Shown here: positions 1 through 64,000 of the stretch, in pieces
Layout of the letters: each line of letters begins with the position of its first letter
How positions within the stretch are numbered: position 1 is the first letter of the stretch
Assembly: GCA_963666205.1 (NCBI GenBank)
Contig: OY762654.1
Location: 1 to 64,000, forward strand
Direction of reading: 5' to 3'
Length of the DNA: 64,000 nt
Origin: Synergistales bacterium
GTDB lineage: Bacteria; Synergistota; Synergistia; Synergistales; JAFGMB01
Notes under the pieces: model-generated
What the model saw: the letters and a program-made list of their open reading frames with translations, nothing else
Databases searched by the model: none
Told to the model about the DNA's origin: nothing
Translations under genes and position numbers: made by a program

Positions 1-621
1 TCCAGTAATATCAATCAACTATACCACCATGTTATGGATGACCGTTTTATTTATTCAGATAATGCTGGTCGGATTATCCATTGCCAAACCTTATTTATTA
101 TGGAGATGTACTATATTTTTCCCTCTAATTGATTTCAATCAGATAATACATATTTGAAGAAATTACACGAAACCATTTTTATTTTGTTGTTTTGAGGTAA
201 GACTTTTTAAAGCCCTTATGCAGAAGATTGTTATCTTTTAGGGAGCAGGAGTATCAATTTAACACTACTGCTCTGCATGAAGGAATTCATTCACAGAGAT
301 TGTGGTCATCGTTTGACAATTATCAATATTTAGGACATTATAGACAACGAAAATCGACAGAATCATTGCCAGGAGGGGGGAGGCATATGACATTATCTGT
401 TGGTGCAATACATTCCTTTCGGCTTATTCCTAGCGCATGGTTTTCCCTTTCATATTTTGCATCGTTTTCTGAATCTTACATTCCCATCTGGCTTTGGACG
501 TGTCCCCTTCCAAAGGGATGTCGCAAGCGCCCGCCTGCATGAAACCCTACTTCTATATTAATAATGTAGCTTATTTCTTCTTCATTAAGTTGTAATATTA
601 TAACTAAAAGGAGGCACGTGC

Positions 622-1767
622 ATGGACAGTAACCGTGTTGACGTGGCTGTCATTGGTGGTGGTGTGCATGGGTGTTCCACTGCTTATCACCTGGCTAAAA
701 AGGGATTCAAGACAGCTTTATTTGAAAGAGATTACATTTCTTCCGGATCAAGCGGAAGAAGCGCAGCCGGATTAAGATATCAGTTTGGAACCGAGGTAAA
801 TATTCTACTCGCTCAGTACAACATGAAATGCCTTAAAACATTGGGGGAGGATCTCAATTATCCGGGTGATCTGGAATATGATCCGGCCGGATACCTCTGG
901 ATAGCATATTCGGAATCTCAGTTAGACCAACTTGAGAAAAATGTTAAGCTGCAGAATGAACTTGGTACGAGAGGTTCCAGGGTTCTTACAGTAAAGGGAA
1001 TTCAAGAGGTTGCTCCTTTTCTGAACACTGAAGGAATGCTTGGCGCTAGTTTTAACCAGGAAGATGGTCATATAAATCCCCATACGCTATGTTTTGCCTA
1101 TGCAGATGCTGCAAAAGCCCTCGGAGTAGAGATCAACAAACATACCACAGTCACAGGACTTATTAGCAAAGGTGGACATGTAGCTGGAATTCATACTGAC
1201 AAGGGCGACTGGGAGGCAAATGCAGTGGTATGTTGTGCCGGAGCCTGGACTCAGAACATCGGACGGTGGGTAGACTTGGACATCCCTGTCATTCCTGAGC
1301 GACATCAGATCCTTATTACCGAACCGGTGGAGCGGATGAAACACCCCATGACCCTCTGTCTTGATGATGGAAGTTACTGGAAACAGTGCCCTAACGGAAC
1401 TTTTATGTTAGGAGTGGGCAGAGAAGAGATTAAAGATACTTCCTACTACGCAAGCTGGGATTATCTGGAAGCTGCTACAGAACGCATTCTTCCGAAGATG
1501 CCTATATTGAAACAGATCCGAGTTGTACGACAGTGGACAGGTCCTTATGGAAATACACCAGATTTCCAGGCTATTGTTGGAGCAACTCCTGTAGAAGGTT
1601 TCTATGTTGATTGTGGGTGGAGCGGTCATGGCCTTCAATTCGCTCCCTCGATCGGACGGATCATGGCAGAAATTGTGAATGGCGAAAAACCTTTTATCGA
1701 CGTTTCCATGTTCAGGTACAGTCGTTTCGAAGAAGGGGACCTTTTCTTCGAACCCGCTTGCATCTAG
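622..1767 (+). CDS. FAD-dependent amine/amino-acid oxidoreductase (sarcosine oxidase beta / dye-linked proline dehydrogenase beta family)
   Basis: N-terminal VIGGGVHG FAD motif, SSGRSAAG, C-terminal TPD..AIVG and GWSGHGLQFAP; RBS AAGGAGG upstream of the ATG. Confidence 0.88.
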   Translation: MDSNRVDVAVIGGGVHGCSTAYHLAKKGFKTALFERDYISSGSSGRSAAGLRYQFGTEVNILLAQYNMKCLKTLGEDLNYPGDLEYDPAGYLWIAYSESQLDQLEKNVKLQNELGTRGSRVLTVKGIQEVAPFLNTEGMLGASFNQEDGHINPHTLCFAYADAAKALGVEINKHTTVTGLISKGGHVAGIHTDKGDWEANAVVCCAGAWTQNIGRWVDLDIPVIPERHQILITEPVERMKHPMTLCLDDGSYWKQCPNGTFMLGVGREEIKDTSYYASWDYLEAATERILPKMPILKQIRVVRQWTGPYGNTPDFQAIVGATPVEGFYVDCGWSGHGLQFAPSIGRIMAEIVNGEKPFIDVSMFRYSRFEEGDLFFEPACI

Positions 1768-1779
1768 GAGGTGCAGATA

Positions 1780-2121
1780 ATGTCTATTAAACTCATCAAG
1801 GATCATCCTATCCTTGATTTTCGTCATGAAGAGAAAAAAATGGTAACTTTCACCTTTGATGACAAGGAAATGAAAGGATTCGAAGATGATCCTATCGCTG
1901 CGGCCCTTCACGCTAATGGCATTCAGGTCTATCGAATTACACCTAAAACAGAACGTCCTCGGGGCTTCTTCTGCGCCATAGGGAAGTGTTCATCCTGTTT
2001 CATGATCGTTGATGGCGTCCCTAACGTGCGTACATGTGTCACACCCCTTAAGGCCGGAATGAAGGTTGAAACCCAGAAGGGCAGGGGTGTCCTTAGGTCG
2101 GTGGAAGGAGGGGACCGTTAA
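1780..2121 (+). CDS. (2Fe-2S)-binding subunit (sarcosine oxidase alpha N-terminal / HcnA-like)
   Basis: RGFFCAIGKCSSC...VRTC motif; start moved to ATG 1780 behind RBS AGGAGGTG. Confidence 0.85.
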   Translation: MSIKLIKDHPILDFRHEEKKMVTFTFDDKEMKGFEDDPIAAALHANGIQVYRITPKTERPRGFFCAIGKCSSCFMIVDGVPNVRTCVTPLKAGMKVETQKGRGVLRSVEGGDR

Positions 2122-2123
2122 CT

Positions 2124-3227
2124 ATGCAGACTACAGAGGTACTTGTTATCGGAGGTGGACCTGCTGGACTTTCTGCGGCTCTTGAAGCAGCTTCGCATGG
2201 TGCAGATGTTACTGTTCTGGACAGCGACCTGAAGCTTGGTGGCCAACTTATAAAGCAGACCCATAAGTTCTTCGGTTCCAAAGCAGAATATGCGGGTACT
2301 CGCGGATTTGAGATCGCTAATTTTCTGTTTGATGAAATTGAGAAGTATAAGACCCTGGGCAAATTGAAGGTCTTTACTAATACTACAGCTACCGGGTATT
2401 ACAAAGAGGACGGCGTAGTGAGCTACATGGTGGGCGAGGAGAAGTACGAACGTATCAAGCCGAAGAAACTTGTTTTAGCTACTGGAGCCCAGGAACGCCT
2501 TATCCCTTTTGTGAACAATGATATGCCAGGTGTCTATGGAGCAGGTGCTATTCAGACACTTATGAATGTTTACGGCATAGTCCCGGGAGAGAAAGTGCTC
2601 ATGATCGGAGCTGGAAATATAGGTCTTATAGTGAGTTATCAACTAATGCAGGCCGGTATCAAGATCGCCGGGATTGTTGAAGCTATGCCCAGGATAGGAG
2701 GTTACTGGGTCCATGCAGCCAAGATCCGTCGTCTTGGAGTACCCATCTACCTGAAGCACACGATCAGGGAGGCCCTTGGAAATACTGTAGTGGAGGGGGC
2801 CCTGATCCAGGAGGTCGATGACCGTTTCCAGCCTTTGGGTGATCCCCGGCACATTGAGTGTGATACCATTTGTCTTGCAGTGGGACTTACCCCTACATGT
2901 GAACTCCTGTGGTCGGCTGGATGTGAAATGAAGTTTGTCCCCCAGCTTTGCGGGTACGTAGCAAGGAGGGATCCCATGATGCGTACTTCCCATCCAGATA
3001 TCTGGGTCGCTGGAGATGCGGCCGGGATTGAAGAAGCCTCTGCTGCGATGGTCGAAGGTCGCATAGCCGGTCTTAGTGCTACAGCTTCACTGAATTATCT
3101 ATCCCAGGAAACTTTCTATGATCGATCTGCGGAGTATCACAAGCGCCTTGAGAGTCTCAGGGCAGGAGAAGTAGGCGAAAAGATCAGGAGCGGACTTTGC
3201 TGTGTCTGCTGTGAACACTGGGGGTAG
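2124..3227 (+). CDS. NAD(P)/FAD-dependent oxidoreductase (proline dehydrogenase alpha / HcnB-like subunit)
   Basis: VIGGGPAG, LGGQL, ATGAQER, IGAGNIG and AGDAAG motifs. Confidence 0.85.
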   Translation: MQTTEVLVIGGGPAGLSAALEAASHGADVTVLDSDLKLGGQLIKQTHKFFGSKAEYAGTRGFEIANFLFDEIEKYKTLGKLKVFTNTTATGYYKEDGVVSYMVGEEKYERIKPKKLVLATGAQERLIPFVNNDMPGVYGAGAIQTLMNVYGIVPGEKVLMIGAGNIGLIVSYQLMQAGIKIAGIVEAMPRIGGYWVHAAKIRRLGVPIYLKHTIREALGNTVVEGALIQEVDDRFQPLGDPRHIECDTICLAVGLTPTCELLWSAGCEMKFVPQLCGYVARRDPMMRTSHPDIWVAGDAAGIEEASAAMVEGRIAGLSATASLNYLSQETFYDRSAEYHKRLESLRAGEVGEKIRSGLCCVCCEHWG

Positions 3228-3233
3228 ACTAAA

Positions 3234-3746
3234 ATGACCGATGTGGAAAAACTCTTTAACAGCGGTGTACTCACAGTTGAACGTATAGAGACAGTTAAAC
3301 CGCCAAAGGATCTCTGGGAGATAAAGAGAAATGGCCTTGTAATAATAGAATGCCCCCAGCGTATCCCTTGCAATCCATGCTATGAAAGCTGTCCCACTGG
3401 AGCGATACTTCCTTTTGAAGATATCAATGATATTCCTCTCGTTGATTACACCAAATGCATTGGTTGCGGACGATGTGTAGCGAAGTGTCCTGGCCTTGCA
3501 TGTTTTGTGGCAGACCTGACCTGGGGTACCGAGAATCAAGCTCTGATGAAGCTTCCCTACGAAATGTTGCCAAAACCTGAGCCTGGAGATGACGTGGTCT
3601 GCCTTGACCGGGTTGGTAGTGAGGTTTCACAGGGCAAGGTTATTAATATCACCGAGCCATGGGAAGACAGCACTATGGTTGTCCATGTTGTTGTTCCGAA
3701 GGATAGGGTCATGGATATCCGGAATATAAAGGTGGTGAAAAAATAA
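3234..3746 (+). CDS. 2x[4Fe-4S] ferredoxin-like subunit
   Basis: CPQRIPCNPCYESCP and CIGCGRCVAKCP. Confidence 0.85.
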   Translation: MTDVEKLFNSGVLTVERIETVKPPKDLWEIKRNGLVIIECPQRIPCNPCYESCPTGAILPFEDINDIPLVDYTKCIGCGRCVAKCPGLACFVADLTWGTENQALMKLPYEMLPKPEPGDDVVCLDRVGSEVSQGKVINITEPWEDSTMVVHVVVPKDRVMDIRNIKVVKK

Positions 3747-4027
3747 TGCCCGATAAAGATAATGACATAGTTGTTTGCCGATGCGAGGAGATAACTCTGG
3801 GTGAAATCAGGGAATGGATCGGACGTGGATATGATAGCCTTGAAGAATTAAAGCGTGTTATACGTGTTGGAATGGGTCCATGCCAGGGCAGGGGCTGTCG
3901 CGATATTATCATTCGGGAAATATGTAAAATGACGGGTAAATCTTACGAAGAAGTTGCTCCTGGTACCTTCCGACCACCATCCAAGCCGGTTAAGCTTGGA
4001 TTAATTAAGTCTGGAGAGGTGGAATAA
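3746..4027 (+). CDS. BFD-like (2Fe-2S)-binding subunit
   Basis: VCRCEE...GMGPCQGRGC...RPP; TAATG overlap with the upstream gene. Confidence 0.85.
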   Translation: MPDKDNDIVVCRCEEITLGEIREWIGRGYDSLEELKRVIRVGMGPCQGRGCRDIIIREICKMTGKSYEEVAPGTFRPPSKPVKLGLIKSGEVE

Positions 4028-4040
4028 CGGATTAAATCTC

Positions 4041-4081
4041 CCGAAAGCCCCCGCATCGCATGAATGCGGGGGCTTTCGGTT
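4041..4081 (+). terminator. Stem-loop terminator after the five-gene oxidoreductase operon
   Basis: 16-bp perfect stem CCGAAAGCCCCCGCAT/ATGCGGGGGCTTTCGG with 7-nt loop; only a short T tail. Confidence 0.75.
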
Positions 4082-4331
4082 GAACAGTAAGAAAAGTTCT
4101 CAATCTGGACTTTCCTGAATTATTTGTTCCTATCTTCCATCATTATATTTAATTGATATCATGGATTTTAAGCCTCATGTTCTTTACGAAGTCTGAAACT
4201 TCTTTTCACTGCAAAAAACTCAACAGCAAGAACTAGTTTGTAGAATGTATAGTATTATGGCACTAATAAAAAGGGAAAGGAAAAGACTTAAGGTTTATTT
4301 ATAATGGTTGATAAGGAGGGATAAAGGGGTA

Positions 4332-5489
4332 ATGAAAAATATCTTCAGGAAGATCTTTGTTTCCTCCATTTTCTTGTCGTTTTTTACGTGCACTGTTTTT
4401 TCAGCGGATATGCCCATAATAATAGGACTTCAGGGTCCTCTAACCGGTCCTTGGGAATATGAAGGTCAAATGGCCCAGAGGTCCTGTGAAACTGCTGCTA
4501 AACTGATTAACGAAAATGGGGGTATCCTCGGTGGGAGGCTAATAGAGGTGCATGTTGTAGATGATATGGGTCACCCTGAGGGAGGATCGCTTGCCGCCAC
4601 AAGGCTTGTCTCGCTTAAGAATATTGTGGGTGTTGTATCCACCTATGGTTCCTCTGTGTGTGAGTCTGCTTCTGAAATCTATGAAAAGAGAAAAATTGTA
4701 AACATTGGTTATGGTGCAACGGCAGTAGGTCTTACACGGAGAGGTTTTAAATACTTTTTCAGAATATGTGGAGTTGATAGTTCCCAGGGAATATTCTTTG
4801 CACAATATGTACCAAGAATCTTTGGAGCTGAAAGAATTGCAATAATGCATGATAATACTCCATTTGCCCTTGGTGTTGCAGAAGAGACCAAAAAGGCATT
4901 CCAGACTATGATCGATATGGGGAAAGTGGAAATAGTCTACTATGAGGCCATAACTCCTGGCGAAAAGGATTATATACTACCTTTAACCAGAGTTAAAGAA
5001 ACTGAACCTGATATTCTCTATTTTACCGGATATTATGCGGAAGCAGCTATTATTGCTGTCCAGGCAAGAGAGTTAGGAATTGGCTGTCCCTTTGTGGGAG
5101 GAAACGCCGCAATTAATGATGAATTTGTAAGAATGGCAGGTCTGGATATAGCCAAAGGGTGTTTTATGACACAGGAGCCGATGCCTGCGGAGCTTCCCTA
5201 TCATAAATCCAGACAATTCCTTGATGCCTATAAAACAGAATATGGAGAAGTTCCTTCAAGTCCCTGGCCTGTATATGCTGCCGACGCTCTTTATATTCTC
5301 GCTTATGCTGTTGATAAAGTTGGAAGTGCCGATTCTGCAGCAATAGCAGAATATCTTCGAAATGAAGTCAATGGTGTTTCCGGTGTCACCGGTTCAATAG
5401 GTTTTACGGAGAATGGAGATAGAGAAGGAGTCCCATACCTTATGTATGTTATAAATGACCATGGAGGTTTCGATGTATATAAACCCTGA
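4332..5489 (+). CDS. Branched-chain amino acid ABC transporter substrate-binding protein (LivJ/LivK family), orphan
   Basis: Signal-peptide-like N-terminus, IGLQGPLTG, INENGGILGGR, YFFR, GVTGSIGF..NGDR; start set to ATG 4332 after AAGGGG. Confidence 0.85.
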   Translation: MKNIFRKIFVSSIFLSFFTCTVFSADMPIIIGLQGPLTGPWEYEGQMAQRSCETAAKLINENGGILGGRLIEVHVVDDMGHPEGGSLAATRLVSLKNIVGVVSTYGSSVCESASEIYEKRKIVNIGYGATAVGLTRRGFKYFFRICGVDSSQGIFFAQYVPRIFGAERIAIMHDNTPFALGVAEETKKAFQTMIDMGKVEIVYYEAITPGEKDYILPLTRVKETEPDILYFTGYYAEAAIIAVQARELGIGCPFVGGNAAINDEFVRMAGLDIAKGCFMTQEPMPAELPYHKSRQFLDAYKTEYGEVPSSPWPVYAADALYILAYAVDKVGSADSAAIAEYLRNEVNGVSGVTGSIGFTENGDREGVPYLMYVINDHGGFDVYKP

Positions 5490-6207
5490 ATACCTAAACT
5501 TTCATTTAGGGGAAAATATTCTGTAGCTTAACCTTTTCTAACAACTCATCGTTCACCGATGTTATATAAGGGCAGATCTCTTCTGATTTCTGTAACCTTC
5601 TAAAATACAGATAGAATAAGTTAAGTATAGGTCAGAGATTCAATGAATCGCAGTAAATTCTCAAAGCATGATAAGTTTTCCAGATGAGTGACAAACAAAC
5701 CTGTCAACATGCCCACCAGTCTTTCCGGGTGGACATAAGGATATTTACAATAAGGTTCTTTCATGATTTGCTTTGACCTTTTGTTTCTTCAATAAACCAA
5801 CAAATTATTATTCAATGTCAGTCGCGTCAGAACTTCCTATCTGTCTGTATTCTGGTGGTAGACTATTTATTTATATCCATCCATGAAGTTCCAACCCCGA
5901 TTGGGTTATGGTGCGAAAGTTTTATTTCTGATTTTCTGTTCAAAATACTAGTTTTCTGTTTACTCCAAATCTCAAGGTTTTGCCTGACCATTCGTCTGAA
6001 TTCCCGAGATATTGCAGGAGACATCGATTTCCCCCGATTGCGTAATTGTATTTTCATTGTAATGGATGTTTGCTGGTAATACTATGTTAAAGGTCTGTAG
6101 AGGGTCGTCTTTCCAGGCCTGTGACATCGGGAATCGGCCATTTTGTGCAGATATATGGATTGTCGAGTCGGAATACAAAATATTACTCACTGTCGTATTA
6201 TATGAGG

Positions 6208-6263
6208 TAAAAAGGGAAAAACAGATCCCCCTTGATCAAGGGGGATCTGTTTTTCCCTTTTTA
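6208..6263. terminator. 56-bp perfect palindrome, probable terminator of the AOR operon (possibly bidirectional)
   Basis: TAAAAAGGGAAAAACAGATCCCCCTTGA followed directly by its exact reverse complement; overlaps the AOR stop codon. Confidence 0.8.
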
Positions 6264-8435
6264 GTCGATGAATCTATCCTCAGGTCTGGCTTTTTTCTTA
6301 ACTATATCAACCAGTTCCGGAAGGTCCATGCCTATTTCCCGGAGCTTTTCAAGAGTAGGTATTCCGTTTCTATCCCATCCTCTTTTGTTGTATACAACGT
6401 CAACAAGTTTTTCCCACTGTTTTTCCCGGGCAGATCTTAAAACAGCTATCTTTTCCTCCACAGAAAGTCCTTCTGGTTCAGTTCCAGTTTCTCGGAGTTC
6501 ATTATCATAATATTCAGATCTTGCTTCCCATTCATCCGGATATACTGGACCCATTGCCCTGTAAGGTATGTTATGGAATCCTCTAGTTCCTTTCCCAAGT
6601 CTGATCTGGAACAGGTGCTGGAAATTATAGACTCTTTCAGACATGAGTATTAACTCTTGTTTGTCGATATTCCTACCGGTAACAGCATTGAATATATCAA
6701 TATAATTCTGAACATGTTCAGGAACTTTTGCTGCTTCCTGAGGTGGATACTTGGTCATATTATCCGCAGGTTCGACGTCATTCCACGGAAGCTTACAGCC
6801 TCCCACCAGGGAGAACCAGGTTCTGAAAAGAGGGAAATAGTGAAGAGCTTCTGCCTTATCTTCGAAAGTGGGCAATTGTTTGTTAACCCTGTCCATAAAT
6901 ATCAGCCAGGCTTCATCATGCTGTGGTCCCTTCAGGGTCAGGAAGAATCCCCCCCACTGGGCAACTGATTCTTTGCAGACATACTCTGAAACCTCGACTC
7001 CCTGTCCTTCCATTCCAATATCACGCAGGTTATCGGCAGGAGCCCCGTATTTATTTTCAAAAACTCTTTTCATCTCTCTTATGCCTTTACTTACTTCATT
7101 GGCAAAGACATCTTTGCCTCCAGCCATTCGATGGATCAGTTCCATCAGGTCATTCATCATACCAAAATTAAGATCAAGTCCATTGGTTATATCTTTATTA
7201 AGAAAACCTTTTTCATAGCATTCACAGACGAAAGCTAAACCTGTACCAAGGGAAATGGTATCGAAGCCATAATGATCAGCGTAAAAATTTGCCTCAATGG
7301 TCCAGCCAGGGTCCATTATCCCGATATTTGGTCCAAGACTTGTGCTCGTTTCGTACTCAGGTCCATCTACGGTAACTATCTGACCGCGGCAGGGTCCAGT
7401 TTTTATCTCGAAATTGTCCACGCCCTTGGAACATGCCATTGAACATCCGTACCAGCATCCATCAGGTATTCCCTGGGTGAAGATCTCTTCATAAACATTC
7501 GAATGAATATTTGCTATATCTTTATGTTGGCCAAATTTAAAATTATGAGTAGGAAGGAGGTGATAATCATTCATGATTTCGTTAAGATGTGCTGTTCCAA
7601 CAGTCCGCATTCTCGCCTGTTTGGCATCGAGATCACAAATCTCCTTGTGGAGTTTGAGTCCTACCTGCTGCAAAATGCCATAATCTTTAACTCCTTGTTT
7701 TATTTCTGACCAATCTCGATTTCGAACCACCAGTGCAACGATCTTTTTATCCCTGAGAATGGTCCCACCGCCACCTCTTCCTGCCTGCTTCAATCTGGGT
7801 GTTTTCCTTCTAAGGTCATAAAAACTGGAGTTAAGACAGCCCCAGTAAGTATGTTCAGCAGCCTGGCCTGTAGACACAACCGAAATTGAACGTTTATCTT
7901 CTTCGCTTTTGGAAAAATGATCATGAAGGGCTTCAGTTACAGTATAGCTATTTATATCTTTGAAATCAGATTCAAGAAACTGAACTTTTCCGCTATCGCC
8001 ATCAATGAATATGATAATATTCTGATCTGATTTTCCCTGTATTTCCAAGGCATCCCATCCGGCAAACTTAAGAAGGGGGCCAAAATGTCCTCCAGCATTA
8101 CTGTCATAGGTCTGACCAGAAAGTGGAGAAATAAAAACCGCGTAAAATTTCCCCAATCCTGGATATTGTGTTATTCCACACAGGGGACCTCCTGAGATAA
8201 TTATCTCGTTCTCTGCGTCATCCCATCTGGTATTATCGTTTACAGCATCCCAGAGTAGCTTTAGTCCAAAACCTCTTCCCCCCGTAAATCTTTCCTTCAT
8301 CTCTTCGGTGACTTCTTTTTCAATACACTCATGGTTTTCTACGTTGATATAAAGAGTTTTACCCGTATAGCCTCTGAAAGGTATGGATTTTTCATATTTC
8401 CATTCTGAAAGAACTTTCATTTCCATTTCAGCCAT
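6261..8435 (-). CDS. Tungsten-dependent aldehyde:ferredoxin oxidoreductase (AOR/WOR family), long 724-aa form
   Basis: TGGRG, DSNAGG, AGRGGGG, CWYGCSMAC, GPEYET, D.YG.DTIS, C-terminal YNKRGWDRNGIPT. Confidence 0.9.
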   Translation of the reverse strand: MAEMEMKVLSEWKYEKSIPFRGYTGKTLYINVENHECIEKEVTEEMKERFTGGRGFGLKLLWDAVNDNTRWDDAENEIIISGGPLCGITQYPGLGKFYAVFISPLSGQTYDSNAGGHFGPLLKFAGWDALEIQGKSDQNIIIFIDGDSGKVQFLESDFKDINSYTVTEALHDHFSKSEEDKRSISVVSTGQAAEHTYWGCLNSSFYDLRRKTPRLKQAGRGGGGTILRDKKIVALVVRNRDWSEIKQGVKDYGILQQVGLKLHKEICDLDAKQARMRTVGTAHLNEIMNDYHLLPTHNFKFGQHKDIANIHSNVYEEIFTQGIPDGCWYGCSMACSKGVDNFEIKTGPCRGQIVTVDGPEYETSTSLGPNIGIMDPGWTIEANFYADHYGFDTISLGTGLAFVCECYEKGFLNKDITNGLDLNFGMMNDLMELIHRMAGGKDVFANEVSKGIREMKRVFENKYGAPADNLRDIGMEGQGVEVSEYVCKESVAQWGGFFLTLKGPQHDEAWLIFMDRVNKQLPTFEDKAEALHYFPLFRTWFSLVGGCKLPWNDVEPADNMTKYPPQEAAKVPEHVQNYIDIFNAVTGRNIDKQELILMSERVYNFQHLFQIRLGKGTRGFHNIPYRAMGPVYPDEWEARSEYYDNELRETGTEPEGLSVEEKIAVLRSAREKQWEKLVDVVYNKRGWDRNGIPTLEKLREIGMDLPELVDIVKKKARPEDRFID

Positions 8436-8466
8436 TTTAATACCCCCCGTTAAACAAAGATTTACT

Positions 8467-8853
8467 CTATTCTTCCACTATCTCCAGAGCCTGTGTAGGA
8501 CATCTTTTTGTGCAGGCCCCACAGGCAATACATTTGAAAGGTTCAACGCCCTTTATGGAATTAAAGAAAAGACTTGATGTCGGGCAAAAACCGACACACA
8601 TCATACAGCCTACGCATTTTTCCTTATCAAGCCGAACAATTCCCTTTGCATCCCTTGCCAAGGCCCCTACAGGACATATATCAATGCACTTGCCACACTG
8701 GTTGCACGCGTTGAGAGTAAAACCTTCTTCACTTTTTGACACTCTGATCCTTGACAGAATTTCTGATTTTTCTCTGAACCATAACTCTGAACATGTTTCC
8801 ATACATTGTTCACAACCAATACATCTCTCCGGATATGTCTTCAACCACTTCAA
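8467..8853 (-). CDS. Polyferredoxin (4x[4Fe-4S]) partner subunit of AOR
   Basis: Four CxxCxxCxxxC motifs; probable TTG start at 8853 behind a GGGGGG RBS (ORF track extends to 8868). Confidence 0.85.
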   Translation of the reverse strand: MKWLKTYPERCIGCEQCMETCSELWFREKSEILSRIRVSKSEEGFTLNACNQCGKCIDICPVGALARDAKGIVRLDKEKCVGCMMCVGFCPTSSLFFNSIKGVEPFKCIACGACTKRCPTQALEIVEE

Positions 8854-9092
8854 CTGAAAGCCCCCCATTCATCTCATGGTTTTTAAAAAACTGGAATACA
8901 ATAACTATCTCTAACATCCTAGTTAATATACATGAAAGCAATTGTCTTTTCCACAAAATAAGAACACAACTGCCCCATATCCTTAATGCCGGAAGTCGGG
9001 GAAATATTCCTATTGCCTCTATATCGTACAAAGAGTAAAATGGTCTTGTAGAATAATACAGTTTATTATCTAATAAGACAAGGAGTCTTGTA

Positions 9093-9887
9093 ATGAAAAA
9101 CAGTAATTCCAGTTATCTTATACAATCTCTTCTGACTTCCATTGATGTACTTGACTGTTTTTCAAAGGAAGAAAAAAATCTGGGAATAAGTGAGATAAGC
9201 CGAAAACTTGGTCTAAATAAAAGTCGAGTCCACAGAATTCTTCTGACCTTGGAAGGTCGGGGTATTGTGGTAAGGAATCCCGATACCATGAAATATCGTC
9301 TTGGGCTTAAACTCTTCCAGCTTGGTCACCTTGTGGAAGAACAGCTTGAAATAAGGCACTGTGCACATCCTTTTATGGAGAAACTTGCTCTTGAAACGGA
9401 GGAGACCATTAACCTAAATATTATCTATAACGGGAAAAGAATGAGTGTAAAGAAGATAGAGAGCCGGCATGAGATCAGGCAGGCAGTTGAGCTAGGGAAA
9501 TCGATCCCTATCCATTCGGGTGCTCCTGGAAAGGTTCTTATGGCTTATCTCCCGGTAGATTCCCTCAGGCAACTACTTGAGGAGAATGAACTTACAACCA
9601 TGGGTCCCAATACCATTACAGATGGAGATGACCTTCTCATAGAACTTTCGAGGATAAGAGATCAGGGCTATTCTATAAGCTTTGAGGAAACTTATCTTGG
9701 GGCTGTTTCCATTGCAGCACCTGTAAGGGACTTTTCCGGAAGTGTTATTGCAGCTCTGAGTGTTACTGGGCCTGTTTCAAGATTTTCAGATCAAAACATA
9801 AGCCGTTTCATTCCATTGGTCATAGGATCTGCCAATTCAATCTCAGGGGCCCTTGGATACCGTCTGGAAAAAGAAGAAATACAATAG
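9093..9887 (+). CDS. IclR-family transcriptional regulator
   Basis: HTH LGISEISRKLGLNKSRVHRILLTL, Y.LG, GAPGKVLMA, IRDQGY, SIAAPV..AALSVTGP. Confidence 0.92.
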   Translation: MKNSNSSYLIQSLLTSIDVLDCFSKEEKNLGISEISRKLGLNKSRVHRILLTLEGRGIVVRNPDTMKYRLGLKLFQLGHLVEEQLEIRHCAHPFMEKLALETEETINLNIIYNGKRMSVKKIESRHEIRQAVELGKSIPIHSGAPGKVLMAYLPVDSLRQLLEENELTTMGPNTITDGDDLLIELSRIRDQGYSISFEETYLGAVSIAAPVRDFSGSVIAALSVTGPVSRFSDQNISRFIPLVIGSANSISGALGYRLEKEEIQ

Positions 9888-9928
9888 CTCATTTAGATAA
9901 ATCATCAAATTAAAGGGGATTGATACAG

Positions 9929-10231
9929 TTGAAGACAGATCAGAGCAATGGTCAGGCGGGAACTCTGGAGTCTGGAGATATACTGGTCTTTATTGATCTT
10001 ACAGTGCAGGAAAAGGGGATCAGTATTGACCTGGATAGCCCTTCCATAGTGTCCTTCGGTAAGCAGATTATTTCTGTTATTAGAAACACACTTGATAATC
10101 TCGGTGTCCATGATGCCTATGTAAAGGCCCAGGACAGGGGGGCTCTTGACTGCACTATAAGTGCTCGTGTGGAAACTGCTGCAAGAAGGGCTCTTCATTA
10201 TCCAATCGAGGAGGCTGGAAGATGTCTCTAA
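9929..10231 (+). CDS. citD: Citrate lyase-type acyl carrier protein (gamma subunit)
   Basis: AGTLESGD prosthetic-group Ser motif, FGKQI, QDRGALDCTISARVETA; likely TTG start at 9929 (ORF track 9920). Confidence 0.88.
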   Translation: MKTDQSNGQAGTLESGDILVFIDLTVQEKGISIDLDSPSIVSFGKQIISVIRNTLDNLGVHDAYVKAQDRGALDCTISARVETAARRALHYPIEEAGRCL

Positions 10232-11103
10232 AACAGTTGAGGCGCACAGCGCTATATATTCCAGGTAACGATCCTTCAATGTTGTTGAATTCCGGAATCT
10301 TTGGGGCTGATTCAGTAGTTCTGGATCTTGAAGATGCTGTATCCATAACTGAAAAAGATGCAGCCCGGATATTGGTCAGGAATACCCTGGCATATGTAGA
10401 TTTTCGCGGTGCCGAAGTAGTGGTCAGAATAAATGCGCTTTCTACACCCTATGGTCTGGATGACCTGAAAAGTGTTGTTTCTCCACGGCTGGATGCCATA
10501 AGGCTGCCAAAATGCGAATATGCTCAGGATGTAATAACTGTGAGTGAGATACTTGATCAGATGGAAACAGAAAAGGGTATGGAAAAGGGAAAAATTAAGA
10601 TCATGCCCCTCATTGAATCTGCTCTTGGTTCTTATAATGCAGTGGAAATAGCCTGTGCAGACAGCAGAGTTTCTGCCATAAACTTCGGTGGTGAAGATTA
10701 TACTGCAGATATAGCTGCACAGAGAACAAGAGACGGTATGGAGCTTCTTGATATAAGAATGAAGATCCTACTGGCAGCAAGGATCGCCCACATTGATGCC
10801 CTTGATACTGTTTTCGGAAACGTAAATGATGAAGAGGGTCTTTTAGCAGAAACAAATCTTATCAAACAGTTGGGATTTGATGGCAAGTCGATAATCCACC
10901 CTCGACAGATCAAAACAATTCATAAAGTCTTTACACCGACAGAAAAAGAAATCGCAAAAGCCAGACGGATCGTCCAGGCACTGGAAGAAGCAGAAAAAAA
11001 GAAATCAGGAGTTGTTGCCCTTGATGGCAGAATGATCGATGCTCCTGTTGTAGCAAAGGCCAGAAGAGTCATTGCCTTTGCTGAAGCTATGGGTTTAGCT
11101 TAA
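10222..11103 (+). CDS. citE: Citryl-CoA/ACP lyase-type beta subunit
   Basis: RRTALYIPG, LDLEDAV, VRIN, LIES, FGGEDY, GFDGKSIIHPRQI, DGRMIDAP. Confidence 0.92.
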   Translation: MSLKQLRRTALYIPGNDPSMLLNSGIFGADSVVLDLEDAVSITEKDAARILVRNTLAYVDFRGAEVVVRINALSTPYGLDDLKSVVSPRLDAIRLPKCEYAQDVITVSEILDQMETEKGMEKGKIKIMPLIESALGSYNAVEIACADSRVSAINFGGEDYTADIAAQRTRDGMELLDIRMKILLAARIAHIDALDTVFGNVNDEEGLLAETNLIKQLGFDGKSIIHPRQIKTIHKVFTPTEKEIAKARRIVQALEEAEKKKSGVVALDGRMIDAPVVAKARRVIAFAEAMGLA

Positions 11104-11119
11104 AAGGAGGTCTGTCATT

Positions 11120-12661
11120 ATGTTAAATGCAGCGGGAAGAGTGATACCTGAATTTATTGAAGGGATAGGTTCACTAAAACCCTTTAAAGGGGCCTTTGCA
11201 AGGGTTCCTGATGGTAAAATGAAATCTCCCCTGATTCCACATGTTACCAGGGATACGGAAAAACTTATCCCTTCACTGAGGGATGCCATCCTTGCCACGG
11301 GCTTAAAGGATGGCATGACCATCTCCTTCCATCATCATCTTCGAAATGGTGACTTTGTCGTTGCTCTGGTTCTGGATCTTATAGCTGAAATGGGTTACAG
11401 GAACATAACACTGGCCCCCACTGCTCTTTTCCCTGTTCATAAATCCATCATAAAACATATAGAAAGTGGTGTAGTAAGAGCCATTCAGGGAAGTGTAAAC
11501 GGCCCTGTAGGGAAACTAGCTTCCCACGGAGGATTTGAGGTCCCTGTCCTTTTACGTTCCCATGGTGGACGTGCCCGAGCTATTGAAGCAGGAGATCTTT
11601 CTGTTGATGTTGCTTTTATTGCAGCTCCTTCAGCCGATCGTTACGGGAATCTTAATGGATCTGAGGGACAGTCAGCATGTGGATCTCTTGGATATTGTGT
11701 TGCAGATGCCATGTTTGCAGATAAGGTTGTAGCAATAACGGATAATCTGGTTCAATATCCTCTTTTCCCCATATCCATTCCACAAAACTATGTTGACTAT
11801 GTTGTAAAGATTGATCAGATAGGAGATCCTTCAGGTATTGTTTCAGGTACCCTGAAGGTAACCAGAGACCCCCTTCGGCTTCTAATAGCAGAAAATGCAG
11901 CAAAGGTAATAGATGCTTCCGGACTCATAGAAGATGGTTTTTCTCTTCAGACGGGCGCAGGTGGTATTTCTCTGGCTGTAGCCGATTACATAAGAGAAAT
12001 CATGAAAGAAAGGGATATCCGGGGGAGCTTCGGTTCGGGAGGGATTACCGCTTTCTTTGTCCAAATGTTGCAGGAAGGACTTTTTGAGACATTGCTGGAT
12101 GTCCAATCCTTTGATATGGAAGCTGTCCGATCATTGCGGGAAAACCCTAATCATGTCGAAATGAGCGCTTCATTTTATGCTAACCCCCACAATAAGGGAT
12201 GTGCTGTCAATCAACTGGATGCAGTTATCCTGGGAGCCACACAGGTGGATACCAATTTTAATGTCAATGTCAATACTGAATCTGATGGAGTCCTCCTTCA
12301 TGGCGTTGGTGGGCACATGGATACTGCTGCCGGTGCGAATCTGACAATTATTACAACTCCGCTTCTCCGAGGCAGACTTCCAATGGTAGTTGACGATGTT
12401 CTAACAGTCACCAGTCCTGGAGAAACTATTGATGTTGTAGTTACCGAGAGAGGAATAGCAGTTAATCCACAACGTGCTGAGCTCGAGGTAACCCTTAAAA
12501 GGGCTGGACTACCTGTGGTCAATATTCATGATCTGAAAAATGAAGCGTACAGAATATCAGGAAAGCCTGAAGATCCTGAATTTAAAGATAAGATCATCGG
12601 GGTTGTTGAGTATCGGGATGGTACGGTTATTGATGTGATACGGGAAATCAAAACCTGTTAA
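11120..12661 (+). CDS. citF: Citrate lyase-type alpha subunit (CoA/ACP transferase)
   Basis: TISFHHHLRNGD, RSHGGRARAI, QTGAGG, GGHMDTAAGA, EYRDGTVIDV. Confidence 0.92.
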   Translation: MLNAAGRVIPEFIEGIGSLKPFKGAFARVPDGKMKSPLIPHVTRDTEKLIPSLRDAILATGLKDGMTISFHHHLRNGDFVVALVLDLIAEMGYRNITLAPTALFPVHKSIIKHIESGVVRAIQGSVNGPVGKLASHGGFEVPVLLRSHGGRARAIEAGDLSVDVAFIAAPSADRYGNLNGSEGQSACGSLGYCVADAMFADKVVAITDNLVQYPLFPISIPQNYVDYVVKIDQIGDPSGIVSGTLKVTRDPLRLLIAENAAKVIDASGLIEDGFSLQTGAGGISLAVADYIREIMKERDIRGSFGSGGITAFFVQMLQEGLFETLLDVQSFDMEAVRSLRENPNHVEMSASFYANPHNKGCAVNQLDAVILGATQVDTNFNVNVNTESDGVLLHGVGGHMDTAAGANLTIITTPLLRGRLPMVVDDVLTVTSPGETIDVVVTERGIAVNPQRAELEVTLKRAGLPVVNIHDLKNEAYRISGKPEDPEFKDKIIGVVEYRDGTVIDVIREIKTC

Positions 12662-12706
12662 TAAAAGTGTTCATGATGGCAGCCATGGTTATGGAGGGGA
12701 ATCTTT

Positions 12707-13591
12707 TTGGATAGATCATATTCTCAGATATCTTGGGAAATAAGTGAAAAAGCTATTCGTGGTATGTTACTTGAAGTGGCATGTACCCCCAAACCCGGGC
12801 TCGTAGATCTTACAAATAATGGTGCTAATTGTGATATGGACTTTTTCCTTTTCTGTATGAGCTCAGCTGCTATATGCCAGGATTTCTATCGCTTTGCTTT
12901 GTTGGGCATCGAATCCAGATTGCCAAATGAGGAATTTCTTAAAACCCTTCGTCAACAAGGAATGGTCACTGAGAAAAGAATGTTCCGAGCGACGGATGGG
13001 GTCAATACTCAGAAAGGTCTTATCTTCATAATGGGTGTTATCTGTGCCGTTGCCGGGAGAATGATAATGAAAGGAATGCAATTGAGCGCGAATGCTCTTT
13101 CGAAAGAGATAAGAGCCATTGCTTCAGGTATTTGCGATAGAGAACTCTTTATTCTAGCTAAAAAAATGCCGGACAGAAATCTGACGAAAGGAGAAGAACT
13201 GTATCTGAAATATGGGGTCAGGGGTATAAGAGGTGAGGTGGAGGATGGTTTGCCATCTGTTGTAGATCATGGGCTGCCTGAAATGAGAGCGGGTCTTTCT
13301 CGAGGACTTACATTGAATGATTCTATGGTTAATGCTTTGCTCCGGATCATGTCTGTTTCTGCGGATACAAACGTCATATCCCGCTCCAATTTTTCAACCC
13401 TGAAGGAAAAGGTCCAGCCTATGGCGTCAGAGGCCCTGGAGTTGGGTGGTATTGAAACTGCTAAAGGAAGAGAGTCAATATTAAAAATGGATGAGTTGTT
13501 TATATCAGAAAACATCAACCCCGGAGGCTCAGCAGATCTTCTTGCTGCTACTGTTACCATCCACTTTCTTGAAAAGGCAGGAATTATCTAG
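12707..13591 (+). CDS. citG: Triphosphoribosyl-dephospho-CoA synthase
   Basis: EV..TPKPGLVD, T.GVNTQKG, YGVRGIRGE, DTN..SR, NPGGSADLLA. Confidence 0.92.
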   Translation: MDRSYSQISWEISEKAIRGMLLEVACTPKPGLVDLTNNGANCDMDFFLFCMSSAAICQDFYRFALLGIESRLPNEEFLKTLRQQGMVTEKRMFRATDGVNTQKGLIFIMGVICAVAGRMIMKGMQLSANALSKEIRAIASGICDRELFILAKKMPDRNLTKGEELYLKYGVRGIRGEVEDGLPSVVDHGLPEMRAGLSRGLTLNDSMVNALLRIMSVSADTNVISRSNFSTLKEKVQPMASEALELGGIETAKGRESILKMDELFISENINPGGSADLLAATVTIHFLEKAGII

Positions 13592-13660
13592 GGAGAAGTA
13601 TTCTTACCAGAAGAGCGACTTAAGGCGTAAAGATAATCTAATCTGATGGAGGTGTTATGA

Positions 13661-14215
13661 ATGAACGAAAAGATTAGGGAAGCGATACCTGAAATTGGTT
13701 GGATTGTTGACAAGACTCTGCAGGAGAAAGTGGTCTCAACAATAGAAGATGGACTCAGGTCGGGGGGCTGGGAAGTCGAGGATATGGATAAGATGCCCTT
13801 TACCCTGTTGATTCCTGATTGTCCCGCCTCGCTGCTTGTTCACACAAGGTCCATCGTTCAAATGTGCAGACATATCGGAGACGTATACAACCCGATATAC
13901 CATAACCAGGGAGATTTTACCCTGGACAGGGATGTACTGATCGCTGGAGCTATTCTTCATGATGTAGGCAAGCTCGTTGAAATGGAGTTCAAGGACGGTA
14001 AGTATGTCAAATCCCAATATGGGAAGGACCTACGACATCCCTTTTCAGGTGCGGTACTAGCTGCCAGAAATGGTCTATCAAGCGATATATGTCACATCAT
14101 AGCAACTCATGCCGGGGAAGGTAATGGCAGACATCGCAGTCCTGAGGCTGTTGTTGTGCATCATGTGGATTTTATCAATTTCGAGAGCATCAAGTCTCAC
14201 CTGGGACTTCTTTAG
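13661..14215 (+). CDS. HD-domain metal-dependent phosphohydrolase
   Basis: H...AGAILHDVGK...RHPFSG...HIIATH...HHVD; RBS GGAGGTG. Confidence 0.85.
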   Translation: MNEKIREAIPEIGWIVDKTLQEKVVSTIEDGLRSGGWEVEDMDKMPFTLLIPDCPASLLVHTRSIVQMCRHIGDVYNPIYHNQGDFTLDRDVLIAGAILHDVGKLVEMEFKDGKYVKSQYGKDLRHPFSGAVLAARNGLSSDICHIIATHAGEGNGRHRSPEAVVVHHVDFINFESIKSHLGLL

Positions 14216-14271
14216 AACTTAACGTAGTCATTGTTTCGAAAATTTTCATGAACGACTCAGGAGGGGTTTAA

Positions 14272-15552
14272 ATGGGAAAAACCACAATAGAGAAAATTAT
14301 AGGCAGAGCATCCGGCAAGGATGTTAAACCCGGAGACAGGGTATGGTGCGAAATCGATATATCTTCTGCACGAGATTTTGCAGGTCCTAACTGCTGTCTA
14401 CAGTTTGACGAAGTTACAGAGGGTCGGGGTAAGGTCTGGAATCCTGAAAAGATTGCGTTTACATTCGATCTACAGGCTCCCTCCCATACTGAAAAAGTAT
14501 CAAATAATCAGAAGATAATTCGTGAATTTGCAAAAAAGCAGGGTATAGGCAAAGTATTTGATATTAACTGGGGAATTGGCCAGCATGTCATGCTTGAGAA
14601 TGGAGTAGTAAAACCTGGACATGTTGTGCTCGGTACTGATAGTCACATGAACCTGCTCGGAGGGGCTGGTATTTTCGCGACCGGTGTAGGTAATACTGAT
14701 ATCGTAGCATCGTGGATACTGGGCAAGTTATGGTTTCGAGTTCCTGAAACTGTCAGAATCTCTGTAACAGGAGAATTTCAAACCGGAGTCTGTATGAGAG
14801 ACTTCCTGACATTCCTTGTAGGAAACCTTAAAGCAGATGGACTTCTCTACAAAGCTGCAGAATTTTATGGACCAGTTATTGAAAGGTCTTCTCTTGCCGA
14901 GAGGATAACCCTCTGTTCCATGATCACTGAAATGAGTGGGAAAATAGGCCTAATCCAGCCTAATGGAGAAGTCCTAAGATGGCTTGTTGAGAGAGGCGGT
15001 GAAGATGTCAGGGAAAGTGTTGAATTTATGAAAGCTGATCAGGATGCAATATATTGTGAAGACCTTTGTTTTGATGTATCTGACCTTGAACCTCTCGTAT
15101 CTGCACCACATGCTCCAGATAACGTGAAAAAGGTTAGTGAAGTTGCAGGAACCAGGCTAGATCAGGTTCACATTGGATCCTGTACCAATGGCAGGTTTGA
15201 GGATATAACTGCAGCATTTGAAGTTTTAAAAGCTGCCGATTTCAAAATTAATCCTATGACCAGGTGCATAGTTACCCCTGCTACAAGAGAGGTTATGTCC
15301 CAGTGTGCCAGAGCCGGTTATATAGAAAAATTCATTGATGCGGGAGTTGTATTCACCAATCCTACATGTAGTCTGTGTACTGCACAGCACTATGGAGCCC
15401 TACCCTCTGATGACGTTGGTATGTCTACTACCAACAGGAACTTCCTCGGAAAAGTTGGTAAAGGAAGCAGCACTTATCTTGCCAGCCCGATGACAGCCAT
15501 GGCATCAGCTGTAAGAGGAATGATAACAGATCCCAGAGATATTCTTGGTTAA
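14272..15552 (+). CDS. Aconitase-family hydratase large subunit (LeuC/HacA-like), divergent copy 1
   Basis: MGKT..EKI, GTDSH, IGSCTNGR, CSLC, STTNRNF.G, YLASP; the usual HD/DH/HQ motifs are altered. Confidence 0.88.
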   Translation: MGKTTIEKIIGRASGKDVKPGDRVWCEIDISSARDFAGPNCCLQFDEVTEGRGKVWNPEKIAFTFDLQAPSHTEKVSNNQKIIREFAKKQGIGKVFDINWGIGQHVMLENGVVKPGHVVLGTDSHMNLLGGAGIFATGVGNTDIVASWILGKLWFRVPETVRISVTGEFQTGVCMRDFLTFLVGNLKADGLLYKAAEFYGPVIERSSLAERITLCSMITEMSGKIGLIQPNGEVLRWLVERGGEDVRESVEFMKADQDAIYCEDLCFDVSDLEPLVSAPHAPDNVKKVSEVAGTRLDQVHIGSCTNGRFEDITAAFEVLKAADFKINPMTRCIVTPATREVMSQCARAGYIEKFIDAGVVFTNPTCSLCTAQHYGALPSDDVGMSTTNRNFLGKVGKGSSTYLASPMTAMASAVRGMITDPRDILG

Positions 15553-15567
15553 AGGAGTGGGAAAGTT

Positions 15568-16080
15568 ATGGGAAGTTCTTTGATAAAAGGAAGAGCCTGG
15601 GTTTTCGGCGATGATGTTGATACTGATCTGATCTATCATAATAAATATCTGGCAGTGACAGACCCTGCGGAAATGCCTAAATATGCATTTGAATATTACC
15701 CCGGAAAAGAAAACTTTGCCAGAGAAGTGAAGGATGGAGATGTAGTAGTTGCAGGGAAAAACTTCGGATGTGGATCAAGTAGGGAACATGCTGTCTACTG
15801 CCTTAAGGAGGGAGGAATTCCTGTGGTCCTCGCGGAATCCTTCTCCAGAATCTATTACCGGAATGCTGTAAACAATGGTTATCCGGTACTTGTTGCTCCA
15901 GGAATCTCTTCTAAATTCAAGGATGGAGATGACATAGAAGTTAACCTTGATACCGGTGAAATCAAAAATCTGAGTTCCGGAGAGAAGATACATGGCGATG
16001 CTGTTACGGACCTTGAAAAAGAAATAATGGCCCATGGTGGTCTTATTCAGTATATCAAGGCCCATGCCGTGAAGGAATAG
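15568..16080 (+). CDS. Aconitase-family hydratase small subunit (LeuD/HacB-like), copy 1
   Basis: FGDDVDTD, AGKNFGCGSSREHA, SFSRIYYRN, HGGLI. Confidence 0.88.
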   Translation: MGSSLIKGRAWVFGDDVDTDLIYHNKYLAVTDPAEMPKYAFEYYPGKENFAREVKDGDVVVAGKNFGCGSSREHAVYCLKEGGIPVVLAESFSRIYYRNAVNNGYPVLVAPGISSKFKDGDDIEVNLDTGEIKNLSSGEKIHGDAVTDLEKEIMAHGGLIQYIKAHAVKE

Positions 16081-16092
16081 AGGTGGAGGAGG

Positions 16093-17352
16093 ATGGGTAA
16101 GACTTTTGCCGAAAAAGTTCTTGGCAAGGCAACTGGAAATGAAGTCTCTGCAGGTCAGATAGTCACAGTTGAACCCCATTTTTGTATGAGTCATGATAAT
16201 GCTGCGCCAATTTCAAAGATCTTCAAGGAAATTGGCGTCAATAAAGTGTGGGACAGCAGCAGACTGGTATTTATCCTTGACCATGCTATCCCGGCTCCGA
16301 CTGATAAACATGCACTGAATCACAAGGTTATTAGAGGATTTGTCAAAGATCAGGGGATCGAGCATTTTTACGATGTCATGAGCAATGGCGGTGTATGTCA
16401 TCAGGTTATGTGTGAAAAGGGGTATGCTCTGCCAGGACTTGTAATTGTTGGTAGTGATAGTCACACCTGTACTTATGGAGCTTTTGGTGCCTTCTCAACA
16501 GGCATTGGCCGAACTGAAATGGCGGCTACGTGGGCTACAGGAAAGATCTGGTTTAAAGTTCCGGACTCAATGAAGATAAGCGTGAATGGAACCTTTGGAA
16601 GGGGCGTCAGTGCAAAGGATCTGATCCTGAGGATTATGGGTGATATCCATTCAGATGGAGCAGACTATATGTCTGTTGAATTTCATGGTAAGGCTATTGA
16701 AGCTATGACCCTCGGATCCAGAATGACCCTATGTAATCTTGGTATAGAAATGGGAGCAAAAAATGCGGTCTGTCCGCCTGATACTAAGGTTCTGAACTTC
16801 ATTAAAGACAAGGCTAAGTCTGATAAATGGGAGTCAATATGGGCAGATGAAGATGCCTACTATGAAAAAGTACTTGAATATGATCTGGCAAATATCGAAC
16901 CAGGTGTAGCCAAGCCTCATACTGTGGATAACTATTCTCCCATTACAGAAGTTAAGGGTACATCCATAGATCAGGCTTTTCTGGGGACATGTACTAACGG
17001 TCGACTTCAGGATCTTGAGGAAGCAGCTGAGGTGCTTGAAGGAGGAAAAGTTGCTGTTAGAACTATTGTAATACCTGCTTCCTGGGAGATTTACAGAAAA
17101 GCAATGTCAAAAGGCATAATGGATATCCTTCTTGATGCAGGATGTATACTTGCTAACCCTGGTTGTGGTCCATGCATGGGCAATCATGAAGGGATACTTG
17201 CTCCAGGCGAAACCTGCATTTCAACGGCGAACAGGAATTTCCAAGGAAGAATGGGAAATAAGGAGAGCTATATCTACCTTGCCAGCCCGGCAACAGTAGC
17301 CGCTTCTGCCCTGAAGGGTGAAATAACTGATCCCAGGGAGGTGCTTGTTTAA
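16093..17352 (+). CDS. Aconitase-family hydratase large subunit, copy 2 (homoaconitase-like)
   Basis: CMSHDN, LDH, GVCHQV, GSDSHT, LGTCTNGR, CGPC, STANRNF.GRMG. Confidence 0.88.
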   Translation: MGKTFAEKVLGKATGNEVSAGQIVTVEPHFCMSHDNAAPISKIFKEIGVNKVWDSSRLVFILDHAIPAPTDKHALNHKVIRGFVKDQGIEHFYDVMSNGGVCHQVMCEKGYALPGLVIVGSDSHTCTYGAFGAFSTGIGRTEMAATWATGKIWFKVPDSMKISVNGTFGRGVSAKDLILRIMGDIHSDGADYMSVEFHGKAIEAMTLGSRMTLCNLGIEMGAKNAVCPPDTKVLNFIKDKAKSDKWESIWADEDAYYEKVLEYDLANIEPGVAKPHTVDNYSPITEVKGTSIDQAFLGTCTNGRLQDLEEAAEVLEGGKVAVRTIVIPASWEIYRKAMSKGIMDILLDAGCILANPGCGPCMGNHEGILAPGETCISTANRNFQGRMGNKESYIYLASPATVAASALKGEITDPREVLV

Positions 17353-17849
17353 TGAAAGTTAAAGGAAAGGTCTGGAAATATGGAGATGATGTGAACACTG
17401 ATGTCATTTTCCCGGGGAAATACACATATACTGTTCTCGATCCCGCAGAAATGGGCAAATATGCTTTGGAGGACCTTGATCCCGAGTTTGCACGAAAAGC
17501 TCAACCTGGTGATGTGATTGTAGCAGGAAAGAACTGGGGATGTGGTTCATCCAGAGAACAGGCTGCAACCTGTCTGACATCCTTAAAAGTCGGAGCAGTT
17601 GTAGCCAGGAGTTTTGCCCGTATATTCTACCGCAATGCAATTAACCAGGGACTACCTGTTATTCAGTCCCCTGCTGCGGTAGCTTCCATTGAAGCTGGTG
17701 AGCAAATCGAAATAGATTTTGAGAATGGACTCATCAGGACAGATCAGGGTAAGGAATTTGCTTTTGCACCCATTCCAGAATATGTCAGGGGAATACTTCA
17801 GGATGGTGGCCTTGTTGAACATATAAGAAAAAGCCTGGGGCTGGATTGA
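17352..17849 (+). CDS. Aconitase-family hydratase small subunit, copy 2 (homoaconitase-like)
   Basis: NTDVIFPGKYTY, NWGCGSSREQAA, SFARIFYRN; TAATG coupling to the large subunit. Confidence 0.88.
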   Translation: MKVKGKVWKYGDDVNTDVIFPGKYTYTVLDPAEMGKYALEDLDPEFARKAQPGDVIVAGKNWGCGSSREQAATCLTSLKVGAVVARSFARIFYRNAINQGLPVIQSPAAVASIEAGEQIEIDFENGLIRTDQGKEFAFAPIPEYVRGILQDGGLVEHIRKSLGLD

Positions 17850-17925
17850 TCTACTATGGTTATTCAGAAGTTAGATCATTAAAGGTTATCAGCCATTAAT
17901 ACATGGGACTAAGGAGGGGATATAA

Positions 17926-19050
17926 ATGGGGACAAACAGGAACGTTCTTGAAATTGCCGTAAAAAAAGACAGATACAAGGTTGCCTACATTCCTGGTGAC
18001 GATTCCGGTTTCGATGTAATGGAAGCCTGTATGGAGGTTATGGAAGCACTGAATCCACCCATAGATTGGGTCCGTGCAGATGCAGGGTGGTGCATGTGGG
18101 AGAAATATGGGAATACAGTTCCAGACGAAACTAAAGAAATTCTCCAGAATACTGATGCTGCTTTGATGGCAGCTATAACATCGAAACCTGGGGTCAAGGG
18201 TTTTAAATCTGCCATTCTTCAAATGAGACAGATATTTGACCTTTATATTAATCTCAGACCTGCAAAATCGATGCCTGGAGTACCTTCATATCGTGATGAT
18301 ATAGACATGGTCCTGTTCAGGGAAAATACAGAAGGTCTCTATTCAGCTGTAGAATGGCGTCCATTTCCCGAAGAACTTTTATCAATACATCCCAATCTTG
18401 AAAGATACAGGGGGAAAAAGGAACTTGCAGCTTCACTTCGCGTTTTTTCGTATGAAGGTTGCGAGAGGATTATCAGAGCGGCTTTCGAGTATGCGCAAAG
18501 TACAGGAAGAAATAAAGTCACGGTTGTAGAGAAGCCCAATGTAATCAGAGCTACAGGTGGTCTATTTCTTGATGTTGCAAAGGAAGTCTGTAAGGACTAT
18601 CCGGGGGTTGAATGGAATATGGAGAATGTAGATGCTACATGTATGTGGCTTATCAAAAATCCTCAGGATTACGAAGTAGTCGTTACCACAAATATGTTTG
18701 GAGATATAGTGTCTGATGAAGCTTCCCAGCTTGTCGGAGGTATGGGAGTCACAGCCAGTGGAAATATTGGTGAAAACTATGCACTTATGGAACCTTGTCA
18801 TGGTTCAGCCCCAAAATATGCAGGGCAGTACAAGCTTAATCCTGTAGCAATGCTTAATGCTGCTGGAATGCTCCTGGATTACCTCGGACTTGAAAAATAT
18901 ACTCACCGAATGGAAAAGGCAATGTTCGATGTTCTTAGGGAGGGAAAGGTCCTTACCTATGACCTGTTGAGGGATAAAGGTGTTGCTGATTGGGAAACAA
19001 AGGCCTCTTCGACCCTTGATATGGCAAGGGAAATCGTAAAAAGACTCTAA
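17926..19050 (+). CDS. Beta-decarboxylating dehydrogenase (isocitrate/isopropylmalate/homoisocitrate family), probably NADP(H)-dependent homoisocitrate dehydrogenase
   Basis: SAILQMRQIFDLYINLRP, RENTEGLY, EKPNV, NMFGDIVSD, EPCHGSAPKYAG, TYDLLR. Confidence 0.85.
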   Translation: MGTNRNVLEIAVKKDRYKVAYIPGDDSGFDVMEACMEVMEALNPPIDWVRADAGWCMWEKYGNTVPDETKEILQNTDAALMAAITSKPGVKGFKSAILQMRQIFDLYINLRPAKSMPGVPSYRDDIDMVLFRENTEGLYSAVEWRPFPEELLSIHPNLERYRGKKELAASLRVFSYEGCERIIRAAFEYAQSTGRNKVTVVEKPNVIRATGGLFLDVAKEVCKDYPGVEWNMENVDATCMWLIKNPQDYEVVVTTNMFGDIVSDEASQLVGGMGVTASGNIGENYALMEPCHGSAPKYAGQYKLNPVAMLNAAGMLLDYLGLEKYTHRMEKAMFDVLREGKVLTYDLLRDKGVADWETKASSTLDMAREIVKRL

Positions 19051-19054
19051 CAGC

Positions 19055-19099
19055 AAAAAGCTGCGGGCAAGGGGTATACCCCTTGCCCGCAGCTTTTTT
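19055..19099 (+). terminator. Rho-independent terminator (44-bp perfect palindrome plus T tract)
   Basis: AAAAAGCTGCGGGCAAGGGGTA|TACCCCTTGCCCGCAGCTTTTT immediately after the dehydrogenase stop. Confidence 0.88.
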
Positions 19100-19238
19100 G
19101 AAAAATTATATTCTCTCTACCATATTTTCCCGGCATCAATAAAGATAACGAGAAAACCTGTTTCCAGGTCACTTTTGGTGGTTACCATATTATAAATGAA
19201 AGGGTGATCTCTTCCTCGTCAGAATAACCTGAAGATTG

Positions 19239-19268
19239 TAGACATGAAATCGTGAAATAGAATATAAT
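19239..19268 (+). promoter_or_regulatory. Putative sigma70 promoter for nhaC
   Basis: TAGACA-18 nt-TATAAT, about 100 nt upstream of the ATG. Confidence 0.4.
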
Positions 19269-19370
19269 CAAAACTGGATGAGGTTTAAATTAACCTTGAT
19301 CAATGCGGGTCAGTCGTTGTGGGGGGTAGTTCCAGGTTGGAGAGAATCTAATTCTTGAGGAGGAAGCAAA

Positions 19371-20903
19371 ATGGCAGAAGAAAAAGTAGGTAGAAAACCG
19401 AGTTTTGCCGAAGCGTTGCTGGTCCTGGTCGTTATTGCTGTTGTTATTAGTGGAAGCGTTCTGAAATTAGGTCTTGATGCTCATGTACCGATTTTCCTTT
19501 GTGCTGTGTTTACCGCGTTCATGGGTATTTTTGTTTTGAAATATTCATGGAAAAAGATTGAAAATGGGATGATCAATGGAATTATGATCGCTATGCAGGC
19601 AATCCTGATCCTTACCATAGTCGGTTCTATGATCGGTGCCTGGGTACAGAGTGGAGTAGTCCCGTCACTTATCTATTATGGTCTGGATCTCCTTTCTCCG
19701 GGGTTTTTCCTTCTCGCGACACTTCTGGTATGTTCCATAGTTTCTCTTGCTACCGGAAGTTCCTGGACCACATCAGGTACAGTTGGTATTGCTATGATGG
19801 GTATCGCTGCCGGACTTGGCATCCCTGCTCATGTTACAGCCGGATTTATCATCTCGGGTGCTTATTTTGGTGATAAGATGTCTCCCCTTTCAGATACTAC
19901 AAATCTGGCACCTGCAGTTGCCGGTAATGACCTTTTTGACCACATAAGGGCCATGCTCTGGACGACAGGCCCTACCTATATCATTGTCGCAGTAATTGCA
20001 GGATTTATGGGTATGAAATATGCCGGTGGTGCACTTGATGCTTCAAAGATATCCCTCATCCAACAGGTTATGCAGGCTGAATTTCATGTAAGTCTTCTTG
20101 GTTTTGTACCCCCGGTTCTTGTTATTATCATGGCAACTGCAAAGGTCCCAGCCATACCCGGGCTTATAATTGGAATGCTTGCCGGTTCGGTTATGTCTCT
20201 TTTCCAGGGAGTTGGTCTTGCCGATGTCATGGGTGCCCTTCACTATGGTTATGAGACGAGTATCGCAAATGCGGTAGCAGAAGCGGGTAGCATGGATGCT
20301 GTAACTGAAGCGCTGAAAGGTGTGGCACTCGTAGGAGATAACATCAGTCTTGATATGGTCCATGAAGTGGGGAGCCTCCTCGCAGATCTTCTAACAAGAG
20401 GTGGACTGGATGGGATGATGTGGACAATCTCCCTGATCCTTCTGGCCCTGGCTCTTGGCGGTATCATGGAAACCTGCGGATTTCTTGAAGTCCTCCTTGA
20501 GAAAATCCTGAAAATGGTTACGACAGTAGGAGGACTTGTTACATCTGTTATCGCCTCCTGTGTGTTCTCCAACCTGTTCCTCGGCGATCAGTATCTTGCA
20601 ATTGTTATGCCTGGAAGACTTTTCAAGACAGGTTTTGAGAATTTTGAATACAAGGGTAAGAAGGGACTTGCGCCAAGGATGCTTTCACGAAGCCTTGAAG
20701 ATGCTGGTACCCTTACTTCGGCTCTGGTTCCCTGGAATACCTGTGGAGCTTACCAGTCCAGTGTCCTTGGTGTTCATCCCTTCGCTTATGCTCCTTATGC
20801 TTTCCTTAACTGGCTGAATCCACTTGTAGCGATTACCATTACTTATCTGGGAATAGGTGTTTTCTGGAAAGAAGACATGGAGAACAATAAAGAGGAATCC
20901 TGA
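19371..20903 (+). CDS. nhaC: NhaC-family Na+/H+ antiporter / amino-acid transporter
   Basis: Polytopic membrane protein with TGSSWTT.GT.G, SGAYFGDKMSPLSDTTNLA, GDQYLAI, LEDAGT..S.LVPWN. Confidence 0.88.
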   Translation: MAEEKVGRKPSFAEALLVLVVIAVVISGSVLKLGLDAHVPIFLCAVFTAFMGIFVLKYSWKKIENGMINGIMIAMQAILILTIVGSMIGAWVQSGVVPSLIYYGLDLLSPGFFLLATLLVCSIVSLATGSSWTTSGTVGIAMMGIAAGLGIPAHVTAGFIISGAYFGDKMSPLSDTTNLAPAVAGNDLFDHIRAMLWTTGPTYIIVAVIAGFMGMKYAGGALDASKISLIQQVMQAEFHVSLLGFVPPVLVIIMATAKVPAIPGLIIGMLAGSVMSLFQGVGLADVMGALHYGYETSIANAVAEAGSMDAVTEALKGVALVGDNISLDMVHEVGSLLADLLTRGGLDGMMWTISLILLALALGGIMETCGFLEVLLEKILKMVTTVGGLVTSVIASCVFSNLFLGDQYLAIVMPGRLFKTGFENFEYKGKKGLAPRMLSRSLEDAGTLTSALVPWNTCGAYQSSVLGVHPFAYAPYAFLNWLNPLVAITITYLGIGVFWKEDMENNKEES

Positions 20904-20914
20904 TACTTATTAAC

Positions 20915-20956
20915 AAGCAGAGAAGGACAGGGAACTCCCTGTTCTTCTCTGCTTTT
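20915..20956 (+). terminator. Stem-loop after nhaC
   Basis: AAGCAGAGAAGGACAGGG-loop-CCCTGTTCTTCTCTGCTT followed by TT. Confidence 0.7.
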
Positions 20957-20968
20957 GAGGAGACTGAC

Positions 20969-21400
20969 ATGCCTGAGAAATTAACAACAACTGTGGGATC
21001 CCCCCTCCCCAAAGGGATGAAGTCCCTTTCTTTAGCAATAGGCCTGATAATAATTTCTAGCGGCCTTTACCAGTTTTTACATGGCAGTAATGGAGCGTTT
21101 ACTTATATTGGCGTAGGCTTTGTCTGCATTGCCTGTTGTTCTTACAATAAAGCCTTCTCTGTCTCTTCTGAGGGTATAGTGAGAGAGCAGCGCATACTGG
21201 GAAGAGCTTACAAGGAAGTTTTACCATGGGGAGATGTTAAATCTGTCAGTTTTGCATTTAGAGGTGACAAGCTCATGGCCTTATTCGAAATAGGGCTGAA
21301 GGGGTGGCGTGTCCTTTTTTCACGAGATGCAGAACTTCGCTTAAGAAATATCATATCTGAAAATCGCCCTGACATCCAAGTTGAAGTCTTGCAGAAATAG
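20969..21400 (+). CDS. Hypothetical membrane protein (two N-terminal TM helices, small soluble C-terminal domain)
   Basis: 143-aa ORF with RBS GAGGAG and two hydrophobic segments. Confidence 0.65.
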   Translation: MPEKLTTTVGSPLPKGMKSLSLAIGLIIISSGLYQFLHGSNGAFTYIGVGFVCIACCSYNKAFSVSSEGIVREQRILGRAYKEVLPWGDVKSVSFAFRGDKLMALFEIGLKGWRVLFSRDAELRLRNIISENRPDIQVEVLQK

Positions 21401-21562
21401 GATGCTCTTCCATCCCGTTATTTTCGGGTAACCCTTTCAGTAACAACTGTTCAACATCCCTAACTTAAGTAAAAGGAAGGGGGCTGTAGGTTGATATTGA
21501 AATAGTGCTGTTAAGTAGTGAGGGGAAAGTAGCTAGCAGACCAACAAGGAGGCAGATAGAAA

Positions 21563-22924
21563 ATGACCGAACATTGTTCTTCCTTTTCAATTCCACCCAA
21601 AGAAGTTTTTTCAACAATAGCTGAATGGATGCTGAGAGATGGTTTTGACATAGTTATCGATATGGAAAAATCCAGAGGGAGCCATATCGTTGATGCTGCT
21701 ACAGGCGATGCATGGCTTGACTTCTATACGTTTTTTGCTTCAGCACCCTTTGGTATGAATCATCCCAAGGTCGACAATGAAGAATTCAAGGAAAAGATTT
21801 ATCGTGCAGCAATAAACAAAGTAGCTAATTCGGATATATATACTCAGGAAATGGCAGAATTTGTTCATACTTTTGGTGAAGTTGCCATGCCAGAAGGGTT
21901 TAAGCATCTTTTCCTGATCGATTATGGAACATTAGCAGTAGAAAATGCTCTTAAAGTTGCCATGGATTGGAAAGTAAGAAGACTTCTAGCAGCTGGTAAG
22001 GTCAATAAAGGAGATGCAATTCGGGGGAAAAGGGGAACAAAGGTGATTTACTTCAATGAAGCTTTTCATGGAAGAAGTGGATATACCCTTAGCTTGACTA
22101 ATACCCATGATCCAAATAAGCATCAGTATTTTGCCAAGTTCAATGAGTGGATCAAGGTTTTGAATCCCAGAATATATTGGCCCTTGGAAGATAATCTCAA
22201 TATGGTAAAGTGGGCTGAGCTCCAATCGCTTAAACAGATCCAACAGGCTATAGAGGATAATCCTGATGATATCTGTGCCATGATCATTGAAACGATCCAG
22301 GGAGAAGGCGGAGATAATCAATTCAGGAAAGAATTTTTCCAGAGTCTGCGGAAAATCTGTGACGAAAATGAAATACTTCTGATATTTGATGAAGTTCAGT
22401 GTGGGATGGGTATTACCGGTAAGATGTGGGCCTGGGAGCATTATGGAGTTAAACCCGATATCTTTGCCTTCGGTAAGAAAGCGCAGATATGTGGCATAGT
22501 TGCAGGGCCAAGGATAGATGAAGTAGAGGGAAACTGCTGGGTTACTTCCAGTCGGATCAATTCTACATGGGGCGGAAGTGTTGTAGATATGGTCAGATCC
22601 CAAAGATTTCTCGAGATATACAGGGATGAAAATATTCTTGATTATGTAGCAAATACTGTTGGACCTGCCCTTTATAAGGGACTTCTTGAACTGCAGAAAG
22701 AATTTCCAATCCTGCAGAATGTAAGGGGAAAGGGGCTTATGTGCGCCTACGATCTTCCTGATAATGAAACCCGCAATAAACTTCTGAAGCTTCTTCATGC
22801 TCAGAAAATGCTTATTTTACCCTGTGGAACTCTATCAATACGTTACAGACCTGCTCTGAATGTTCCCCTTGAAGATATTGCCAGGGGTATGGACATTACC
22901 AGAGAGGCTCTAAAGAAGATCTAA
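21563..22924 (+). CDS. lat: L-lysine 6-transaminase (class III PLP aminotransferase)
   Basis: AVENALKVAMDWK, FHGRSGYTLSLTNT, IQGEGGD, FDEVQCG, FGKK, SSRINSTWGG match the LAT subfamily. Confidence 0.88.
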   Translation: MTEHCSSFSIPPKEVFSTIAEWMLRDGFDIVIDMEKSRGSHIVDAATGDAWLDFYTFFASAPFGMNHPKVDNEEFKEKIYRAAINKVANSDIYTQEMAEFVHTFGEVAMPEGFKHLFLIDYGTLAVENALKVAMDWKVRRLLAAGKVNKGDAIRGKRGTKVIYFNEAFHGRSGYTLSLTNTHDPNKHQYFAKFNEWIKVLNPRIYWPLEDNLNMVKWAELQSLKQIQQAIEDNPDDICAMIIETIQGEGGDNQFRKEFFQSLRKICDENEILLIFDEVQCGMGITGKMWAWEHYGVKPDIFAFGKKAQICGIVAGPRIDEVEGNCWVTSSRINSTWGGSVVDMVRSQRFLEIYRDENILDYVANTVGPALYKGLLELQKEFPILQNVRGKGLMCAYDLPDNETRNKLLKLLHAQKMLILPCGTLSIRYRPALNVPLEDIARGMDITREALKKI

Positions 22925-23058
22925 CCGGGGATAGGAGTGATTACGGGTTCAGGTTCTGACAGGTATCCCCGAATGCTTTGAGAATTCAGACATTGCTGGG
23001 ATAACTGTTTGAATGAGAGTGTAAATCTTCTTTTGTTCATTTTATAGGACAAAAGAAG

Positions 23059-23087
23059 TTGACAAGCCTAAAACCTGATTGTACAAT
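23059..23087 (+). promoter_or_regulatory. sigma70 promoter of tRNA-Val
   Basis: TTGACA-17 nt-TACAAT, 11 nt before the tRNA. Confidence 0.8.
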
Positions 23088-23098
23088 TGCTCAGCACT

Positions 23099-23173
23099 GG
23101 GTGGTTAGTTCAGAGGAAGAACGCTTCCTTGACGCGGAAGAGGTCACAGGTTCGATTCCTGTACCACCCACCA
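23099..23173 (+). tRNA. tRNA-Val (GAC)
   Basis: Cloverleaf: GGGTGGT/ACCACCC acceptor stem, CTTCC-TTGACGC-GGAAG anticodon arm, TTCGATT T-loop, encoded CCA. Confidence 0.96.
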
Positions 23174-23187
23174 TTAATAGTTATCTG

Positions 23188-23222
23188 AAAGGGGATGTCG
23201 TTTAAATGACATCCCCTTTTTT
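23188..23222 (+). terminator. Rho-independent terminator after tRNA-Val
   Basis: AAAGGGGATGTC...GACATCCCCTTTTTT. Confidence 0.85.
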
Positions 23223-23304
23223 GTATGTTATTCAAGCATTGTTTGATATCCAATATACTGTTGATGAGAACAGTAGTATTATTTATTCAAAGAAGGTGAT
23301 AGCA

Positions 23305-23712
23305 ATGTTGATGGGCATCGGGATAGATCTGTGTAAAATATCCAGAATGGAGAGGGTCATACAAAACTCTCATTTTGTGCAAAGGGTCTTTCACCCCGTA
23401 GAGATTGATTATGCATCCTCCAAACTATTTCCGGCGCAGCATTATGCAGCTGCTTTTGCGGCCAGAGAAGCATTTGCTAAAGCAAGTGGATTAGGACTCT
23501 CAAGAATAATTTTTAAAGGAGTATGGGTTGAAAGGACATCCAAAGGCCCTTTCTTGCAATTAAGCGATAAGGTTAAGGGTTTACTATCAGCCAATGATCC
23601 CCTGAGGGTGCATATCAGTATCAGCCATGAGGATGGTCTTTCTGCTGCTTTTGTGGTACTGGAGGTGTCCAAGAGTGGATTTTTACGATCCTCAAACAAT
23701 CCGGAAAGCTGA
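23305..23712 (+). CDS. acpS: Holo-[acyl-carrier-protein] synthase
   Basis: GIGIDL, FAAREAFAKA.G.G, ISISHE; start set to ATG 23305. Confidence 0.9.
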   Translation: MLMGIGIDLCKISRMERVIQNSHFVQRVFHPVEIDYASSKLFPAQHYAAAFAAREAFAKASGLGLSRIIFKGVWVERTSKGPFLQLSDKVKGLLSANDPLRVHISISHEDGLSAAFVVLEVSKSGFLRSSNNPES

Positions 23713-25222
23713 TAGCAGAGCAATATCTGAAATAGGGATTCCAGGTATGGTTCTTATGGAGAACGCGGGCCGTAATGCTGTAGAGATATTGATGAAAGAA
23801 TACAAATTGTTATCATCTGTCTGCATACTTGTAGGACCTGGCAATAATGGGGGAGATGGTCTTGTGATGGCAAGACACTTTATGCTGAAGAAAGTAGATG
23901 TTGTAGTAATCTCAGCTATAAAGACGACATCTTTCCGTGGTGATTCTGCAATTAATCTCAAGATTGCGAAATCTCTGGGTATTCAAATATATTCATCTCC
24001 TGAGATTCTGGATGAGGATATTCATGGAATGATATGTTCAAGTGATTTATGTGTGGATGCATTGCTTGGAACTGGAAGCAAGGGTTGTCCCCGGGGAGAA
24101 TGTTCCCGGATAATATCCCTGATTCCTCCGAGAATTCCCGTCGTATCAGTCGATATTCCAAGCGGCATTGATCCACTGAACGGCCAAGTCTATTCTCCAT
24201 GTATTAATTCGGTACTGACAATTACCATGCTTGCGCCTAAAACAGGACTGGGGCTTATGCCAGCAGCACGGTATTCAGGCAATCTTAAAGTTGCAGATAT
24301 AGGAGTTCCCAAGGATAGAGTCCTTATCGCTCCCCCAAGGATAATAGATTTTACAGAAAATAATGCAAGAAGGAATCTGCCGGAAAGACCATTGGACATG
24401 CATAAAGGGCAGAGAGGAAATGTTACAGCTATTGGTGGTGCTCCTGAATACAGGGGTTCTCTCGCACTGACTGCCCTTGGTTGCCTCAGAACCGGAGCAG
24501 GCCTGGTTTTTACACTTTCTTCCATAGATGCGCAGAATACTGTATCTTCTTTTCTGCCAGAAGTAATTACGTGGGGTTTCCCTTTTGACGAACCGGAAAC
24601 ATTGACTGATAACCTTATGCACCGTGTAAAACTTCTGGAAGAGAGGTCTGATTCAATGGTTATAGGACCTGGACTTGGACGAAACCTGTCAACACTGAGG
24701 CTCGTAACCAGGGTATGGAATGAAGTTAACATTCCGATAGTACTGGATGCAGATGCTTTATTCCTGTTGTCTGAAATAGAGGGAGAAATGCTCAGGAGGG
24801 AAAATGTGGTTTTAACTCCTCACGAAGGTGAAGCGTCCAGATTACTTGGAACTGATATCGGGACTGTAAGAAAAGATAGACTTGGATGTGTAAGAGAGTT
24901 ATCAACCAGGTGGGGTGTTGTCCTACTCAAAGGTTACCATACCCTTATTGACGACGGAGTTCGAACTGCAGTTATATTAGGAGGCAATCAGTCTCTGGCC
25001 ATCCCTGGTTCCGGGGATGTGTTATCCGGGATTATTTCATCCCTTCTGGCCGGAGGTGTTCAACCTTTTGAGGCAGCATGTACAGGTGCCTGGCTCCATG
25101 CCAGGGCAGGAGACGAGCTTTCTGTTATTGCCGGACTGGACGGAGTAATTGCAAGAGAATTGGCTGAAAGGATTCCTGGAATAGTAAATAGGTTAAGATT
25201 ACTTTCGGCAAATGAAATATAA
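23675..25222 (+). CDS. nnr: Bifunctional NAD(P)H-hydrate epimerase/dehydratase (YjeF/Nnr)
   Basis: LMENAG, GPGNNGGDG, DALLGTG, DIPSG, HKG.RG, GPGLG, DADAL, TPHEGE, GSGDVLSG; GTG start 23675 after GGAGGTG. Confidence 0.9.
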   Translation: MDFYDPQTIRKADSRAISEIGIPGMVLMENAGRNAVEILMKEYKLLSSVCILVGPGNNGGDGLVMARHFMLKKVDVVVISAIKTTSFRGDSAINLKIAKSLGIQIYSSPEILDEDIHGMICSSDLCVDALLGTGSKGCPRGECSRIISLIPPRIPVVSVDIPSGIDPLNGQVYSPCINSVLTITMLAPKTGLGLMPAARYSGNLKVADIGVPKDRVLIAPPRIIDFTENNARRNLPERPLDMHKGQRGNVTAIGGAPEYRGSLALTALGCLRTGAGLVFTLSSIDAQNTVSSFLPEVITWGFPFDEPETLTDNLMHRVKLLEERSDSMVIGPGLGRNLSTLRLVTRVWNEVNIPIVLDADALFLLSEIEGEMLRRENVVLTPHEGEASRLLGTDIGTVRKDRLGCVRELSTRWGVVLLKGYHTLIDDGVRTAVILGGNQSLAIPGSGDVLSGIISSLLAGGVQPFEAACTGAWLHARAGDELSVIAGLDGVIARELAERIPGIVNRLRLLSANEI

Positions 25223-25245
25223 GTACCCTGAAAGGTTGATAATTA

Positions 25246-25767
25246 TTGATCTTTGCTTCTCATAACTCGCTGATTACTTTTTCTGAAGAAGAAACAATAG
25301 ACATTGCCAGCAGGATTGCTGAGTTTGTTTATCCCGGTCTGACAATACACCTATCTGGAGACCTTGGGGCTGGAAAAACAGTTTTTGTTCGTGGACTTTC
25401 CAGTATTATGGGAGTACAAGGTGTTCGAAGCCCTTCATTTACCCTTGTAAATGAATACCAGGGCAGGATTCCTATTGCCCATGTGGATCTTTACAGGCTT
25501 GAAAGAGGAGATGAAAGTGAGCTTGATCTGGATTCCTACATAGATTATGGTTACCTTCTGATAATCGAATGGGCGGAAAAACTGGAAGAAACTCCGTCGA
25601 GTGATCTCTGGATAATAAATATCTCCTGTAAAAATGGGGGAAATTATCTGCCATTCGGAGGACCAGAGGAGACACGATATTTTACTTTTTCTGCCATAGG
25701 AGAAAAAGCAGCGAAAATGCTTAATGATTATATAGATCTATTAAAAAAGGAGATCGGCTTTCTGTGA
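25246..25767 (+). CDS. tsaE: tRNA threonylcarbamoyladenosine biosynthesis ATPase
   Basis: GDLGAGKT, SPSFTLVNEY, HVDLYRL, IIEW. Confidence 0.93.
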   Translation: MIFASHNSLITFSEEETIDIASRIAEFVYPGLTIHLSGDLGAGKTVFVRGLSSIMGVQGVRSPSFTLVNEYQGRIPIAHVDLYRLERGDESELDLDSYIDYGYLLIIEWAEKLEETPSSDLWIINISCKNGGNYLPFGGPEETRYFTFSAIGEKAAKMLNDYIDLLKKEIGFL

Positions 25768-26444
25768 AATACATACTCGGAATAGATTGCAGTACCAGGA
25801 AAACAAATGTGGGAATTGCCATAGAAGAAAAACCCATAGGTGAGATAAATCTTGATCTTGGAAGAGAGCAGTCGGGATCTCTTCCAATTGTTACGCAACA
25901 GTTGATGGATTTTGTTGATATTAATCTGAATATGATCGACCGGATAGCTGTTACTGTTGGGCCTGGGTACTTTACAGGCATCAGAGTGGGTATTTCCTAT
26001 GCTACGGCTCTTGGAGAAGGTCTAGGAGTACCAGTGATACCAATATGTTCCCTCGAGGCAGTCGTTTATGGATCCTGCCTTGATAGTCATATGGTAAATG
26101 TTCCCCTGATATGGGGAAGCAGAAACACCATTTATGCAGGTGCCTATACGGTAGAGAATGACAGAACGGTATCATTGCTGCCCGTTGACGCATATCCAGT
26201 TCCGATGTTGAAGGAATTCCTCAAAGACCTTGAAAAAACACCAATACTTATCAGTCCAGACAGTGAAAGATGCAGAGAACTTTTTAAGAATAACATTTTT
26301 CCAATCAGATATTGTCCGATCTCAGGCGGTACAATAGCATCAATGGCGTTTCATAAAATAAACCTGTCGGTAGAACCAACTGAAATCAAGGCCCGATATT
26401 ACAGGGAACCAGACATCGGAAAACCAAAACCTTCTCTTTTGTAG
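25764..26444 (+). CDS. tsaB: tRNA threonylcarbamoyladenosine biosynthesis protein
   Basis: LGIDCS, GPGYFTGIRVG; adjacent to tsaE. Confidence 0.9.
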   Translation: MKYILGIDCSTRKTNVGIAIEEKPIGEINLDLGREQSGSLPIVTQQLMDFVDINLNMIDRIAVTVGPGYFTGIRVGISYATALGEGLGVPVIPICSLEAVVYGSCLDSHMVNVPLIWGSRNTIYAGAYTVENDRTVSLLPVDAYPVPMLKEFLKDLEKTPILISPDSERCRELFKNNIFPIRYCPISGGTIASMAFHKINLSVEPTEIKARYYREPDIGKPKPSLL

Positions 26445-26823
26445 ATACTGTTCTGTTTCCAAAAGGCTCATTCTTCTTGAACTTTTTATGATATATTTCA
26501 AGAGCAGGTATCACTGTATAAATGCCAGAAAAAACCTGCTCTTTCTGAAGTTCCTCCAAAATGATTTGTTCCCGCTAATGATTCTATGCCAGTACAAAAA
26601 CTTTTTCGCAATATTGAATATACTTCAGTTAGCTAGCAATTAAGGTATACAAATTGAATAAAAGATATAAAGCAAAAACCTGACTAACTGATTAGGTTAT
26701 TCTAAAATATAACGCTTGTAAGAAAGGCATTATACGTTTATCCTTATTACGAAATTTGCAAATACCATTATTTGTTAATAAAACAGAATGGTTAAATGAA
26801 TCTTTCTACCAGGGGGTGGAGTT

Positions 26824-27033
26824 TTGGCCAAGAAGTTTCAGGTAATAGTAAATGGTAGCTGGTGCAAGGGTTGCAATCTATGTGTCCAGATCTGTCCTAA
26901 AAAAGTCCTTGAACTGAACGATAGACTCACGTCATATGCTGCTCGTCAGGACGACTGTATTGGTTGCAGGCAATGTGAGAATATTTGCCCGGACCTGGCA
27001 ATTACCGTTAAGGAGGACCAAAATAATGACTGA
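26824..27033 (+). CDS. 2-oxoacid:ferredoxin oxidoreductase delta subunit (ferredoxin)
   Basis: CKGCNLCVQICP and CIGCRQCENICPDLAI. Confidence 0.88.
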   Translation: MAKKFQVIVNGSWCKGCNLCVQICPKKVLELNDRLTSYAARQDDCIGCRQCENICPDLAITVKEDQNND

Positions 27034-28159
27034 TGTTGCTTTCTGGCAAGGGAACCAGGCTTTGGCTCAAGGTGCCCTTGCTGCCGGATGCACTTTTTTT
27101 GCTGGATATCCTATAACTCCCTCTACAGATGTTATGGAAGAAATGGCTAAGGAACTGCCTATTCGTGGAGGTAAGTTTATCCAGATGGAAGATGAAATTG
27201 CCAGTATGGCCGCGACCATCGGTGGATCAATTACAGGCAGAAAATCGATGACTGCCTCATCGGGTCCAGGTATATCTCTCAAACAGGAAAATCTTGGACT
27301 TGCCTATATGGCAGAGATCCCTCTTGTGCTTGTTAATGTTATGAGAGGAGGTCCATCTACAGGTGTTCCCACAAAAATAAGCCAGATGGACGTTATGCAG
27401 GCGAGGTGGGGAACTCATGGAGATCATGGAACTATTGCCTATTCCCCTTCTTCTGTTCAGGAATGTTTTGATATAGCCATTAAAGCCTTCAACGCGGCAG
27501 AGCGTTACCGTCAGCCTGTCTTGATTCTCAGTGATGAAGTTCTTGGGCATATGAGAGAAAAAGTGATTATACCCCCTGCGGGTTCATATGAGATAGTTGA
27601 AAGGAAAAGACCATGTACTGACAAATCTAAATTCATTCCATACCTTGCTGATCCAGAAGACGATATTCCTGCTCTGGCTTCTTTCGGAGACGGTTACAGG
27701 TGGCATGTCACCGGTCTGACCCATAATGATTTCGGTTTTCCCTCCGCAAAGGAGGATGAAGTGGAAAAAAATATTAAAAGGCTTGTTCGCAAGATAAACC
27801 GTTTCCGTGATGATATAGTCGAATATGAAACATTAGCAATAGATGATGCTGAGATCGTTGTCCTTTCCTTTGGTACTGTGGCCCGGTCAAGTATCAGGGC
27901 AGTTAATGAGGCGAGGAGGAGAGGGATTAAAGTGGGCCATTTCAGGCCTGTTACCCTTTGGCCCTTCCCAGATAAAGAGATATACCAGATAGCCAAGAAA
28001 TCAAAGACTATAATTGTTCCAGAACTTAACTGTGGACAAATGGTTCTTGAAGTTGAAAGGGCAGTTCATGGAAAAACAAAAGTTATTGGAAAAAGCCTTG
28101 TTAATGGCGAGCTTTTTACTCCAGATGAAATATTTAAATCTATTCAGGAGGTGGCTTAA
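27026..28159 (+). CDS. 2-oxoacid (2-oxoglutarate-type):ferredoxin oxidoreductase alpha subunit
   Basis: FFAGYPITP, QMEDEIAS, RGGPSTG.PT, PELNCGQ; start ATG 27026 after AGGAGG. Confidence 0.9.
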   Translation: MTDVAFWQGNQALAQGALAAGCTFFAGYPITPSTDVMEEMAKELPIRGGKFIQMEDEIASMAATIGGSITGRKSMTASSGPGISLKQENLGLAYMAEIPLVLVNVMRGGPSTGVPTKISQMDVMQARWGTHGDHGTIAYSPSSVQECFDIAIKAFNAAERYRQPVLILSDEVLGHMREKVIIPPAGSYEIVERKRPCTDKSKFIPYLADPEDDIPALASFGDGYRWHVTGLTHNDFGFPSAKEDEVEKNIKRLVRKINRFRDDIVEYETLAIDDAEIVVLSFGTVARSSIRAVNEARRRGIKVGHFRPVTLWPFPDKEIYQIAKKSKTIIVPELNCGQMVLEVERAVHGKTKVIGKSLVNGELFTPDEIFKSIQEVA

Positions 28160-28161
28160 AA

Positions 28162-28986
28162 ATGCCTAATCCCGAAGTACTGAAATGGCTAAGAACCCAG
28201 TTTTTCCCACATATGTGGTGTCCGGGATGTGGTCACGGGATTATTCTTCATGCGATGCTCAGAGCTTTTGTTGACCTTGATATGAAACCTGAGGAAACTG
28301 TCATTGCCTCTGGCATAGGCTGTTCCAGTAGAATGCCAGGATATATAAATGCGTGTACTGTCCATTCCACTCATGGTCGTTCCCTCGCATATGCGACAGG
28401 TATCAAGATGGCCAGACCTGAGCTGACGGTTGTCGACGTAATGGGTGATGGTGACTGTTCTGCTATTGGAGGTAACCATTTTATCCATGCATGTCGAAGA
28501 AATATTGACATTACAGCTATTGTTATGAATAACAATATTTATGGTATGACTGGGGGACAGGCGTCGCCTACTACTCCCCATGGAGCAATAGCCACAACTG
28601 CACCATATGGAGTTATAGATTCCTCTTTTGATTTATGCAGACTGGCTGAAGGGGCTGGGGCAACTTTTATCGCAAGGAGTACCATAGCTAATCCTAAACA
28701 GTGTGAAAAGTTGATTGTCGATGGCATAAAGCATAAAGGTTTTTCTGTTATAGAAATAATATCCAGCTGTCACACTCAGTTTGGTAGAAGGAATAAGTTC
28801 AGGACCCCCATTGATAACCTTAACAGAATCAAGGATGTTTCCGTTCCTTTTGCCAAAGCTCAGGGAATGTCGAAGGAAGAACTTGCAGGAAAATATGTTA
28901 CAGGTGAGTTTGTGAATATTCAGTCCCCTGAATATACTGAGCAGTATTTAAGATTGGTAGATAGGTTGAAGGGGGGATCCAAATGA
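28162..28986 (+). CDS. 2-oxoacid:ferredoxin oxidoreductase beta subunit (TPP-binding)
   Basis: WCPGCG, SGIGCS, GDGD..AIGGNH, NN.IYGMTGGQ.SPT. Confidence 0.92.
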   Translation: MPNPEVLKWLRTQFFPHMWCPGCGHGIILHAMLRAFVDLDMKPEETVIASGIGCSSRMPGYINACTVHSTHGRSLAYATGIKMARPELTVVDVMGDGDCSAIGGNHFIHACRRNIDITAIVMNNNIYGMTGGQASPTTPHGAIATTAPYGVIDSSFDLCRLAEGAGATFIARSTIANPKQCEKLIVDGIKHKGFSVIEIISSCHTQFGRRNKFRTPIDNLNRIKDVSVPFAKAQGMSKEELAGKYVTGEFVNIQSPEYTEQYLRLVDRLKGGSK

Positions 28987-29543
28987 ATAAACGTTATGAA
29001 ATCAGATTTGCAGGTTCGGGTGGTCAAGGCAATATACTTGCTGCAGTAATAACTGCAAGGGCAGCTGCATTGTTTGAAAAGGATCTTTATGTTGCCCAGA
29101 CCCAGTCATATGGGGCAGAAGCGAGAGGTGGAAAATCCCAGGCACAGGTGATCATTTCAACTGAACCCATCGACTATCCGGAGGTTATATCCCCTAATCT
29201 TCAGATAATCCTTACCCAGCAGGCCTGTGAATATCTTGGCGACACAATAATGGATGGACGTGTCATCTGTGATGACTACTATGTTAACACCCTCCCAAGA
29301 GTAGATGCCAATCTGTACTATTTACCAATTGTCAGAACAGCCAGAGAAAAGCTTGGAAGAGAAATAGTAACAAACATGGTTGCTCTTGGATGTGTCGCGC
29401 GAGTTCTGGAACTTGATGGTGTCCTTAATCCTGACTCAATAAAAAAAGCCCTTCTTCAAGCGGTCCCTAAAGGTACTGAAGATCTGAATATCCGAGCCTA
29501 CGAAGAAGGATACGGAATGTTTAAAAACAGTCAACATCTTTAA
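28983..29543 (+). CDS. 2-oxoacid:ferredoxin oxidoreductase gamma subunit
   Basis: GSGGQG, QSYGAEARGG.S, NMVALG. Confidence 0.92.
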   Translation: MNKRYEIRFAGSGGQGNILAAVITARAAALFEKDLYVAQTQSYGAEARGGKSQAQVIISTEPIDYPEVISPNLQIILTQQACEYLGDTIMDGRVICDDYYVNTLPRVDANLYYLPIVRTAREKLGREIVTNMVALGCVARVLELDGVLNPDSIKKALLQAVPKGTEDLNIRAYEEGYGMFKNSQHL

Positions 29544-29566
29544 ATCGTTGGGGATGGTATTATATA

Positions 29567-29603
29567 GATAGGGGGAGAGGCTTTCAGCTTTCTCCCCCTT
29601 ATC
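29567..29603 (+). terminator. Stem-loop after the oxidoreductase operon
   Basis: GATAGGGGGAGAGG...CTTTCTCCCCCTTATC. Confidence 0.65.
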
Positions 29604-29627
29604 TTTAGCTGGGCCTGGGGTTCTGAA

Positions 29628-31055
29628 ATGGCCAATTTGTCAGGAGTAGTTAATTTGGATATAAAAACTGGTGATACTATAACATTGAGGATTGAAAAAA
29701 TAAGTAGCGATGGTAGCGGTATTGCAAGAAACAATGAAGGATTTGTTTTTTTTGTCCCTTTTGCTCTACCTGGCGAAACGGTAGAGACTAAGATAATCAT
29801 ATTAAAGAAGAACTATGGTCTGACTCAGTTGATATCTATCCTGGAAAAGAGTCATGAGAGGGTACCACCCCTTTGTAAATGGTTTGGGAAATGCGGTGGT
29901 TGTCAACTCCAGCATTCTTCCTACCCATATCAGTTGAAAATCAAAACAGATCTTGTTAGAGAGGCCCTGGCAAAAATTGCCCATGTAATACCTGAAACTC
30001 CTATTCCTGAGTGTGTCCCCAGTCCGCTGGTATGGAACTACAGAAACAAGGCCTCATTTCCAGTACGAAAGACAATAACAGGAACAGAGACAGGTTTCTT
30101 TATCAAAGGTACTCATGAAGTTGTACCTGTTGATACCTGCCCTGTAAACGACAGGGACATTGATTTGCTGTATTCAGCAGTATCTGAAGCTCTTCCATCC
30201 ATGGGTCTTCATGGATACACAGAAACATCTCATGGAGGCATGGTGCGCCATATTATTATAAGAAAGGGTATTGTTTCATCTGAATTATTGCTCTCACTTG
30301 TGTTAAAAAAAAGACCCAATAGAGCTCAACTGAAAACTATAAGAGATCTGGCAAATTCACTCAAAGCTGGAATTCCTTCCCTTGTGGGGGTAACCTGTAA
30401 TATTAATTCCCGTAGAGGCAATGTGATTCTGGGGGAGGAAACATTGCTTGTTTCAGGGAGGGAAAGTCTCTCAGAGAATCTTGCAGGTCTTTCCTTCCGG
30501 TATACTTCGACTGCTTTTTTTCAAATCAATACTTTTCAGGCTGAGAACCTGTTCTCCTACTCATGTGACGAGGCTTTGGTCAACGATACTGATTCCGTAC
30601 TGGAACTTTATAGCGGAGTTGGAGTATTAACATCAATGCTGGCTTCAAGAGCACGGCATGTTACTGCAGTAGAGGAATGGTCTTCTTCGGTTGAAAGTAT
30701 GAAACAGAATCTTTTCAGGAATTCGCTCGCAAATGTGAGTGTAGTTCAAGGGAAAGTTGAGGAAGTAACAGACAAACTGAAAGATCAGAAGCATGATATT
30801 GTTGTTCTTGATCCCCCAAGATCAGGATGTGCTGAAGAGGTTATTGATCTCATTAAAGAACTTAAACCCTCACGCATCATATATATCTCCTGTAATCCAT
30901 CAACCCTTGCCAGAGATATATCCAGACTTTTTTCCTCAGGCAATTATACTCTCCAAAAGGCGAAACCCTTTGATATGTTTCCCCATACATTCCATGTGGA
31001 AACTGTCGCAACTATATGCAGAAATTCTCTGACATCAATAAATATTGCTGAATGA
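29628..31055 (+). CDS. rlmD: 23S rRNA (uracil-C5)-methyltransferase
   Basis: TRAM domain, CGGCQLQH, YRNK, AFFQIN, LDPPRSG, YISCNPSTLARD, DMFPHT.HVE. Confidence 0.92.
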   Translation: MANLSGVVNLDIKTGDTITLRIEKISSDGSGIARNNEGFVFFVPFALPGETVETKIIILKKNYGLTQLISILEKSHERVPPLCKWFGKCGGCQLQHSSYPYQLKIKTDLVREALAKIAHVIPETPIPECVPSPLVWNYRNKASFPVRKTITGTETGFFIKGTHEVVPVDTCPVNDRDIDLLYSAVSEALPSMGLHGYTETSHGGMVRHIIIRKGIVSSELLLSLVLKKRPNRAQLKTIRDLANSLKAGIPSLVGVTCNINSRRGNVILGEETLLVSGRESLSENLAGLSFRYTSTAFFQINTFQAENLFSYSCDEALVNDTDSVLELYSGVGVLTSMLASRARHVTAVEEWSSSVESMKQNLFRNSLANVSVVQGKVEEVTDKLKDQKHDIVVLDPPRSGCAEEVIDLIKELKPSRIIYISCNPSTLARDISRLFSSGNYTLQKAKPFDMFPHTFHVETVATICRNSLTSINIAE

Positions 31056-31098
31056 TATTGCAAATATGTTGAATCGTATAATATAATGACCGGGCAGC

Positions 31099-31174
31099 GC
31101 GGACATAGCTCAGCTGGTAGAGCATTAGCTTCCCAAGCTAAGGGTCGCGGGTTCGAATCCCGTTGTCCGCTCCA
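31099..31174 (+). tRNA. tRNA-Gly (CCC)
   Basis: GCGGACA/TGTCCGC acceptor stem, TTAGC-TTCCCAA-GCTAA anticodon arm, TTCGAAT T-loop, encoded CCA. Confidence 0.96.
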
Positions 31175-31182
31175 ATGTTTAC

Positions 31183-31209
31183 AACTGAGGCCTATTCGGC
31201 CTCAGTTTT
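31183..31209 (+). terminator. Terminator after tRNA-Gly
   Basis: AACTGAGGCC-TATTC-GGCCTCAGTTTT. Confidence 0.85.
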
Positions 31210-31342
31210 ATATGTCCTTTTAATATTCCGAGATAAAGTTATCACTAATCATTCAGAAAATTTGACAGTCCATGTATACCAGATGTCTAAAATATTATGC
31301 CTTTTTATATCTTTTTTTTGAATGTTAAACAATTTGTTAAGT

Positions 31343-31371
31343 TTGACACAAATTTTTATGGGTATTAGAAT
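31343..31371 (+). promoter_or_regulatory. sigma70 promoter of the V/A-ATPase operon
   Basis: TTGACA-17 nt-TAGAAT. Confidence 0.7.
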
Positions 31372-31439
31372 AGTTCAGGCTTTTTTCAGAAATCATGTAT
31401 AACCAAACAATCTTGTCACTGTGGAAGGGGGTGGAGCTA

Positions 31440-31766
31440 ATGGCAAACGGAATTGCGGAAGAGATCAAAGCGGTTGAAACAGAAGCAAAGAAGATTTTAA
31501 AGGATGCCAAGAGCGAAGCAGCCCGCATGATCGCAGAAGCACGTAATGAAGCGGAAAAGCGTGGAAAAGAATCCAAACAAAAGGCTTACCGACTTTACAA
31601 AGAACAGCTTTCTGCCGTTGAAAAGCAGGCTGGAGAAGAAGCCGAAAAGATAGTGGAAGAGGGCATGGCAAAAGCAAAGTCCTTTAAGAATAGCCATCAG
31701 GGGCAAATTAAAGGAACAGCTACCTGGATTGCGGGAGAGGTGATGGCTAAGTATGGCCGTGGCTAG
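31440..31766 (+). CDS. V/A-type ATPase subunit G/H (peripheral stalk)
   Basis: Ala/Glu/Lys-rich coiled coil, first gene of the operon; ATG 31440. Confidence 0.8.
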   Translation: MANGIAEEIKAVETEAKKILKDAKSEAARMIAEARNEAEKRGKESKQKAYRLYKEQLSAVEKQAGEEAEKIVEEGMAKAKSFKNSHQGQIKGTATWIAGEVMAKYGRG

Positions 31767-33762
31767 GATTAATAAACTGGAACTGTATGTACACAAATCA
31801 ATAGTGGATGGTGTACTTGCTTCTCTTCAGCGAACGGGATCATGTGAAATAATAGGAAGAAAAGAGGATGAGGGTTCTGTTAATCCCTCCATGGGGAAAA
31901 TACAGGAGCTTGATGGTTATTTAAGTGAAGCCAGATTCCTCCTTCGATTCCTTGAACCTTACTATGTTGATGATGTAAGTTCCATAGCAAGGGCTTTAGG
32001 AGACAAACCTGAAGCGACTTTAAGGGAGCTTTCATCCCTTGCTGAACGAACAGATATCAGTTCTCTGGCTGAAAAGATGCGGAAACTTGAGCGCAGACTC
32101 GTGGAGATCCGATCTGAATTATCCCAGATTGAATCTCTTAGGACCATGCTATCCAACCTTAGCGGTTTTCCCTATCCTCTGGAGCTCCTTTCAAGAGGTA
32201 CTGACACAACCAAGGGATTTCTAGGCACTATCCCGATCGATCAAGTTGAAAACTGGAAAGTTGCTATTGAAACAGAACTTGGAGAAAACGCTGAGGTCTA
32301 TGTTGGTGGTTATGGAGAAAAAGATAAAGAAGCCTGGGTATCTCTCTTCTATCTAAGAGAATTAGAGTCTCAGGCTTTTGACATAAGTTCCAAACATAAT
32401 CTTTCCAAAATTGATGTACCTCTGGATCTAATAGATTCGGTTCATAGAGAAACATCAAAACTCGATAGTCAGACTGTAAAGCTTTTAAAGGAAGAAAAGG
32501 TCCTACATTCGCGGGCGCGGGCGGCTGCCCAGAAATATGTATCCAATACTCGTTCCCTAAGTGATTACTGGAGCATTCTCAGATCAAGAACTGAAGTTCT
32601 AGATTCCGGGGAGTATACAGAACAGATAGTTCTGCTTAGAGCCTGGGTGCCTAGCGATTCAGTAGAGATGATGAAAAAAGAGCTTTTGCAATATGAAGAA
32701 CTCGTTGAAATAGTTCTTTCAGAACCGACAGAAATGGATGAGCCTCCCTGTCTTCTGGAAAATCCAAAATGGGCTATGCCATTTGAAACCTTGACTAAAC
32801 TTTATGGATCCCCTAAATATGGTGCTATTGATCCTACACCGTTGCTGGCCCCATTCTTCTTCATCTTCTTTGGAATGTGTCTTGGAGATGGAGGATATGG
32901 TTTGATAATGTTGGGTTTCTTTGCGTTCTTTCTCAGGAAATTCAAAAAGATGCCATCTGGAACCAGGCAGTTCTTTACACTTTTCGTCCTTTCAGGTTCT
33001 GCTGCTATCATTGTAGGAGCGTTGACTGGAAGCTGGTTTGGTGACATGATCGATGCCTTCCCTTTCCTGAATTTCCTGAAGGCCATTAAGGATGTGCCAA
33101 TTGTCCTGAATCCAATGAATGATCCAATGACATTCCTTGCTATTTCCCTGGCTTTCGGAGTTGTCCAGATCTTATTTGGCCTCCTTGTTGCCTTTTATGA
33201 TTGTCTTAGAAGGAAGGACTATATTGGAGCAATAGGAGATCAGGGTGGATGGCTTCTCCTGCTGGTTGGTCTTCTCCTTATTGGAGGTACTGTAAGTGGA
33301 AGACTTCCTTCCAGTGTTTCTCTTTTGGGTAAAGTGCTCTCCGCTGCCGGTGCTATCATTCTGGTTGCTACGCAGGGCAGAGAAAAAGAAGGGATTGTCC
33401 AGAAGGCAATTTCCGGTGTGTTAAGTCTCTACAACATTACTGCCTATCTTGGTGATGTTTTGAGTTACAGCAGGCTCCTGGCTTTAGGTCTTGCTACATC
33501 AGCTATCGCAATGATCATCAATATGCTTTCAACCCTTGCAGGAGGGATCCCCTATGTCGGATGGGTTATAGGGATCGTTCTATGTTTAGGAGGACACCTG
33601 TTCAGCGTTGCTGTAAATGTATTAGGTGCCTTTGTTCACTCTTTAAGACTTCAGTATGTCGAATTCTTCAGCAAATTCTACACGGGTGGAGGAAAGTTAT
33701 TTGCACCTCTGAATTACAGCACGAGTTTCATTAATATTTCAGAAACATCAAAAGACTCTTAA
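31753..33762 (+). CDS. ntpI: V/A-type ATPase subunit I
   Basis: P.Y..IDPT, FFGMCLGDGGYG, DVLSYSRLLALGL, HSLRLQYVEFFSKFY. Confidence 0.93.
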   Translation: MAVARINKLELYVHKSIVDGVLASLQRTGSCEIIGRKEDEGSVNPSMGKIQELDGYLSEARFLLRFLEPYYVDDVSSIARALGDKPEATLRELSSLAERTDISSLAEKMRKLERRLVEIRSELSQIESLRTMLSNLSGFPYPLELLSRGTDTTKGFLGTIPIDQVENWKVAIETELGENAEVYVGGYGEKDKEAWVSLFYLRELESQAFDISSKHNLSKIDVPLDLIDSVHRETSKLDSQTVKLLKEEKVLHSRARAAAQKYVSNTRSLSDYWSILRSRTEVLDSGEYTEQIVLLRAWVPSDSVEMMKKELLQYEELVEIVLSEPTEMDEPPCLLENPKWAMPFETLTKLYGSPKYGAIDPTPLLAPFFFIFFGMCLGDGGYGLIMLGFFAFFLRKFKKMPSGTRQFFTLFVLSGSAAIIVGALTGSWFGDMIDAFPFLNFLKAIKDVPIVLNPMNDPMTFLAISLAFGVVQILFGLLVAFYDCLRRKDYIGAIGDQGGWLLLLVGLLLIGGTVSGRLPSSVSLLGKVLSAAGAIILVATQGREKEGIVQKAISGVLSLYNITAYLGDVLSYSRLLALGLATSAIAMIINMLSTLAGGIPYVGWVIGIVLCLGGHLFSVAVNVLGAFVHSLRLQYVEFFSKFYTGGGKLFAPLNYSTSFINISETSKDS

Positions 33763-34293
<531 letters not shown>

Positions 34294-34312
34294 CCTTTAA
34301 GGGGTGAATCTA

Positions 34313-34894
34313 ATGTCTTTAGCGGATATCAAAAACAAGATTGCAACTGACGCGAAACAAGAATCTGAATTGATAATTCAGAAAGCTCAGGAGCAGATAG
34401 ATGAAATACGAACCAAAAGCGATGCAGAAATCTTATCGCTTGAGGAATCCTATCATGGCAGATTCAAAAAAGAAGAACCCGAAATCCTTAACAGGAGGGA
34501 GATCGTCGCTAAACTGGATGTTAAAAAGTTAGAACTTGATGCCAAACAGCAGCTGATAACAATGGCTTTTAACGAGGCAGTCAAGGCTCTATCAAATCTT
34601 CCAAAGGATAAATACCTTGGTTTCATTAAGGTCCTTCTTGAAGAATCTGTTGAAACTGGTAAGGAAATTGTGTTTCTTTCTGAAAAAGAGAAAAACTTTA
34701 CCAAAGCCTGGTTGGATGCATATAACGAAGAACATAAAACCAGTCTGACCATTTCAAAGGAAAAAGTCTCAATCTCTGGAGGATTTATTCTTCAGAACGA
34801 GGATATCGATACGAATTGTTCTTTCGATATGCTGGTCAGCTGGAATCGTGAAGATCTCGAGGCAGACGTTGTTAAACGGCTGTTCTCTGCGTAG
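34313..34894 (+). CDS. ntpE: V/A-type ATPase subunit E
   Basis: Coiled-coil N-terminus, ISGGFIL..NCSF; operon position. Confidence 0.88.
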   Translation: MSLADIKNKIATDAKQESELIIQKAQEQIDEIRTKSDAEILSLEESYHGRFKKEEPEILNRREIVAKLDVKKLELDAKQQLITMAFNEAVKALSNLPKDKYLGFIKVLLEESVETGKEIVFLSEKEKNFTKAWLDAYNEEHKTSLTISKEKVSISGGFILQNEDIDTNCSFDMLVSWNREDLEADVVKRLFSA

Positions 34895-34909
34895 TTGGGA
34901 GGTGGCAGC

Positions 34910-35920
34910 ATGGTCCCGGCAGAGCGTTATGGATATACTGTAGCACGCCTGCGGGCGATGGAGAACAGGATCCTAGATGATAGCGTGCTGCAGAGGTTGG
35001 TTGAAAGTGACGATCTTGAAAGTGCTATGAAGATCCTTGGAGAAACTCCCTATTCTTCCTGGCTGGTTGAACTTAAGTCGAACTCGGAATTTGACAAGGC
35101 CATTGAACTGGAACTGGGGTTTGTTTATTCAGAGATAGCAAAGTTTGTCCCTGATACTAGGCTTGTTGACATCTGCAGAATTCCTTACGATTTCCACAAC
35201 GTTAAAGTCTTGCTCAAAAGCCATATCCTTCAGCGAGATGGAGGAGACAGGCGTTTTGATCTCCTTACTACATTAGGCAAGATCCCAACAGATGATCTTA
35301 TCCTGGCCATCGAAAGCGAAGACTATCGTTTGTTGCCTTTTGGATTACACTCTGCTTTTCCAAGAAGCCTTGCCATGTGGGAACAGTCCCACGACATCCT
35401 TGAGGTTGAGAAATCTCTCGATAGCCTTCTCTTCGGGGAAATGAGAAAGCTCGCCAGAGAAATCAATGTAGATGCGGTCGATAAATGGTTGAAAGGCAGG
35501 ATTGATGCCGAAAACCTGAGAAATATCCTGCGTCTTAAGAGGATGGAAGTAGATCCTGCCGTAATAGCGTCATTCCTTCATGATGGTGGTTGGGTCTCTA
35601 TTGAAAGGCTTGTGTCTTTGCTTGGAGAACCAATTGAAGGCTGGGGAAGGGTGCTTTCCTTTGCTGATATCGGAGGGGTTCTTCTGCATGCACAGGAAAG
35701 TCTAGATCTCAGTTCTCTGATCGTAGAAATGGAAAAAGTCCTTGATGAATACACTACCGGGATTCTTTACAAGGCTAAATATGGTGCATTTTCTCCTGAA
35801 AATGTTCTTTATTATATATGGTCGAAGGAAATGGAATCCAAAAACCTGAGGATGATCCTTGTGGCTATAGCCAATGATACGGACAGAGACATGGTAAGGG
35901 GGTTGATGCGCCGTGCCTAA
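34910..35920 (+). CDS. ntpC: V/A-type ATPase subunit C
   Basis: Y..ARLRAME, YDFHNVKVLLK, KE.E.KNLR; operon position. Confidence 0.9.
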   Translation: MVPAERYGYTVARLRAMENRILDDSVLQRLVESDDLESAMKILGETPYSSWLVELKSNSEFDKAIELELGFVYSEIAKFVPDTRLVDICRIPYDFHNVKVLLKSHILQRDGGDRRFDLLTTLGKIPTDDLILAIESEDYRLLPFGLHSAFPRSLAMWEQSHDILEVEKSLDSLLFGEMRKLAREINVDAVDKWLKGRIDAENLRNILRLKRMEVDPAVIASFLHDGGWVSIERLVSLLGEPIEGWGRVLSFADIGGVLLHAQESLDLSSLIVEMEKVLDEYTTGILYKAKYGAFSPENVLYYIWSKEMESKNLRMILVAIANDTDRDMVRGLMRRA

Positions 35921-36254
35921 AAGTGAAGCGTACCAGCCAATGGCAGCAATAGGAGAATATGAAACTGTTTTGCCATTTCAGGCGGTAGGCGTAAGGCCTT
36001 TCATTGTGGATGAGGAAAGCTTATCAGGTTTTCCAGAGCTTCTTCTTAACCTCACAAAACAAAATTACGCAGTTATATTTATCCAGGAAAAACTTTTTAT
36101 TGAATTTTCCACTCATGTTAATGAGATTAATGAGAAGTATTCCGTAAGCGTTATCCCCATCCCTGGACTCAAAGGTTCTATGGGTACGGGGTTGGAATCC
36201 ATCAAGACCAGTGTAGAGCGTGCTGTCGGTATGGATATCTTTTCGGTGAACTAG
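35913..36254 (+). CDS. ntpF: V/A-type ATPase subunit F
   Basis: AAIG..ETVL.F.AVG, IPIPG, VERAVG.DI. Confidence 0.9.
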   Translation: MPKSEAYQPMAAIGEYETVLPFQAVGVRPFIVDEESLSGFPELLLNLTKQNYAVIFIQEKLFIEFSTHVNEINEKYSVSVIPIPGLKGSMGTGLESIKTSVERAVGMDIFSVN

Positions 36255-36280
36255 AAATTTGAGGCTGGAGGCGATAGATT

Positions 36281-38074
36281 GTGGCCACGGGAAAAGTTAT
36301 AAAAGGATATATTGAAAGAATATCCGGACCGCTGGTTGTCGCAAAGGGAATGCTGGGTGCCAGTATGTATGATGTTGTTCGCATAGGCGAACTGGGTCTG
36401 GTCGGTGAAATCATCGAACTGAAAGAAGATGCAGCATCGATCCAGGCCTATGAAGAAACTTCTGGCCTCATGCCAGGAGAAGTAGTCATAAGTACTGGTG
36501 CTCCCCTGAGTGTAGAACTTGGTCCGGGTTTGATAGAACATTTCTATGATGGTATTCAGCGTCCATTGAACCTTATAGAAGAAGAAGCGAAGAGCCCTTT
36601 CATTTCAAGGGGTATTAATGTCCCTGCTATTGACAGAGAAAAGAAATGGACCTTCGAATCCAAAGTAAAACCAGGCGATAAGGTAGTACCGGGTGATGTC
36701 ATTGGTACCGTACAGGAAACGGTTCTGGTTCAACATATGATCATGGTACCCATTGGAGTAGAAGGAACAGTCAAGGAGATCAAATCTGGAGACTTTACTG
36801 TTGAAGAAACGATCGCTATCGTCGATGACGGAAAAAATAAACACGATATCAGGATGCTTCAGAAATGGCCAGTCAGAAAAGCCAGACCGGTTGCCAGGCG
36901 CTTGCCACCTGTAACTCCTCTTACAACCGGACAGCGGGTTGTTGATGCCTTTTTCCCAATAGCTATGGGTGGTACAGCCTGTGTCCCTGGCCCTTTTGGG
37001 TCCGGTAAGACGGTTATCCAGCACCAGCTTGCAAAATGGGCTCAGGCTGAAATAGTTGTCTATGTAGGTTGTGGTGAACGGGGTAACGAAATGACCGACG
37101 TTCTCATTGAATTCCCTGAACTCGAGGACCCAAGATCGGGACAGCCACTTATGAAAAGAACAGTTCTTATAGCAAACACTTCGAATATGCCGGTTGCTGC
37201 CCGTGAAGCAAGTATATATACCGCCATAACTATGGCTGAATATTACCGTGATATGGGATATTCTGTCGCATTGATGGCAGACTCGACAAGCCGTTGGGCT
37301 GAAGCTCTGCGTGAAATGTCAGGACGTCTTGAGGAAATGCCCGGAGAAGAAGGCTATCCGGCATATCTTGGCACCCGCCTTGCTTCTTTCTACGAAAGGG
37401 CTGGTCGATCTATCTGTCTTGGATCTGAACAGCGAGAGGGATCTGTGTCGGCCATCGGAGCTGTTTCTCCTCCTGGTGGAGACCTTTCTGAGCCAGTAAC
37501 CCAGAACACCCTCCGAGTTACCAAAGTCTTCTGGGGACTTGATGCCAACCTTGCCTATCAGAGACATTTCCCAGCCATAAACTGGCTTAACAGTTATTCA
37601 CTTTACACAGAAAAACTTGATGAATATTGGGATGAAAAATTCGATGACGAATGGAGTAATCTCAGAATAACTGCTATGACCCTTCTTGAAGAAGAAGATA
37701 AGCTCAAGGAGATAGTTCGCCTTGTCGGAATAGATGCACTTTCCAAGGATGAACGAATGGTAATGGAAACAGCCAAGTCTCTGAGAGAAGATTTTCTTCA
37801 TCAGAATGCTTTCCATGAGATAGATACATATGCCTCAATGGAAAAACAGTTCAAGATGCTTCGAATTATCATCAGGTTCCATGAGCTAGGTATGGATGCT
37901 CTTAATAGAGGAGCATCCATGAACGAAGTGTTTAATCTTACTGTCAGGGAAAAAATCGCAAGGATGCGTTATTCTGATGAGAAAGATATTGACCAGATTG
38001 ATCTTATTGAGGACGAGATCAAATCTGAAATCGGCAGTACAATGCCAGTAGGGGGCGATATAGATGTTGCCTAA
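36281..38074 (+). CDS. ntpA: V/A-type ATPase subunit A (catalytic)
   Basis: Walker [37 protein letters not shown]. Confidence 0.96.
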
Positions 38075-39482
38075 AGAGTATCGAACAATATCTGATCTTT
38101 CGGGCCCGCTCCTGGTAGTTCAAAAGACCAAGGCAGTCCGTTATGATGAGCTGGTTGAAATAGAACTTGCCAATGGAGAAAATCGAAGAGGCAGGGTCCT
38201 TGAAATTTCTTCAGACCAGGCTCTAGTTCAGGTGTTTGAGGGAACCGACAGCATCGACATTCAGAATACCAAGATTCGGTTCCTTGGAAAAGTACTGGAA
38301 CTGCCTGTCAGCAGAGACATGCTCGGAAGAGTTTTCAATGGCAGAGGTGCACCTATGGACGGCGGTTCTCCTGTTATTTCCGAAAAAAAGGTTGACATCA
38401 ACGGCATTCCGATGAATCCTTACTCCAGAGATTTTCCTTCCGAATTTGTCCAGACTGGAATATCAACTATTGATGGAATGAATCCCATGGTTCGTGGCCA
38501 GAAGCTCCCCATCTTTTCAGGTAGTGGACTTCCTCATAACAGAATGGCTGCCCAGATTGCAAGACAGGCTTCTGTTATCAGCGGACACGAAGACTTTGCA
38601 GTAGTTTTCGCAGCTATGGGTATCACCTTTGAAGAAGCGTTTTTCTTCATGGAAGATTTCAGAAAAACCGGTGCTATTCAGCGTACGGTAATGTTCGTCA
38701 ATCTTGCAGATGATCCTGCAATTGAACGTATTACAACTCCCCGATTAGCCCTGACCGCTGCTGAATATCTGGCATTTGAGCAGGATATGCATGTTGTTGT
38801 GATATTGACAGACCTCACAAATTACTGTGAAGCTCTTCGAGAAATATCAGCTGCGCGTAAAGAGGTTCCCGGGCGTCGTGGTTATCCTGGGTATCTCTAC
38901 ACTGACCTTGCTACGATGTACGAAAGAGCCGGGAGGCTCAAAGGCAGGAAGGGTTCTATTACCCAGATACCAATCCTTACAATGCCTGAAGATGACAAGA
39001 CCCATCCTATCCCCGACCTTACTGGATACATCACCGAAGGGCAGATAATTCTTAACAGGGCACTGCACAGAAAAGGTATCTATCCGCCTGTCGATGTAAT
39101 GCCATCCCTTTCCAGGTTAAAGGATAAGGGTATAGGCAAGGAGAAGACCAGAGAAGATCATGCAGACCTTATGAACCAGCTCTTTGCCGCTTATGCACGA
39201 GGCAAAGAAGCCAAGGAGCTTGCTGTTATACTGGGTGAAGGTGCTCTAACAGAAGAGGATAAGGCTTTTGCTAAATTTACAGATGAATTTGAGGACTCCT
39301 ATGTACGTCAGGGTGAATATGAAAACCGCACGATTCAAGAGACCCTTGAACTCGGATGGAATCTTCTTACCATGATACCTGTTAAGGAGCTCAAGAGGAT
39401 AAGGGATGCTTATCTCGAGAAGTATCTTATGCCTAGGCTGACAAAAGAGGAGACAACCGAAGAAGCAGCGGTTTCTGAATAG
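38064..39482 (+). CDS. ntpB: V/A-type ATPase subunit B
   Basis: [46 protein letters not shown]. Confidence 0.96.
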
Positions 39483-39493
39483 GGGCGAATGAG

Positions 39494-40117
39494 ATGGCAA
39501 AACTAAATGTCAACCCCAACAGAATGGAGTTATCAAGGCTAAAAAAACGTCTTGTAACGGCCAAAAGGGGACATAAACTGCTCAAGGATAAACAGGATGC
39601 ATTGATAAAGGCTTTTCTTGAGCGTGCCCGTGAGGCCAGGACTCTTAGGGAAGACCTTGAAAAGGAGCTTATGAATTGTTACAAAAGTTTTCTTCTTGCA
39701 AGAGCTCAGACACTTCCTGCCATGCTTGAACAGGCTCTGATGATACCTGGAACAACATGTAATCTTCATGTAAGCACCAAAAATGTTATGAGTGTAATTG
39801 TTCCAGAGTATCAGTTTGAACAAGAGGGTAGTGCTCTTAACTATGGTCTTGCGAGTTCTTTGGGCAGCCTGGACGTTGCCCTTGAAAGCTTTACTAAACT
39901 TATGCCGAAGCTGATCACACTAGCTGCAAAGGAAAAGGCTATTAAGCTCATGGCCACAGAGATAGAAAAAACCCGTAGAAGGGTTAACGCTCTGGAACAT
40001 GTAATGATACCCAATTTTATTGAAACCATCAAATACATTACTATGAAGCTTGATGAACAGGAAAGGTCAACCCTTAGCAGGTTAATGAAAATCAAAGAGA
40101 TAGTAAGATCACATTAA
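39494..40117 (+). CDS. ntpD: V/A-type ATPase subunit D
   Basis: NPNRMEL, RGHKLLKDK, KTRRRVNALE. Confidence 0.95.
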   Translation: MAKLNVNPNRMELSRLKKRLVTAKRGHKLLKDKQDALIKAFLERAREARTLREDLEKELMNCYKSFLLARAQTLPAMLEQALMIPGTTCNLHVSTKNVMSVIVPEYQFEQEGSALNYGLASSLGSLDVALESFTKLMPKLITLAAKEKAIKLMATEIEKTRRRVNALEHVMIPNFIETIKYITMKLDEQERSTLSRLMKIKEIVRSH

Positions 40118-40139
40118 CTCCTTTTCATTATGTTGTTTT

Positions 40140-40175
40140 AACCGACCACAGGGTGATTCCCCTCTGGTCGGTTTT
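40140..40175 (+). terminator. Terminator after the ATPase operon
   Basis: AACCGACCACAGGG...CCCTCTGGTCGGTTTT. Confidence 0.7.
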
Positions 40176-40226
40176 ACTTTTGACTTTTTACTATAATATT
40201 AAAACAGACAAAATGGTAAAATTATT

Positions 40227-40573
40227 GTAGGAGCATTTAAAGTGACCGCTGCCTGTTAAGCAGGGGGAGGAAAGTCCGGGCTCCACAGGGCAGGACGCTG
40301 GGTAATACCCAGTTGGTGTGAACCAAAGGAAAGTGCCACAGAAATATACCGCCCCTCCTTTTAGAAGGAGGGGTAAGGGTGAAAAGGTGGGGCAAGAGCC
40401 CACCGGACACCAGGTGACTGGTGTGCCAGGTAAACCCCGTCCGGAGCAAGGCCGAATAGGGGAGGGAGAGGTGGCCCGCTGACTCCCGGGTACGGCCGCT
40501 CGAGGATATTCGCGAGGATATCCCTAGATAAATGGTCACAAAGTACAGAACCCGGCTTATTAAATGCTCCTAC
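40227..40573 (+). ncRNA. rnpB: RNase P RNA (bacterial, type A-like)
   Basis: GAGGAAAGTCCGGGCTCC, GGAAAGTGCCACAGAAA, GGTAAACCCC, ACAGAACCCGGCTTAT; termini GTAGGAGCATTTAA/TTAAATGCTCCTAC pair as P1. Confidence 0.96.
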
Positions 40574-40657
40574 ATTTTATTTACATTAGGTATGCATATT
40601 TGTCAAAGTCTTATATATAGTCTTTAATTTTATGGTGTATTAAAATAATAAATCAAA

Positions 40658-40710
40658 AATGAGCCTTTAGGACTATCTTTTAGAAGAAAAGATAGTCCTA
40701 AAGGCTCATT
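40658..40710. terminator. 24-bp perfect inverted repeat between rnpB and mraZ
   Basis: AATGAGCCTTTAGGACTATCTTTT-AGAAG-AAAAGATAGTCCTAAAGGCTCATT, followed by CATTTTTT. Confidence 0.7.
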
Positions 40711-40733
40711 CATTTTTTAATAAGGGTGCTAGG

Positions 40734-40768
40734 GTGGGAGAAAGTGGGGAAAAATGTTATATAGTGGG
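40734..40768 (+). promoter_or_regulatory. MraZ-binding direct repeats
   Basis: GTGGG at 40734, 40744 and 40764 (10-bp register) directly upstream of mraZ. Confidence 0.8.
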
Positions 40769-40776
40769 GGAAAATT

Positions 40777-41202
40777 ATGCTGGTTGGTACTTACGACCAT
40801 AGACTGGATTCCAAAGGGAGACTTGTCCTTCCTGTCCGCTTCAGACAGGAGTTGGGAGCAGTTGTGGTCTGTACCATCGGAATAGATAGATGTATTTCTT
40901 TGTATGCAATCGAAAAATGGGAAAAGATGCTTGAAAAACTTCAGAAGTTGCCATTTTCGAAGGGGAAATCCAGAGATCTTATGAGGCTTATTCTTTCAAA
41001 CGCCAGTGAACTTCAGGTGGATTCAGCTGGAAGAATTCTTGTACCTGCGATTCTAAGGGAACATGCACATCTGGAAGCTGATATTTCACTATTAGGTGTA
41101 AGTGATCATCTGGAGTTATGGGACAGGAATCTGTGGCTTGAATACCGGAACAGGGTCATGGATGTCCTGCCAGAGATAGCAGAGGAAGTGGAAGGATTTT
41201 GA
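40777..41202 (+). CDS. mraZ: Division/cell-wall cluster transcriptional repressor
   Basis: LDSKGRL.LP..FR and VDSAGRILVP repeats. Confidence 0.95.
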   Translation: MLVGTYDHRLDSKGRLVLPVRFRQELGAVVVCTIGIDRCISLYAIEKWEKMLEKLQKLPFSKGKSRDLMRLILSNASELQVDSAGRILVPAILREHAHLEADISLLGVSDHLELWDRNLWLEYRNRVMDVLPEIAEEVEGF

Positions 41203-42137
41203 TAGAACATTTGCCAGTATTGATAGAGAAGGTAATTTATTATCTAGAACTTCTATCCACTGTAGATACGGTGGTGGATTCAACTCTGGGTTTAGGAGGA
41301 TATTCAGAAACGATCCTCAATCATTTTGAGGGTTCGAGAGTACTTGGAATAGATCAGGATCTTCATGCTATTGATAAAGCAAAAGAAAGATTATCAGATT
41401 TTAAAGGAAGATTCATTCCTGTTCATGGGAATTTCAGGGATCTTCCCATTCTGACACAAGCGGTTAAAGATAGGATAAGTGCTGTTGTATTTGATTTGGG
41501 AGTTTCTAACCTCCAATTGACAGTAGCTGAACGGGGTTTTTCTTTTCAGAATGAAGGCCCTCTTGATATGAGGATGGATAATAGTTCCTCGAATGAAGAA
41601 CTCACTGCTTGGGATGTTATAAATACATACGATTCGGAAGAATTGACAAAGATCTTCAGAGAATATGGTGAAGATAGAAATGCATCAAGAATAGCCTCAG
41701 GTATTGTTAAATATCGACAGACTAAGGGGAGAATAGACACTACAACTGATCTTGTTACAGTAATTAGGTCAATTCTGCCTGCACCTTTACAGAGGAAGAT
41801 GGGAGGACATCCGGCGAGGAAAGTCTTTCAAGCATTAAGAATATATATCAATCAGGAAATATCCGCGATAGATCAAGGACTTGATGGGTCTGTACACTGT
41901 TGCGGATCAGGAGGAATGATCATCGTGATCAGTTATCATTCTCTTGAAGACAGGATAGTCAAACACAAATTCAAAGAATGGAAGAGCAATGGATGGGGAC
42001 ATATCCTTACAAAGAAACCAGTGGTCCCTGATGATGATGAAATATCTTCCAATTACAAGGCTCGAAGTGCCAAACTGAGGGTTTTCCAGAAAAAGGATAT
42101 AAGTCAGCAGGAGAACCAGGGGATATTCTTTGATTGA
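41199..42137 (+). CDS. rsmH: 16S rRNA m4C1402 methyltransferase
   Basis: HLPVL, DSTLGLGG, DLGVS..QL...RGFSF, GPLDMRM, FQALRI, SYHSLEDR, ARSAKLR. Confidence 0.95.
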   Translation: MIEHLPVLIEKVIYYLELLSTVDTVVDSTLGLGGYSETILNHFEGSRVLGIDQDLHAIDKAKERLSDFKGRFIPVHGNFRDLPILTQAVKDRISAVVFDLGVSNLQLTVAERGFSFQNEGPLDMRMDNSSSNEELTAWDVINTYDSEELTKIFREYGEDRNASRIASGIVKYRQTKGRIDTTTDLVTVIRSILPAPLQRKMGGHPARKVFQALRIYINQEISAIDQGLDGSVHCCGSGGMIIVISYHSLEDRIVKHKFKEWKSNGWGHILTKKPVVPDDDEISSNYKARSAKLRVFQKKDISQQENQGIFFD

Positions 42138-42152
42138 CAGGAGGTGGATGTA

Positions 42153-42575
42153 ATGTATGCCCAGTACACTGCAGTTACAAGTGATAATGTAAAACGTGGC
42201 AGTCTGATTTGCTCAACCCTTTTATTTTTTGTTATTATAGCCGGGATGTTGATTCTGGGGTTGGGAGCATTGCGTTTTTACAGTTTTCGGCTGGAATGTC
42301 AACTTGCACAGATCAATGATAGAATTACATATTACGAAAAGAATATTTCACGGTATGAGCAACACATGGCAACCTTGAAATCGCCTTCGCGTATTCACAC
42401 TTTTGCTTCTGTCAATCTGGGCATGCAGGGAACATCCAATATTGCTACAGTTACTGTTGCATCAGGTTCCAATGCCAACAAGAATAAACAATTTGACTTT
42501 GCTTTTATCGAACAAAACAACGGTCTTTTCAAACTCATGAATTTCTTCTCAACACGAGCCAACGCAAATGACTGA
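42153..42575 (+). CDS. ftsL: FtsL-like cell division protein
   Basis: Single TM plus coiled coil, L.SP.RI..A..NLGM; lies between rsmH and the PBP gene. Confidence 0.7.
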   Translation: MYAQYTAVTSDNVKRGSLICSTLLFFVIIAGMLILGLGALRFYSFRLECQLAQINDRITYYEKNISRYEQHMATLKSPSRIHTFASVNLGMQGTSNIATVTVASGSNANKNKQFDFAFIEQNNGLFKLMNFFSTRANAND

Positions 42576-42626
42576 TGATTGAATCTATTCAGATTTCTTC
42601 CAATTGAAAGGGGCATCAATTGATCA

Positions 42627-44312
42627 TTGCAGAAGAGAATATTCTCAAGCCCCTGGCTCTGGCTGCTCTTGCTGTTCCTGGTAGTATTTCTCCGCCTCCT
42701 GTTCGTTCATTGCTGGCCTGATCCAAGGATAAGCAGTCAGTCGATAAAACAGTATTGGGCTAATATCAGTATTAGTACAAGTAGGGGTATTATCCTTGAC
42801 TCCAAAGGAAATATATTGGCGCATTCAGTTCCTTCGTACAGCTTTTTCGTTGATCCCAAATTCTGGAATACTTCCAATTCGGGAAAGCTTGGCAACCTTG
42901 TCCCTGACAAGGTTATCAAAGACCTTTCCCGAAATCTCCCGGGCAGGTTTTACCCTGTTCTGAGAAAGGTTGGAATTGAAAGGGCTGACATGATAATGGA
43001 CCTTAACTTGCCAGGTCTATATTCCGTGAGTGAAAAACAAAGACTTTATCCGAACAAAACCCTCCTGGCGCACATCCTCGGGTTTTGTAATATTGATGAC
43101 CATGGCCAGTCTGGTCTTGAATTGCTATGGGATTCAGTTCTTTATTCCCCCCCAGAAACTAAAATTCTGGTCAAGGATCCTTCTGGCCAAAGAGTTAATT
43201 TAGCAGATATAGCAACTAACCAAAGGCAGGATCAAAATGCTGATGTAAATCTTACTGTTGATAGTACACTACAGTATATAATTGAGAATCGACTAGAAGA
43301 AGGTGCTCTCCTGAATGGAGCAAAATGGGCAGCAGCTATCTGCATGGATCCAGAAACAGGAGCAATTCTTTCAATGGCTAGCTGGCCTTTTTATGATCCT
43401 AACAAAAGAAGTACTTTTAATAGAGAAGACCATCTTTTGAACAATGCTATCGGACGAGTTTATGAACCGGGGTCTACCTTCAAACCGATAATTATGGGTT
43501 TATCTCTTGAAAAAAAACTGGTTAGCAGAAATGAGCATTTTATGTGTGCTCAGCGTATCAGGGTAGCAGATAAAGTAGTATCAGATCCTAAGGCTTACGG
43601 CAAATTAAGCCTGGATCAGCTTATAATTAAATCTTCCAATGTGGGAATGTCACAGATAGGGATAAGATTTAATCCTTTTGATACATATAATTCTTTGATA
43701 TCATGGGGTTTTGGCAATAAACCCGGGATAGAACTGCCTGGAGTCGAGAAAGGTCTATTACCCCCTCCAGATCAGTGGAGAGGTGTGGTCCCTGCTAACA
43801 TAGCCATAGGGCAGGGAATAGCAGTTACACCTTTACAATTAATAACGGCAATTTCAGCCATTGCAAATGGAGGACATCTACTGAAACCTTTCATCGTCAA
43901 CTCGGCCAGAGATTCTTCAGGGACTCTGGTTTATACGGGTTCGAGAAAGGAAGTCGCTACTGTACTATCTACAGATACTGCGAATTGGTTGAAATCTGTA
44001 TTAAGGGAAGTCGTGCTTAAGGGAACAGGAACACTTGTTAACACTGAACTAGTACCAATTGCTGGAAAGACTGGAACTGCTCAAGTGGCAAGGAGAGGAA
44101 TCTATGAAAAGGGTAAATGGGTTTCCTCTTTTGTTGGATTCTGGCCCTACGAGAATCCACAGTTTTCAATGCTTATAGTGATTGGTGAGCCTTCCAAGGG
44201 GAAATATTATGGCAGTACAGTTGCTGGTCCTGTTTTCCGGAATATTGTTGAGGATATGTACAGAATGGAAAAACACAGGCCTTATTCTGGAAAGGAAATA
44301 AAACAATGGTGA
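42627..44312 (+). CDS. ftsI: Class B penicillin-binding protein (FtsI/PBP3-like)
   Basis: RG.I.D, EPGSTFK (SxxK), SSN (SxN), KTGTAQ. Confidence 0.9.
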   Translation: MQKRIFSSPWLWLLLLFLVVFLRLLFVHCWPDPRISSQSIKQYWANISISTSRGIILDSKGNILAHSVPSYSFFVDPKFWNTSNSGKLGNLVPDKVIKDLSRNLPGRFYPVLRKVGIERADMIMDLNLPGLYSVSEKQRLYPNKTLLAHILGFCNIDDHGQSGLELLWDSVLYSPPETKILVKDPSGQRVNLADIATNQRQDQNADVNLTVDSTLQYIIENRLEEGALLNGAKWAAAICMDPETGAILSMASWPFYDPNKRSTFNREDHLLNNAIGRVYEPGSTFKPIIMGLSLEKKLVSRNEHFMCAQRIRVADKVVSDPKAYGKLSLDQLIIKSSNVGMSQIGIRFNPFDTYNSLISWGFGNKPGIELPGVEKGLLPPPDQWRGVVPANIAIGQGIAVTPLQLITAISAIANGGHLLKPFIVNSARDSSGTLVYTGSRKEVATVLSTDTANWLKSVLREVVLKGTGTLVNTELVPIAGKTGTAQVARRGIYEKGKWVSSFVGFWPYENPQFSMLIVIGEPSKGKYYGSTVAGPVFRNIVEDMYRMEKHRPYSGKEIKQW

Positions 44313-45826
44313 CCTTAAAAGAAATCTTATTATTTATGGATTCAAGAAATCTAAAATATATCGTTCATACTGAAACTAACCCAAAGTGTATTGATCAAGA
44401 TCTCAAAGATGTATTTTCTGATAGTAGGTTGGTGACCCCTGGTAGTATGTTCTGTTGTGTAAAGGGAAACCATGTGGATGGTCATGATTTTGTATCTGAT
44501 GCCTGTAAAAATGGATGTGTTGTCATTTTATGTGAAAAACAACTTAATGTAAATGTAACCCAGATCATTGTTCCATCTGTAAGGGAGACCATGGGTTTTG
44601 TTGCTTCCTTTATCTATGGGAATCCTTCATCACGGATGTTGATGGTTGCCGTAACTGGAACAAACGGAAAGAGCACCACAACATATATGATAAAAAGCAT
44701 TCTGGATGAATGTGGTATCAAGACGGGAATTCTGGGTACAATTCTTTACAATGACGGGCATAATGAAATTCTCTCAAGCAGGACAACTCCCGAGAGTTGT
44801 GATGTTCAAAGATATCTCCATAATATGGTCATAAATGGATGCAAAGCATGTGTAATGGAGGCATCTTCCCATGGACTGGTTCAGGGGAGACTTAATGGGT
44901 GTCTTTTCGATACTGGCGTATTTACTAATATAACCCCGGAGCATCTTGATTATCATAAGACCATTAAAAACTATTTCAATGCCAAGAGATCCCTTTTTAC
45001 CTCTTATATGAAGGATAACTGGAAGGGTTCCGTCAATTTAGATGATACCTTTGGCAGAATTCTTTTCAATGAGTTTCCTGAAAGGTTTATTCCATATGGC
45101 CTTTGCTGCGATACTAATGAAAAAACATTAACAGCCGAAACTCTGGATATGTCTATTGAGGGGCTCGAGTTCAACCTGAAGTTACCTTCCGGAGGGCATA
45201 TCAATAATATCAAAGTTCCATTAACCGGGAGATACAATATTTACAATGTCCTTGCCAGTATTGGTGCGGTTTTTCCAATGCATATAGCCGATGAATTAAT
45301 ACGGGGTGCTCTGAAAAATATGCCACAGGTTCCGGGAAGACTCGAAAAATTCCTTTTTCACAATGGGATCTGTTGTGTGATTGATTATGCCCACACTCCT
45401 GATGCCCTTCAGAATGTTCTCAAGGCATTGAGAGAAGTTGCATCGGGGCAATTAACAGTAGTGTTCGGTCTTGGAGGCAATCGATACAGAGAAAATCGAC
45501 CCATAATGGGTAAAACGGCAGCACGGTTTGCAGACAAGATCATCGTAACAATGGATAATCCAAGAGATGAGGATCCTGAACAAATAGCAGATCAGATTAT
45601 CGATGGAATAGTGTCCTCGGATGTTAAAGTGACACCTTATGAGGTTATAATTGATCGCAAAAAAGCTGTTCATTTTGCCTTGGATTCAGCCAGCAGTTCA
45701 GATGTTGTTCTTGTCGCGGGAAAGGGACCTGAGAGATTTATAATCTGGGGAAACGATAGGATTCCTTACAATGATACAGAGACCGTTAAGAACTGGGCTG
45801 ATTCCAGGTCTCTTGGTTGGAATTGA
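44306..45826 (+). CDS. murE: UDP-MurNAc-L-Ala-D-Glu--meso-DAP ligase
   Basis: TGTNGKST, TTPE, MEASSH, DYAHTPD, DNPR (meso-DAP-type). Confidence 0.94.
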   Translation: MVTLKEILLFMDSRNLKYIVHTETNPKCIDQDLKDVFSDSRLVTPGSMFCCVKGNHVDGHDFVSDACKNGCVVILCEKQLNVNVTQIIVPSVRETMGFVASFIYGNPSSRMLMVAVTGTNGKSTTTYMIKSILDECGIKTGILGTILYNDGHNEILSSRTTPESCDVQRYLHNMVINGCKACVMEASSHGLVQGRLNGCLFDTGVFTNITPEHLDYHKTIKNYFNAKRSLFTSYMKDNWKGSVNLDDTFGRILFNEFPERFIPYGLCCDTNEKTLTAETLDMSIEGLEFNLKLPSGGHINNIKVPLTGRYNIYNVLASIGAVFPMHIADELIRGALKNMPQVPGRLEKFLFHNGICCVIDYAHTPDALQNVLKALREVASGQLTVVFGLGGNRYRENRPIMGKTAARFADKIIVTMDNPRDEDPEQIADQIIDGIVSSDVKVTPYEVIIDRKKAVHFALDSASSSDVVLVAGKGPERFIIWGNDRIPYNDTETVKNWADSRSLGWN

Positions 45827-47211
45827 CCATGTACTTATCAGAGTTCACAACGTCCACTAATATAGAATATCGAGGACCGAATATTAAACTTCCTCTTGAA
45901 ATATCCATTGATAGCAGGACATTGAATGAAGGACAGATCTTTCTGGCTTTAAAAGGTGAAAATACTGATGGCCATCTATATATCAAGGAGGCAGTAGATA
46001 ATGGTGCCATTGGAATTATTGCTCAGGCAGGTTGTTTTGATCTATCCCTGATACCTTCTTTTCTCTCTTGTATTATTGTAGATGATACCTCTACTTTTAT
46101 TACTGAATTGGCGTTACAATATCTTGAATATGCAGCACCAGAAGAAGTAATTGCAATAACTGGAAGTGTAGGAAAGACAACAACAAGAGATCTAATACGG
46201 GAACTGTTGAAACTGAAGTACAGAGTACATGGTCCAATATCCAGTTTCAACACCAGACTTGGATGCTCTCTCACAGTGCTGTCGATGCCTTGTGATTCCC
46301 AGGTGTTAATTCTGGAAATGGGAACAAATTCTCCTGGAGAGATAGAAGAAATGACATCACTCTTCAGGCCTACCGTATCTGTAATTACTGAAGTAACGGA
46401 AGCTCATCTGTCCGGACTTATCAACCTGGAAGGAGTTCTGAAAGCCAAACTGGAGATAACTTCCTCCCCCAGACTTACCCATTTGTTTTACAATTCCGAT
46501 AATAAAAAACTCATGAAAGGGGTACAGAATCTTTCCCTTTCATGTAAGACTACTTCTATAGGTTTCCGGACTGGCGATATCCGCATAGAGCAGCCTAAGT
46601 TCTCTTTACATGAAGGGAAACCAAGGCTTTCTTTTTTCCTGGAGGGAGATAATTTATCTCTGGAGATTGTTTCTGGATTATTTGGGACACATCAGGCCAG
46701 ATGTTTAGCCGTTGCTTCAGCAGTTGCAATTGAAATGGGAGTATCGACACAGATGATTGCTTCAAAATCATCTTCTTTCGTTTCGCCGAAAGGACGAGGA
46801 GAAATAGTCTTATTGTCTGGAAATATCGTAATAATTGATGATTCATATAATGCTAATCCTGCTTCGATGTCAGCTGCTATTTCTACTGTATCTGAACTTA
46901 CCTGGGATGGTAGAAAAATTGCTGTATTGGGAAGTATGAAGGAGCTTGGAGATGTTGTCTTAAAGCAGCATAAGAAGATTGCCGCTAACCTGGATTTTTT
47001 CGAAGAGGTTATCCTCGTTGGATCTGAATGGGAATCTCTTTCAGAAAAAGAAGACAACGGCAATACAAAATCCTTCCTGTTAATGAAAGATTCGAAAGAA
47101 GCATTATCTTACCTCTCCAATAATCTTGAAGACGGAGACATGATTCTGGTCAAAGGATCTCACAGTAATAACCTTGATCTTGTCGTCAAAGGACTGGTGA
47201 AGACAAGATGA
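45817..47211 (+). CDS. murF: UDP-MurNAc-tripeptide--D-Ala-D-Ala ligase
   Basis: IDSR, TGSVGKTTT, LEMG, DDSYNANP.SM, VKGS; start may be ATG 45829. Confidence 0.93.
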   Translation: MELTMYLSEFTTSTNIEYRGPNIKLPLEISIDSRTLNEGQIFLALKGENTDGHLYIKEAVDNGAIGIIAQAGCFDLSLIPSFLSCIIVDDTSTFITELALQYLEYAAPEEVIAITGSVGKTTTRDLIRELLKLKYRVHGPISSFNTRLGCSLTVLSMPCDSQVLILEMGTNSPGEIEEMTSLFRPTVSVITEVTEAHLSGLINLEGVLKAKLEITSSPRLTHLFYNSDNKKLMKGVQNLSLSCKTTSIGFRTGDIRIEQPKFSLHEGKPRLSFFLEGDNLSLEIVSGLFGTHQARCLAVASAVAIEMGVSTQMIASKSSSFVSPKGRGEIVLLSGNIVIIDDSYNANPASMSAAISTVSELTWDGRKIAVLGSMKELGDVVLKQHKKIAANLDFFEEVILVGSEWESLSEKEDNGNTKSFLLMKDSKEALSYLSNNLEDGDMILVKGSHSNNLDLVVKGLVKTR

Positions 47212-48182
47212 ATTTTAATCTATGTCTATTCACAATTCTTGTGTTTCTTTTTTCGATCATCTGTCAATCCTTGTGGATAAAAAGACTAAAAAAGATGGAG
47301 ATCCATCTAGTCCAGAAGGAATACGGTCCCCGGACCCACCTTGAAAGGAAAAGCAAAACTCCAGTTATGGGCGGTATTGTCTTTCTTCTTGTAGTGATGG
47401 TCAGTATTGCTCTTATGACAATGCTTAAGCTGGGATCCCTTTCAGATGTATTATGGATCTGGATCCTCCCCGGAGTATCATCACTAATAGGTCTTTATGA
47501 TGACTGGATGAAGTTTTCTTCAAAGTCCAGTGAAGGTATTAGTAGTCGGAAAAAGCTCTATTTGCAGATTATTGTTTCCCTCATATGGTCAACCTTTTTC
47601 ACTTATACACATGGAGTACAGATTTGGCCAGGTTTTGAAATGCCTTCAAGACTAATGTCAGTAACTCTATTGACCTTTCTGACAGTAGGTATGTTGAATT
47701 CAATGAATGTAACTGATGGACTTGATGGACTTGCATCTGGTTCAACCGTAATCTCCCTTTTCGCCATTTTCATAGCAGGTGACATGGATCCTGTTATAAC
47801 AGTCCCCTGCCTGACTGGTCTTGCTATTACAACTTCTTTCTTATGGCATAATGCTCATCCTGCAAAGGTCTTTATGGGTGATGTGGGATCACATTTTCTG
47901 GGAGCCATTCTTGTGGTCTTATGTTCCTATGGTAACTTTGTCCTTTTTCTTGTCCCTGTAGCTTTCATTTTTGGATTTGAAATGCTTTCAGTATGTATTC
48001 AGCTTATAGCCATCTACTTTTTTAGAAGTAAGGTCTTTCTTATGAGTCCGATACATCACCATTTTGAATTATCGGGATGGAGTGAAAACCAGATTGTAAT
48101 GCGTTTCTGGCTTATCCATGGTATAGGAATTTTATTTTCGTCATTAATCCTTTTCAAGATAGTTTCTTCATTGACAGTTTGA
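47208..48182 (+). CDS. mraY: Phospho-MurNAc-pentapeptide transferase
   Basis: TPVMGG, DD, N.TDGLDGL, FMGDVGS, PIHHHFE. Confidence 0.95.
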   Translation: MNFNLCLFTILVFLFSIICQSLWIKRLKKMEIHLVQKEYGPRTHLERKSKTPVMGGIVFLLVVMVSIALMTMLKLGSLSDVLWIWILPGVSSLIGLYDDWMKFSSKSSEGISSRKKLYLQIIVSLIWSTFFTYTHGVQIWPGFEMPSRLMSVTLLTFLTVGMLNSMNVTDGLDGLASGSTVISLFAIFIAGDMDPVITVPCLTGLAITTSFLWHNAHPAKVFMGDVGSHFLGAILVVLCSYGNFVLFLVPVAFIFGFEMLSVCIQLIAIYFFRSKVFLMSPIHHHFELSGWSENQIVMRFWLIHGIGILFSSLILFKIVSSLTV

Positions 48183-48197
48183 AGGAAGGTTACTGGA

Positions 48198-49580
48198 ATG
48201 TCATTTAAATCCGAAATATCAGAAAAAAGAATATCAATTATTGGAGCAGGTGTTAGCGGGAGGGCATTGGCAGTTCTGGCCTCTTCCCTTGGTGCTGAAG
48301 TTTTTGTATCTGATACCAAAAGCATCCTTCCAGAAGACACTATAGATATCTTTCATAAAAATGGCGTTTCGTTTGAAACAGGAGGACATTCAGAAAGATC
48401 CTGGGACACAGATCTGCTGGTTTTAAGTTCAGGTATTTCCCCAGATTCAGAGGCAGTTAGAGAGGGAATGAAAAGGAATATTCCAATAATAGGAGAAATA
48501 GATTTTGTTTATCCTTTTCTTAATGGCCGAATCATTGGAGTAACAGGTAGTAATGGCAAAACGACGACTACCTCTTTAATAGGGCACTTTTTTGAAGTTT
48601 GTGGCTATAAAACTGCGGTCGCAGGGAATATCGGTAATCCTGCAGCCCTCTATGCTAACACGAATAATGACTTTATTGTTCTTGAACTAAGTAGTTTCCA
48701 GCTCTACTGGTCAAAGTGCCTTCAGGTTGATCTTGCTGTAATAACCAACCTTGCTCCAGATCACATTGACTGGCATGGATCATATGCGAATTATGTTAAC
48801 TCAAAAGCTAACCTGCTATTACTCAGAAAACCGGAAGCTCAAGCTATAATTCAGAAAAGAGATATGAAGGCACTCAATATTGAGAAAGATAAGAACTCGG
48901 TACCACTCACCTGGGGTGAACCCTGTTTATCCGGTACCTCAATTGTAATAAAAGATCAGAAAATCTTATTAAACACGCCCAATGGCATAATTCCGCTGGC
49001 TCATTGTCAGGATATTCCTCTTGTAGGAACACATAATGTTGAAAACGTAGCCATGGCTCTTTCTGCTCTTAGTCTTATGGGAGTTGTTCATCCAGTACCT
49101 AAAGAACTCTTCAAAGGGTTTAATCCGCCACCGCATAGATGTCAGTTTGTGGCTGAAATCAATGGTGTCAGATACATTGATGATTCGAAAGGAACGAACG
49201 TCGCTGCCAGTGTAACAGCTATAAATTCTATAGAAGGAAATAAAATTGTCATACTGGGAGGTCAGGGTAAAGGAGAAAATTACCATCCCCTTGCAGAGAG
49301 TCTTAAGAAAAGTGTTATCGCTGCCATAGTACTTGGTGATGAGAAACCTCGAATAATAGCCGAACTTCAAAAAGTGGGTTATGAGAATATTTATGATGTC
49401 CAAAACATGGAAGAAGCTGTTTCCCTTGCATACAGAATTGCCGTTCCAGGTATTACTGTCCTTCTTTCTCCTGCCTGTACCAGTTGGGATATGTATGCAA
49501 GTTACAAAAAAAGAGGGGAACATTTTCATTCTCTGGTTAATACAATTCTGAAAGGCAAAAGCGATGGTAGAAACCTGTAA
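48198..49580 (+). CDS. murD: UDP-MurNAc-L-Ala--D-Glu ligase
   Basis: GAGVSG, TGSNGKTTT, ELSSFQL, DDSKGTN, LSPAC.SWD. Confidence 0.95.
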   Translation: MSFKSEISEKRISIIGAGVSGRALAVLASSLGAEVFVSDTKSILPEDTIDIFHKNGVSFETGGHSERSWDTDLLVLSSGISPDSEAVREGMKRNIPIIGEIDFVYPFLNGRIIGVTGSNGKTTTTSLIGHFFEVCGYKTAVAGNIGNPAALYANTNNDFIVLELSSFQLYWSKCLQVDLAVITNLAPDHIDWHGSYANYVNSKANLLLLRKPEAQAIIQKRDMKALNIEKDKNSVPLTWGEPCLSGTSIVIKDQKILLNTPNGIIPLAHCQDIPLVGTHNVENVAMALSALSLMGVVHPVPKELFKGFNPPPHRCQFVAEINGVRYIDDSKGTNVAASVTAINSIEGNKIVILGGQGKGENYHPLAESLKKSVIAAIVLGDEKPRIIAELQKVGYENIYDVQNMEEAVSLAYRIAVPGITVLLSPACTSWDMYASYKKRGEHFHSLVNTILKGKSDGRNL

Positions 49581-50691
49581 TGCTCCGGTGATTGAAGAAA
49601 GACAGTACAGTGTAGATCCATTTCTGTGGCTTATTCCGCTAATTCTGAGCCTGATAGGAGTTGTTATGATCTTCTCCTTAACATCGCCAGAGTCCATATC
49701 AAATGGAGGTCTGCATTCTTCTTTAGGTATAAAACAGTTACAATGGCTTGTTATTGGTCTTGCTGCAATGCTTGTAATGTATCTTATTCCTTTTATATTA
49801 TGGCAAAGGATCAGCGGTTTTCTATGGGTTATTGCAGTTGGGATCACCGCTATCACCCTTTTGCATGGGATCGGGCTTGAAGCTGGCGGTGCAAAACGAT
49901 GGATAAATATTGGTGGCGTCAGACTTCAACCATTGGAGTTCTTATCTCTTGTATATGTTCTTCATCTCTCAAAGATCCTTTCTGTAACTGATAATAAGAG
50001 GATAAAAGTCTTTTTAAAACTATCAGTTATTGGGACCATAAGCATAGTTCCTGTGATCCTTCAACCTGACCTTGGTGGAACAATTCTGCTCTTTTTATTG
50101 GGTATGGCAATGTTTGTGGAAGCCTATGGATGGTTAATTCCACTATTAACCGGATTCATTATGCTTCCTGGACTGTTCATTCTGATTTTTAAGGAAAGCT
50201 ATCGAGTCAGAAGATATCTTGCTTTTATAGATCCATGGAAAGATCCCCTTGATAAAGGTTTTCAGATCATTCAGGGCCTGATTGCTTTTGCTAATGGCGG
50301 AATACTTGGTGTTGGTATCGGGAAAGGTCTTCAAAAACTGAATTACCTTCCTGCTGCTCACACTGATTTTATTTTTGCTGCATTGGGAGAAGAATTTGGG
50401 CTAGCAGGAACGGGATTCATAGTGATGTTATTTGCCACCTGGTCTTATCGAATATTTCGTGTTTACCGTAAATCGGATTCCTCCTATATAAAGATATTGT
50501 TATGGGGACTATGTGTTTCAATACTTCTTCCTTTTTTTATTAATGTTGCTGGAGTTACCAAGTTATTGCCTTTGACTGGTATGCCTCTTCCTTTTGTAAG
50601 CTATGGAGGAAGTTCTCTAGTATCATCCTGGATGACCATAGGACTAATACTTCGTTGTTCCAAGGATGTTGCTGCCGGAGATGATATGTAA
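49564..50691 (+). CDS. ftsW: SEDS peptidoglycan glycosyltransferase
   Basis: GAKRWI, QP.E, QPDLG, HTDFIFA..GEE.G, LP.TG.PLPF.SYGGSS. Confidence 0.93.
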   Translation: MVETCNAPVIEERQYSVDPFLWLIPLILSLIGVVMIFSLTSPESISNGGLHSSLGIKQLQWLVIGLAAMLVMYLIPFILWQRISGFLWVIAVGITAITLLHGIGLEAGGAKRWINIGGVRLQPLEFLSLVYVLHLSKILSVTDNKRIKVFLKLSVIGTISIVPVILQPDLGGTILLFLLGMAMFVEAYGWLIPLLTGFIMLPGLFILIFKESYRVRRYLAFIDPWKDPLDKGFQIIQGLIAFANGGILGVGIGKGLQKLNYLPAAHTDFIFAALGEEFGLAGTGFIVMLFATWSYRIFRVYRKSDSSYIKILLWGLCVSILLPFFINVAGVTKLLPLTGMPLPFVSYGGSSLVSSWMTIGLILRCSKDVAAGDDM

Positions 50692-51773
50692 TGAAGAATA
50701 AAATTCTTATTGTTGCCGGAGGAACAGGAGGGCATATTATTCCAGCGATTTCAATTGGAAAGTGGATCAATGACAATCATCCGGAATGTTCTCTCATTTA
50801 TGTATGTGGAGAGAGACCAATTGAGGATGAAATATACAGTAGATACGGTATAGATCCAGTTGTTCTTCCAATTGAAGGATCACCTATGGGAACATGTAAT
50901 CCCCTGACTTCTTATCAAAGATCAATTAGTATTTTCAGGAGTTTTTTCAAAACATGGCGAGTCCTGAGAAAAGAAAAGCCTTCCGTATGTATTCTATTTG
51001 GTGGATATATATCTTTTCCAGTACTTATAATATCAACCCTGATGGGAATCTCTTCGGTTATCCATGAACAGAATGCCAGAGCTGGAAAAATAACCAGAAT
51101 AGCCAGCAGATTGAGAAAGAAAGTCTTGTCTGGTTGGGATGTATGTGAACCTTTACCTTTCAATAGATTTAAAACTGTGGGAATTCCCGTAAGAAAATTT
51201 AATAGATTGCAAGACTTGGAAGCTTGGAATATACTACATGTAGGGTCTAAACTTCCAGAGGGTCCTATTATTGTGGTTATGGGAGGGTCTTTAGGTAGTA
51301 AAAGTGTTTTTGATCATATATGTACTATAGCATCCAGGGATGAGATGAATATGATCACTTTTCTTTTATTGGGAGGAACGGGAGTCTGTTCTGGTGATAT
51401 TCCAGGAAATGTAGTTCTCGTTCCCAGAACTTGGGATTTAACTGCTCCTTTTTCTCTTGCCGATGCAGCAGTAGTAAGAGCGGGAGCTTCAACTTTATAT
51501 GAAATGGCTCTTTATGGTATTCCTTGTGTTGTTATACCATGGGAGTCTGCTTCTGAAGATCATCAGGCCATGAATGCAGAGATTTTTGTTAAACAATATG
51601 GAGGTTTAATCTGGGATGAGAATGACTCCATATTATCGTTGATAACAAAGATAAGAGATGTCATTGACATAAAAAAACCTTTCTCTGATGCTCAGATAGA
51701 GGCGGGAAGAGTAAGGGTAACTGAGAAGATCTGGGAAGAAACGTTTCTAACGACTGGAAGGGAGATTCTATAA
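50691..51773 (+). CDS. murG: Lipid I GlcNAc transferase
   Basis: GGTGGHI.P, FGGY.S, HEQN, GGSLG, RAGAST, HQ..NA. Confidence 0.94.
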   Translation: MKNKILIVAGGTGGHIIPAISIGKWINDNHPECSLIYVCGERPIEDEIYSRYGIDPVVLPIEGSPMGTCNPLTSYQRSISIFRSFFKTWRVLRKEKPSVCILFGGYISFPVLIISTLMGISSVIHEQNARAGKITRIASRLRKKVLSGWDVCEPLPFNRFKTVGIPVRKFNRLQDLEAWNILHVGSKLPEGPIIVVMGGSLGSKSVFDHICTIASRDEMNMITFLLLGGTGVCSGDIPGNVVLVPRTWDLTAPFSLADAAVVRAGASTLYEMALYGIPCVVIPWESASEDHQAMNAEIFVKQYGGLIWDENDSILSLITKIRDVIDIKKPFSDAQIEAGRVRVTEKIWEETFLTTGREIL

Positions 51774-53186
51774 TTGGTTTTGTCAGATAGAATGCTTAGT
51801 GACGTGAATCGAATACATCTTATGGGAATCGGCGGAGCCGGTATGAGTGGTCTTGCCCTTTTACTCAAGGAACTGGGATATGACGTCAGCGGTTGCGATG
51901 TCAACGAAACCTCATATGTCGAAAAGGTTTTAGAGAAAGGAATAAAGTTTACCTTGGGACATCAAAAAGAACATATCGAGAAATACCAACCGGACTTGAT
52001 TGTGTATAGTAGTGCGATTCCTTCTGAAAATGAAGAAATTAAAGGGGCTATTGCAAATGGGATCTCCGTGGCTAAACGTGCAGAGGTTCTTAGTTGGTTG
52101 TTCAATTCCCGTTTTGGAATAGGAGTTGCTGGTACCCATGGTAAAACGACAACATCTTCAATGATAGCGATGGTACTCGAACAGGCAGGTCTTAGACCCT
52201 CTGTCGCTATTGGTGGTGAACTCTGTGATATAGGTGTGAATGCTAAACTTGGTGATGGACCCTACATGGTAGCTGAACTTGATGAAAGTGATGGTTCTTT
52301 TGAAGAATTCAAACCAAATATATCTGTAGTTACTAATGCAGATTGGGATCATGTCGATCATTATCCGGATCTGGAAAGTGTGATTACGGCGTTCAGATCA
52401 TTTATTCATAATACTAAAGCGGACGGAAAAGTAATACTATGTGGAGAAGATACGGGATTATCCAGGATTATAGCGAGCAACTCTCTTGACCGGGCTATAA
52501 TTACCTACGGTTTTGGCAAGACATGGGATTGGGGAGCCTTTGATGTAAAACATAATCAGGGTGGAGGCGTTACTTTCGCTGTTTGTAAAGGTGGAGAATT
52601 TGTTTCTCAATTTGATCTAAGCGTATCAGGTGATCACAATATTCTTAATGCACTTGCGGCAACTGTTGTTGCCGCAGAGTTGTCTATTCCAATAAGCTCC
52701 ACTAAGGAAACACTTAAGGATTTCAGAGGAGCAAAAAGGCGTCTTCAATATATGGGACATGTTATGGATGCTGATATCTATGATGATTACGGTCATCATC
52801 CCCGTGAAGTAGCTGCTACTCTAAACACCCTTGATCAGATGTTCCCGGACAGGAGACATGTAGTCGTCTTTCAGCCTCATAGATATACTCGAACCATGGC
52901 TATGTACAAGGAGTTCTCTGATGTCCTGAGTATGGCTGACAGATTGCTTCTGACACCTATTTATCCCGCAGACGAAGATCCTATTGATGGAGTTTCTTCT
53001 TGCATGATATCAAACCATCTTCTAGAAAATGGATACAATAAATGCAAGCTATGTTCTGACCTTCGAGAGGCTGTAGACCTTGTAGGAAAGGAACTCCGAG
53101 AAAATGATATTCTTCTTACGATTGGAGCCGGTAATGTTAGCGAGGTTGGTATACAGCTTCTTGACAGGCTTGGTGAAAGGGATTAG
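51774..53186 (+). CDS. murC: UDP-MurNAc--L-alanine ligase
   Basis: GIGGAGMSGLA, GTHGKTTT, ELDESDGSF, DDYGHHP.E, FQPHRY.RT. Confidence 0.95.
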   Translation: MVLSDRMLSDVNRIHLMGIGGAGMSGLALLLKELGYDVSGCDVNETSYVEKVLEKGIKFTLGHQKEHIEKYQPDLIVYSSAIPSENEEIKGAIANGISVAKRAEVLSWLFNSRFGIGVAGTHGKTTTSSMIAMVLEQAGLRPSVAIGGELCDIGVNAKLGDGPYMVAELDESDGSFEEFKPNISVVTNADWDHVDHYPDLESVITAFRSFIHNTKADGKVILCGEDTGLSRIIASNSLDRAIITYGFGKTWDWGAFDVKHNQGGGVTFAVCKGGEFVSQFDLSVSGDHNILNALAATVVAAELSIPISSTKETLKDFRGAKRRLQYMGHVMDADIYDDYGHHPREVAATLNTLDQMFPDRRHVVVFQPHRYTRTMAMYKEFSDVLSMADRLLLTPIYPADEDPIDGVSSCMISNHLLENGYNKCKLCSDLREAVDLVGKELRENDILLTIGAGNVSEVGIQLLDRLGERD

Positions 53187-53191
53187 TCGGA

Positions 53192-54112
53192 ATGTCTTCA
53201 ACTGAGTCTCTGGCAAGATTCTTTGGTCCAGAGATACAAGAGGAAGTGCCCCTTGGTCCGTTAACTACTATAGGTGTTGGTGGTAAGGCTGAGTTTTATT
53301 TTGAACCTTACCGGATCGAAGATCTTGTTTTTGTGAAACAACTGGAGTGCAAGTCTGGTTTACCTCTCCATATAATTGGGGGAGGGAGTAACCTGATCAT
53401 AGATGATAAGGGTTTGAAGGGGATAGTGGTATCCACAGTATTACTCAAGGGAATCGAGATAAGCAGACAGGGTGTTCAGATTCAGATAATAGCTGATACA
53501 GGTGTTCAGTTGAAGCGACTTGTCAGTCTTTCTCTGGAAGAAGGTTTTACGGGAATAGAATTTGCGGTGGGGATCCCTGGTACACTTGGAGGTGCAGTTT
53601 TTGGTAATGCAGGGGTAAGAGATAATGCCATATCGGACCTCGTATCATGGGTTGAAACGATAAATCATGAAGGTGTAGTTACGAGACGGAACCGTGACCA
53701 GATTGATTGGCGTTATCGATATTCTGCGTTATCGCAAGAGAGATGTTGTATATCCAGATGCTGTCTTAATCTTACCGCTTCTTCAAGACAGGATGTGTGG
53801 GATCTTTCCAGGAAGTTCTGGAAAAAAAGAGTACATCAGCCATACGGGTTCAAAAGTGCGGGATGTATGTTTAAAAATCCAGATGGAGATAGTGCAGGTC
53901 GCCTTTTAGAGGTTGCCAGGTGTAAAGGTCTCAGAAAAGGGGATGCGCAGGTATCTCACTTTCATGCGAACTTTATTGTAAATCTTGGGAATGCAACTTT
54001 CTTGGACATATTAGGGCTCATTCAGGAATGTCGACGGAGAGTAAAGGATTCCTTTGGCATCGATCTAAGTCTCGAGGTAGATATACTAAGTGATGCAGAA
54101 CTTCAGATCTAG
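53192..54112 (+). CDS. murB: UDP-N-acetylenolpyruvoylglucosamine reductase
   Basis: GGGSNL, GIPGTLGGA..GNAG, YRYS, SAGCMFKNP, HANFIVN. Confidence 0.93.
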   Translation: MSSTESLARFFGPEIQEEVPLGPLTTIGVGGKAEFYFEPYRIEDLVFVKQLECKSGLPLHIIGGGSNLIIDDKGLKGIVVSTVLLKGIEISRQGVQIQIIADTGVQLKRLVSLSLEEGFTGIEFAVGIPGTLGGAVFGNAGVRDNAISDLVSWVETINHEGVVTRRNRDQIDWRYRYSALSQERCCISRCCLNLTASSRQDVWDLSRKFWKKRVHQPYGFKSAGCMFKNPDGDSAGRLLEVARCKGLRKGDAQVSHFHANFIVNLGNATFLDILGLIQECRRRVKDSFGIDLSLEVDILSDAELQI

Positions 54113-54905
54113 AAGATGGCAAAATTTAGTTGTTCTCATTTCCTTTGTCCTGGGAGGACTGTTTTTTCTTGAGAAGAATTTCCATTTTCTGCGGACAAGG
54201 GAGATAGCAATACAGCCTCAAGAACATTTTACGGAGGAAATATTCTGGAATAGTCTGGACTCTGAAAAGATTCGTTACTGGCCATTATTATTTTTAGAAA
54301 AAAATAAAATAACGCATGAGATAGAGAAAATAATTCCAGTTCAAGTGGATCTTAACCTTTCGGGTTTTGGTAGATTCAGATTGGGGATTTACCCTTTAAA
54401 ACCTTTATATGTCATAGAATGGAAGGAAATTTTATGGTATGTTGACAGAATGGGTAAGACTTGGAAAGTATCCAGAGAAGTGAATAACCTAATTGATGGA
54501 ATATCGAAACCTGATGGGCCAGTATTTGAGGTAGGTGAAGGATTTCCCATTCCCCTGCCTGTTGGTGTTCTTGAAAACAGTGAAGATCTGATTTACCAGA
54601 GTCATTTGCCCCTGGACCTTATCAGAAGATGGAATGAAGATGTTGTAGGGTTGCCATGGTTCCCCATTCTGGAAAGGCTTGTAATGGAGAAAAGAGCAGG
54701 CGAATATTATCTGGTTCTGCAACTCAAGTCTCAGAAAGGCCGTATTGATTTATTGTTAAGAGCGGAATCTGAAAAATGGACGGAAATTACGGAAGCCCTC
54801 GGTAAAATAATGCCAGGGTTCCCCCAGCATTATTGTAATATTTACATTGATGCTACTTATAAGGATAAAATAGTGGTTAAGGATGTGGATTCTTGGATCA
54901 ACTAG
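54090..54905 (+). CDS. Divergent FtsQ/DivIB-like protein
   Basis: N-terminal TM helix; canonical position between murB and ftsA; sequence motifs weak. Confidence 0.6.
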   Translation: MMQNFRSRRWQNLVVLISFVLGGLFFLEKNFHFLRTREIAIQPQEHFTEEIFWNSLDSEKIRYWPLLFLEKNKITHEIEKIIPVQVDLNLSGFGRFRLGIYPLKPLYVIEWKEILWYVDRMGKTWKVSREVNNLIDGISKPDGPVFEVGEGFPIPLPVGVLENSEDLIYQSHLPLDLIRRWNEDVVGLPWFPILERLVMEKRAGEYYLVLQLKSQKGRIDLLLRAESEKWTEITEALGKIMPGFPQHYCNIYIDATYKDKIVVKDVDSWIN

Positions 54906-54947
54906 ATACATAGTCAAGAAGATTTTGACATGAAGGGAGCGAGAGTT

Positions 54948-56264
54948 ATGGTTTACAGGGAACCAGAAATTCTCGTAGGGCTCGATCTGGGCACTACAAA
55001 AGTTGCTGTAGTGGTGGCCGAACGAGATGAAAACATGAGGGAACCTCAGATTATAGGTATTGGACAAGCACCTTCCCGGGGAATCAGGAAAGGTCTGATT
55101 ATTAACCTTGAGCAGGCAGTCCAATCAGTAAAGGCTGCACTATCTGATGCAGAAAATATGGTTGGATTCGATGTTTCTGCGGCTACTGTTGCTTTTTCGG
55201 GTATCGATTCAACCAGTGTTACCTCAAAGGGAATGATATCCCTCGGCAGGACCCCACGCCAGGTCACAATACAGGATGTTGAAAGGGTGATTGAGGCTGC
55301 CCAGAGTGAACTGGCAGTTCCCTCAAATAGATGTACCCTTCATACCATTCCTGTAAAATATTCTATCGACGGAAATTCTGGTATAGATGATCCTTTGGGA
55401 ATGACTGGCATAAGACTGGAAATCGAACTCCAGTCTGTCATAGTCCCTTCTTCAGTTATACAAAACGTCATCAACTGTGTAGAGAGGGCTGGGATAAACG
55501 TTCAGGGACTTGTAATCAAATCTCTTGCCAGTGCAATGGGATCTTTAACAACTGAAGAAACCATGGCTGGCGCCATAGCCTTGTCAATAGGAGGAGGTAC
55601 AACATCAATTGCTCTTTATGTTGATGGCAGACCAGTCCGACTTTCTGTGATCCCCATAGGAGGAGATCATATCACGAATGACCTGGCGTATGTGCTGAAA
55701 ATTCCCATCAGTAAAGCTGAAGAGCTGAAACAGAAATTAACCCTTGATCCTAACGATATTGAGGTTGAAACTCTGGAACTAGATGTAAGAGGGAAAAAGA
55801 GAGAGGTCAATGTCTATGAAGCTATCGATGTTGTAAGGTATAGGATCGAAGAGTTGTTTACAGAGCATATTTCCCAACAGTTGTCAGATTTCAGTGTTCA
55901 TATGTTTCCTGCAGGTCTTGTTCTTTCGGGTGGAGTTGCCAAGATGAGATCTATTGACCCGTTTGTATCCGAACTGCTTGGTTTCCCGATAAGGATCGCT
56001 GATCCCCTTGATACTTATCAGATGCCGCCTGGAAGAAATGATTGTCAGTACGCATCTGTGGCGGGGATAATAAGATATATGACAAACAGGGAAAGAAATC
56101 CATACCGTTATATTGAGACTCCAATAAGTAAACTGCGAATGGGTCCTTCGCAAATCAAAGGTAATGTAAATAAAGTCAGGAAAAAGGAATCTCGTACAAA
56201 TCGAAATGAATCTATCAGAAACTTTGTTTCTGCGATTAAAAAATCTATCAAGGAACTTTTTTAG
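54948..56264 (+). CDS. ftsA: Cell division protein FtsA
   Basis: GLDLGTTK, GIRKG.I, P.GM.G.RLE, GGD.IT.D, C-terminal amphipathic helix; ATG 54948. Confidence 0.94.
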   Translation: MVYREPEILVGLDLGTTKVAVVVAERDENMREPQIIGIGQAPSRGIRKGLIINLEQAVQSVKAALSDAENMVGFDVSAATVAFSGIDSTSVTSKGMISLGRTPRQVTIQDVERVIEAAQSELAVPSNRCTLHTIPVKYSIDGNSGIDDPLGMTGIRLEIELQSVIVPSSVIQNVINCVERAGINVQGLVIKSLASAMGSLTTEETMAGAIALSIGGGTTSIALYVDGRPVRLSVIPIGGDHITNDLAYVLKIPISKAEELKQKLTLDPNDIEVETLELDVRGKKREVNVYEAIDVVRYRIEELFTEHISQQLSDFSVHMFPAGLVLSGGVAKMRSIDPFVSELLGFPIRIADPLDTYQMPPGRNDCQYASVAGIIRYMTNRERNPYRYIETPISKLRMGPSQIKGNVNKVRKKESRTNRNESIRNFVSAIKKSIKELF

Positions 56265-56300
56265 TTTAACCATTTTTCAGGATATTGGGGAGGAATAGGG

Positions 56301-57455
56301 ATGGAGAAGATGTTCAAAGTTGTCGAGCACTCCAGAGCCCATCATGAAAATATCAAAGTGATCGGCGTAGGTGGCGGTGGTGGTAATGCCCTCAATCATA
56401 TAATCCGAAGTGGCGTTACTGGTGTGGATTTTATCGCTGCCAATACAGATATGGCTTCTCTTGGACTTTCGGAGGCGGCAACGAAACTCATACTTGGAAG
56501 AGAACTGACCAAAGGTTTAGGGGCTGGAGCTGATCCCGAAATAGGATATAACTCGGCGAAAGAATCTTTTGATGATATACGCGAGATAGCTTCTGGATGC
56601 GATATGGTTTTCATGACAGCTGGCATGGGAGGGGGAACTGGTACTGGTGCTACTCCCGTAATTGCAGAAATAGCAAAAGAAACAGGGGCTCTGGTTGTTG
56701 CAGTTGTAACCCATCCTTTTGCCTTTGAGGGTCGAAAAAGGTACAAACAGGCTATTGAAGGAACTGCAAGCCTGAAAGATAAAGTAGATGCTCTTATTGT
56801 TATTGAAAACGATAAACTACTTGAGATCTCAGATAGGAATACGGGTCTTACAGATGCTTTTCAACTGGCAGATGAGGTTCTTCGCCAGGCAGTCCAGGGA
56901 GTTACTGATCTAATACTTTGTCCTGGCCTTGTAAATGTTGATTTCGCCGATGTACGAACAGTTATGAGAAATGCTGGAGCCGCCATAATGGGGATAGGAG
57001 AAGCTCAAGGAGAAAATAGGGCAGCCCTGGCAGCACAGGCAGCTATCAACAGTCCATTGATGTCTACTCCAATGGATGGAGCAAAGGGAGTCCTATTTAA
57101 TGTTACAGGTGGAAGTGACGTCGGTATTTATGAGATTCAAGAAGCTGCAAGAGTCATTAATGAAGCTGCCGATGAGGATGCCACAATTATATGGGGTCAC
57201 ACCATAGATTCAGATATGGCTGATCGAATCAAGATAACCGTTATCGCTACCGGATTCTCTTCCCAAATGAAAAGTGTGTCGAGATCAAAACTTCCTGGTA
57301 GCACAACTGCTCAGGCAAAACTTAGAGGTAGAGTAGAGCTGGAAGAATCTGAAGTCGTATACAATACAGAGGAGGAAGATCTTTTCAAGCTTAATGGTGT
57401 ACCTACGAATAAATATGATATTCCTACCTATATCAGAAAAGGTGGCAAAAAATAA
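56301..57455 (+). CDS. ftsZ: Cell division protein FtsZ
   Basis: GVGGGGGNA, GMGGGTGTG, NVDFADV, C-terminal DIPTYIRK. Confidence 0.97.
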   Translation: MEKMFKVVEHSRAHHENIKVIGVGGGGGNALNHIIRSGVTGVDFIAANTDMASLGLSEAATKLILGRELTKGLGAGADPEIGYNSAKESFDDIREIASGCDMVFMTAGMGGGTGTGATPVIAEIAKETGALVVAVVTHPFAFEGRKRYKQAIEGTASLKDKVDALIVIENDKLLEISDRNTGLTDAFQLADEVLRQAVQGVTDLILCPGLVNVDFADVRTVMRNAGAAIMGIGEAQGENRAALAAQAAINSPLMSTPMDGAKGVLFNVTGGSDVGIYEIQEAARVINEAADEDATIIWGHTIDSDMADRIKITVIATGFSSQMKSVSRSKLPGSTTAQAKLRGRVELEESEVVYNTEEEDLFKLNGVPTNKYDIPTYIRKGGKK

Positions 57456-57560
57456 GCTGCATTAACCCTTGAGTTCTTTGTTCAACCAATGGCATATATG
57501 ATATATTCACGACAGATGTTACTTGAGATAAGTAGACACTTTCAGTTGTTTAGAGTTAAC

Positions 57561-57601
57561 AAAAGGGCAGCGATCAACAGTTCCTGATCTCTGCCTTTTT
57601 T
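57561..57601 (+). terminator. Probable terminator downstream of ftsZ
   Basis: AAAAGGGCAGCGATCA...TGATCTCTGCCTTTTTT. Confidence 0.6.
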
Positions 57602-57654
57602 GAATAGGAGAGAATCTTTCCCATATTCTCTTCTGCTGGAACGGAGGAATTACA

Positions 57655-58353
57655 ATGATCGCAAGAAAGAATAGAAGACATAGAGATCCGAGTCCCATGT
57701 TTCCCTTTGGAGATATAATGCTTCCTGTTATTGGAATAGTTGCCTTGGGATTACTGGTCGTAGGTATAAAGATGTTCTTCCTTCCCGCTAATTCTGAAAA
57801 CGAGTATACCCCAGTCCCTGTTCCTCAGGTCATAGAAAAGCAGGAAAAGAAACAACTGCCAGCTAAACCTGCTGTTCTATCAACAGTTTCAGAAGGAAAA
57901 GCCGCATCATCCAAAAATGAAAAAAAGACAGAACTTATAGCTGTACCTGTTGGTTCAGCGGGACAGACTCAAAAACCTTCTATGTCGGTATTGCCTAAAC
58001 AGAACCCAAATATAGACAAGGTAGAAGCAAGTGCTAACACGGAAACAGATCACAAAGTAATTAAGACCAGTAATGATCAAGTAAAAGGAAGTTCTTCCGT
58101 GAGCGATGTTTCAAAGTTTTCCTGGAATGTACAGATTGGATCATTTGTAGAAAGGAAATCTGCACAAAGTGAGGCTCAAAGAGCAGAAAATGCAGGTTTC
58201 AAAGCAAGCATTATCACCGCATCAGTGAATGGCAAGTCCTATCACAGAGTTTTTGTCCCAGCTGGGAAAGAAAGATCAGATGCGGTGATACTTGAGAAAA
58301 AACTTAAACAGAAAGGTTTCCCTACTTTCATTACACAATATGCTAATCAGTGA
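57655..58353 (+). CDS. SPOR-domain membrane-anchored protein
   Basis: TM helix, low-complexity linker, C-terminal WNVQIGSF...A...YHRVFV SPOR pattern. Confidence 0.85.
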   Translation: MIARKNRRHRDPSPMFPFGDIMLPVIGIVALGLLVVGIKMFFLPANSENEYTPVPVPQVIEKQEKKQLPAKPAVLSTVSEGKAASSKNEKKTELIAVPVGSAGQTQKPSMSVLPKQNPNIDKVEASANTETDHKVIKTSNDQVKGSSSVSDVSKFSWNVQIGSFVERKSAQSEAQRAENAGFKASIITASVNGKSYHRVFVPAGKERSDAVILEKKLKQKGFPTFITQYANQ

Positions 58354-58427
58354 ACAGACATATCCATATCTGAATCAGTATCTCTTGATTCAATTTACTT
58401 TAACGACAATTCAATCCAACGGGGAGA

Positions 58428-59672
58428 GTGAGCAGTGTGTCAGGCCTTGTTAAAGAACTTCTTTCCAGGGATGAATCTCTGGATTTTGTTTCTCATGTCC
58501 TAAGTTTTCCCTGGAAAACCAGAAACTATGAAGTAGCTCTTGAAAGTGCTAATCGCATGCTCCTTGCTGAAGATATTTCTGCAAATACCCCCTATCCTCC
58601 ATATGATAGAAGTTTGAGAGACGGTTATGCTGTGAACAGCACCGATGTATCTGGTGCCTCTTCTTCCTTTCCAGTTTATTTAAATCTTGATGGGAAAATC
58701 TCTATGGGAGAAATTCCTTCAGCAGATCTGCGTCCAGGAAGTGCTATGGAAATATATACTGGAGGGATCTTGCCTGAAGGGGCTGACTCTGTCGTAATGG
58801 TTGAAGATACAGAACTCTCCGAAAAGTGGCTGGAGGTAAGGAGTTCAGTTCAGAATGGAGATAATATTTTAAAAATGGGAGAAGAAGTCAAGAAAAACCA
58901 GCACCTTCTCAAAGGAGGAAGTCTGATTGATTTTTGCAGTATTGGTGTTCTGGCAACCTTTGGTTTCAGAAGAATTAAAGTTATTGATCTGAAGGTGGGA
59001 ATAATAAGTACCGGTGATGAAGTTGTCCCGGTAGATAAATCACCATTACCTCCTGGGTGCATAAGAGATGTGAATAGTTGGACTCTGTGTTCTTTGTTGA
59101 AAGACCATGGATTCAATGTGAAAACTTATGGAATAATACCAGATAAGAAGAATTTACTGGGTTCCTGTATTTCACAGGCATATTCAGAGAATGATGTTGT
59201 CCTGATCAGTGGAGGTTCGTCTGTAAGTGTAAGGGATTTCTGTTCAGAACTTATTGAAGATATACCAGAACCCGGTCTTATTGTAAGGGGAATCCAGATA
59301 CGCCCAGGGAAACCTACCTTAATAGGAGGGAGTTATGAAGATAAAAAACTTGTAATAGGTTTACCTGGCCATCCATTATCGTGTTCAGTTGTAGCATATA
59401 CAATTATATTACCTTTACTTTTCAGACTGATCTCCTCTAGAGCCATGGTCCCATGGAAATCCCTTTTCCTACCCCTGATTTCAGATGTTCATGGAAAGAC
59501 TGGTCTTGAAGAATTTATCCCATGTCACCTGGATGATTCTGGTCGAGTCATACCTAAGATGGCAAAATCAGGTTACATTAGCGCAATGTATGAATCTTCC
59601 GGGCTCATTCGACTTTCCGAGTCTGTAGAAACGGTTAGAAAGGGAGAGGAAGTTGAGGTCTTATTATGGTAG
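58428..59672 (+). CDS. moeA: Molybdopterin Mo/W insertase MoeA (copy 1)
   Basis: S.RDGYAV, IYTGG.LP.GADSVVMVE, STGDE, SGGSS, RPGKP, LPGHP. Confidence 0.92.
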   Translation: MSSVSGLVKELLSRDESLDFVSHVLSFPWKTRNYEVALESANRMLLAEDISANTPYPPYDRSLRDGYAVNSTDVSGASSSFPVYLNLDGKISMGEIPSADLRPGSAMEIYTGGILPEGADSVVMVEDTELSEKWLEVRSSVQNGDNILKMGEEVKKNQHLLKGGSLIDFCSIGVLATFGFRRIKVIDLKVGIISTGDEVVPVDKSPLPPGCIRDVNSWTLCSLLKDHGFNVKTYGIIPDKKNLLGSCISQAYSENDVVLISGGSSVSVRDFCSELIEDIPEPGLIVRGIQIRPGKPTLIGGSYEDKKLVIGLPGHPLSCSVVAYTIILPLLFRLISSRAMVPWKSLFLPLISDVHGKTGLEEFIPCHLDDSGRVIPKMAKSGYISAMYESSGLIRLSESVETVRKGEEVEVLLW

Positions 59673-61597
59673 TTCACGCTGAAAACGAACATATATCGCT
59701 GGAAAAGGCATGGGATATACTCCGCAAATACTTCTTACCTTTATATCGTCCAAAGAGTGAAGTTATGTCTTTAGAAAATGTCAACCAGCTAATTGGAAAA
59801 AGGTTAACAAAAGATGTTGTTGCTGAAAGAAATGTTCCTCACTTTAATGCATCAGCGGTGGATGGATTTGCCATCAGGTCTTCATCTTCCGTTTATGCTT
59901 CTTCCGCGACTCCGGTTATTCTTGAGAAAATGGATTTTCACTGGGTTAATACAGGTCTAGCTGTGGATCATCGATTTGACAGTGTTCTGATGGTTGAAGA
60001 TTCTTCCACAGATGCCAATACAGGGAATCTTACTATTTTTAAAAGTCTTTCAGCAGGAGAAAACGTCAGACCAGTGGGTGAAGATGTCACCAGGGGACAG
60101 GTTATTGGTAGAGCAGGAGACATAATTAATCCATCTTTTCTTTCCTTGTGCATAGCTTCTGGTATTTATGAACTAGAGATCTTTTCTCTTCCTGAAACTA
60201 TCTATATCCCAACAGGTGATGAGATCGTATCTGCGCGGGAATGGATTTCTACTGATTTTCCTGAAGCGGGACGAGTTGCAGAAAGTAATTCAACTTTACT
60301 GAAGGGATATTTTCATGAGTGGGGAATTCCTTTACATGTTCACGAAATCCTTCCTGACGACCCGGATATTATTCGAAAAGCTATAAAACAGGCAGTAGCA
60401 AAGTATGACCTTGTCCTTATTGGTGCAGGATCGGCAAAAGGCAAAAAAGATCATATTGCCTCGATTATTTCTGAAGAAGGACGTCTGCTTTTCCATTGGT
60501 TACTAATGAAACCCGGACGTCCAGCCATGGGAGGAATCATCGAAAATACGCCGGTCATCGATCTCCCTGGATTTCCAATGTCTACAGCTGTAGTCTTATG
60601 GTCCATTGTATATCCCCTTTTACAACTGATTACTAAGGGCGATTATGATAATTCTGTGATATCCAAAGCACTTTCTTCAAAACAGTCCTGCGAAATGACC
60701 CTTCTTTCGTCCCATTCTTCTCCTCCGGGAATTTCTGAATGGCTTAGATTCAAAGCTGTAGACCTGCATGAGGAAAAGAGGATTATCCCTTTGAACTCAG
60801 GGTCCAGCACACTTTGGTCTCTGGCTGAAATGGACGGATTATGTCTCCTCCCCGCTAAAACCCTGGAATGTCCCAAGGGAACGAAAGTTTCGGTTTGGGT
60901 GACAAAAGATATTCCATGGAATAAAAGAGTTCTTTATCAAGGTTCAAATGATCCTGCTCTTGATCGAATTGTAACTTATGTGCGTAAATACAGAGGAGAC
61001 ATTGTCCTTCGTTCTGTTGGAAGTATGGGGGGCCTTGCCGCTTTGAGCAGGAATGAATGTCACCTTGCTGCAGCACATCTACTTGATCCAGTGACAGGAG
61101 TATATAATGAATCATTTATTCGGGACTTCTGCGGCAATGAGATATGGGAAAGATTCCTTATTTACAAACGGGTCCAGGGAATAATTGTTGGGAGAGGAAA
61201 TCCTAAATCAATCAATACTGTCTCTGATCTGGCGAGGTCCGATGTCCGGATCATCAACAGGCAACCCGGTGCAGGTACAAGGGTCCTTCTGGATATGCTC
61301 TTGCAACAATCAGGTATACCATCTACTTCCGTTTCTGGTTATGAAACCCACTCTGTTTCACATTATGATGCTGCGAACCGGATAGTTGCTGGTGTAGCAG
61401 ATGCCGCTATTGGCATAAAAGCTGCATCCGACGCAATGGGTCTGGGTTTTATTCCGATAACCGAGGAGCCCTTCGAGATCATTATTCCTTTGAAGTATAT
61501 GGACCATCCTGGTATTAAAGCGTTCCTCGATGCATTGCAGGATAATGAATGGAAAAAGAATGTAGAAGACTTGGGGGGATACATTTGGTCAGCCTGA
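59666..61597 (+). CDS. MoeA fused to a C-terminal periplasmic-binding-protein-like (molybdate/tungstate) domain (copy 2)
   Basis: SAVDGFA, PTGDE, KPGRP, LPGFP, followed by GSND, VGSMGGL.AL, GNPK, NRQ.GAGTR, LGGY. Confidence 0.88.
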   Translation: MVVHAENEHISLEKAWDILRKYFLPLYRPKSEVMSLENVNQLIGKRLTKDVVAERNVPHFNASAVDGFAIRSSSSVYASSATPVILEKMDFHWVNTGLAVDHRFDSVLMVEDSSTDANTGNLTIFKSLSAGENVRPVGEDVTRGQVIGRAGDIINPSFLSLCIASGIYELEIFSLPETIYIPTGDEIVSAREWISTDFPEAGRVAESNSTLLKGYFHEWGIPLHVHEILPDDPDIIRKAIKQAVAKYDLVLIGAGSAKGKKDHIASIISEEGRLLFHWLLMKPGRPAMGGIIENTPVIDLPGFPMSTAVVLWSIVYPLLQLITKGDYDNSVISKALSSKQSCEMTLLSSHSSPPGISEWLRFKAVDLHEEKRIIPLNSGSSTLWSLAEMDGLCLLPAKTLECPKGTKVSVWVTKDIPWNKRVLYQGSNDPALDRIVTYVRKYRGDIVLRSVGSMGGLAALSRNECHLAAAHLLDPVTGVYNESFIRDFCGNEIWERFLIYKRVQGIIVGRGNPKSINTVSDLARSDVRIINRQPGAGTRVLLDMLLQQSGIPSTSVSGYETHSVSHYDAANRIVAGVADAAIGIKAASDAMGLGFIPITEEPFEIIIPLKYMDHPGIKAFLDALQDNEWKKNVEDLGGYIWSA

Positions 61598-62562
61598 TCG
61601 ACCAGTATGGTAGAATCCTCAACTATGTGAGGATTTCCATAACAGATCGCTGTAATTACAGATGCAGGTATTGTATGCCTGAAAAAGGGATTACCTGGTT
61701 CCCACATGAAAAGATGTTACGTTATGAAGATATCATTTTCCTTGTATCTGTTCTTAAGGAAATGGGTGTTACCAAGATCCGTTTCACCGGTGGAGAACCC
61801 TTTGTCAGAAAGGGATTTCTTTCTTTCCTAAGGGATTTTCAGAATTCATTTCCTGAAATTGAAATTGCTCTTACCACTAATGGATCTCTCCTTTCTTCTT
61901 TTGCCGAGGAAATATCAGATATCAGGCTGTCAGGTCTTAATATCAGTCTTGATACCCTTGACCCTGCTAAATTTAAACATATAACAAGAGTCGGAAACCT
62001 GGAAGATGTCCTTGAAGGAATAAAGAGCGTAGCTTCACTTAAGAAGATACCCTTAAAGATCAACTCGGTTCTTATAAGGAACTTCAATGATGATGAGATT
62101 GTCCCGCTTCTTCAATTCGCTGAAGAAAACGGAGCTATGCTCCGACTTATCGAGTTCATGCCCCTTGATGATATCTGGGATAAAGACTCTTTTATTTCAT
62201 CTGATGAGATATTACAGTCGTTGCCCCTAGGAAAATGGAAGGACATATCAGATAATAGTCCGACCAGTTGTGTGTCCGGACCTGCAAAGTATTACCGTAA
62301 CCTCAAATGGGGATATATTCTGGGTATTATCGCGGCTGTTTCACATCATTTTTGTGATTCCTGTAATCGTTTGCGCGTTACAGCCCTTGGAGAAATGAAA
62401 CCATGCCTTTTCAGTGATGAATCTGTCGAACTTGGAACAGCTATCCGTATTAAAGACAAGGACTGCCTGAAAGAGTTAATCCTGAAAGCTGTATCTATCA
62501 AACCTTCGGGTTGGAAAATGATCGATAGAAGTGATTCTAGAATGTCTCGAATCGGAGGATAA
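61585..62562 (+). CDS. moaA: GTP 3',8-cyclase
   Basis: L.DQYGR..YVRIS.TDRCNYRCRYC, TGGEP, FCDSCNRLR..PCL, C-terminal MSRIGG; TTG start 61585. Confidence 0.95.
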   Translation: MVSLIDQYGRILNYVRISITDRCNYRCRYCMPEKGITWFPHEKMLRYEDIIFLVSVLKEMGVTKIRFTGGEPFVRKGFLSFLRDFQNSFPEIEIALTTNGSLLSSFAEEISDIRLSGLNISLDTLDPAKFKHITRVGNLEDVLEGIKSVASLKKIPLKINSVLIRNFNDDEIVPLLQFAEENGAMLRLIEFMPLDDIWDKDSFISSDEILQSLPLGKWKDISDNSPTSCVSGPAKYYRNLKWGYILGIIAAVSHHFCDSCNRLRVTALGEMKPCLFSDESVELGTAIRIKDKDCLKELILKAVSIKPSGWKMIDRSDSRMSRIGG

Positions 62563-62565
62563 ATA

Positions 62566-63054
62566 ATGGAAAATCTTACACATCTTGATAACGGGGGCCA
62601 TCCAATGATGGTTGATGTAGGTTCAAAGGATATAACTTCCAGGGAGGCAGAGGCAGTCTGTTATGTTATCCTGCCACCCAGTGTATTGGAGATCATATTA
62701 TCCGGGACAATAGCCAAGGGAGATGTATTAAAGTTTGCTGAACTTGCTGGTATATCAGGATGTAAAAAGACCTCTGATCTTATCCCTCTATGTCATAACA
62801 TCAGAATTGACAGTTCGACTGTAAGATGTACCCTGGAACCCGAAATGAGCCGTATTGAAGTTAAATGCATTGTGAAGGCATCAGAGGTAACAGGTGTGGA
62901 AATGGAATCCCTTACCGGGGCAATGGTCGCGGCTCTTACTATATATGATATGTGCAAGGCCCTTGACAAAGGCATCACCATTACAAATCTTAGGTTGCTT
63001 AGAAAAACAGGTGGAAAAAGTGGATCTTATATGGCAAAGGGTGATGTGGAATGA
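62566..63054 (+). CDS. moaC: Cyclic pyranopterin monophosphate synthase
   Basis: LTH, MVDV..K, LIPLCH, TGVEME.L, YDMCKA.D, KTGGKSG. Confidence 0.95.
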   Translation: MENLTHLDNGGHPMMVDVGSKDITSREAEAVCYVILPPSVLEIILSGTIAKGDVLKFAELAGISGCKKTSDLIPLCHNIRIDSSTVRCTLEPEMSRIEVKCIVKASEVTGVEMESLTGAMVAALTIYDMCKALDKGITITNLRLLRKTGGKSGSYMAKGDVE

Positions 63055-63872
63055 GGATTTTAAGTCTCTTTGATCTTCCTGAAAAAAGGGAAGTATATAT
63101 TTCCTATGTTTCTAAAGATTCTCGGGACATGGGATTAGTTAATGGAATACCTACCCGTATTATGGCTGTACAGCCAGGAGGAGATAGACTGGAATCAGGA
63201 AATACCCTCTACATCACTCTTCCACAGATCTTAGATGCAAAGAAAGGATACTTTCTTTGCGTGAAAAGTGATGATACTATCCTTAAAATAAAAGAGATAA
63301 AGGAAGCAACTCTTGACTTATCAGTCGTAAAAGCTGGTTTTATTGAAGTTTCAAAGCAAGTAAGTATACTTCGTCCCATGAGTGTAGGTATCCTTACCGT
63401 AAGCGATAAGGGTAGCAGGGGAGAACGTATCGATACAGCAGGCCCTGCACTTGCTGAAGAAGCTATTTCACTAGGTTCTGACGTAATTGTTCAAAAGATC
63501 GTACCAGATGAGAAAGAAGAGATCATTTCTACATTAACAGAATGGACTGATTCTCTGAATATTAACCTTGTACTGCTAACTGGGGGGACCGGACTTTCAC
63601 CAAGGGATATAACTCCTGAAGCATTGAAATCTCTGGCTCATAAAGAAGTTCCAGGTTTTGGGGAAAAAATGAGAATGCAGACATCTACAATAACCGAAAG
63701 AGCAATACTATCGAGATCTCTTGCTGTAACAAGAGAGAAGACGCTATTAATAGCCCTTCCAGGAAGCCATAAAGGGGCTGTTGAATGTTTTCAGGCTATT
63801 GCTCCTGTTGTTCGTCATGCTGTTGAGATTATCTGTGGTTGGAGTGGGCCATGTGGTTCTTCCCATTCCTGA
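63051..63872 (+). CDS. MogA/MoaB-family molybdopterin adenylyltransferase with an extra N-terminal domain
   Basis: LTVSDKG, VPDE, TGGTGLSPRD.TPEA, SR, LPGS in the C-terminal ~165 aa. Confidence 0.88.
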   Translation: MRILSLFDLPEKREVYISYVSKDSRDMGLVNGIPTRIMAVQPGGDRLESGNTLYITLPQILDAKKGYFLCVKSDDTILKIKEIKEATLDLSVVKAGFIEVSKQVSILRPMSVGILTVSDKGSRGERIDTAGPALAEEAISLGSDVIVQKIVPDEKEEIISTLTEWTDSLNINLVLLTGGTGLSPRDITPEALKSLAHKEVPGFGEKMRMQTSTITERAILSRSLAVTREKTLLIALPGSHKGAVECFQAIAPVVRHAVEIICGWSGPCGSSHS

Positions 63873-63886
63873 AGGAGTGATCGGTT

Positions 63887-64000
63887 ATTAACCTGGAGAG
63901 TGGAAAAGTCAGCAACTGTGTCATAATTACAGGAATGTCAGGGGCCGGAAAATCTGCCACCCTGAACATACTTGAAGACCAGGGACTATTTGCCATTGAT
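63887..64000 (+). CDS. rapZ: RNase adapter RapZ/YvcJ-like P-loop protein, 5' part (truncated by the window end)
   Basis: Frame reads ...CVIITGMSGAGKSATLNILEDQGLFAID, the RapZ N-terminal Walker A signature; start codon uncertain. Confidence 0.85.
   Translation, partial: MNLESGKVSNCVIITGMSGAGKSATLNILEDQGLFAID

Follow-up and report, generated by a model that had tools for sequence, protein, structure and literature searches.

We analysed a 64,000-nucleotide stretch of the genome of an amino-acid-fermenting Synergistales bacterium (contig OY762654.1, hereafter the window) and found an island whose core, made of genes for an HD-domain protein, two LeuCD-type hydratase pairs, an IDH/HICDH-type dehydrogenase and the citrate-lyase-type subunits CitD, CitE and CitF, is an operon conserved within the phylum Synergistota. 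We tentatively propose, giving this reading slightly less than an even chance, that the core would convert 2-oxoadipate and CO2 to homoisocitrate, homocitrate and finally 2-oxoglutarate and acetate, the island being catabolic for lysine-derived carbon.

Gene content of the island

Gene calls based on ORFs, Pfam profiles and NCBIfam profiles confirmed, position by position, all the genes named in the initial annotation of this DNA. The island is bounded by two strong hairpin terminators, on the left a bidirectional one (6213..6258; 20-bp stem with 10 GC pairs, T-runs on both strands) and on the right a plus-strand one (23187..23220; 15-bp stem and T-run). The minus strand encodes a 724-aa protein of the aldehyde:ferredoxin oxidoreductase (AOR) family (6261..8435; Pfam AFOR_N 1.6e-47 and AFOR_C 5.9e-87), which stays below the equivalog cut-offs of both YdhV and GAPOR. 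A poly-[4Fe-4S] ferredoxin-like protein (8467..8868, minus strand; Fer4 family matches in four stretches), absent from the initial annotation, is encoded in the same direction at a distance of 31 bp.

The plus strand carries all the genes from an IclR-family regulator to an L-lysine 6-transaminase (LAT). The regulator (9093..9887; HTH_IclR and IclR_C) heads the operon and is followed by a CitD-type acyl carrier protein or gamma subunit (9920..10231; TIGR01608, 84.8 for a cut-off of 63.5), a divergent CitE-type beta subunit, the acyl-ACP oxoacid lyase (10222..11103; HpcH_HpaI 2.3e-65; TIGR01588, 377.9, below the cut-off of 443.4), a CitF-type alpha subunit, the acetyl-ACP:hydroxyacid transferase (11120..12661; TIGR01584, 660.3 for a cut-off of 501.45), and CitG, the triphosphoribosyl-dephospho-CoA synthase that makes the prosthetic group (12707..13591; Pfam CitG 1.5e-72; NCBIfam 268.2, narrowly below the cut-off of 272.3). 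Next come a predicted HD-fold metal protein (13661..14215; HD domain 1.3e-11), hydratase pair 1 (14272..16080, large subunit 14272-15552 and small subunit 15568-16080; Aconitase and Aconitase_C; hacA_fam 427.6, above 385.7), hydratase pair 2 (16093..17849, large subunit 16093-17352 and small subunit 17352-17849; hacA_fam 554.1; HacA_Meth 491, below 550) and a beta-decarboxylating dehydrogenase (17926..19050; Iso_dh 1.5e-86), whose best model, the AksF2 homoisocitrate dehydrogenase, gave 339 for a cut-off of 540. The intergenic gaps computed from the ORFs between the regulator and the dehydrogenase ranged from -10 to 77 bp, bearing out the tightly spaced IclR-led run described initially. A gap of 321 bp follows the dehydrogenase gene and contains a promoter-like site at 19239-19268 (11/12 matches). 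Beyond it lie an NhaC-family transporter (19371..20903; TIGR00931, 442.6, above 370), a 143-aa protein that resembles a bacterial PH domain weakly (20969..21400; bPH_7 24.9, below the cut-off of 25) and had no match in the NCBIfam search, and LAT (21563..22924; TIGR03251, 568.1 for a cut-off of 520.8). Two studies of marine-sediment metatranscriptomes provided RNA-library contigs that span AOR, the stretch from HD through the dehydrogenase, NhaC and LAT at 95-99% identity, with DNA carry-over being possible.

Conservation of the operon in Synergistota

The HD protein is a conserved member of the module and its best marker, its gene always adjoining the hydratase genes. Its residues H61, H100, D101, H126, H150 and E153 are invariant, and its predicted structure (pLDDT 94) has the HD domain of YhaM as closest fold (TM 0.73). 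We recovered 134 cluster representatives of this protein at E<=1e-30 among 1.84 billion, and 100 of the 268 phylum genomes gave a strong match to the marker. Gene order from HD through the large and small subunits of pairs 1 and 2 to the dehydrogenase was kept in 30 of the 40 loci that we sampled in the phylum, and CitE-CitF was also present in 25 of those 40 loci. The operon is a genuine unit that has been conserved. The regulator slot is occupied in other families of the phylum by a GntR/FCD-type protein rather than by IclR.

Association with lysine enzymes

The closest solved structure to the island LAT was that of Mycobacterium tuberculosis (2cin, 386 bits), the next family being GABA-AT (162). 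The assignment to the LAT family is clear, and lysine would be its substrate. The initial annotation had tied LAT to the operon, which holds genome-wide, 92 of the 100 module genomes having a LAT, but not for synteny, LAT standing beside the module in 1 of the 40 sampled loci, in family f1 only. Among the 268 genomes, 92 had both, 8 only the module, 28 only LAT and 140 neither, and within the single family f8 the corresponding numbers were 53, 3, 9 and 14, counts that overstate the case because related genomes are not independent. The 28 genomes with LAT alone included the whole of families f3 and f9. Elsewhere in the phylum, LAT has a housekeeping context (truA, mreB, CxxCxxCC gene, LAT, DUF3084, GNAT, metK).

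AOR orthologues (58-72% identity) were detected in 117 of the 268 genomes, of which 41 lacked the module, and were missing from 24 module genomes. The expected synteny of AOR with the operon failed outside family f1, to which both loci with an orthologue beside the module (2/40) belonged. The initial annotation had itself named the failure of lat and AOR to accompany the operon in other genomes as an argument against its proposal, and this is in part what we observed, as the two genes did not adjoin the operon beyond the source family. In family f1, one genome has the complete order AOR-Fd-IclR-citDEFG-HD...DH-NhaC-bPH-LAT and another has AOR-IclR-citDEFG-HD... as far as the contig end. A sister genus in this family, without the HD module, has ProC-AOR-CitG-LAT, a remnant that supports the link with lysine.

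The cross-phylum support checked here comes from one unrelated metagenome lineage, its contigs being counted as one because they are 83-97% identical to each other. Its operon reads GntR-AtuA-DUF4387-HD-L2-S2-DH-PrpD, with a PrpD-family gene standing in place of hydratase pair 1. A lysine-related gene came next after PrpD in all five contigs extending past it: four carried saccharopine-dehydrogenase-family genes (two each in L248 and L250, partial in L235 and L225), and the fifth, L222, carried a LAT 54% identical to that of the window and a lysine 2,3-aminomutase (E 3e-169 to 2a5h). The link between the operon and enzymes leading from lysine to aminoadipate semialdehyde thus recurs, in the co-occurrence of LAT, in the remnant and in the metagenome lineage. 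This supports the lysine reading, but the sequence leaves the substrate unsettled, and that of CitDEF cannot be read from it.

Proposed route and substrate clues

The module would correspond to the opening half of the aminoadipate pathway run in reverse, the substrate of every enzyme and the flux direction being inferred. LAT would convert lysine to 2-aminoadipate semialdehyde, which may be oxidised to 2-aminoadipate by the neighbouring AOR with ferredoxin, a role weakly suggested by adjacency within one family, and an aminotransferase encoded outside the island would yield 2-oxoadipate. The dehydrogenase would then catalyse a reductive carboxylation (2-oxoadipate + CO2 + NAD(P)H <-> homoisocitrate), presumably using NADPH and incorporating CO2. 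Hydratase pair 2 would dehydrate homoisocitrate to cis-homoaconitate, pair 1 would hydrate the latter to homocitrate, and the ACP-dependent CitDEF-type lyase would cleave homocitrate into acetate and 2-oxoglutarate, which could again serve as amino acceptor for LAT. PMC3556520 describes the homocitrate-to-homoisocitrate isomerisation of fungi and Thermus as needing two separate hydratases, and the two pairs invoked for the homocitrate route agree with this biochemistry.

None of the island genes passed the NCBIfam equivalog models for homoaconitase or homoisocitrate dehydrogenase. The small subunit of pair 1 (S1) has a YLAV loop in the window and YLAET in most of the phylum, its best solved relative being the small subunit of the Methanocaldococcus jannaschii isopropylmalate/citramalate isomerase (3vba). 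That of pair 2 (S2), closest to a Pyrococcus horikoshii small subunit (1v7l), has a GKYTYT loop with a one-residue insertion, kept in the HD-linked pairs of other lineages. In contrast to the YLRT loop of the methanogen homoaconitase, neither S1 (YLAV) nor S2 (YTYTV) has the Arg-Thr. The best solved relatives of the dehydrogenase were an NAD-dependent isocitrate dehydrogenase (6lky) and the Thermus thermophilus HICDH (3asj/1x0l), and its motif GFKSAILQMRQ hardly varies within the phylum. The phylum and the metagenome lineage share the S2 loop as well as the dehydrogenase pattern of Ser(-6), Ile(-4) and Leu/Val(-3) ahead of the conserved Arg.

Alternative readings

The main rival, which we consider unlikely, is a glutamate-family fermentation one carbon shorter, in which reductive carboxylation of 2-oxoglutarate would give isocitrate, then citrate, then acetate and oxaloacetate through a true citrate lyase. 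Glutamate would be one source of the 2-oxoglutarate, and ornithine, proline or arginine, via glutamate semialdehyde, another, with LAT acting on ornithine-type substrates and AOR oxidising glutamate semialdehyde. CitF is above the citrate-lyase equivalog cut-off, whereas CitE is below its own; this CitF is the only one in the genome and branched in a FastTree phylogeny within a Synergistota clade, as sister to other HD-linked CitF proteins. CitX and CitC genes are present away from the island (~1.166-1.169 Mb), and so are two OAD-beta genes, both outside the window, in keeping with the initial statement that it has no oxaloacetate decarboxylase. A second LAT copy (79% identical) in an operon with carbamoyltransferase and carbamate kinase, together with the likeness of the NhaC gene to the NhaC-type arginine/ornithine antiporter model ArcD (384, below 650), makes ornithine-type substrates possible, and the ProC (P5C-reductase) gene adjoins AOR in the remnant; against this, LAT is much nearer to solved LAT (386 bits) than to ornithine aminotransferase (79), and in the metagenome lineage saccharopine-dehydrogenase genes, or LAT and lysine 2,3-aminomutase, come after the core. 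Genome searches revealed no citrate synthase, glutamate mutase or 2-hydroxyglutaryl-CoA dehydratase, no IDH-type enzyme besides the island dehydrogenase and a LeuB-like one, and no fused AcnA/AcnB-type aconitase among six LeuC-like loci (tblastn), which leaves room for a 2-oxoglutarate/citrate role of the module, although the absence of glutamate mutase says little because it is rare in the phylum (5/268 genomes). One aconitase would suffice for citrate isomerisation, yet two hydratases are conserved. NAD-dependent isocitrate dehydrogenases are among the solved structures closest to the island dehydrogenase, but this enzyme does not have the Asn that the aligned isocitrate dehydrogenases carry at -4, and its residue corresponding to Arg85 of the T. 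thermophilus HICDH is Leu. The roles of these positions are reportedly known from the 2003 work of Miyazaki and colleagues and from work on the E. coli ICDH.

We regard as decidedly improbable that the module serves a different 2-hydroxy/2-oxo acid whose side chain is uncharged, with members of the citramalate/beta-methylmalate/2-oxobutyrate and isopropylmalate series and dimethylmalate-type acids as candidates. LAT and AOR, which are not syntenic with the module in 39 and 38 of the 40 loci, respectively, would then lie close to it through an accident of gene order in one family. The YLAV loop and the M. jannaschii relative of S1 look hydrophobic-type, but the Glu of YLAET in most of the phylum would be unsuited to a hydrophobic pocket. 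Similarly, the dehydrogenase has Leu at what we take to be the position of T. thermophilus IPMDH Leu91, but scored 238-250 bits to the IDH/HICDH group and at most 178 to IPMDHs. Citramalate lyase is a CitDEF-like ACP enzyme, and the genome contains other LeuCD-plus-lyase sets (e.g., IclR-LeuCD-like-PEP mutase/ICL-family lyase at 1.813 Mb); a leuCDBA cluster, encoding a small subunit with the typical YLVT loop, is present separately. Such acids would leave unexplained the co-occurrence of LAT and the lysine genes following the related operon, and we see no obvious energy gain from shortening these oxo acids.

Lastly, the biosynthetic direction seems very improbable. The module would then open a 2-oxoacid chain elongation in an unusual way, taking 2-oxoglutarate to 2-oxoadipate to supply lysine or a cofactor, and homocitrate would be formed by the CitDEF-type enzyme or by a synthase encoded elsewhere. 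The hydratase and dehydrogenase families are most familiar from biosynthesis, and 9 HMGL-like, synthase-type genes occur in the genome, all outside the window, in keeping with the initial report that it has no homocitrate or isopropylmalate synthase; against this reading, no synthase gene was present in or near the operon in any of the 40 sampled loci. Our preference for catabolism of lysine-derived carbon comes from the lysA gene (456.8, above the cut-off of 297.9), which points to the diaminopimelate route and would make a biosynthetic aminoadipate route unnecessary, from the IclR- or GntR-type regulators, which at the head of an operon with a neighbouring transporter would be typical of catabolism, and from the carbon-carbon bond enzyme being an ACP-type lyase; citrate lyases of the ACP type liberate acetate in free form and are not known to work as synthases. 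Our literature searches found no paper describing the operon and, if the lysine reading is true, the island may represent an undescribed route for the oxygen-free digestion of lysine.

Gene Content and Boundaries of the Island

The chromosome is complete (2.95 Mb) and the window is its first 64 kb. Using ORFs, Pfam, and NCBIfam, we recovered in place every gene that the initial annotation had listed for the island at 6261-22924. The minus strand carries a 724-aa protein of the aldehyde:ferredoxin oxidoreductase family (AOR), with AFOR_N and AFOR_C domains, and a poly-ferredoxin. On the plus strand follow one another IclR, CitD, CitE, CitF, CitG, a 184-aa HD protein, two hydratase pairs (large and small subunits L1/S1 and L2/S2), an Iso_dh-family dehydrogenase (DH), an NhaC-family transporter, a 143-aa PH-like gene (bPH), and a predicted L-lysine 6-transaminase (LAT). 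The intergenic gaps from IclR to DH measure -10 to 77 bp, a promoter-like site lies within the 321-bp gap ahead of NhaC, and the island is bounded by a strong hairpin on either side (6213-6258 and 23187-23220).

Contigs from marine-sediment metatranscriptome RNA libraries (four runs, two studies) covered AOR, the HD-DH stretch, NhaC, bPH, and LAT at 95-99% identity, which is compatible with transcription in nature; DNA carry-over is possible, and these contigs show neither level nor induction and cannot rank expression. The IclR region (about 8770-9960) had little or no cover in three of the four runs, and the contigs of two runs ended near 19045.

The Module and Its HD Protein Across the Phylum

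CitF was rejected as a marker of the module (the HD protein, both hydratase pairs, DH, and CitDEF), the whole of which was present in only 2 of the 80 genome loci fetched with it (L003 and L006). CitF is 52-62% identical to ordinary citrate lyases and proved a poor marker. We switched to the HD protein, a specific one, which gave strong matches in 100 of the 268 genomes of the phylum. The order HD-L1-S1-L2-S2-DH was recovered in 30 of 40 loci fetched around these matches, and CitE-CitF stood directly downstream in 25 of the 40. The window's family (f1) has the lyase genes upstream of the HD core, with CitG and IclR, instead of downstream; the commonest regulator at the phylum's module loci is GntR/FCD. 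Outside f1, the flanks are housekeeping genes with no relation to the module (betaine ABC transporter, rhodanese, uridine kinase, helicase, PGM, UDP-glucose dehydrogenase) and give no clue to the substrate. From the order conserved in most of the 40 loci and these unrelated flanks, we therefore conclude that the module is a self-contained conserved operon. One variant, in family f7 (L137, genome G152), has a second, divergent L2/S2-like pair before HD and no DH gene in the locus; this genome is without LAT.

The predicted structure of the HD protein is confident (pLDDT 94), and a fold search with it returned generic HD folds only (best YhaM, TM 0.73), from which no function follows. The family is compact, with 134 cluster representatives at E<=1e-30 among 1.84 billion.

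The CitDEF Lyase

Citrate lyase splits citrate into acetate and oxaloacetate, and an oxaloacetate decarboxylase and a citrate carrier are usually linked to it. As in the citrate lyases of Klebsiella, E. coli, and lactic acid bacteria, the island has adjacent CitD, CitE, and CitF genes (9920-12661) in the order gamma-beta-alpha and a CitG within the operon (Pfam 1.5e-72; 268.2 with TIGR03125, under the cut-off of 272.3), and the genome encodes CitX (1166082-1166567) and CitC (1168297-1169253) outside the island. CitF is 52-62% identical to the CitF of many anaerobes and exceeded its NCBIfam equivalog cut-off (660.3 against 501.45), as did CitD (84.8 against 63.5). Unlike in citrate-fermentation operons, however, CitE remained below its citrate lyase equivalog cut-off (377.9 against 443.4), the operon lacks both an oxaloacetate decarboxylase and a citrate carrier, and it adds two hydratases, a dehydrogenase, and the HD protein. 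The absence of oxaloacetate decarboxylase from the window, claimed earlier, was confirmed, the OAD-beta matches being outside the island (118 kb and 705 kb). Elsewhere in the genome (1.166-1.172 Mb; L158 8059-14383), the CitC ligase, a second CitD-type ACP, a GT9-like 416-aa protein, and CitX make up a single run that follows a TRAP transporter and is distant from CitEF.

In a FastTree phylogeny of 122 CitF sequences, the f1 CitF was sister to the other HD-linked CitF of the phylum and not nested among Bacillota citrate lyases, with a support of 91 for the phylum clade and a weak basal split. We rejected a plain citrate-fermentation operon as the whole explanation, the hydratases, DH, and HD being co-operonic and conserved with the lyase. 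Cleavage of homocitrate by CitDEF is a proposal.

Substrate Clues in the Hydratases and the Dehydrogenase

The hydratases and DH passed only broad subfamily models of NCBIfam and no equivalog cut-off. They belong to the same families as the enzymes of both hydration steps and the beta-decarboxylating dehydrogenase in the upper alpha-aminoadipate pathway of T. thermophilus and fungi, and the best NCBIfam models, AksF2 for DH and HacA_Meth for L2, stem from the AksA/AksD-E/AksF system of coenzyme B biosynthesis in methanogens. All scores were under the cut-offs: L1 (352) and L2 (491) fell below 550 and S1 (165.7) and S2 (171.8) below 230 with the homoaconitase equivalogs (HacA_Meth, HacB_Meth, PRK14023), and DH reached 339 against 540 with the homoisocitrate dehydrogenase model AksF2.

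The Arg-Thr recognition loop of the methanogen homoaconitase MJ1271 (YLRT in 2pkp), whose residues were reportedly given as Arg26/Thr27 by Jeyakanthan in 2010, is absent from both small subunits of the window. S1 reads YLAV (YLAET in most of the phylum), S2 reads YTYTV with a one-residue insertion, and the genome's own LeuD reads YLVT. The best solved relative of S2 is the P. horikoshii small subunit. One report states that the loop has a recognition role and, citing Lombo 2004, that in Thermus the P. horikoshii subunit is able to stand in for the small subunit of homoaconitase (PMC7308503). According to Fazius et al., homoaconitases interconvert only homoaconitate and homoisocitrate, homocitrate being dehydrated by an aconitase (PMC3556520). 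This division of labor fits the two conserved hydro-lyases of the module, a trait that the island would share with the aminoadipate pathway, and also the PrpD-family gene that replaces L1/S1 in one metagenome lineage.

The nearest solved structures to DH form a group at 238-250 bits, including an NAD-IDH (249 bits) and the homoisocitrate dehydrogenase (HICDH) of T. thermophilus (238 bits), against at most 178 for IPMDHs. DH carries Leu at the position of Arg85 in this HICDH and Ile at -4, where the aligned isocitrate dehydrogenases carry Asn. Across the phylum, DH has a near-invariant motif, GFKSAILQMRQ, whose pattern is also kept in a metagenome lineage linked to saccharopine dehydrogenase. 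Miyazaki et al. are said to have found in 2003 that R85V abolishes the use of isocitrate while that of homoisocitrate is kept; combined with the residues of DH, this would argue that isocitrate is disfavored as its substrate. None of the clues from LAT, DH, and the small subunits proves that the substrates are C7 compounds.

LAT, AOR, and the Proposed Link to Lysine

LAT is a class-III aminotransferase that passed the L-lysine 6-transaminase equivalog TIGR03251 (568.1 against 520.8) and is closest to the solved M. tuberculosis LAT (2cin), with which it scored 386 bits, whereas GABA-AT reached 162 and ornithine aminotransferase 79. In the alignment, it conserves the LAT residues Arg170, Glu243, Lys300, and Arg422. 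Its lysine activity is a family-based prediction. These matches recall the catabolism of lysine that LAT initiates in Flavobacterium, Streptomyces, and Mycobacterium, via piperideine-6-carboxylate (P6C) to 2-aminoadipate. Whereas that route uses an NAD-dependent P6C/aminoadipate-semialdehyde dehydrogenase, none adjoins the island, where AOR is the neighbor, and the fate of 2-aminoadipate would be new. The only two Aldedh genes of the genome, among them a generic 470-aa aldehyde dehydrogenase, both lie far from LAT. AOR itself did not pass the YdhV and GAPOR equivalogs. The classical lysine fermentation (KamA, KamDE, Kdd, Kce, Kal) would show as a cluster of lysine 2,3-aminomutase with the enzymes that follow it; the genome has one KamA-type gene (1038484-1039759).

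LAT and AOR had been expected to accompany the module in other genomes. Genome-wide, this held for LAT, which occurs in 92 of the 100 module genomes, but adjacency is local to f1: among the 40 loci, LAT adjoins the module once, in the genus of the window, and an AOR orthologue twice, both times in f1. The synteny support for a lysine link is consequently only local; elsewhere in the phylum, LAT sits in a conserved neighborhood of housekeeping genes that offers no functional clue. Among the 268 genomes, 92 have module and LAT, 8 the module only, 28 LAT only, and 140 neither, counts in which related genomes are not independent and two large families lack both. Within family f8 alone, the figures are 53, 3, 9, and 14, and several genera are without both. 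AOR orthologues (58-72% identical) are present in 117 of the 268 genomes, 41 of which have no module; because of this wide distribution, the AOR step is the weakest link of the proposed route. Glutamate mutase, considered as a counterpart of the module, was found in only 5 of the 268 genomes and is uninformative.

Three further lines point to lysine: the genome co-occurrence, a remnant in a sister genus, and a separate metagenome lineage. In the sister genus (G163, L177 2488-8391), P5C reductase, AOR, a lone CitG, and LAT stand side by side, AOR and LAT being 1.5 kb apart, and the HD module is absent from the genome. The AOR-CitG-LAT arrangement looks like the scar of a lost module, so that the ancestral f1 layout would have been AOR-[module]-LAT.

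The metagenome lineage came from a scan with the HD alignment, which found 493 relatives; 80 were kept, 48 of them in loci of at least 6 kb. A LeuC-type hydratase adjoins HD in 36 of these 48, usually of the L2/S2 type and often with DH. Nine contigs (L222, L225, L228, L231, L235, L237, L242, L248, and L250), mutually 83-97% identical and counted as one lineage, share the order GntR-AtuA-DUF4387-HD-L2-S2-DH-PrpD. All five contigs that extend beyond PrpD have a lysine-related gene next. Four carry saccharopine-dehydrogenase-family genes, and the fifth (L222) a LAT 54% identical to that of the window, behind which come a lysine 2,3-aminomutase (E 3e-169 to 2a5h) and then an M20 peptidase. The position behind the same core is thus taken by either of two alternative sources of aminoadipate semialdehyde. 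This lineage is without CitDEF, and its AtuA/DUF4387 pair occupies the place at which one would look for a C-C lyase or an activating enzyme. Other metagenome contigs join the core to an ATP-grasp protein bearing a citrate-binding domain (L232, L246), and others have CitEF upstream. Within the phylum, one module has a saccharopine-dehydrogenase-like gene about 3.5 kb upstream (L127 5215-6528, genome G167), with 44% identity to its metagenome counterpart; as a single case with other genes between, it was not counted as support.

Genome Background and Neighboring Loci

Citrate synthase, glutamate mutase E, and 2-hydroxyglutaryl-CoA dehydratase were not found in the genome, whose only Iso_dh members are DH and a LeuB-like gene. 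It has six LeuCD-like pairs, one in a leuCDBA cluster and one with IclR and a lyase of the PEP-mutase/isocitrate-lyase family. The latter set (genome 1.812-1.821 Mb, L153 6272-14789) looks like a dimethylmalate dehydratase plus lyase. Divergently from it run the genes of a tricarboxylate transporter (TctCBA) and, beside them, another of the six pairs, a paralogue of hydratase pair 2 (71% identical to L2; 71% and 58% for the pair).

The stretch upstream of AOR (622-5489) encodes a DAO-family FAD oxidoreductase (622-1767), a Pyr_redox_2 protein (2124-3227), two small ORFs (3234-3746 and 3746-4027), and a periplasmic amino-acid-type binding protein (4308-5489). The set presumably resembles archaeal proline/pipecolate dehydrogenase complexes, and such a complex would be a further source for a pool of P5C or P6C semialdehyde. 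Some 4 kb past LAT, on its downstream side and beyond NAD(P)HX repair and TsaB-type genes, a match to the alpha subunit of 2-oxoacid:ferredoxin oxidoreductases (26936-28159; POR_N and PFOR_II) is followed by three ORFs, to 31055; its product could act on 2-oxoglutarate or 2-oxoadipate. At 1.882-1.888 Mb (L159 4483-10250), a run with a divergent GntR gene is probably another amino-acid/2-oxoacid unit; it consists of an HMGL-like synthase-type gene, a second transporter of the NhaC family (38% identical), a class I/II aminotransferase, and a DUF169 gene.

At 1.910-1.914 Mb (L154 9202-12618), the minus strand encodes a second LAT, 79% identical, in one run with genes for a carbamoyltransferase (OTCace) and an enzyme of the carbamate kinase type; a regulator of the GntR family diverges from this run. 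This context suggests that LAT-family enzymes of the genome may also take ornithine- or putrescine-type amines.

Discussion

The initial annotation had proposed that lysine is degraded by the alpha-aminoadipate pathway run in reverse. What stands is a real, conserved module that comparative evidence ties to lysine-derived carbon; what it acts on, in which direction it runs, the AOR step, and the transamination of aminoadipate are inferred. On the proposed route, 2-oxoadipate would be carboxylated to homoisocitrate and converted to homocitrate, from which acetate would be split off, leaving 2-oxoglutarate. We tentatively regard this reading as the best single explanation, at a confidence somewhat short of even.

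A version one carbon shorter, running through citrate and starting from ornithine or glutamate (C5/C6), is unlikely, although it is the strongest competitor. It agrees with the second LAT beside carbamoyltransferase and carbamate kinase genes and with the resemblance of the window's NhaC to an NhaC-type arginine/ornithine antiporter model (NCBIfam). DH would speak against it, lacking the Asn of aligned isocitrate dehydrogenases and having Leu at the Arg85 position, in line with the reported effect of R85V. Action of the module on other substrates altogether seems to us distinctly improbable. We give as little credence to the idea that the module is an iterative chain shortener, reversing the 2-oxoacid elongation of methanogens, which would convert 2-oxoadipate to 2-oxoglutarate and acetate and then 2-oxoglutarate to oxaloacetate and acetate, with HD as a new enzyme of the route. 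A biosynthetic role is very improbable, lysA being present in the genome, so that an aminoadipate route to lysine is not needed.

The reverse-aminoadipate reading departs from the aminoadipate pathway in that a CitDEF-type ACP lyase stands for homocitrate synthase and that the proposed direction is opposite, carboxylating and acetate-releasing. In addition, both hydratases are of the split LeuCD type, with loops that differ from the characterized homoaconitase loop, a conserved HD protein is added, and the equivalog cut-offs are not passed. The methanogen Aks system likewise handles a homologous series of tricarboxylates; the island differs from it by its scores under the cut-offs, its small subunits without YLRT, its catabolic context, and a lyase instead of the AksA synthase. 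With the methylcitrate cycle (PrpD, aconitase, PrpB), the proposed route would share a dehydratase and a separate hydratase preceding a C-C lyase that acts on a substituted citrate, but the two differ in lyase family, substrates, and proposed direction, and the island includes a beta-decarboxylating dehydrogenase.

Known anaerobic breakdown of lysine proceeds by the 2,3-aminomutase fermentation or by the glutaryl-CoA route. The claim that the present route is undescribed agreed with the literature searched, short of subscription journals and supplementary files, in which we found no account of such a route and no paper using the term "homocitrate lyase"; judged by titles and abstracts, the publications found on lysine fermentation in Synergistota were microbiome surveys only. 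If the reverse-aminoadipate reading is correct, it would be a third oxygen-independent solution for lysine breakdown, would give the citrate lyase family a member that cleaves homocitrate, and would provide a first context for the small conserved HD protein. Iterative shortening, if true, would make lysine, glutamate, ornithine, and proline fermentable to acetate and pyruvate with no need for B12 mutases or radical dehydratases, and the shorter route through citrate, if true instead, would still be an undescribed fermentation of the glutamate family. The reverse-aminoadipate reading would assign a function to an operon that about one in three Synergistota genomes carries, and likewise to its relatives in other phyla.

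Follow-up and report, generated by a model that had tools for sequence, protein, structure and literature searches.

A candidate NADP(H)-type homoisocitrate dehydrogenase associated with a citrate-lyase-type complex in Synergistota

Background

The alpha-aminoadipate pathway of fungi and Thermus employs homocitrate synthase, two aconitase-family enzymes and homoisocitrate dehydrogenase (HICDH). Methanogens use a dehydrogenase of the same fold family, AksF (NF040619/NF040626), oxidatively and together with a synthase in the 2-oxoacid elongation for coenzyme B. Citrate fermentation in Klebsiella, E. coli and lactic acid bacteria relies on the CitCDEFXG system with its ACP-dependent lyase of alpha, beta and gamma subunits, and we know of no residue-level determinant of citrate as the lyase substrate. 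In E. coli isocitrate dehydrogenase (Icd), Ser113 and Asn115 presumably bind the gamma-carboxylate of the substrate, and Lys344, Tyr345, Tyr391 and Arg395 are taken here to be the contacts of the 2'-phosphate of NADP. Arg85 of T. thermophilus HICDH is assumed to be a specificity residue.

In this study, we analyzed a dehydrogenase gene in a 64,000-nucleotide stretch of DNA from a Synergistales bacterium (contig OY762654.1 of assembly GCA_963666205.1, hereafter the window). Genes of this kind are currently labelled 'isocitrate/isopropylmalate dehydrogenase family protein' or '3-isopropylmalate dehydrogenase'. A preliminary description of the gene had read it as an NADPH-using homoisocitrate dehydrogenase and had taken the cofactor as a sign of reductive carboxylation. 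Its motifs, relatives, operon and distribution were compared with the systems above.

Results and discussion

The dehydrogenase and its family

The features of the locus are listed in Table 1. The open reading frame was recovered on translation together with all four motifs of the preliminary description, each where it had been placed: KSAILQMR (residues 94-101, bases 18205-18228), RENTEGLY (residues 132-139), HGSAPKYAG and TYDLLR. Residues 85-101 read TSKPGVKGFKSAILQMR. The protein belongs to the isocitrate/isopropylmalate dehydrogenase superfamily, as the Pfam profile PF00180 (Iso_dh) matched it over residues 18-363 with 291 bits (cut-off 27), and only one other PF00180 gene, LeuB in a leuCDBA operon, was found in the 2.95-Mb genome. 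Every NCBIfam equivalog of homoisocitrate dehydrogenase scored below its cut-off (AksF2_Meth 339/540, AksF_Meth 273/500, iso_homocit_dh 186/680), which we count against a homoisocitrate dehydrogenase, and so did the isocitrate dehydrogenase models PRK08997 (281/510), PRK09222 (275/509), mito_nad_idh (260/432) and prok_nadp_idh (193/567).

Conservation was assessed in 121 proteins, namely the focal protein and its best 120 relatives. The loop follows a [KR]SAI[LI]Q[MIL]R-like pattern with Ser95 in 120 and Ile97 in 119 proteins, and the canonical Asn115 is missing from all 121. P-K-Y occurs in at least 109 of them and P-K-H in 8; the 15 patterns listed cover 101 proteins, every one with T-Y-D, and of these 90 have Arg at Tyr+4 and 11 end earlier. 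Given this family-wide conservation, the motifs are not due to chance.

Table 1. Coordinates of the dehydrogenase, its motifs and neighbouring genes in the window
Feature	Position	Strand	Remarks
Aldehyde:ferredoxin oxidoreductase	6261..8435	-	PF01314, PF02730; divergent from regulator
Polyferredoxin	8467..8868	-	Ferredoxin models; divergent from regulator
IclR-family regulator, head of operon	9093..9887	+	
CitD-type acyl carrier protein of lyase	9920..10231	+	TIGR01608, 84.8 bits (cut-off 63.5)
CitE-type beta subunit (acyl-ACP lyase)	10222..11103	+	PF03328; TIGR01588 378 bits, under cut-off 443
CitF-type alpha subunit (acetyl-ACP:tricarboxylate transferase)	11120..12661	+	TIGR01584, 660 bits (cut-off 501)
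CitG, triphosphoribosyl-dephospho-CoA synthase (prosthetic-group maker)	12707..13591	+	TIGR03125, 268.2 bits (cut-off 272.3)
HD-domain protein	13661..14215	+	PF01966; always precedes two hydratase pairs
First LeuCD/HacAB-like hydro-lyase pair (AcoL1, AcoS1)	14272..16080	+	Large 14272-15552, small 15568-16080
Second hydro-lyase pair (AcoL2, AcoS2)	16093..17849	+	Large 16093-17352, small 17352-17849
Focal gene, beta-decarboxylating dehydrogenase (PF00180)	17926..19050	+	374 aa, single open frame on translation
Substrate-side segment, S86 to R101	18181..18228	+	Icd and HICDH alignments
HGSAPKYAG, residues 292-300	18799..18825	+	K297/Y298 under Icd K344/Y345
TYDLLR, residues 344-349	18955..18972	+	Y345/R349 under Icd Y391/R395
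NhaC-family transporter resembling ArcD	19371..20903	+	TIGR00931 442.6 bits (cut-off 370); ArcD model 384, under 650
143-aa protein, weak bacterial PH-domain match	20969..21400	+	PF20794, 24.9 bits (cut-off 25)
L-lysine 6-transaminase	21563..22924	+	TIGR03251, 568 bits (cut-off 520.8)
2-Oxoglutarate/2-oxoacid:ferredoxin oxidoreductase alpha, beta, gamma	26936..29543	+	

Cofactor site

BLASTP gave 31% identity between the focal protein and Icd of E. coli K-12. At the cofactor site, HGSAPKYAGQYKLNP of the focal protein aligned with H339-GTAP-K344-Y345-AGQDK-V351-NP of Icd, and TYDLLR aligned with T-Y391-DFE-R395. Judged by this alignment, the NADP determinants of the E. coli type are present as K297, Y298, Y345 and R349. 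Icd R292 and V351 are replaced by Lys and Leu304, both conservative substitutions, and the catalytic framework (R119, D283) is common to the two proteins in the alignment. The first cofactor pair of NAD-type relatives is D-I, versus K-Y here. Of the motifs cited in the preliminary description, HGTAPKY and S-L-N-V-x-L-R (SLNVALR in E. coli) match the Icd sequence, and the third, TYDFAR, has to be corrected to TYDFER. Unlike Icd, the focal protein has Ile for Asn115 and Ser for Thr105, is shorter (374 versus 416 aa, with the inserts of Icd missing and 40 alignment positions gapped) and falls in a different clade, and genes of its type and of the canonical Icd type occur together in 16 genomes.

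Substrate loop and phylogeny

In the same alignment, S95-A-I97-L-Q-M-R101 corresponds to S113-L-N115-V-A-L-R119 of Icd. Among 82 aligned relatives, 31 have an S-x-N loop and 17 an S-x-I loop. All 31 S-x-N proteins carry the NAD-type D-I cofactor pair and Thr at the S86 position, and 15 of the 17 S-x-I proteins carry Ser there. One S-x-I protein (L043) is an AksF_Meth equivalog (633 bits, cut-off 500), and two others (L070 and L045) adjoin LysX/ArgC, the former also adjoining a HacB equivalog (271 bits, cut-off 229). A further one (L018), in which an S-P-I loop is combined with a K-Y cofactor pair, lies in the middle of a biosynthetic cluster of LysY, HCS-like, HacAB, DH, LysZ and LysJ genes. 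L070, L045 and L018 are thus three dehydrogenases located within LysX/LysZ clusters for lysine biosynthesis via aminoadipate. Chloroflexi dehydrogenases adjoining LysX read RSPIVALR and QSPIVALR. The focal loop, with Ile for Asn115 and Ser where the T. thermophilus enzyme has Ser72, appears on these alignments to be the type found in homoisocitrate enzymes. The S-x-N loop of isocitrate dehydrogenases was considered for the focal protein and ruled out, its residues being S95-A-I97 and the 31 S-x-N relatives forming part of another group.

A tree of 87 sequences (quick IQ-TREE, LG+G4) placed the focal protein in a clade of 12 with SH-aLRT support of 100, separate from the S-x-N group that contains E. 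coli Icd. T. thermophilus HICDH (1X0L, 3ASJ, 4YB4) matched residues 17-347 with an E-value of 1.4e-69. Its aligned segment reads T-S...G-A-I-R-Y-L-R, so that T-S (85-86) and A-I (96-97) are common to both. The resemblance does not extend to Arg85, where Leu98 of the focal protein is aligned (G-A-I-R85 versus S-A-I-L), or to the cofactor pair, as the Thermus enzyme has the NAD-type HGSAPDIAG versus HGSAPKYAG. Arg85 is also missing from the AksF-type and Chloroflexi enzymes and so does not define the homoisocitrate dehydrogenase family as a whole. AksF2_Meth is the top curated model for the focal protein, and the AksF equivalog above carries the same T-S...S-x-I signature; AksF-type proteins differ in having D-I instead of K-Y, and the focal protein scores well under the AksF cut-offs. 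The best solved relatives are the homotetrameric NAD isocitrate dehydrogenases 6LKY (5.5e-73) and 6LTF/6M3S (6LTF 3.4e-70), of similar length, but those read R/S-S-[VI]-N and HGSAPDIA and differ in both the substrate and the cofactor signature.

The operon

The dehydrogenase shares an operon with a citrate-lyase-type complex, two hydratase pairs and an HD-domain protein, and no synthase gene was found in it. CitF is the only one of the genome (one PF04223 match). With CitX and CitC located outside the operon at 1166082 and 1168297, the citrate lyase set of the genome is complete (CitD, CitE, CitF, CitG, CitX and CitC), CitD and CitF scoring over and CitE and CitG under their cut-offs. The ACP-dependent alpha/beta/gamma lyase, the CitG gene in the operon and the CitC and CitX genes in the genome are shared with the CitCDEFXG systems. 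Unlike those systems, the focal operon joins the lyase to two LeuCD-type hydratase pairs, the HD protein and a homoisocitrate-type dehydrogenase, and its CitE lies below the curated cut-off. Neither a citrate carrier nor an oxaloacetate decarboxylase was found in the core operon of the Synergistota loci compared, and related genomes hold a separate Tct, aconitase, Icd and CitDEF locus.

The top curated equivalog for AcoL2 is the methanogen homoaconitase HacA_Meth. All HacAB models scored below cut-off (HacA_Meth 491 and 352 for the two large subunits, the former for AcoL2, cut-off 550; HacB models at most 172/230). The specificity loops of the small subunits are K-Y-L-A-V in AcoS1, nearest to the Y-L-V-Y of the isopropylmalate isomerase type, and K-Y-T-Y-T-V in AcoS2. 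The methanogen homoaconitase MJ1271 has a Y-L-R-T loop, which is absent from both small subunits, and this is counted against a homocitrate pathway. Marine-sediment metatranscriptome contigs from two studies cover 21 to 29 of 30 bins between 8800 and 23500 and bridge the AcoS2-DH, DH-NhaC, NhaC-143-aa protein and 143-aa protein-transaminase junctions, with DNA carry-over possible in these RNA libraries.

Distribution in Synergistota and a parallel citrate locus

The order HD, AcoL1, AcoS1, AcoL2, AcoS2, DH, (CitD), CitE, CitF was found in 15 of 20 Synergistota loci, and the dehydrogenase stood apart in 4. The genus of the window has the same operon genes in a rearranged order, and only in this genus (G000, G135) is the NhaC/ArcD-like transporter adjacent to the dehydrogenase. 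The HD gene and hydratase genes also keep their order in two loci of family f12, and four f12 loci have Kor genes at a distance of about 6 kb from the dehydrogenase. In other Synergistota a GntR/FCD regulator takes the place of IclR; of 11 loci scanned, 8 have it upstream of the HD gene.

The canonical Icd type was found in 22 of 201 genomes, and by comparing two tables 16 of these 22 also hold the focal dehydrogenase. In the three of the 16 that were examined (G022, G081 and G004), Icd has its own aconitase and CitDEF, arranged as (TctA), fused aconitase, Icd-type IDH, CitDEF, and the IDH of G022 and G081 carries GGGIRSLNV, HGTAPKYAG and TYDLAR. Since this canonical citrate locus coexists with the focal operon, and one genome is unlikely to need two citrate systems, the substrate of the focal operon is probably a citrate homologue.

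Links to lysine

Lysine 6-transaminase (LAT) is encoded on the same strand as the operon and lies two genes downstream. Its best solved relative is the lysine epsilon-aminotransferase of M. tuberculosis (2CIN, E 1.6e-114), and it is 79% identical to a second genomic copy at 1910210. The transporter adjacent to the dehydrogenase, which also resembles ArcD, the NhaC-type arginine/ornithine antiporter, is proposed as a basic amino-acid (lysine) carrier. By comparing two tables, all 64 genomes with a full-length dehydrogenase orthologue (at least 56% identity) have a LAT-family match, those of G013 and G198 containing stop codons; as LAT occurs in 87 of 201 genomes, this co-occurrence is strongly confounded by phylogeny. 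LAT adjoins the operon only in the genus of the window, and in 7 other genomes examined it lies among MreB, flagellar genes, MetK (housekeeping-type) or other unrelated genes. The transaminase evidence for a lysine link is hence weaker than it appears, its adjacency being limited to one genus and its co-occurrence confounded by phylogeny.

A protein whose source is named as Thermanaerovibrio acidaminovorans (P0038) is 99.8% identical to the dehydrogenase of an operon-bearing locus (L104). According to one report, this species ferments lysine to acetate and propionate, and its extracts contained citrate lyase activity and lacked isocitrate dehydrogenase activity (PMC3035242). The genome of T. 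acidaminovorans also encodes a canonical Icd, and for this reason the extract assay says little either way. Propionate from lysine carbon would be expected to arise via 2-oxoglutarate and not via glutaryl-CoA.

Proposed pathway and direction of the reaction

From the motifs, the homology, the conserved operon and the coexisting citrate locus we infer the substrate, cofactor and direction of the enzyme and all steps that lie outside the operon. The focal gene may encode a beta-decarboxylating dehydrogenase of the homoisocitrate type, specific for NADP(H) and operating reductively in a lyase-terminated, 2-oxoacid-shortening pathway, and we put the probability of this reading at roughly 0.45. The chemistry that it would entail, in which 2-oxoadipate is reductively carboxylated with NADPH, the resulting homoisocitrate is isomerised to homocitrate and the latter is cleaved to acetate and 2-oxoglutarate, is given slightly less than an even chance. 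Lysine would be taken up, possibly by the NhaC/ArcD-like carrier, and converted to 2-aminoadipate semialdehyde by lysine 6-transaminase; the semialdehyde would be oxidised, for which the neighbouring aldehyde:ferredoxin oxidoreductase is a possible enzyme, and then transaminated to 2-oxoadipate. The focal dehydrogenase would add CO2 with NADPH, the two hydratase pairs would convert homoisocitrate via homoaconitate to homocitrate, and the ACP-dependent CitDEF-type lyase would perform the cleavage. The released 2-oxoglutarate would return to the transaminations or be oxidised, possibly by the 2-oxoglutarate:ferredoxin oxidoreductase encoded in the window.

The proposed intermediates are identical to those of the fungal and Thermus alpha-aminoadipate pathway, and the differences lie in the reversed direction, the lyase instead of the synthase, the NADP-type cofactor, and the hosts, which are strictly anaerobic amino-acid fermenters. 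For the two hydratase pairs there is a precedent in the fungal pathway, where two aconitase-family enzymes are reported to be needed between homocitrate and homoisocitrate (PMC3556520). Compared with the methanogen route, in which AksF is coupled to a synthase, the focal gene is partnered with a lyase and forms its own clade.

The alignments and the tree bear out the loop and the cofactor site claimed in the preliminary description, but its deduction of the direction from the cofactor does not hold up. Canonical NADP-Icd, too, runs oxidatively, and since the biosynthetic cluster L018 contains a K-Y dehydrogenase, an NADP-type site does not indicate direction. The reductive direction is suggested instead by the operon shared with a citrate-lyase-type complex in place of a synthase, by the lysine 6-transaminase and transporter genes directly downstream, and by the lysine fermentation reported for an operon carrier (PMC3035242). 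Homocitrate cleavage also meets an objection of stereochemistry. A pro-3S-type lyase is expected to cleave (S)-homocitrate and HacAB-type enzymes make (R)-homocitrate, which counts against such cleavage; one of the two dedicated hydratases may deliver the enantiomer acceptable to the lyase.

Alternative readings

Because the genome contains a LysW-type cluster (LysW, LysX, LysY, LysZ, LysJ and LysK), a biosynthetic use of homoisocitrate has to be weighed. The focal enzyme would then oxidise homoisocitrate to 2-oxoadipate with NADP+ in the first half of a LysW-type lysine pathway, the hydratases would act as homoaconitase, and homocitrate would come from a short LeuA-like synthase or from the lyase reversed under acetate-rich conditions. 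The cluster, at 943-949 kb, has LysW (54.4 bits, cut-off 53.2), LysX (282, cut-off 275.6), LysY/ArgC and LysZ-like, LysJ-like and LysK-like genes, but it is 930 kb from the dehydrogenase, which is co-oriented and tightly spaced with the lyase and not with a synthase; it also holds the sole ArgC-family gene and may therefore serve arginine, and LysA (diaminopimelate decarboxylase) scores over its cut-off (456.8 bits versus 297.9). Apart from LeuB, the focal gene is the sole PF00180 gene, and the genome has four short LeuA/NifV-like synthases, yet each of these adjoins an aminotransferase, in most cases with a transporter close by, rather than hydratases. By comparing tables, LysX was found in 49 of the 64 dehydrogenase genomes; the 15 without it include the 100% complete G011 and the 99% complete G075, and 30 LysX genomes have no dehydrogenase. 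The K-Y enzyme of L018 sits in a biosynthetic cluster, and the closest extra-genus relatives (71-74% identity), from family f12, are located away from any lyase, their genomes containing a LysX, LysW, LysX, LysY, LysZ, LysJ, LysK cluster. On this balance the biosynthetic role is considered unlikely.

The other two readings change the substrate, and both are judged improbable, to a like degree and more so than biosynthesis. As CitF scores over the curated citrate lyase cut-off, the complex could be a citrate lyase of the ordinary kind, and the dehydrogenase an unusual NADP isocitrate dehydrogenase in an operon that converts 2-oxoglutarate and citrate into one another via isocitrate and splits citrate into acetate and oxaloacetate, in glutamate or citrate fermentation or for 2-oxoglutarate supply. 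The genome has no other candidate isocitrate dehydrogenase, no PF00285 citrate synthase and the single CitF; the best solved relatives are isocitrate dehydrogenases; and T. thermophilus HICDH, which prefers isocitrate, has Ile at the position of I97. The citrate lyase activity reported for T. acidaminovorans extracts (PMC3035242) points the same way. Against this, the isocitrate type takes in 31 of 31 S-x-N but 0 of 17 S-x-I proteins, Asn115 is absent throughout the family, and the isocitrate dehydrogenase models all stay under cut-off. Moreover, 16 genomes pair the focal enzyme with a canonical S-L-N Icd (with its own aconitase and CitDEF in the three examined), and a single aconitase is enough for citrate, whereas the operon strictly retains two hydratase pairs. 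Alternatively, the substrate could be another 3-substituted malate (3-methylmalate, 3-isopropylmalate or a longer homologue), so that elongation run in reverse would likewise shorten a different 2-oxoacid, such as 2-oxobutyrate (to pyruvate and acetate via citramalate) or 2-oxoisocaproate (to 2-oxoisovalerate). The isomerase-like AcoS1 loop would suit this, as would the hydrophobic I-L at positions 97 and 98, where isopropylmalate dehydrogenases are hydrophobic too; CitDEF-type complexes include citramalate lyase, and the 2 to 5 CitF copies of many Synergistota point to several substrates. The Glu-x-x-Leu-Leu loop of the LeuB type is missing, however (the genome's own LeuB reads ILERGILLTLR), and Ser95 and Ser86 are kept as in enzymes from homoisocitrate contexts. 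Of 201 genomes, only 3 have a glutamate mutase E match above the cut-off, so a methylaspartate/citramalate context is unlikely, and anaerobes dispose of 2-oxobutyrate and branched 2-oxoacids directly via ferredoxin oxidoreductases.

Conclusions

The literature searched, in which subscription journals were mostly outside the scope, gave no description of reverse-aminoadipate lysine breakdown and no occurrence of 'homocitrate lyase'. Returning to the reductive homoisocitrate reading, we tentatively suggest, as a possibility on the doubtful side, that lysine breakdown in many Synergistota, and perhaps in other anaerobes, follows the alpha-aminoadipate pathway in reverse and uses an ACP-dependent homocitrate lyase. 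This route would be a CO2-dependent chain shortening parallel to the canonical module of 2-oxoglutarate, isocitrate, citrate and citrate lyase in the same genomes. If true, it would constitute a new lysine fermentation through 2-oxoglutarate and acetate, account for the formation of propionate instead of butyrate when Thermanaerovibrio ferments lysine, and add two new activities, an NADPH-dependent 2-oxoadipate reductive carboxylase and a homocitrate lyase. It would also mean that, once a lyase takes the place of the synthase, the reactions that elongate 2-oxoacids in leucine, lysine and coenzyme B biosynthesis could run backwards in catabolism. The genes could then be better annotated, and lysine turnover by Synergistota in anaerobic digesters, sediments and the gut could be modelled more accurately.

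The focal dehydrogenase and its cofactor site

The focal dehydrogenase is encoded by an ORF of 374 open codons, in which all motifs listed in the preliminary description were found at the same positions; that observation is confirmed. PF00180 covers the protein over its full length (Pfam, 291 bits), and, with its ordinary fold and catalytic framework, the enzyme belongs to a well-known superfamily. None of the NCBIfam equivalog models reached its own cut-off on this protein; the top model was AksF2_Meth, for methanogen homoisocitrate dehydrogenase (339 bits vs a cut-off of 540), and the isocitrate dehydrogenase models gave 193 to 281 bits vs cut-offs of 432 to 567. Motifs were surveyed in the query and its best 120 relatives, of which those with a named source were nearly all from Synergistota. 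Among these 121 proteins, the loop [KR]SAI[LI]Q[MIL]R kept Ser95 in 120 and Ile97 in 119, P-K-Y was present in at least 109, and T-Y-D-x-x-R in 90 of the 101 proteins within the patterns shown, so the motifs are not accidents of a single sequence.

Pairwise alignment with the E. coli K-12 icd product (Icd) placed its K344 and Y345 against query K297 and Y298, V351 against L304, Y391 and R395 against Y345 and R349, and R292 against a query Lys; in Icd these residues bind the NADP 2'-phosphate. NAD-type relatives in the alignment carry D-I at the position pair of K297-Y298. The comparison supports the earlier assignment of an NADP-type cofactor site, and judging from these residues the enzyme is very probably NADP(H)-specific. 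The E. coli motif given earlier as TYDFAR was not borne out, as Icd has TYDFER.

Substrate site and phylogeny

In the same pairwise alignment, Icd S113-L-N115 corresponds to S95-A-I97 and T104-T105 to T85-S86 of the query. The homoisocitrate dehydrogenase (HICDH) of T. thermophilus aligns here as T-S and G-A-I-R, sharing T-S and A-I with the query, but its Arg85 is replaced by Leu in the query. When the query was aligned with dehydrogenases from 81 fetched loci (L numbers), all 31 S-x-N rows combined a D-I pair of the NAD type with Thr opposite S86. The 17 S-x-I rows had Ser at the S86 position in 15 cases, K-Y in 12 and D-I in five. Independent evidence on the function of S-x-I enzymes was obtainable in four cases. 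The Methanocaldococcus enzyme (L043) scored above the AksF_Meth equivalog cut-off (633 bits vs 500), a Chloroflexia gene (L070) lies between a HacB equivalog (271 vs 229) and LysX (340 vs 275.6), a Chloroflexi gene (L045) lies upstream of LysX and an ArgC/LysY-type gene, and a gene of a gammaproteobacterial MAG (L018) sits inside a cluster of LysY, homocitrate-synthase-like, HacA, LeuD-like, dehydrogenase, LysZ and LysJ genes. The query loop is therefore of the type seen where homoisocitrate is the expected substrate, which agrees with the homoisocitrate-type loop claimed earlier, and the enzyme probably has a homoisocitrate-like substrate, whichever the direction of the reaction.

Characterised homoisocitrate dehydrogenases are known as NAD users, and the aligned enzymes of L043, L070 and L045 are likewise of the NAD type with D-I. 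Since a K-Y enzyme also occurs in the biosynthetic cluster of L018, the NADP form as such is probably not confined to catabolic enzymes. The earlier step from cofactor choice to reductive direction consequently failed, and cofactor type was rejected as an indicator of direction.

In a quick maximum-likelihood tree of 87 rows (LG+G4, SH-aLRT only), the query joined other Synergistota, Coatesbacteria, Elusimicrobiota, Zixibacteria and Anaerolineae, all of K-Y form, in a clade of 12 rows (support 100), whose sister was a Bathyarchaeota clade that is likewise K-Y. Enzymes with S-x-N grouped with E. coli Icd in another part of the tree, at a support of 93 (not starred).

Gene organization and genomic background

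From 9093 to 22924 every gene in the window lies on the + strand, and the features are listed in the table below. The large and small subunits of the two hydratase pairs are called AcoL1/AcoS1 and AcoL2/AcoS2, and the L-lysine 6-transaminase LAT.

Features of the window around the focal dehydrogenase
Feature	Coordinates	Strand	Position or evidence
SoxB-like FAD oxidoreductase, 2Fe-2S protein, SoxA-like pyridine-nucleotide-disulphide oxidoreductase, 4Fe-4S protein	622-3746		
IclR regulator		+	First gene of the run
CitD, CitE, CitF, CitG		+	After the IclR regulator
HD-domain protein (HD)		+	After CitG
LeuC/HacA-like large and small subunit pair (AcoL1, AcoS1)		+	After the HD gene
Second LeuC/HacA-like large and small pair (AcoL2, AcoS2)		+	After the first pair, before the dehydrogenase
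Focal dehydrogenase (DH)	17926-19050	+	
NhaC-family transporter, also resembling the NhaC-type ArcD antiporter		+	Directly after the dehydrogenase
143-aa protein		+	Between the NhaC-family transporter and LAT
L-lysine 6-transaminase (LAT)		+	Last gene of the run; 568 bits vs 520.8
tRNA genes	23099-23170; 31099-31171		Rfam
V-type ATPase operon	starts near 31.7 kb		
Bacterial class A RNase P RNA	40229-40575		Rfam

The tRNA genes and the RNase P RNA were the sole Rfam matches in the window; at gathering thresholds no lysine riboswitch or other RNA element was found in the 320 bases that separate the NhaC gene from the dehydrogenase gene. The top solved relative of the transaminase was the M. tuberculosis lysine epsilon-aminotransferase (E 1.6e-114). 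An aldehyde:ferredoxin oxidoreductase and a polyferredoxin are encoded divergently upstream of the operon, and a 2-oxoacid:ferredoxin oxidoreductase 8 kb downstream. CitX and CitC are located elsewhere in the genome, which allows activation of the lyase. The SoxB-like group resembles complexes of the proline/pipecolate/opine-dehydrogenase type and could bear on cyclic amino-acid catabolism.

Contigs of RNA libraries (marine-sediment metatranscriptomes, two studies) covered 21 to 29 of 30 bins of 8800-23500 and spanned the junctions AcoS2-dehydrogenase, dehydrogenase-NhaC, NhaC-143-aa protein and 143-aa protein-LAT, these being contigs that carry no proof of strand, level or single transcript and may include DNA carry-over. 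One contig (run X5) omits 39 bases of the dehydrogenase-NhaC intergenic region at 19050-19090, probably a strain variant.

The source genome (2.95 Mb, one contig) contains just one PF00180 gene besides the focal one (LeuB, in a leu operon), one copy of CitF, six aconitase-family large subunits and no PF00285 citrate synthase. Three LeuCD/HacAB-like pairs occur beyond LeuCD and the two pairs of the window (595, 1813 and 1819 kb; L083, L084); one adjoins a methylisocitrate-lyase-family gene and an IclR regulator, and one a KDPG/KHG-aldolase-like gene. Four short LeuA/NifV-like synthases (about 400-415 aa) are encoded at 1886, 1579, 1996 and 2303 kb (L085-L088). Next to each of those in L085-L087 are a transporter (NhaC, TRAP or Na-dependent carrier) and an aminotransferase; the synthase of L086 also lies beside KorABG and SucCD, and that of L088 is flanked by a 2-hydroxyacid dehydrogenase and a TRAP transporter.

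Conservation across Synergistota

A full-length orthologue with identity of at least 56% was found in 64 of 201 sampled Synergistota genomes, with a fragment in one more. Of the 80 loci from a pattern-based search, only about seven came from close relatives; synteny was therefore based on searches across the genomes, and 20 focal loci were fetched for comparison of gene order. The order HD, AcoL1, AcoS1, AcoL2, AcoS2, DH, (CitD), CitE, CitF was present in 15 of the 20, CitD being detected by tblastn in 12 of these 15. Gene order in a second genome from the window's genus matches the window, NhaC and LAT included. The products of two loci match, at 99.8% and 100% identity, proteins source-named Thermanaerovibrio acidaminovorans and T. 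velox. Of 11 loci scanned, 8 have a GntR/FCD regulator upstream of the HD gene; no transporter was found in the core operon of the loci scanned, and the other flanks are unrelated. In four genomes of one family (f12) among the fetched loci, the dehydrogenase is apart from the remaining operon genes; the block HD, AcoL1, AcoS1, AcoL2, AcoS2 was found intact at other places in f12, in two loci. In one f12 genome (G005, L130) the gene after this block (11835-13190) encodes a pyridine-nucleotide-disulphide oxidoreductase that has a dimerisation domain and belongs with lipoamide dehydrogenase and soluble transhydrogenase.

Direction and proposed pathway

At millimolar concentrations the citrate-lyase-type reaction lies far towards acetate and a 2-oxoacid. 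As the core operon is without a carrier for external tricarboxylates, the lyase substrate is most simply made in the cell from a 2-oxoacid, by a route that would begin with the dehydrogenase working in reverse and continue with the hydratases. Given its homoisocitrate-type pocket, the focal dehydrogenase would convert 2-oxoadipate, CO2 and NADPH to homoisocitrate, the hydratases would convert this through homoaconitate to homocitrate, and the citrate-lyase-type complex would cleave homocitrate to acetate and 2-oxoglutarate. For the NADPH-dependent reductive homoisocitrate dehydrogenase proposed in the preliminary description, substrate and cofactor types are thus supported by comparison and direction by context, the argument from cofactor to direction being lost.

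Two aconitase-family enzymes are required in the fungal pathway (PMC3556520). By this precedent, the conservation of two hydratase pairs points to homocitrate rather than citrate as the better fit. A second reason for two pairs may be stereochemical on textbook reasoning, as HacAB-type enzymes handle (R)-homocitrate and a pro-3S-type lyase should need the opposite enantiomer.

Lysine as the source of 2-oxoadipate is supported by the transaminase and the basic-amino-acid-type carrier that adjoin the operon in the window's genus. From the tables, a LAT-family match is present in each of the 64 genomes with an orthologue, and in 87 of the 201 genomes overall; this co-occurrence is consistent with the lysine idea and is no test of it, because relatives are not independent. 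The match contains a stop codon in two of the 64 (G013 and G198). The G013 gene, with its in-frame TAA and a score under the family cut-off, may be broken or reflect a sequencing error. T. acidaminovorans is reported to ferment lysine, glutamate and 2-oxoglutarate all to acetate and propionate (PMC3035242). D-lysine 5,6-aminomutase alpha (PF09043) had no match in five genomes, nor in any control genome, so that this result is no evidence of absence.

Alternative readings

Several observations count against the catabolic reading. CitF scored above the curated citrate-lyase cut-off, AcoS1 is closer to the isopropylmalate/citramalate type, and the Y-L-R-T loop of methanogen homoaconitase is absent from both hydratase small subunits. 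LAT lies in the seven other genomes examined amid housekeeping-type or otherwise unrelated genes, and no catabolic context was found near it in those seven or at the second LAT copy of the source genome. This second gene (1902-1920 kb, L110), 79% identical to the window copy, adjoins a carbamate-kinase-like gene and an ornithine carbamoyltransferase and may act on ornithine. In our view, the strongest argument against reading the focal gene as an isocitrate dehydrogenase is the coexistence of a canonical citrate locus. CitF occurs in 159 of the 201 genomes, many of which carry 2 to 5 copies, and the extra copies were inspected in three genomes with the focal operon. Two of them (G022, L122; G081, L123) have, in this order, TctA, a one-piece aconitase (642-655 aa), IDH, CitD, CitE and CitF, the IDH being of the E. 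coli Icd type (GGGIRSLNV, HGTAPKYAG, TYDLAR). The third (G004, L120) has the same block of aconitase, IDH, CitE and CitF, TctA and CitD being seen only in L122 and L123; it also has a GntR, TctCBA, CitDEF locus. By our reading of the tables, the Icd type is present in 22 of the 201 genomes, 16 of which also have the focal dehydrogenase. Two lyase-isomerase-dehydrogenase systems in one genome most simply have different substrates, and we infer that citrate is handled by the one equipped with a true aconitase, a tricarboxylate carrier and the canonical Icd. The non-detection of IDH in T. acidaminovorans extracts was discounted as support because the genome also encodes canonical Icd.

That the focal enzyme is a biosynthetic homoisocitrate dehydrogenase is a real rival, because the source genome has a complete LysW, LysX, LysY, LysZ, LysJ, LysK cluster (943-949 kb, L126) and LysX is found in 49 of the 64 dehydrogenase genomes. 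However, the genome's sole ArgC-family gene lies in this cluster, which may therefore serve arginine, LysA is above its cut-off in the same genome, no LysX was seen in 15 dehydrogenase genomes, 30 genomes have LysX without the focal dehydrogenase, and the operon partner is a lyase. In f12 genomes LysW is flanked by two LysX paralogues. A methylaspartate/citramalate reading, with CitDEF as citramalate lyase, was set aside, since glutamate mutase E was above its cut-off in 3 of the 201 genomes and in none of the source genome, G004 and G013.

Conclusions

We place the full catabolic reading of the focal operon, from 2-oxoadipate to acetate and 2-oxoglutarate, at a little below even odds (about 0.45). 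In the literature searched, most of it outside subscription journals, we found no homocitrate lyase, reverse aminoadipate pathway or catabolic reductive carboxylation of 2-oxoadipate. The loci L120, L122 and L123 would couple 2-oxoglutarate, isocitrate and citrate to citrate lyase and may constitute an undescribed route from glutamate to acetate. The focal system is unusual in that one enzyme, set in a lyase-terminated operon, unites a substrate signature of the homoisocitrate type with the complete NADP signature of the Icd type.
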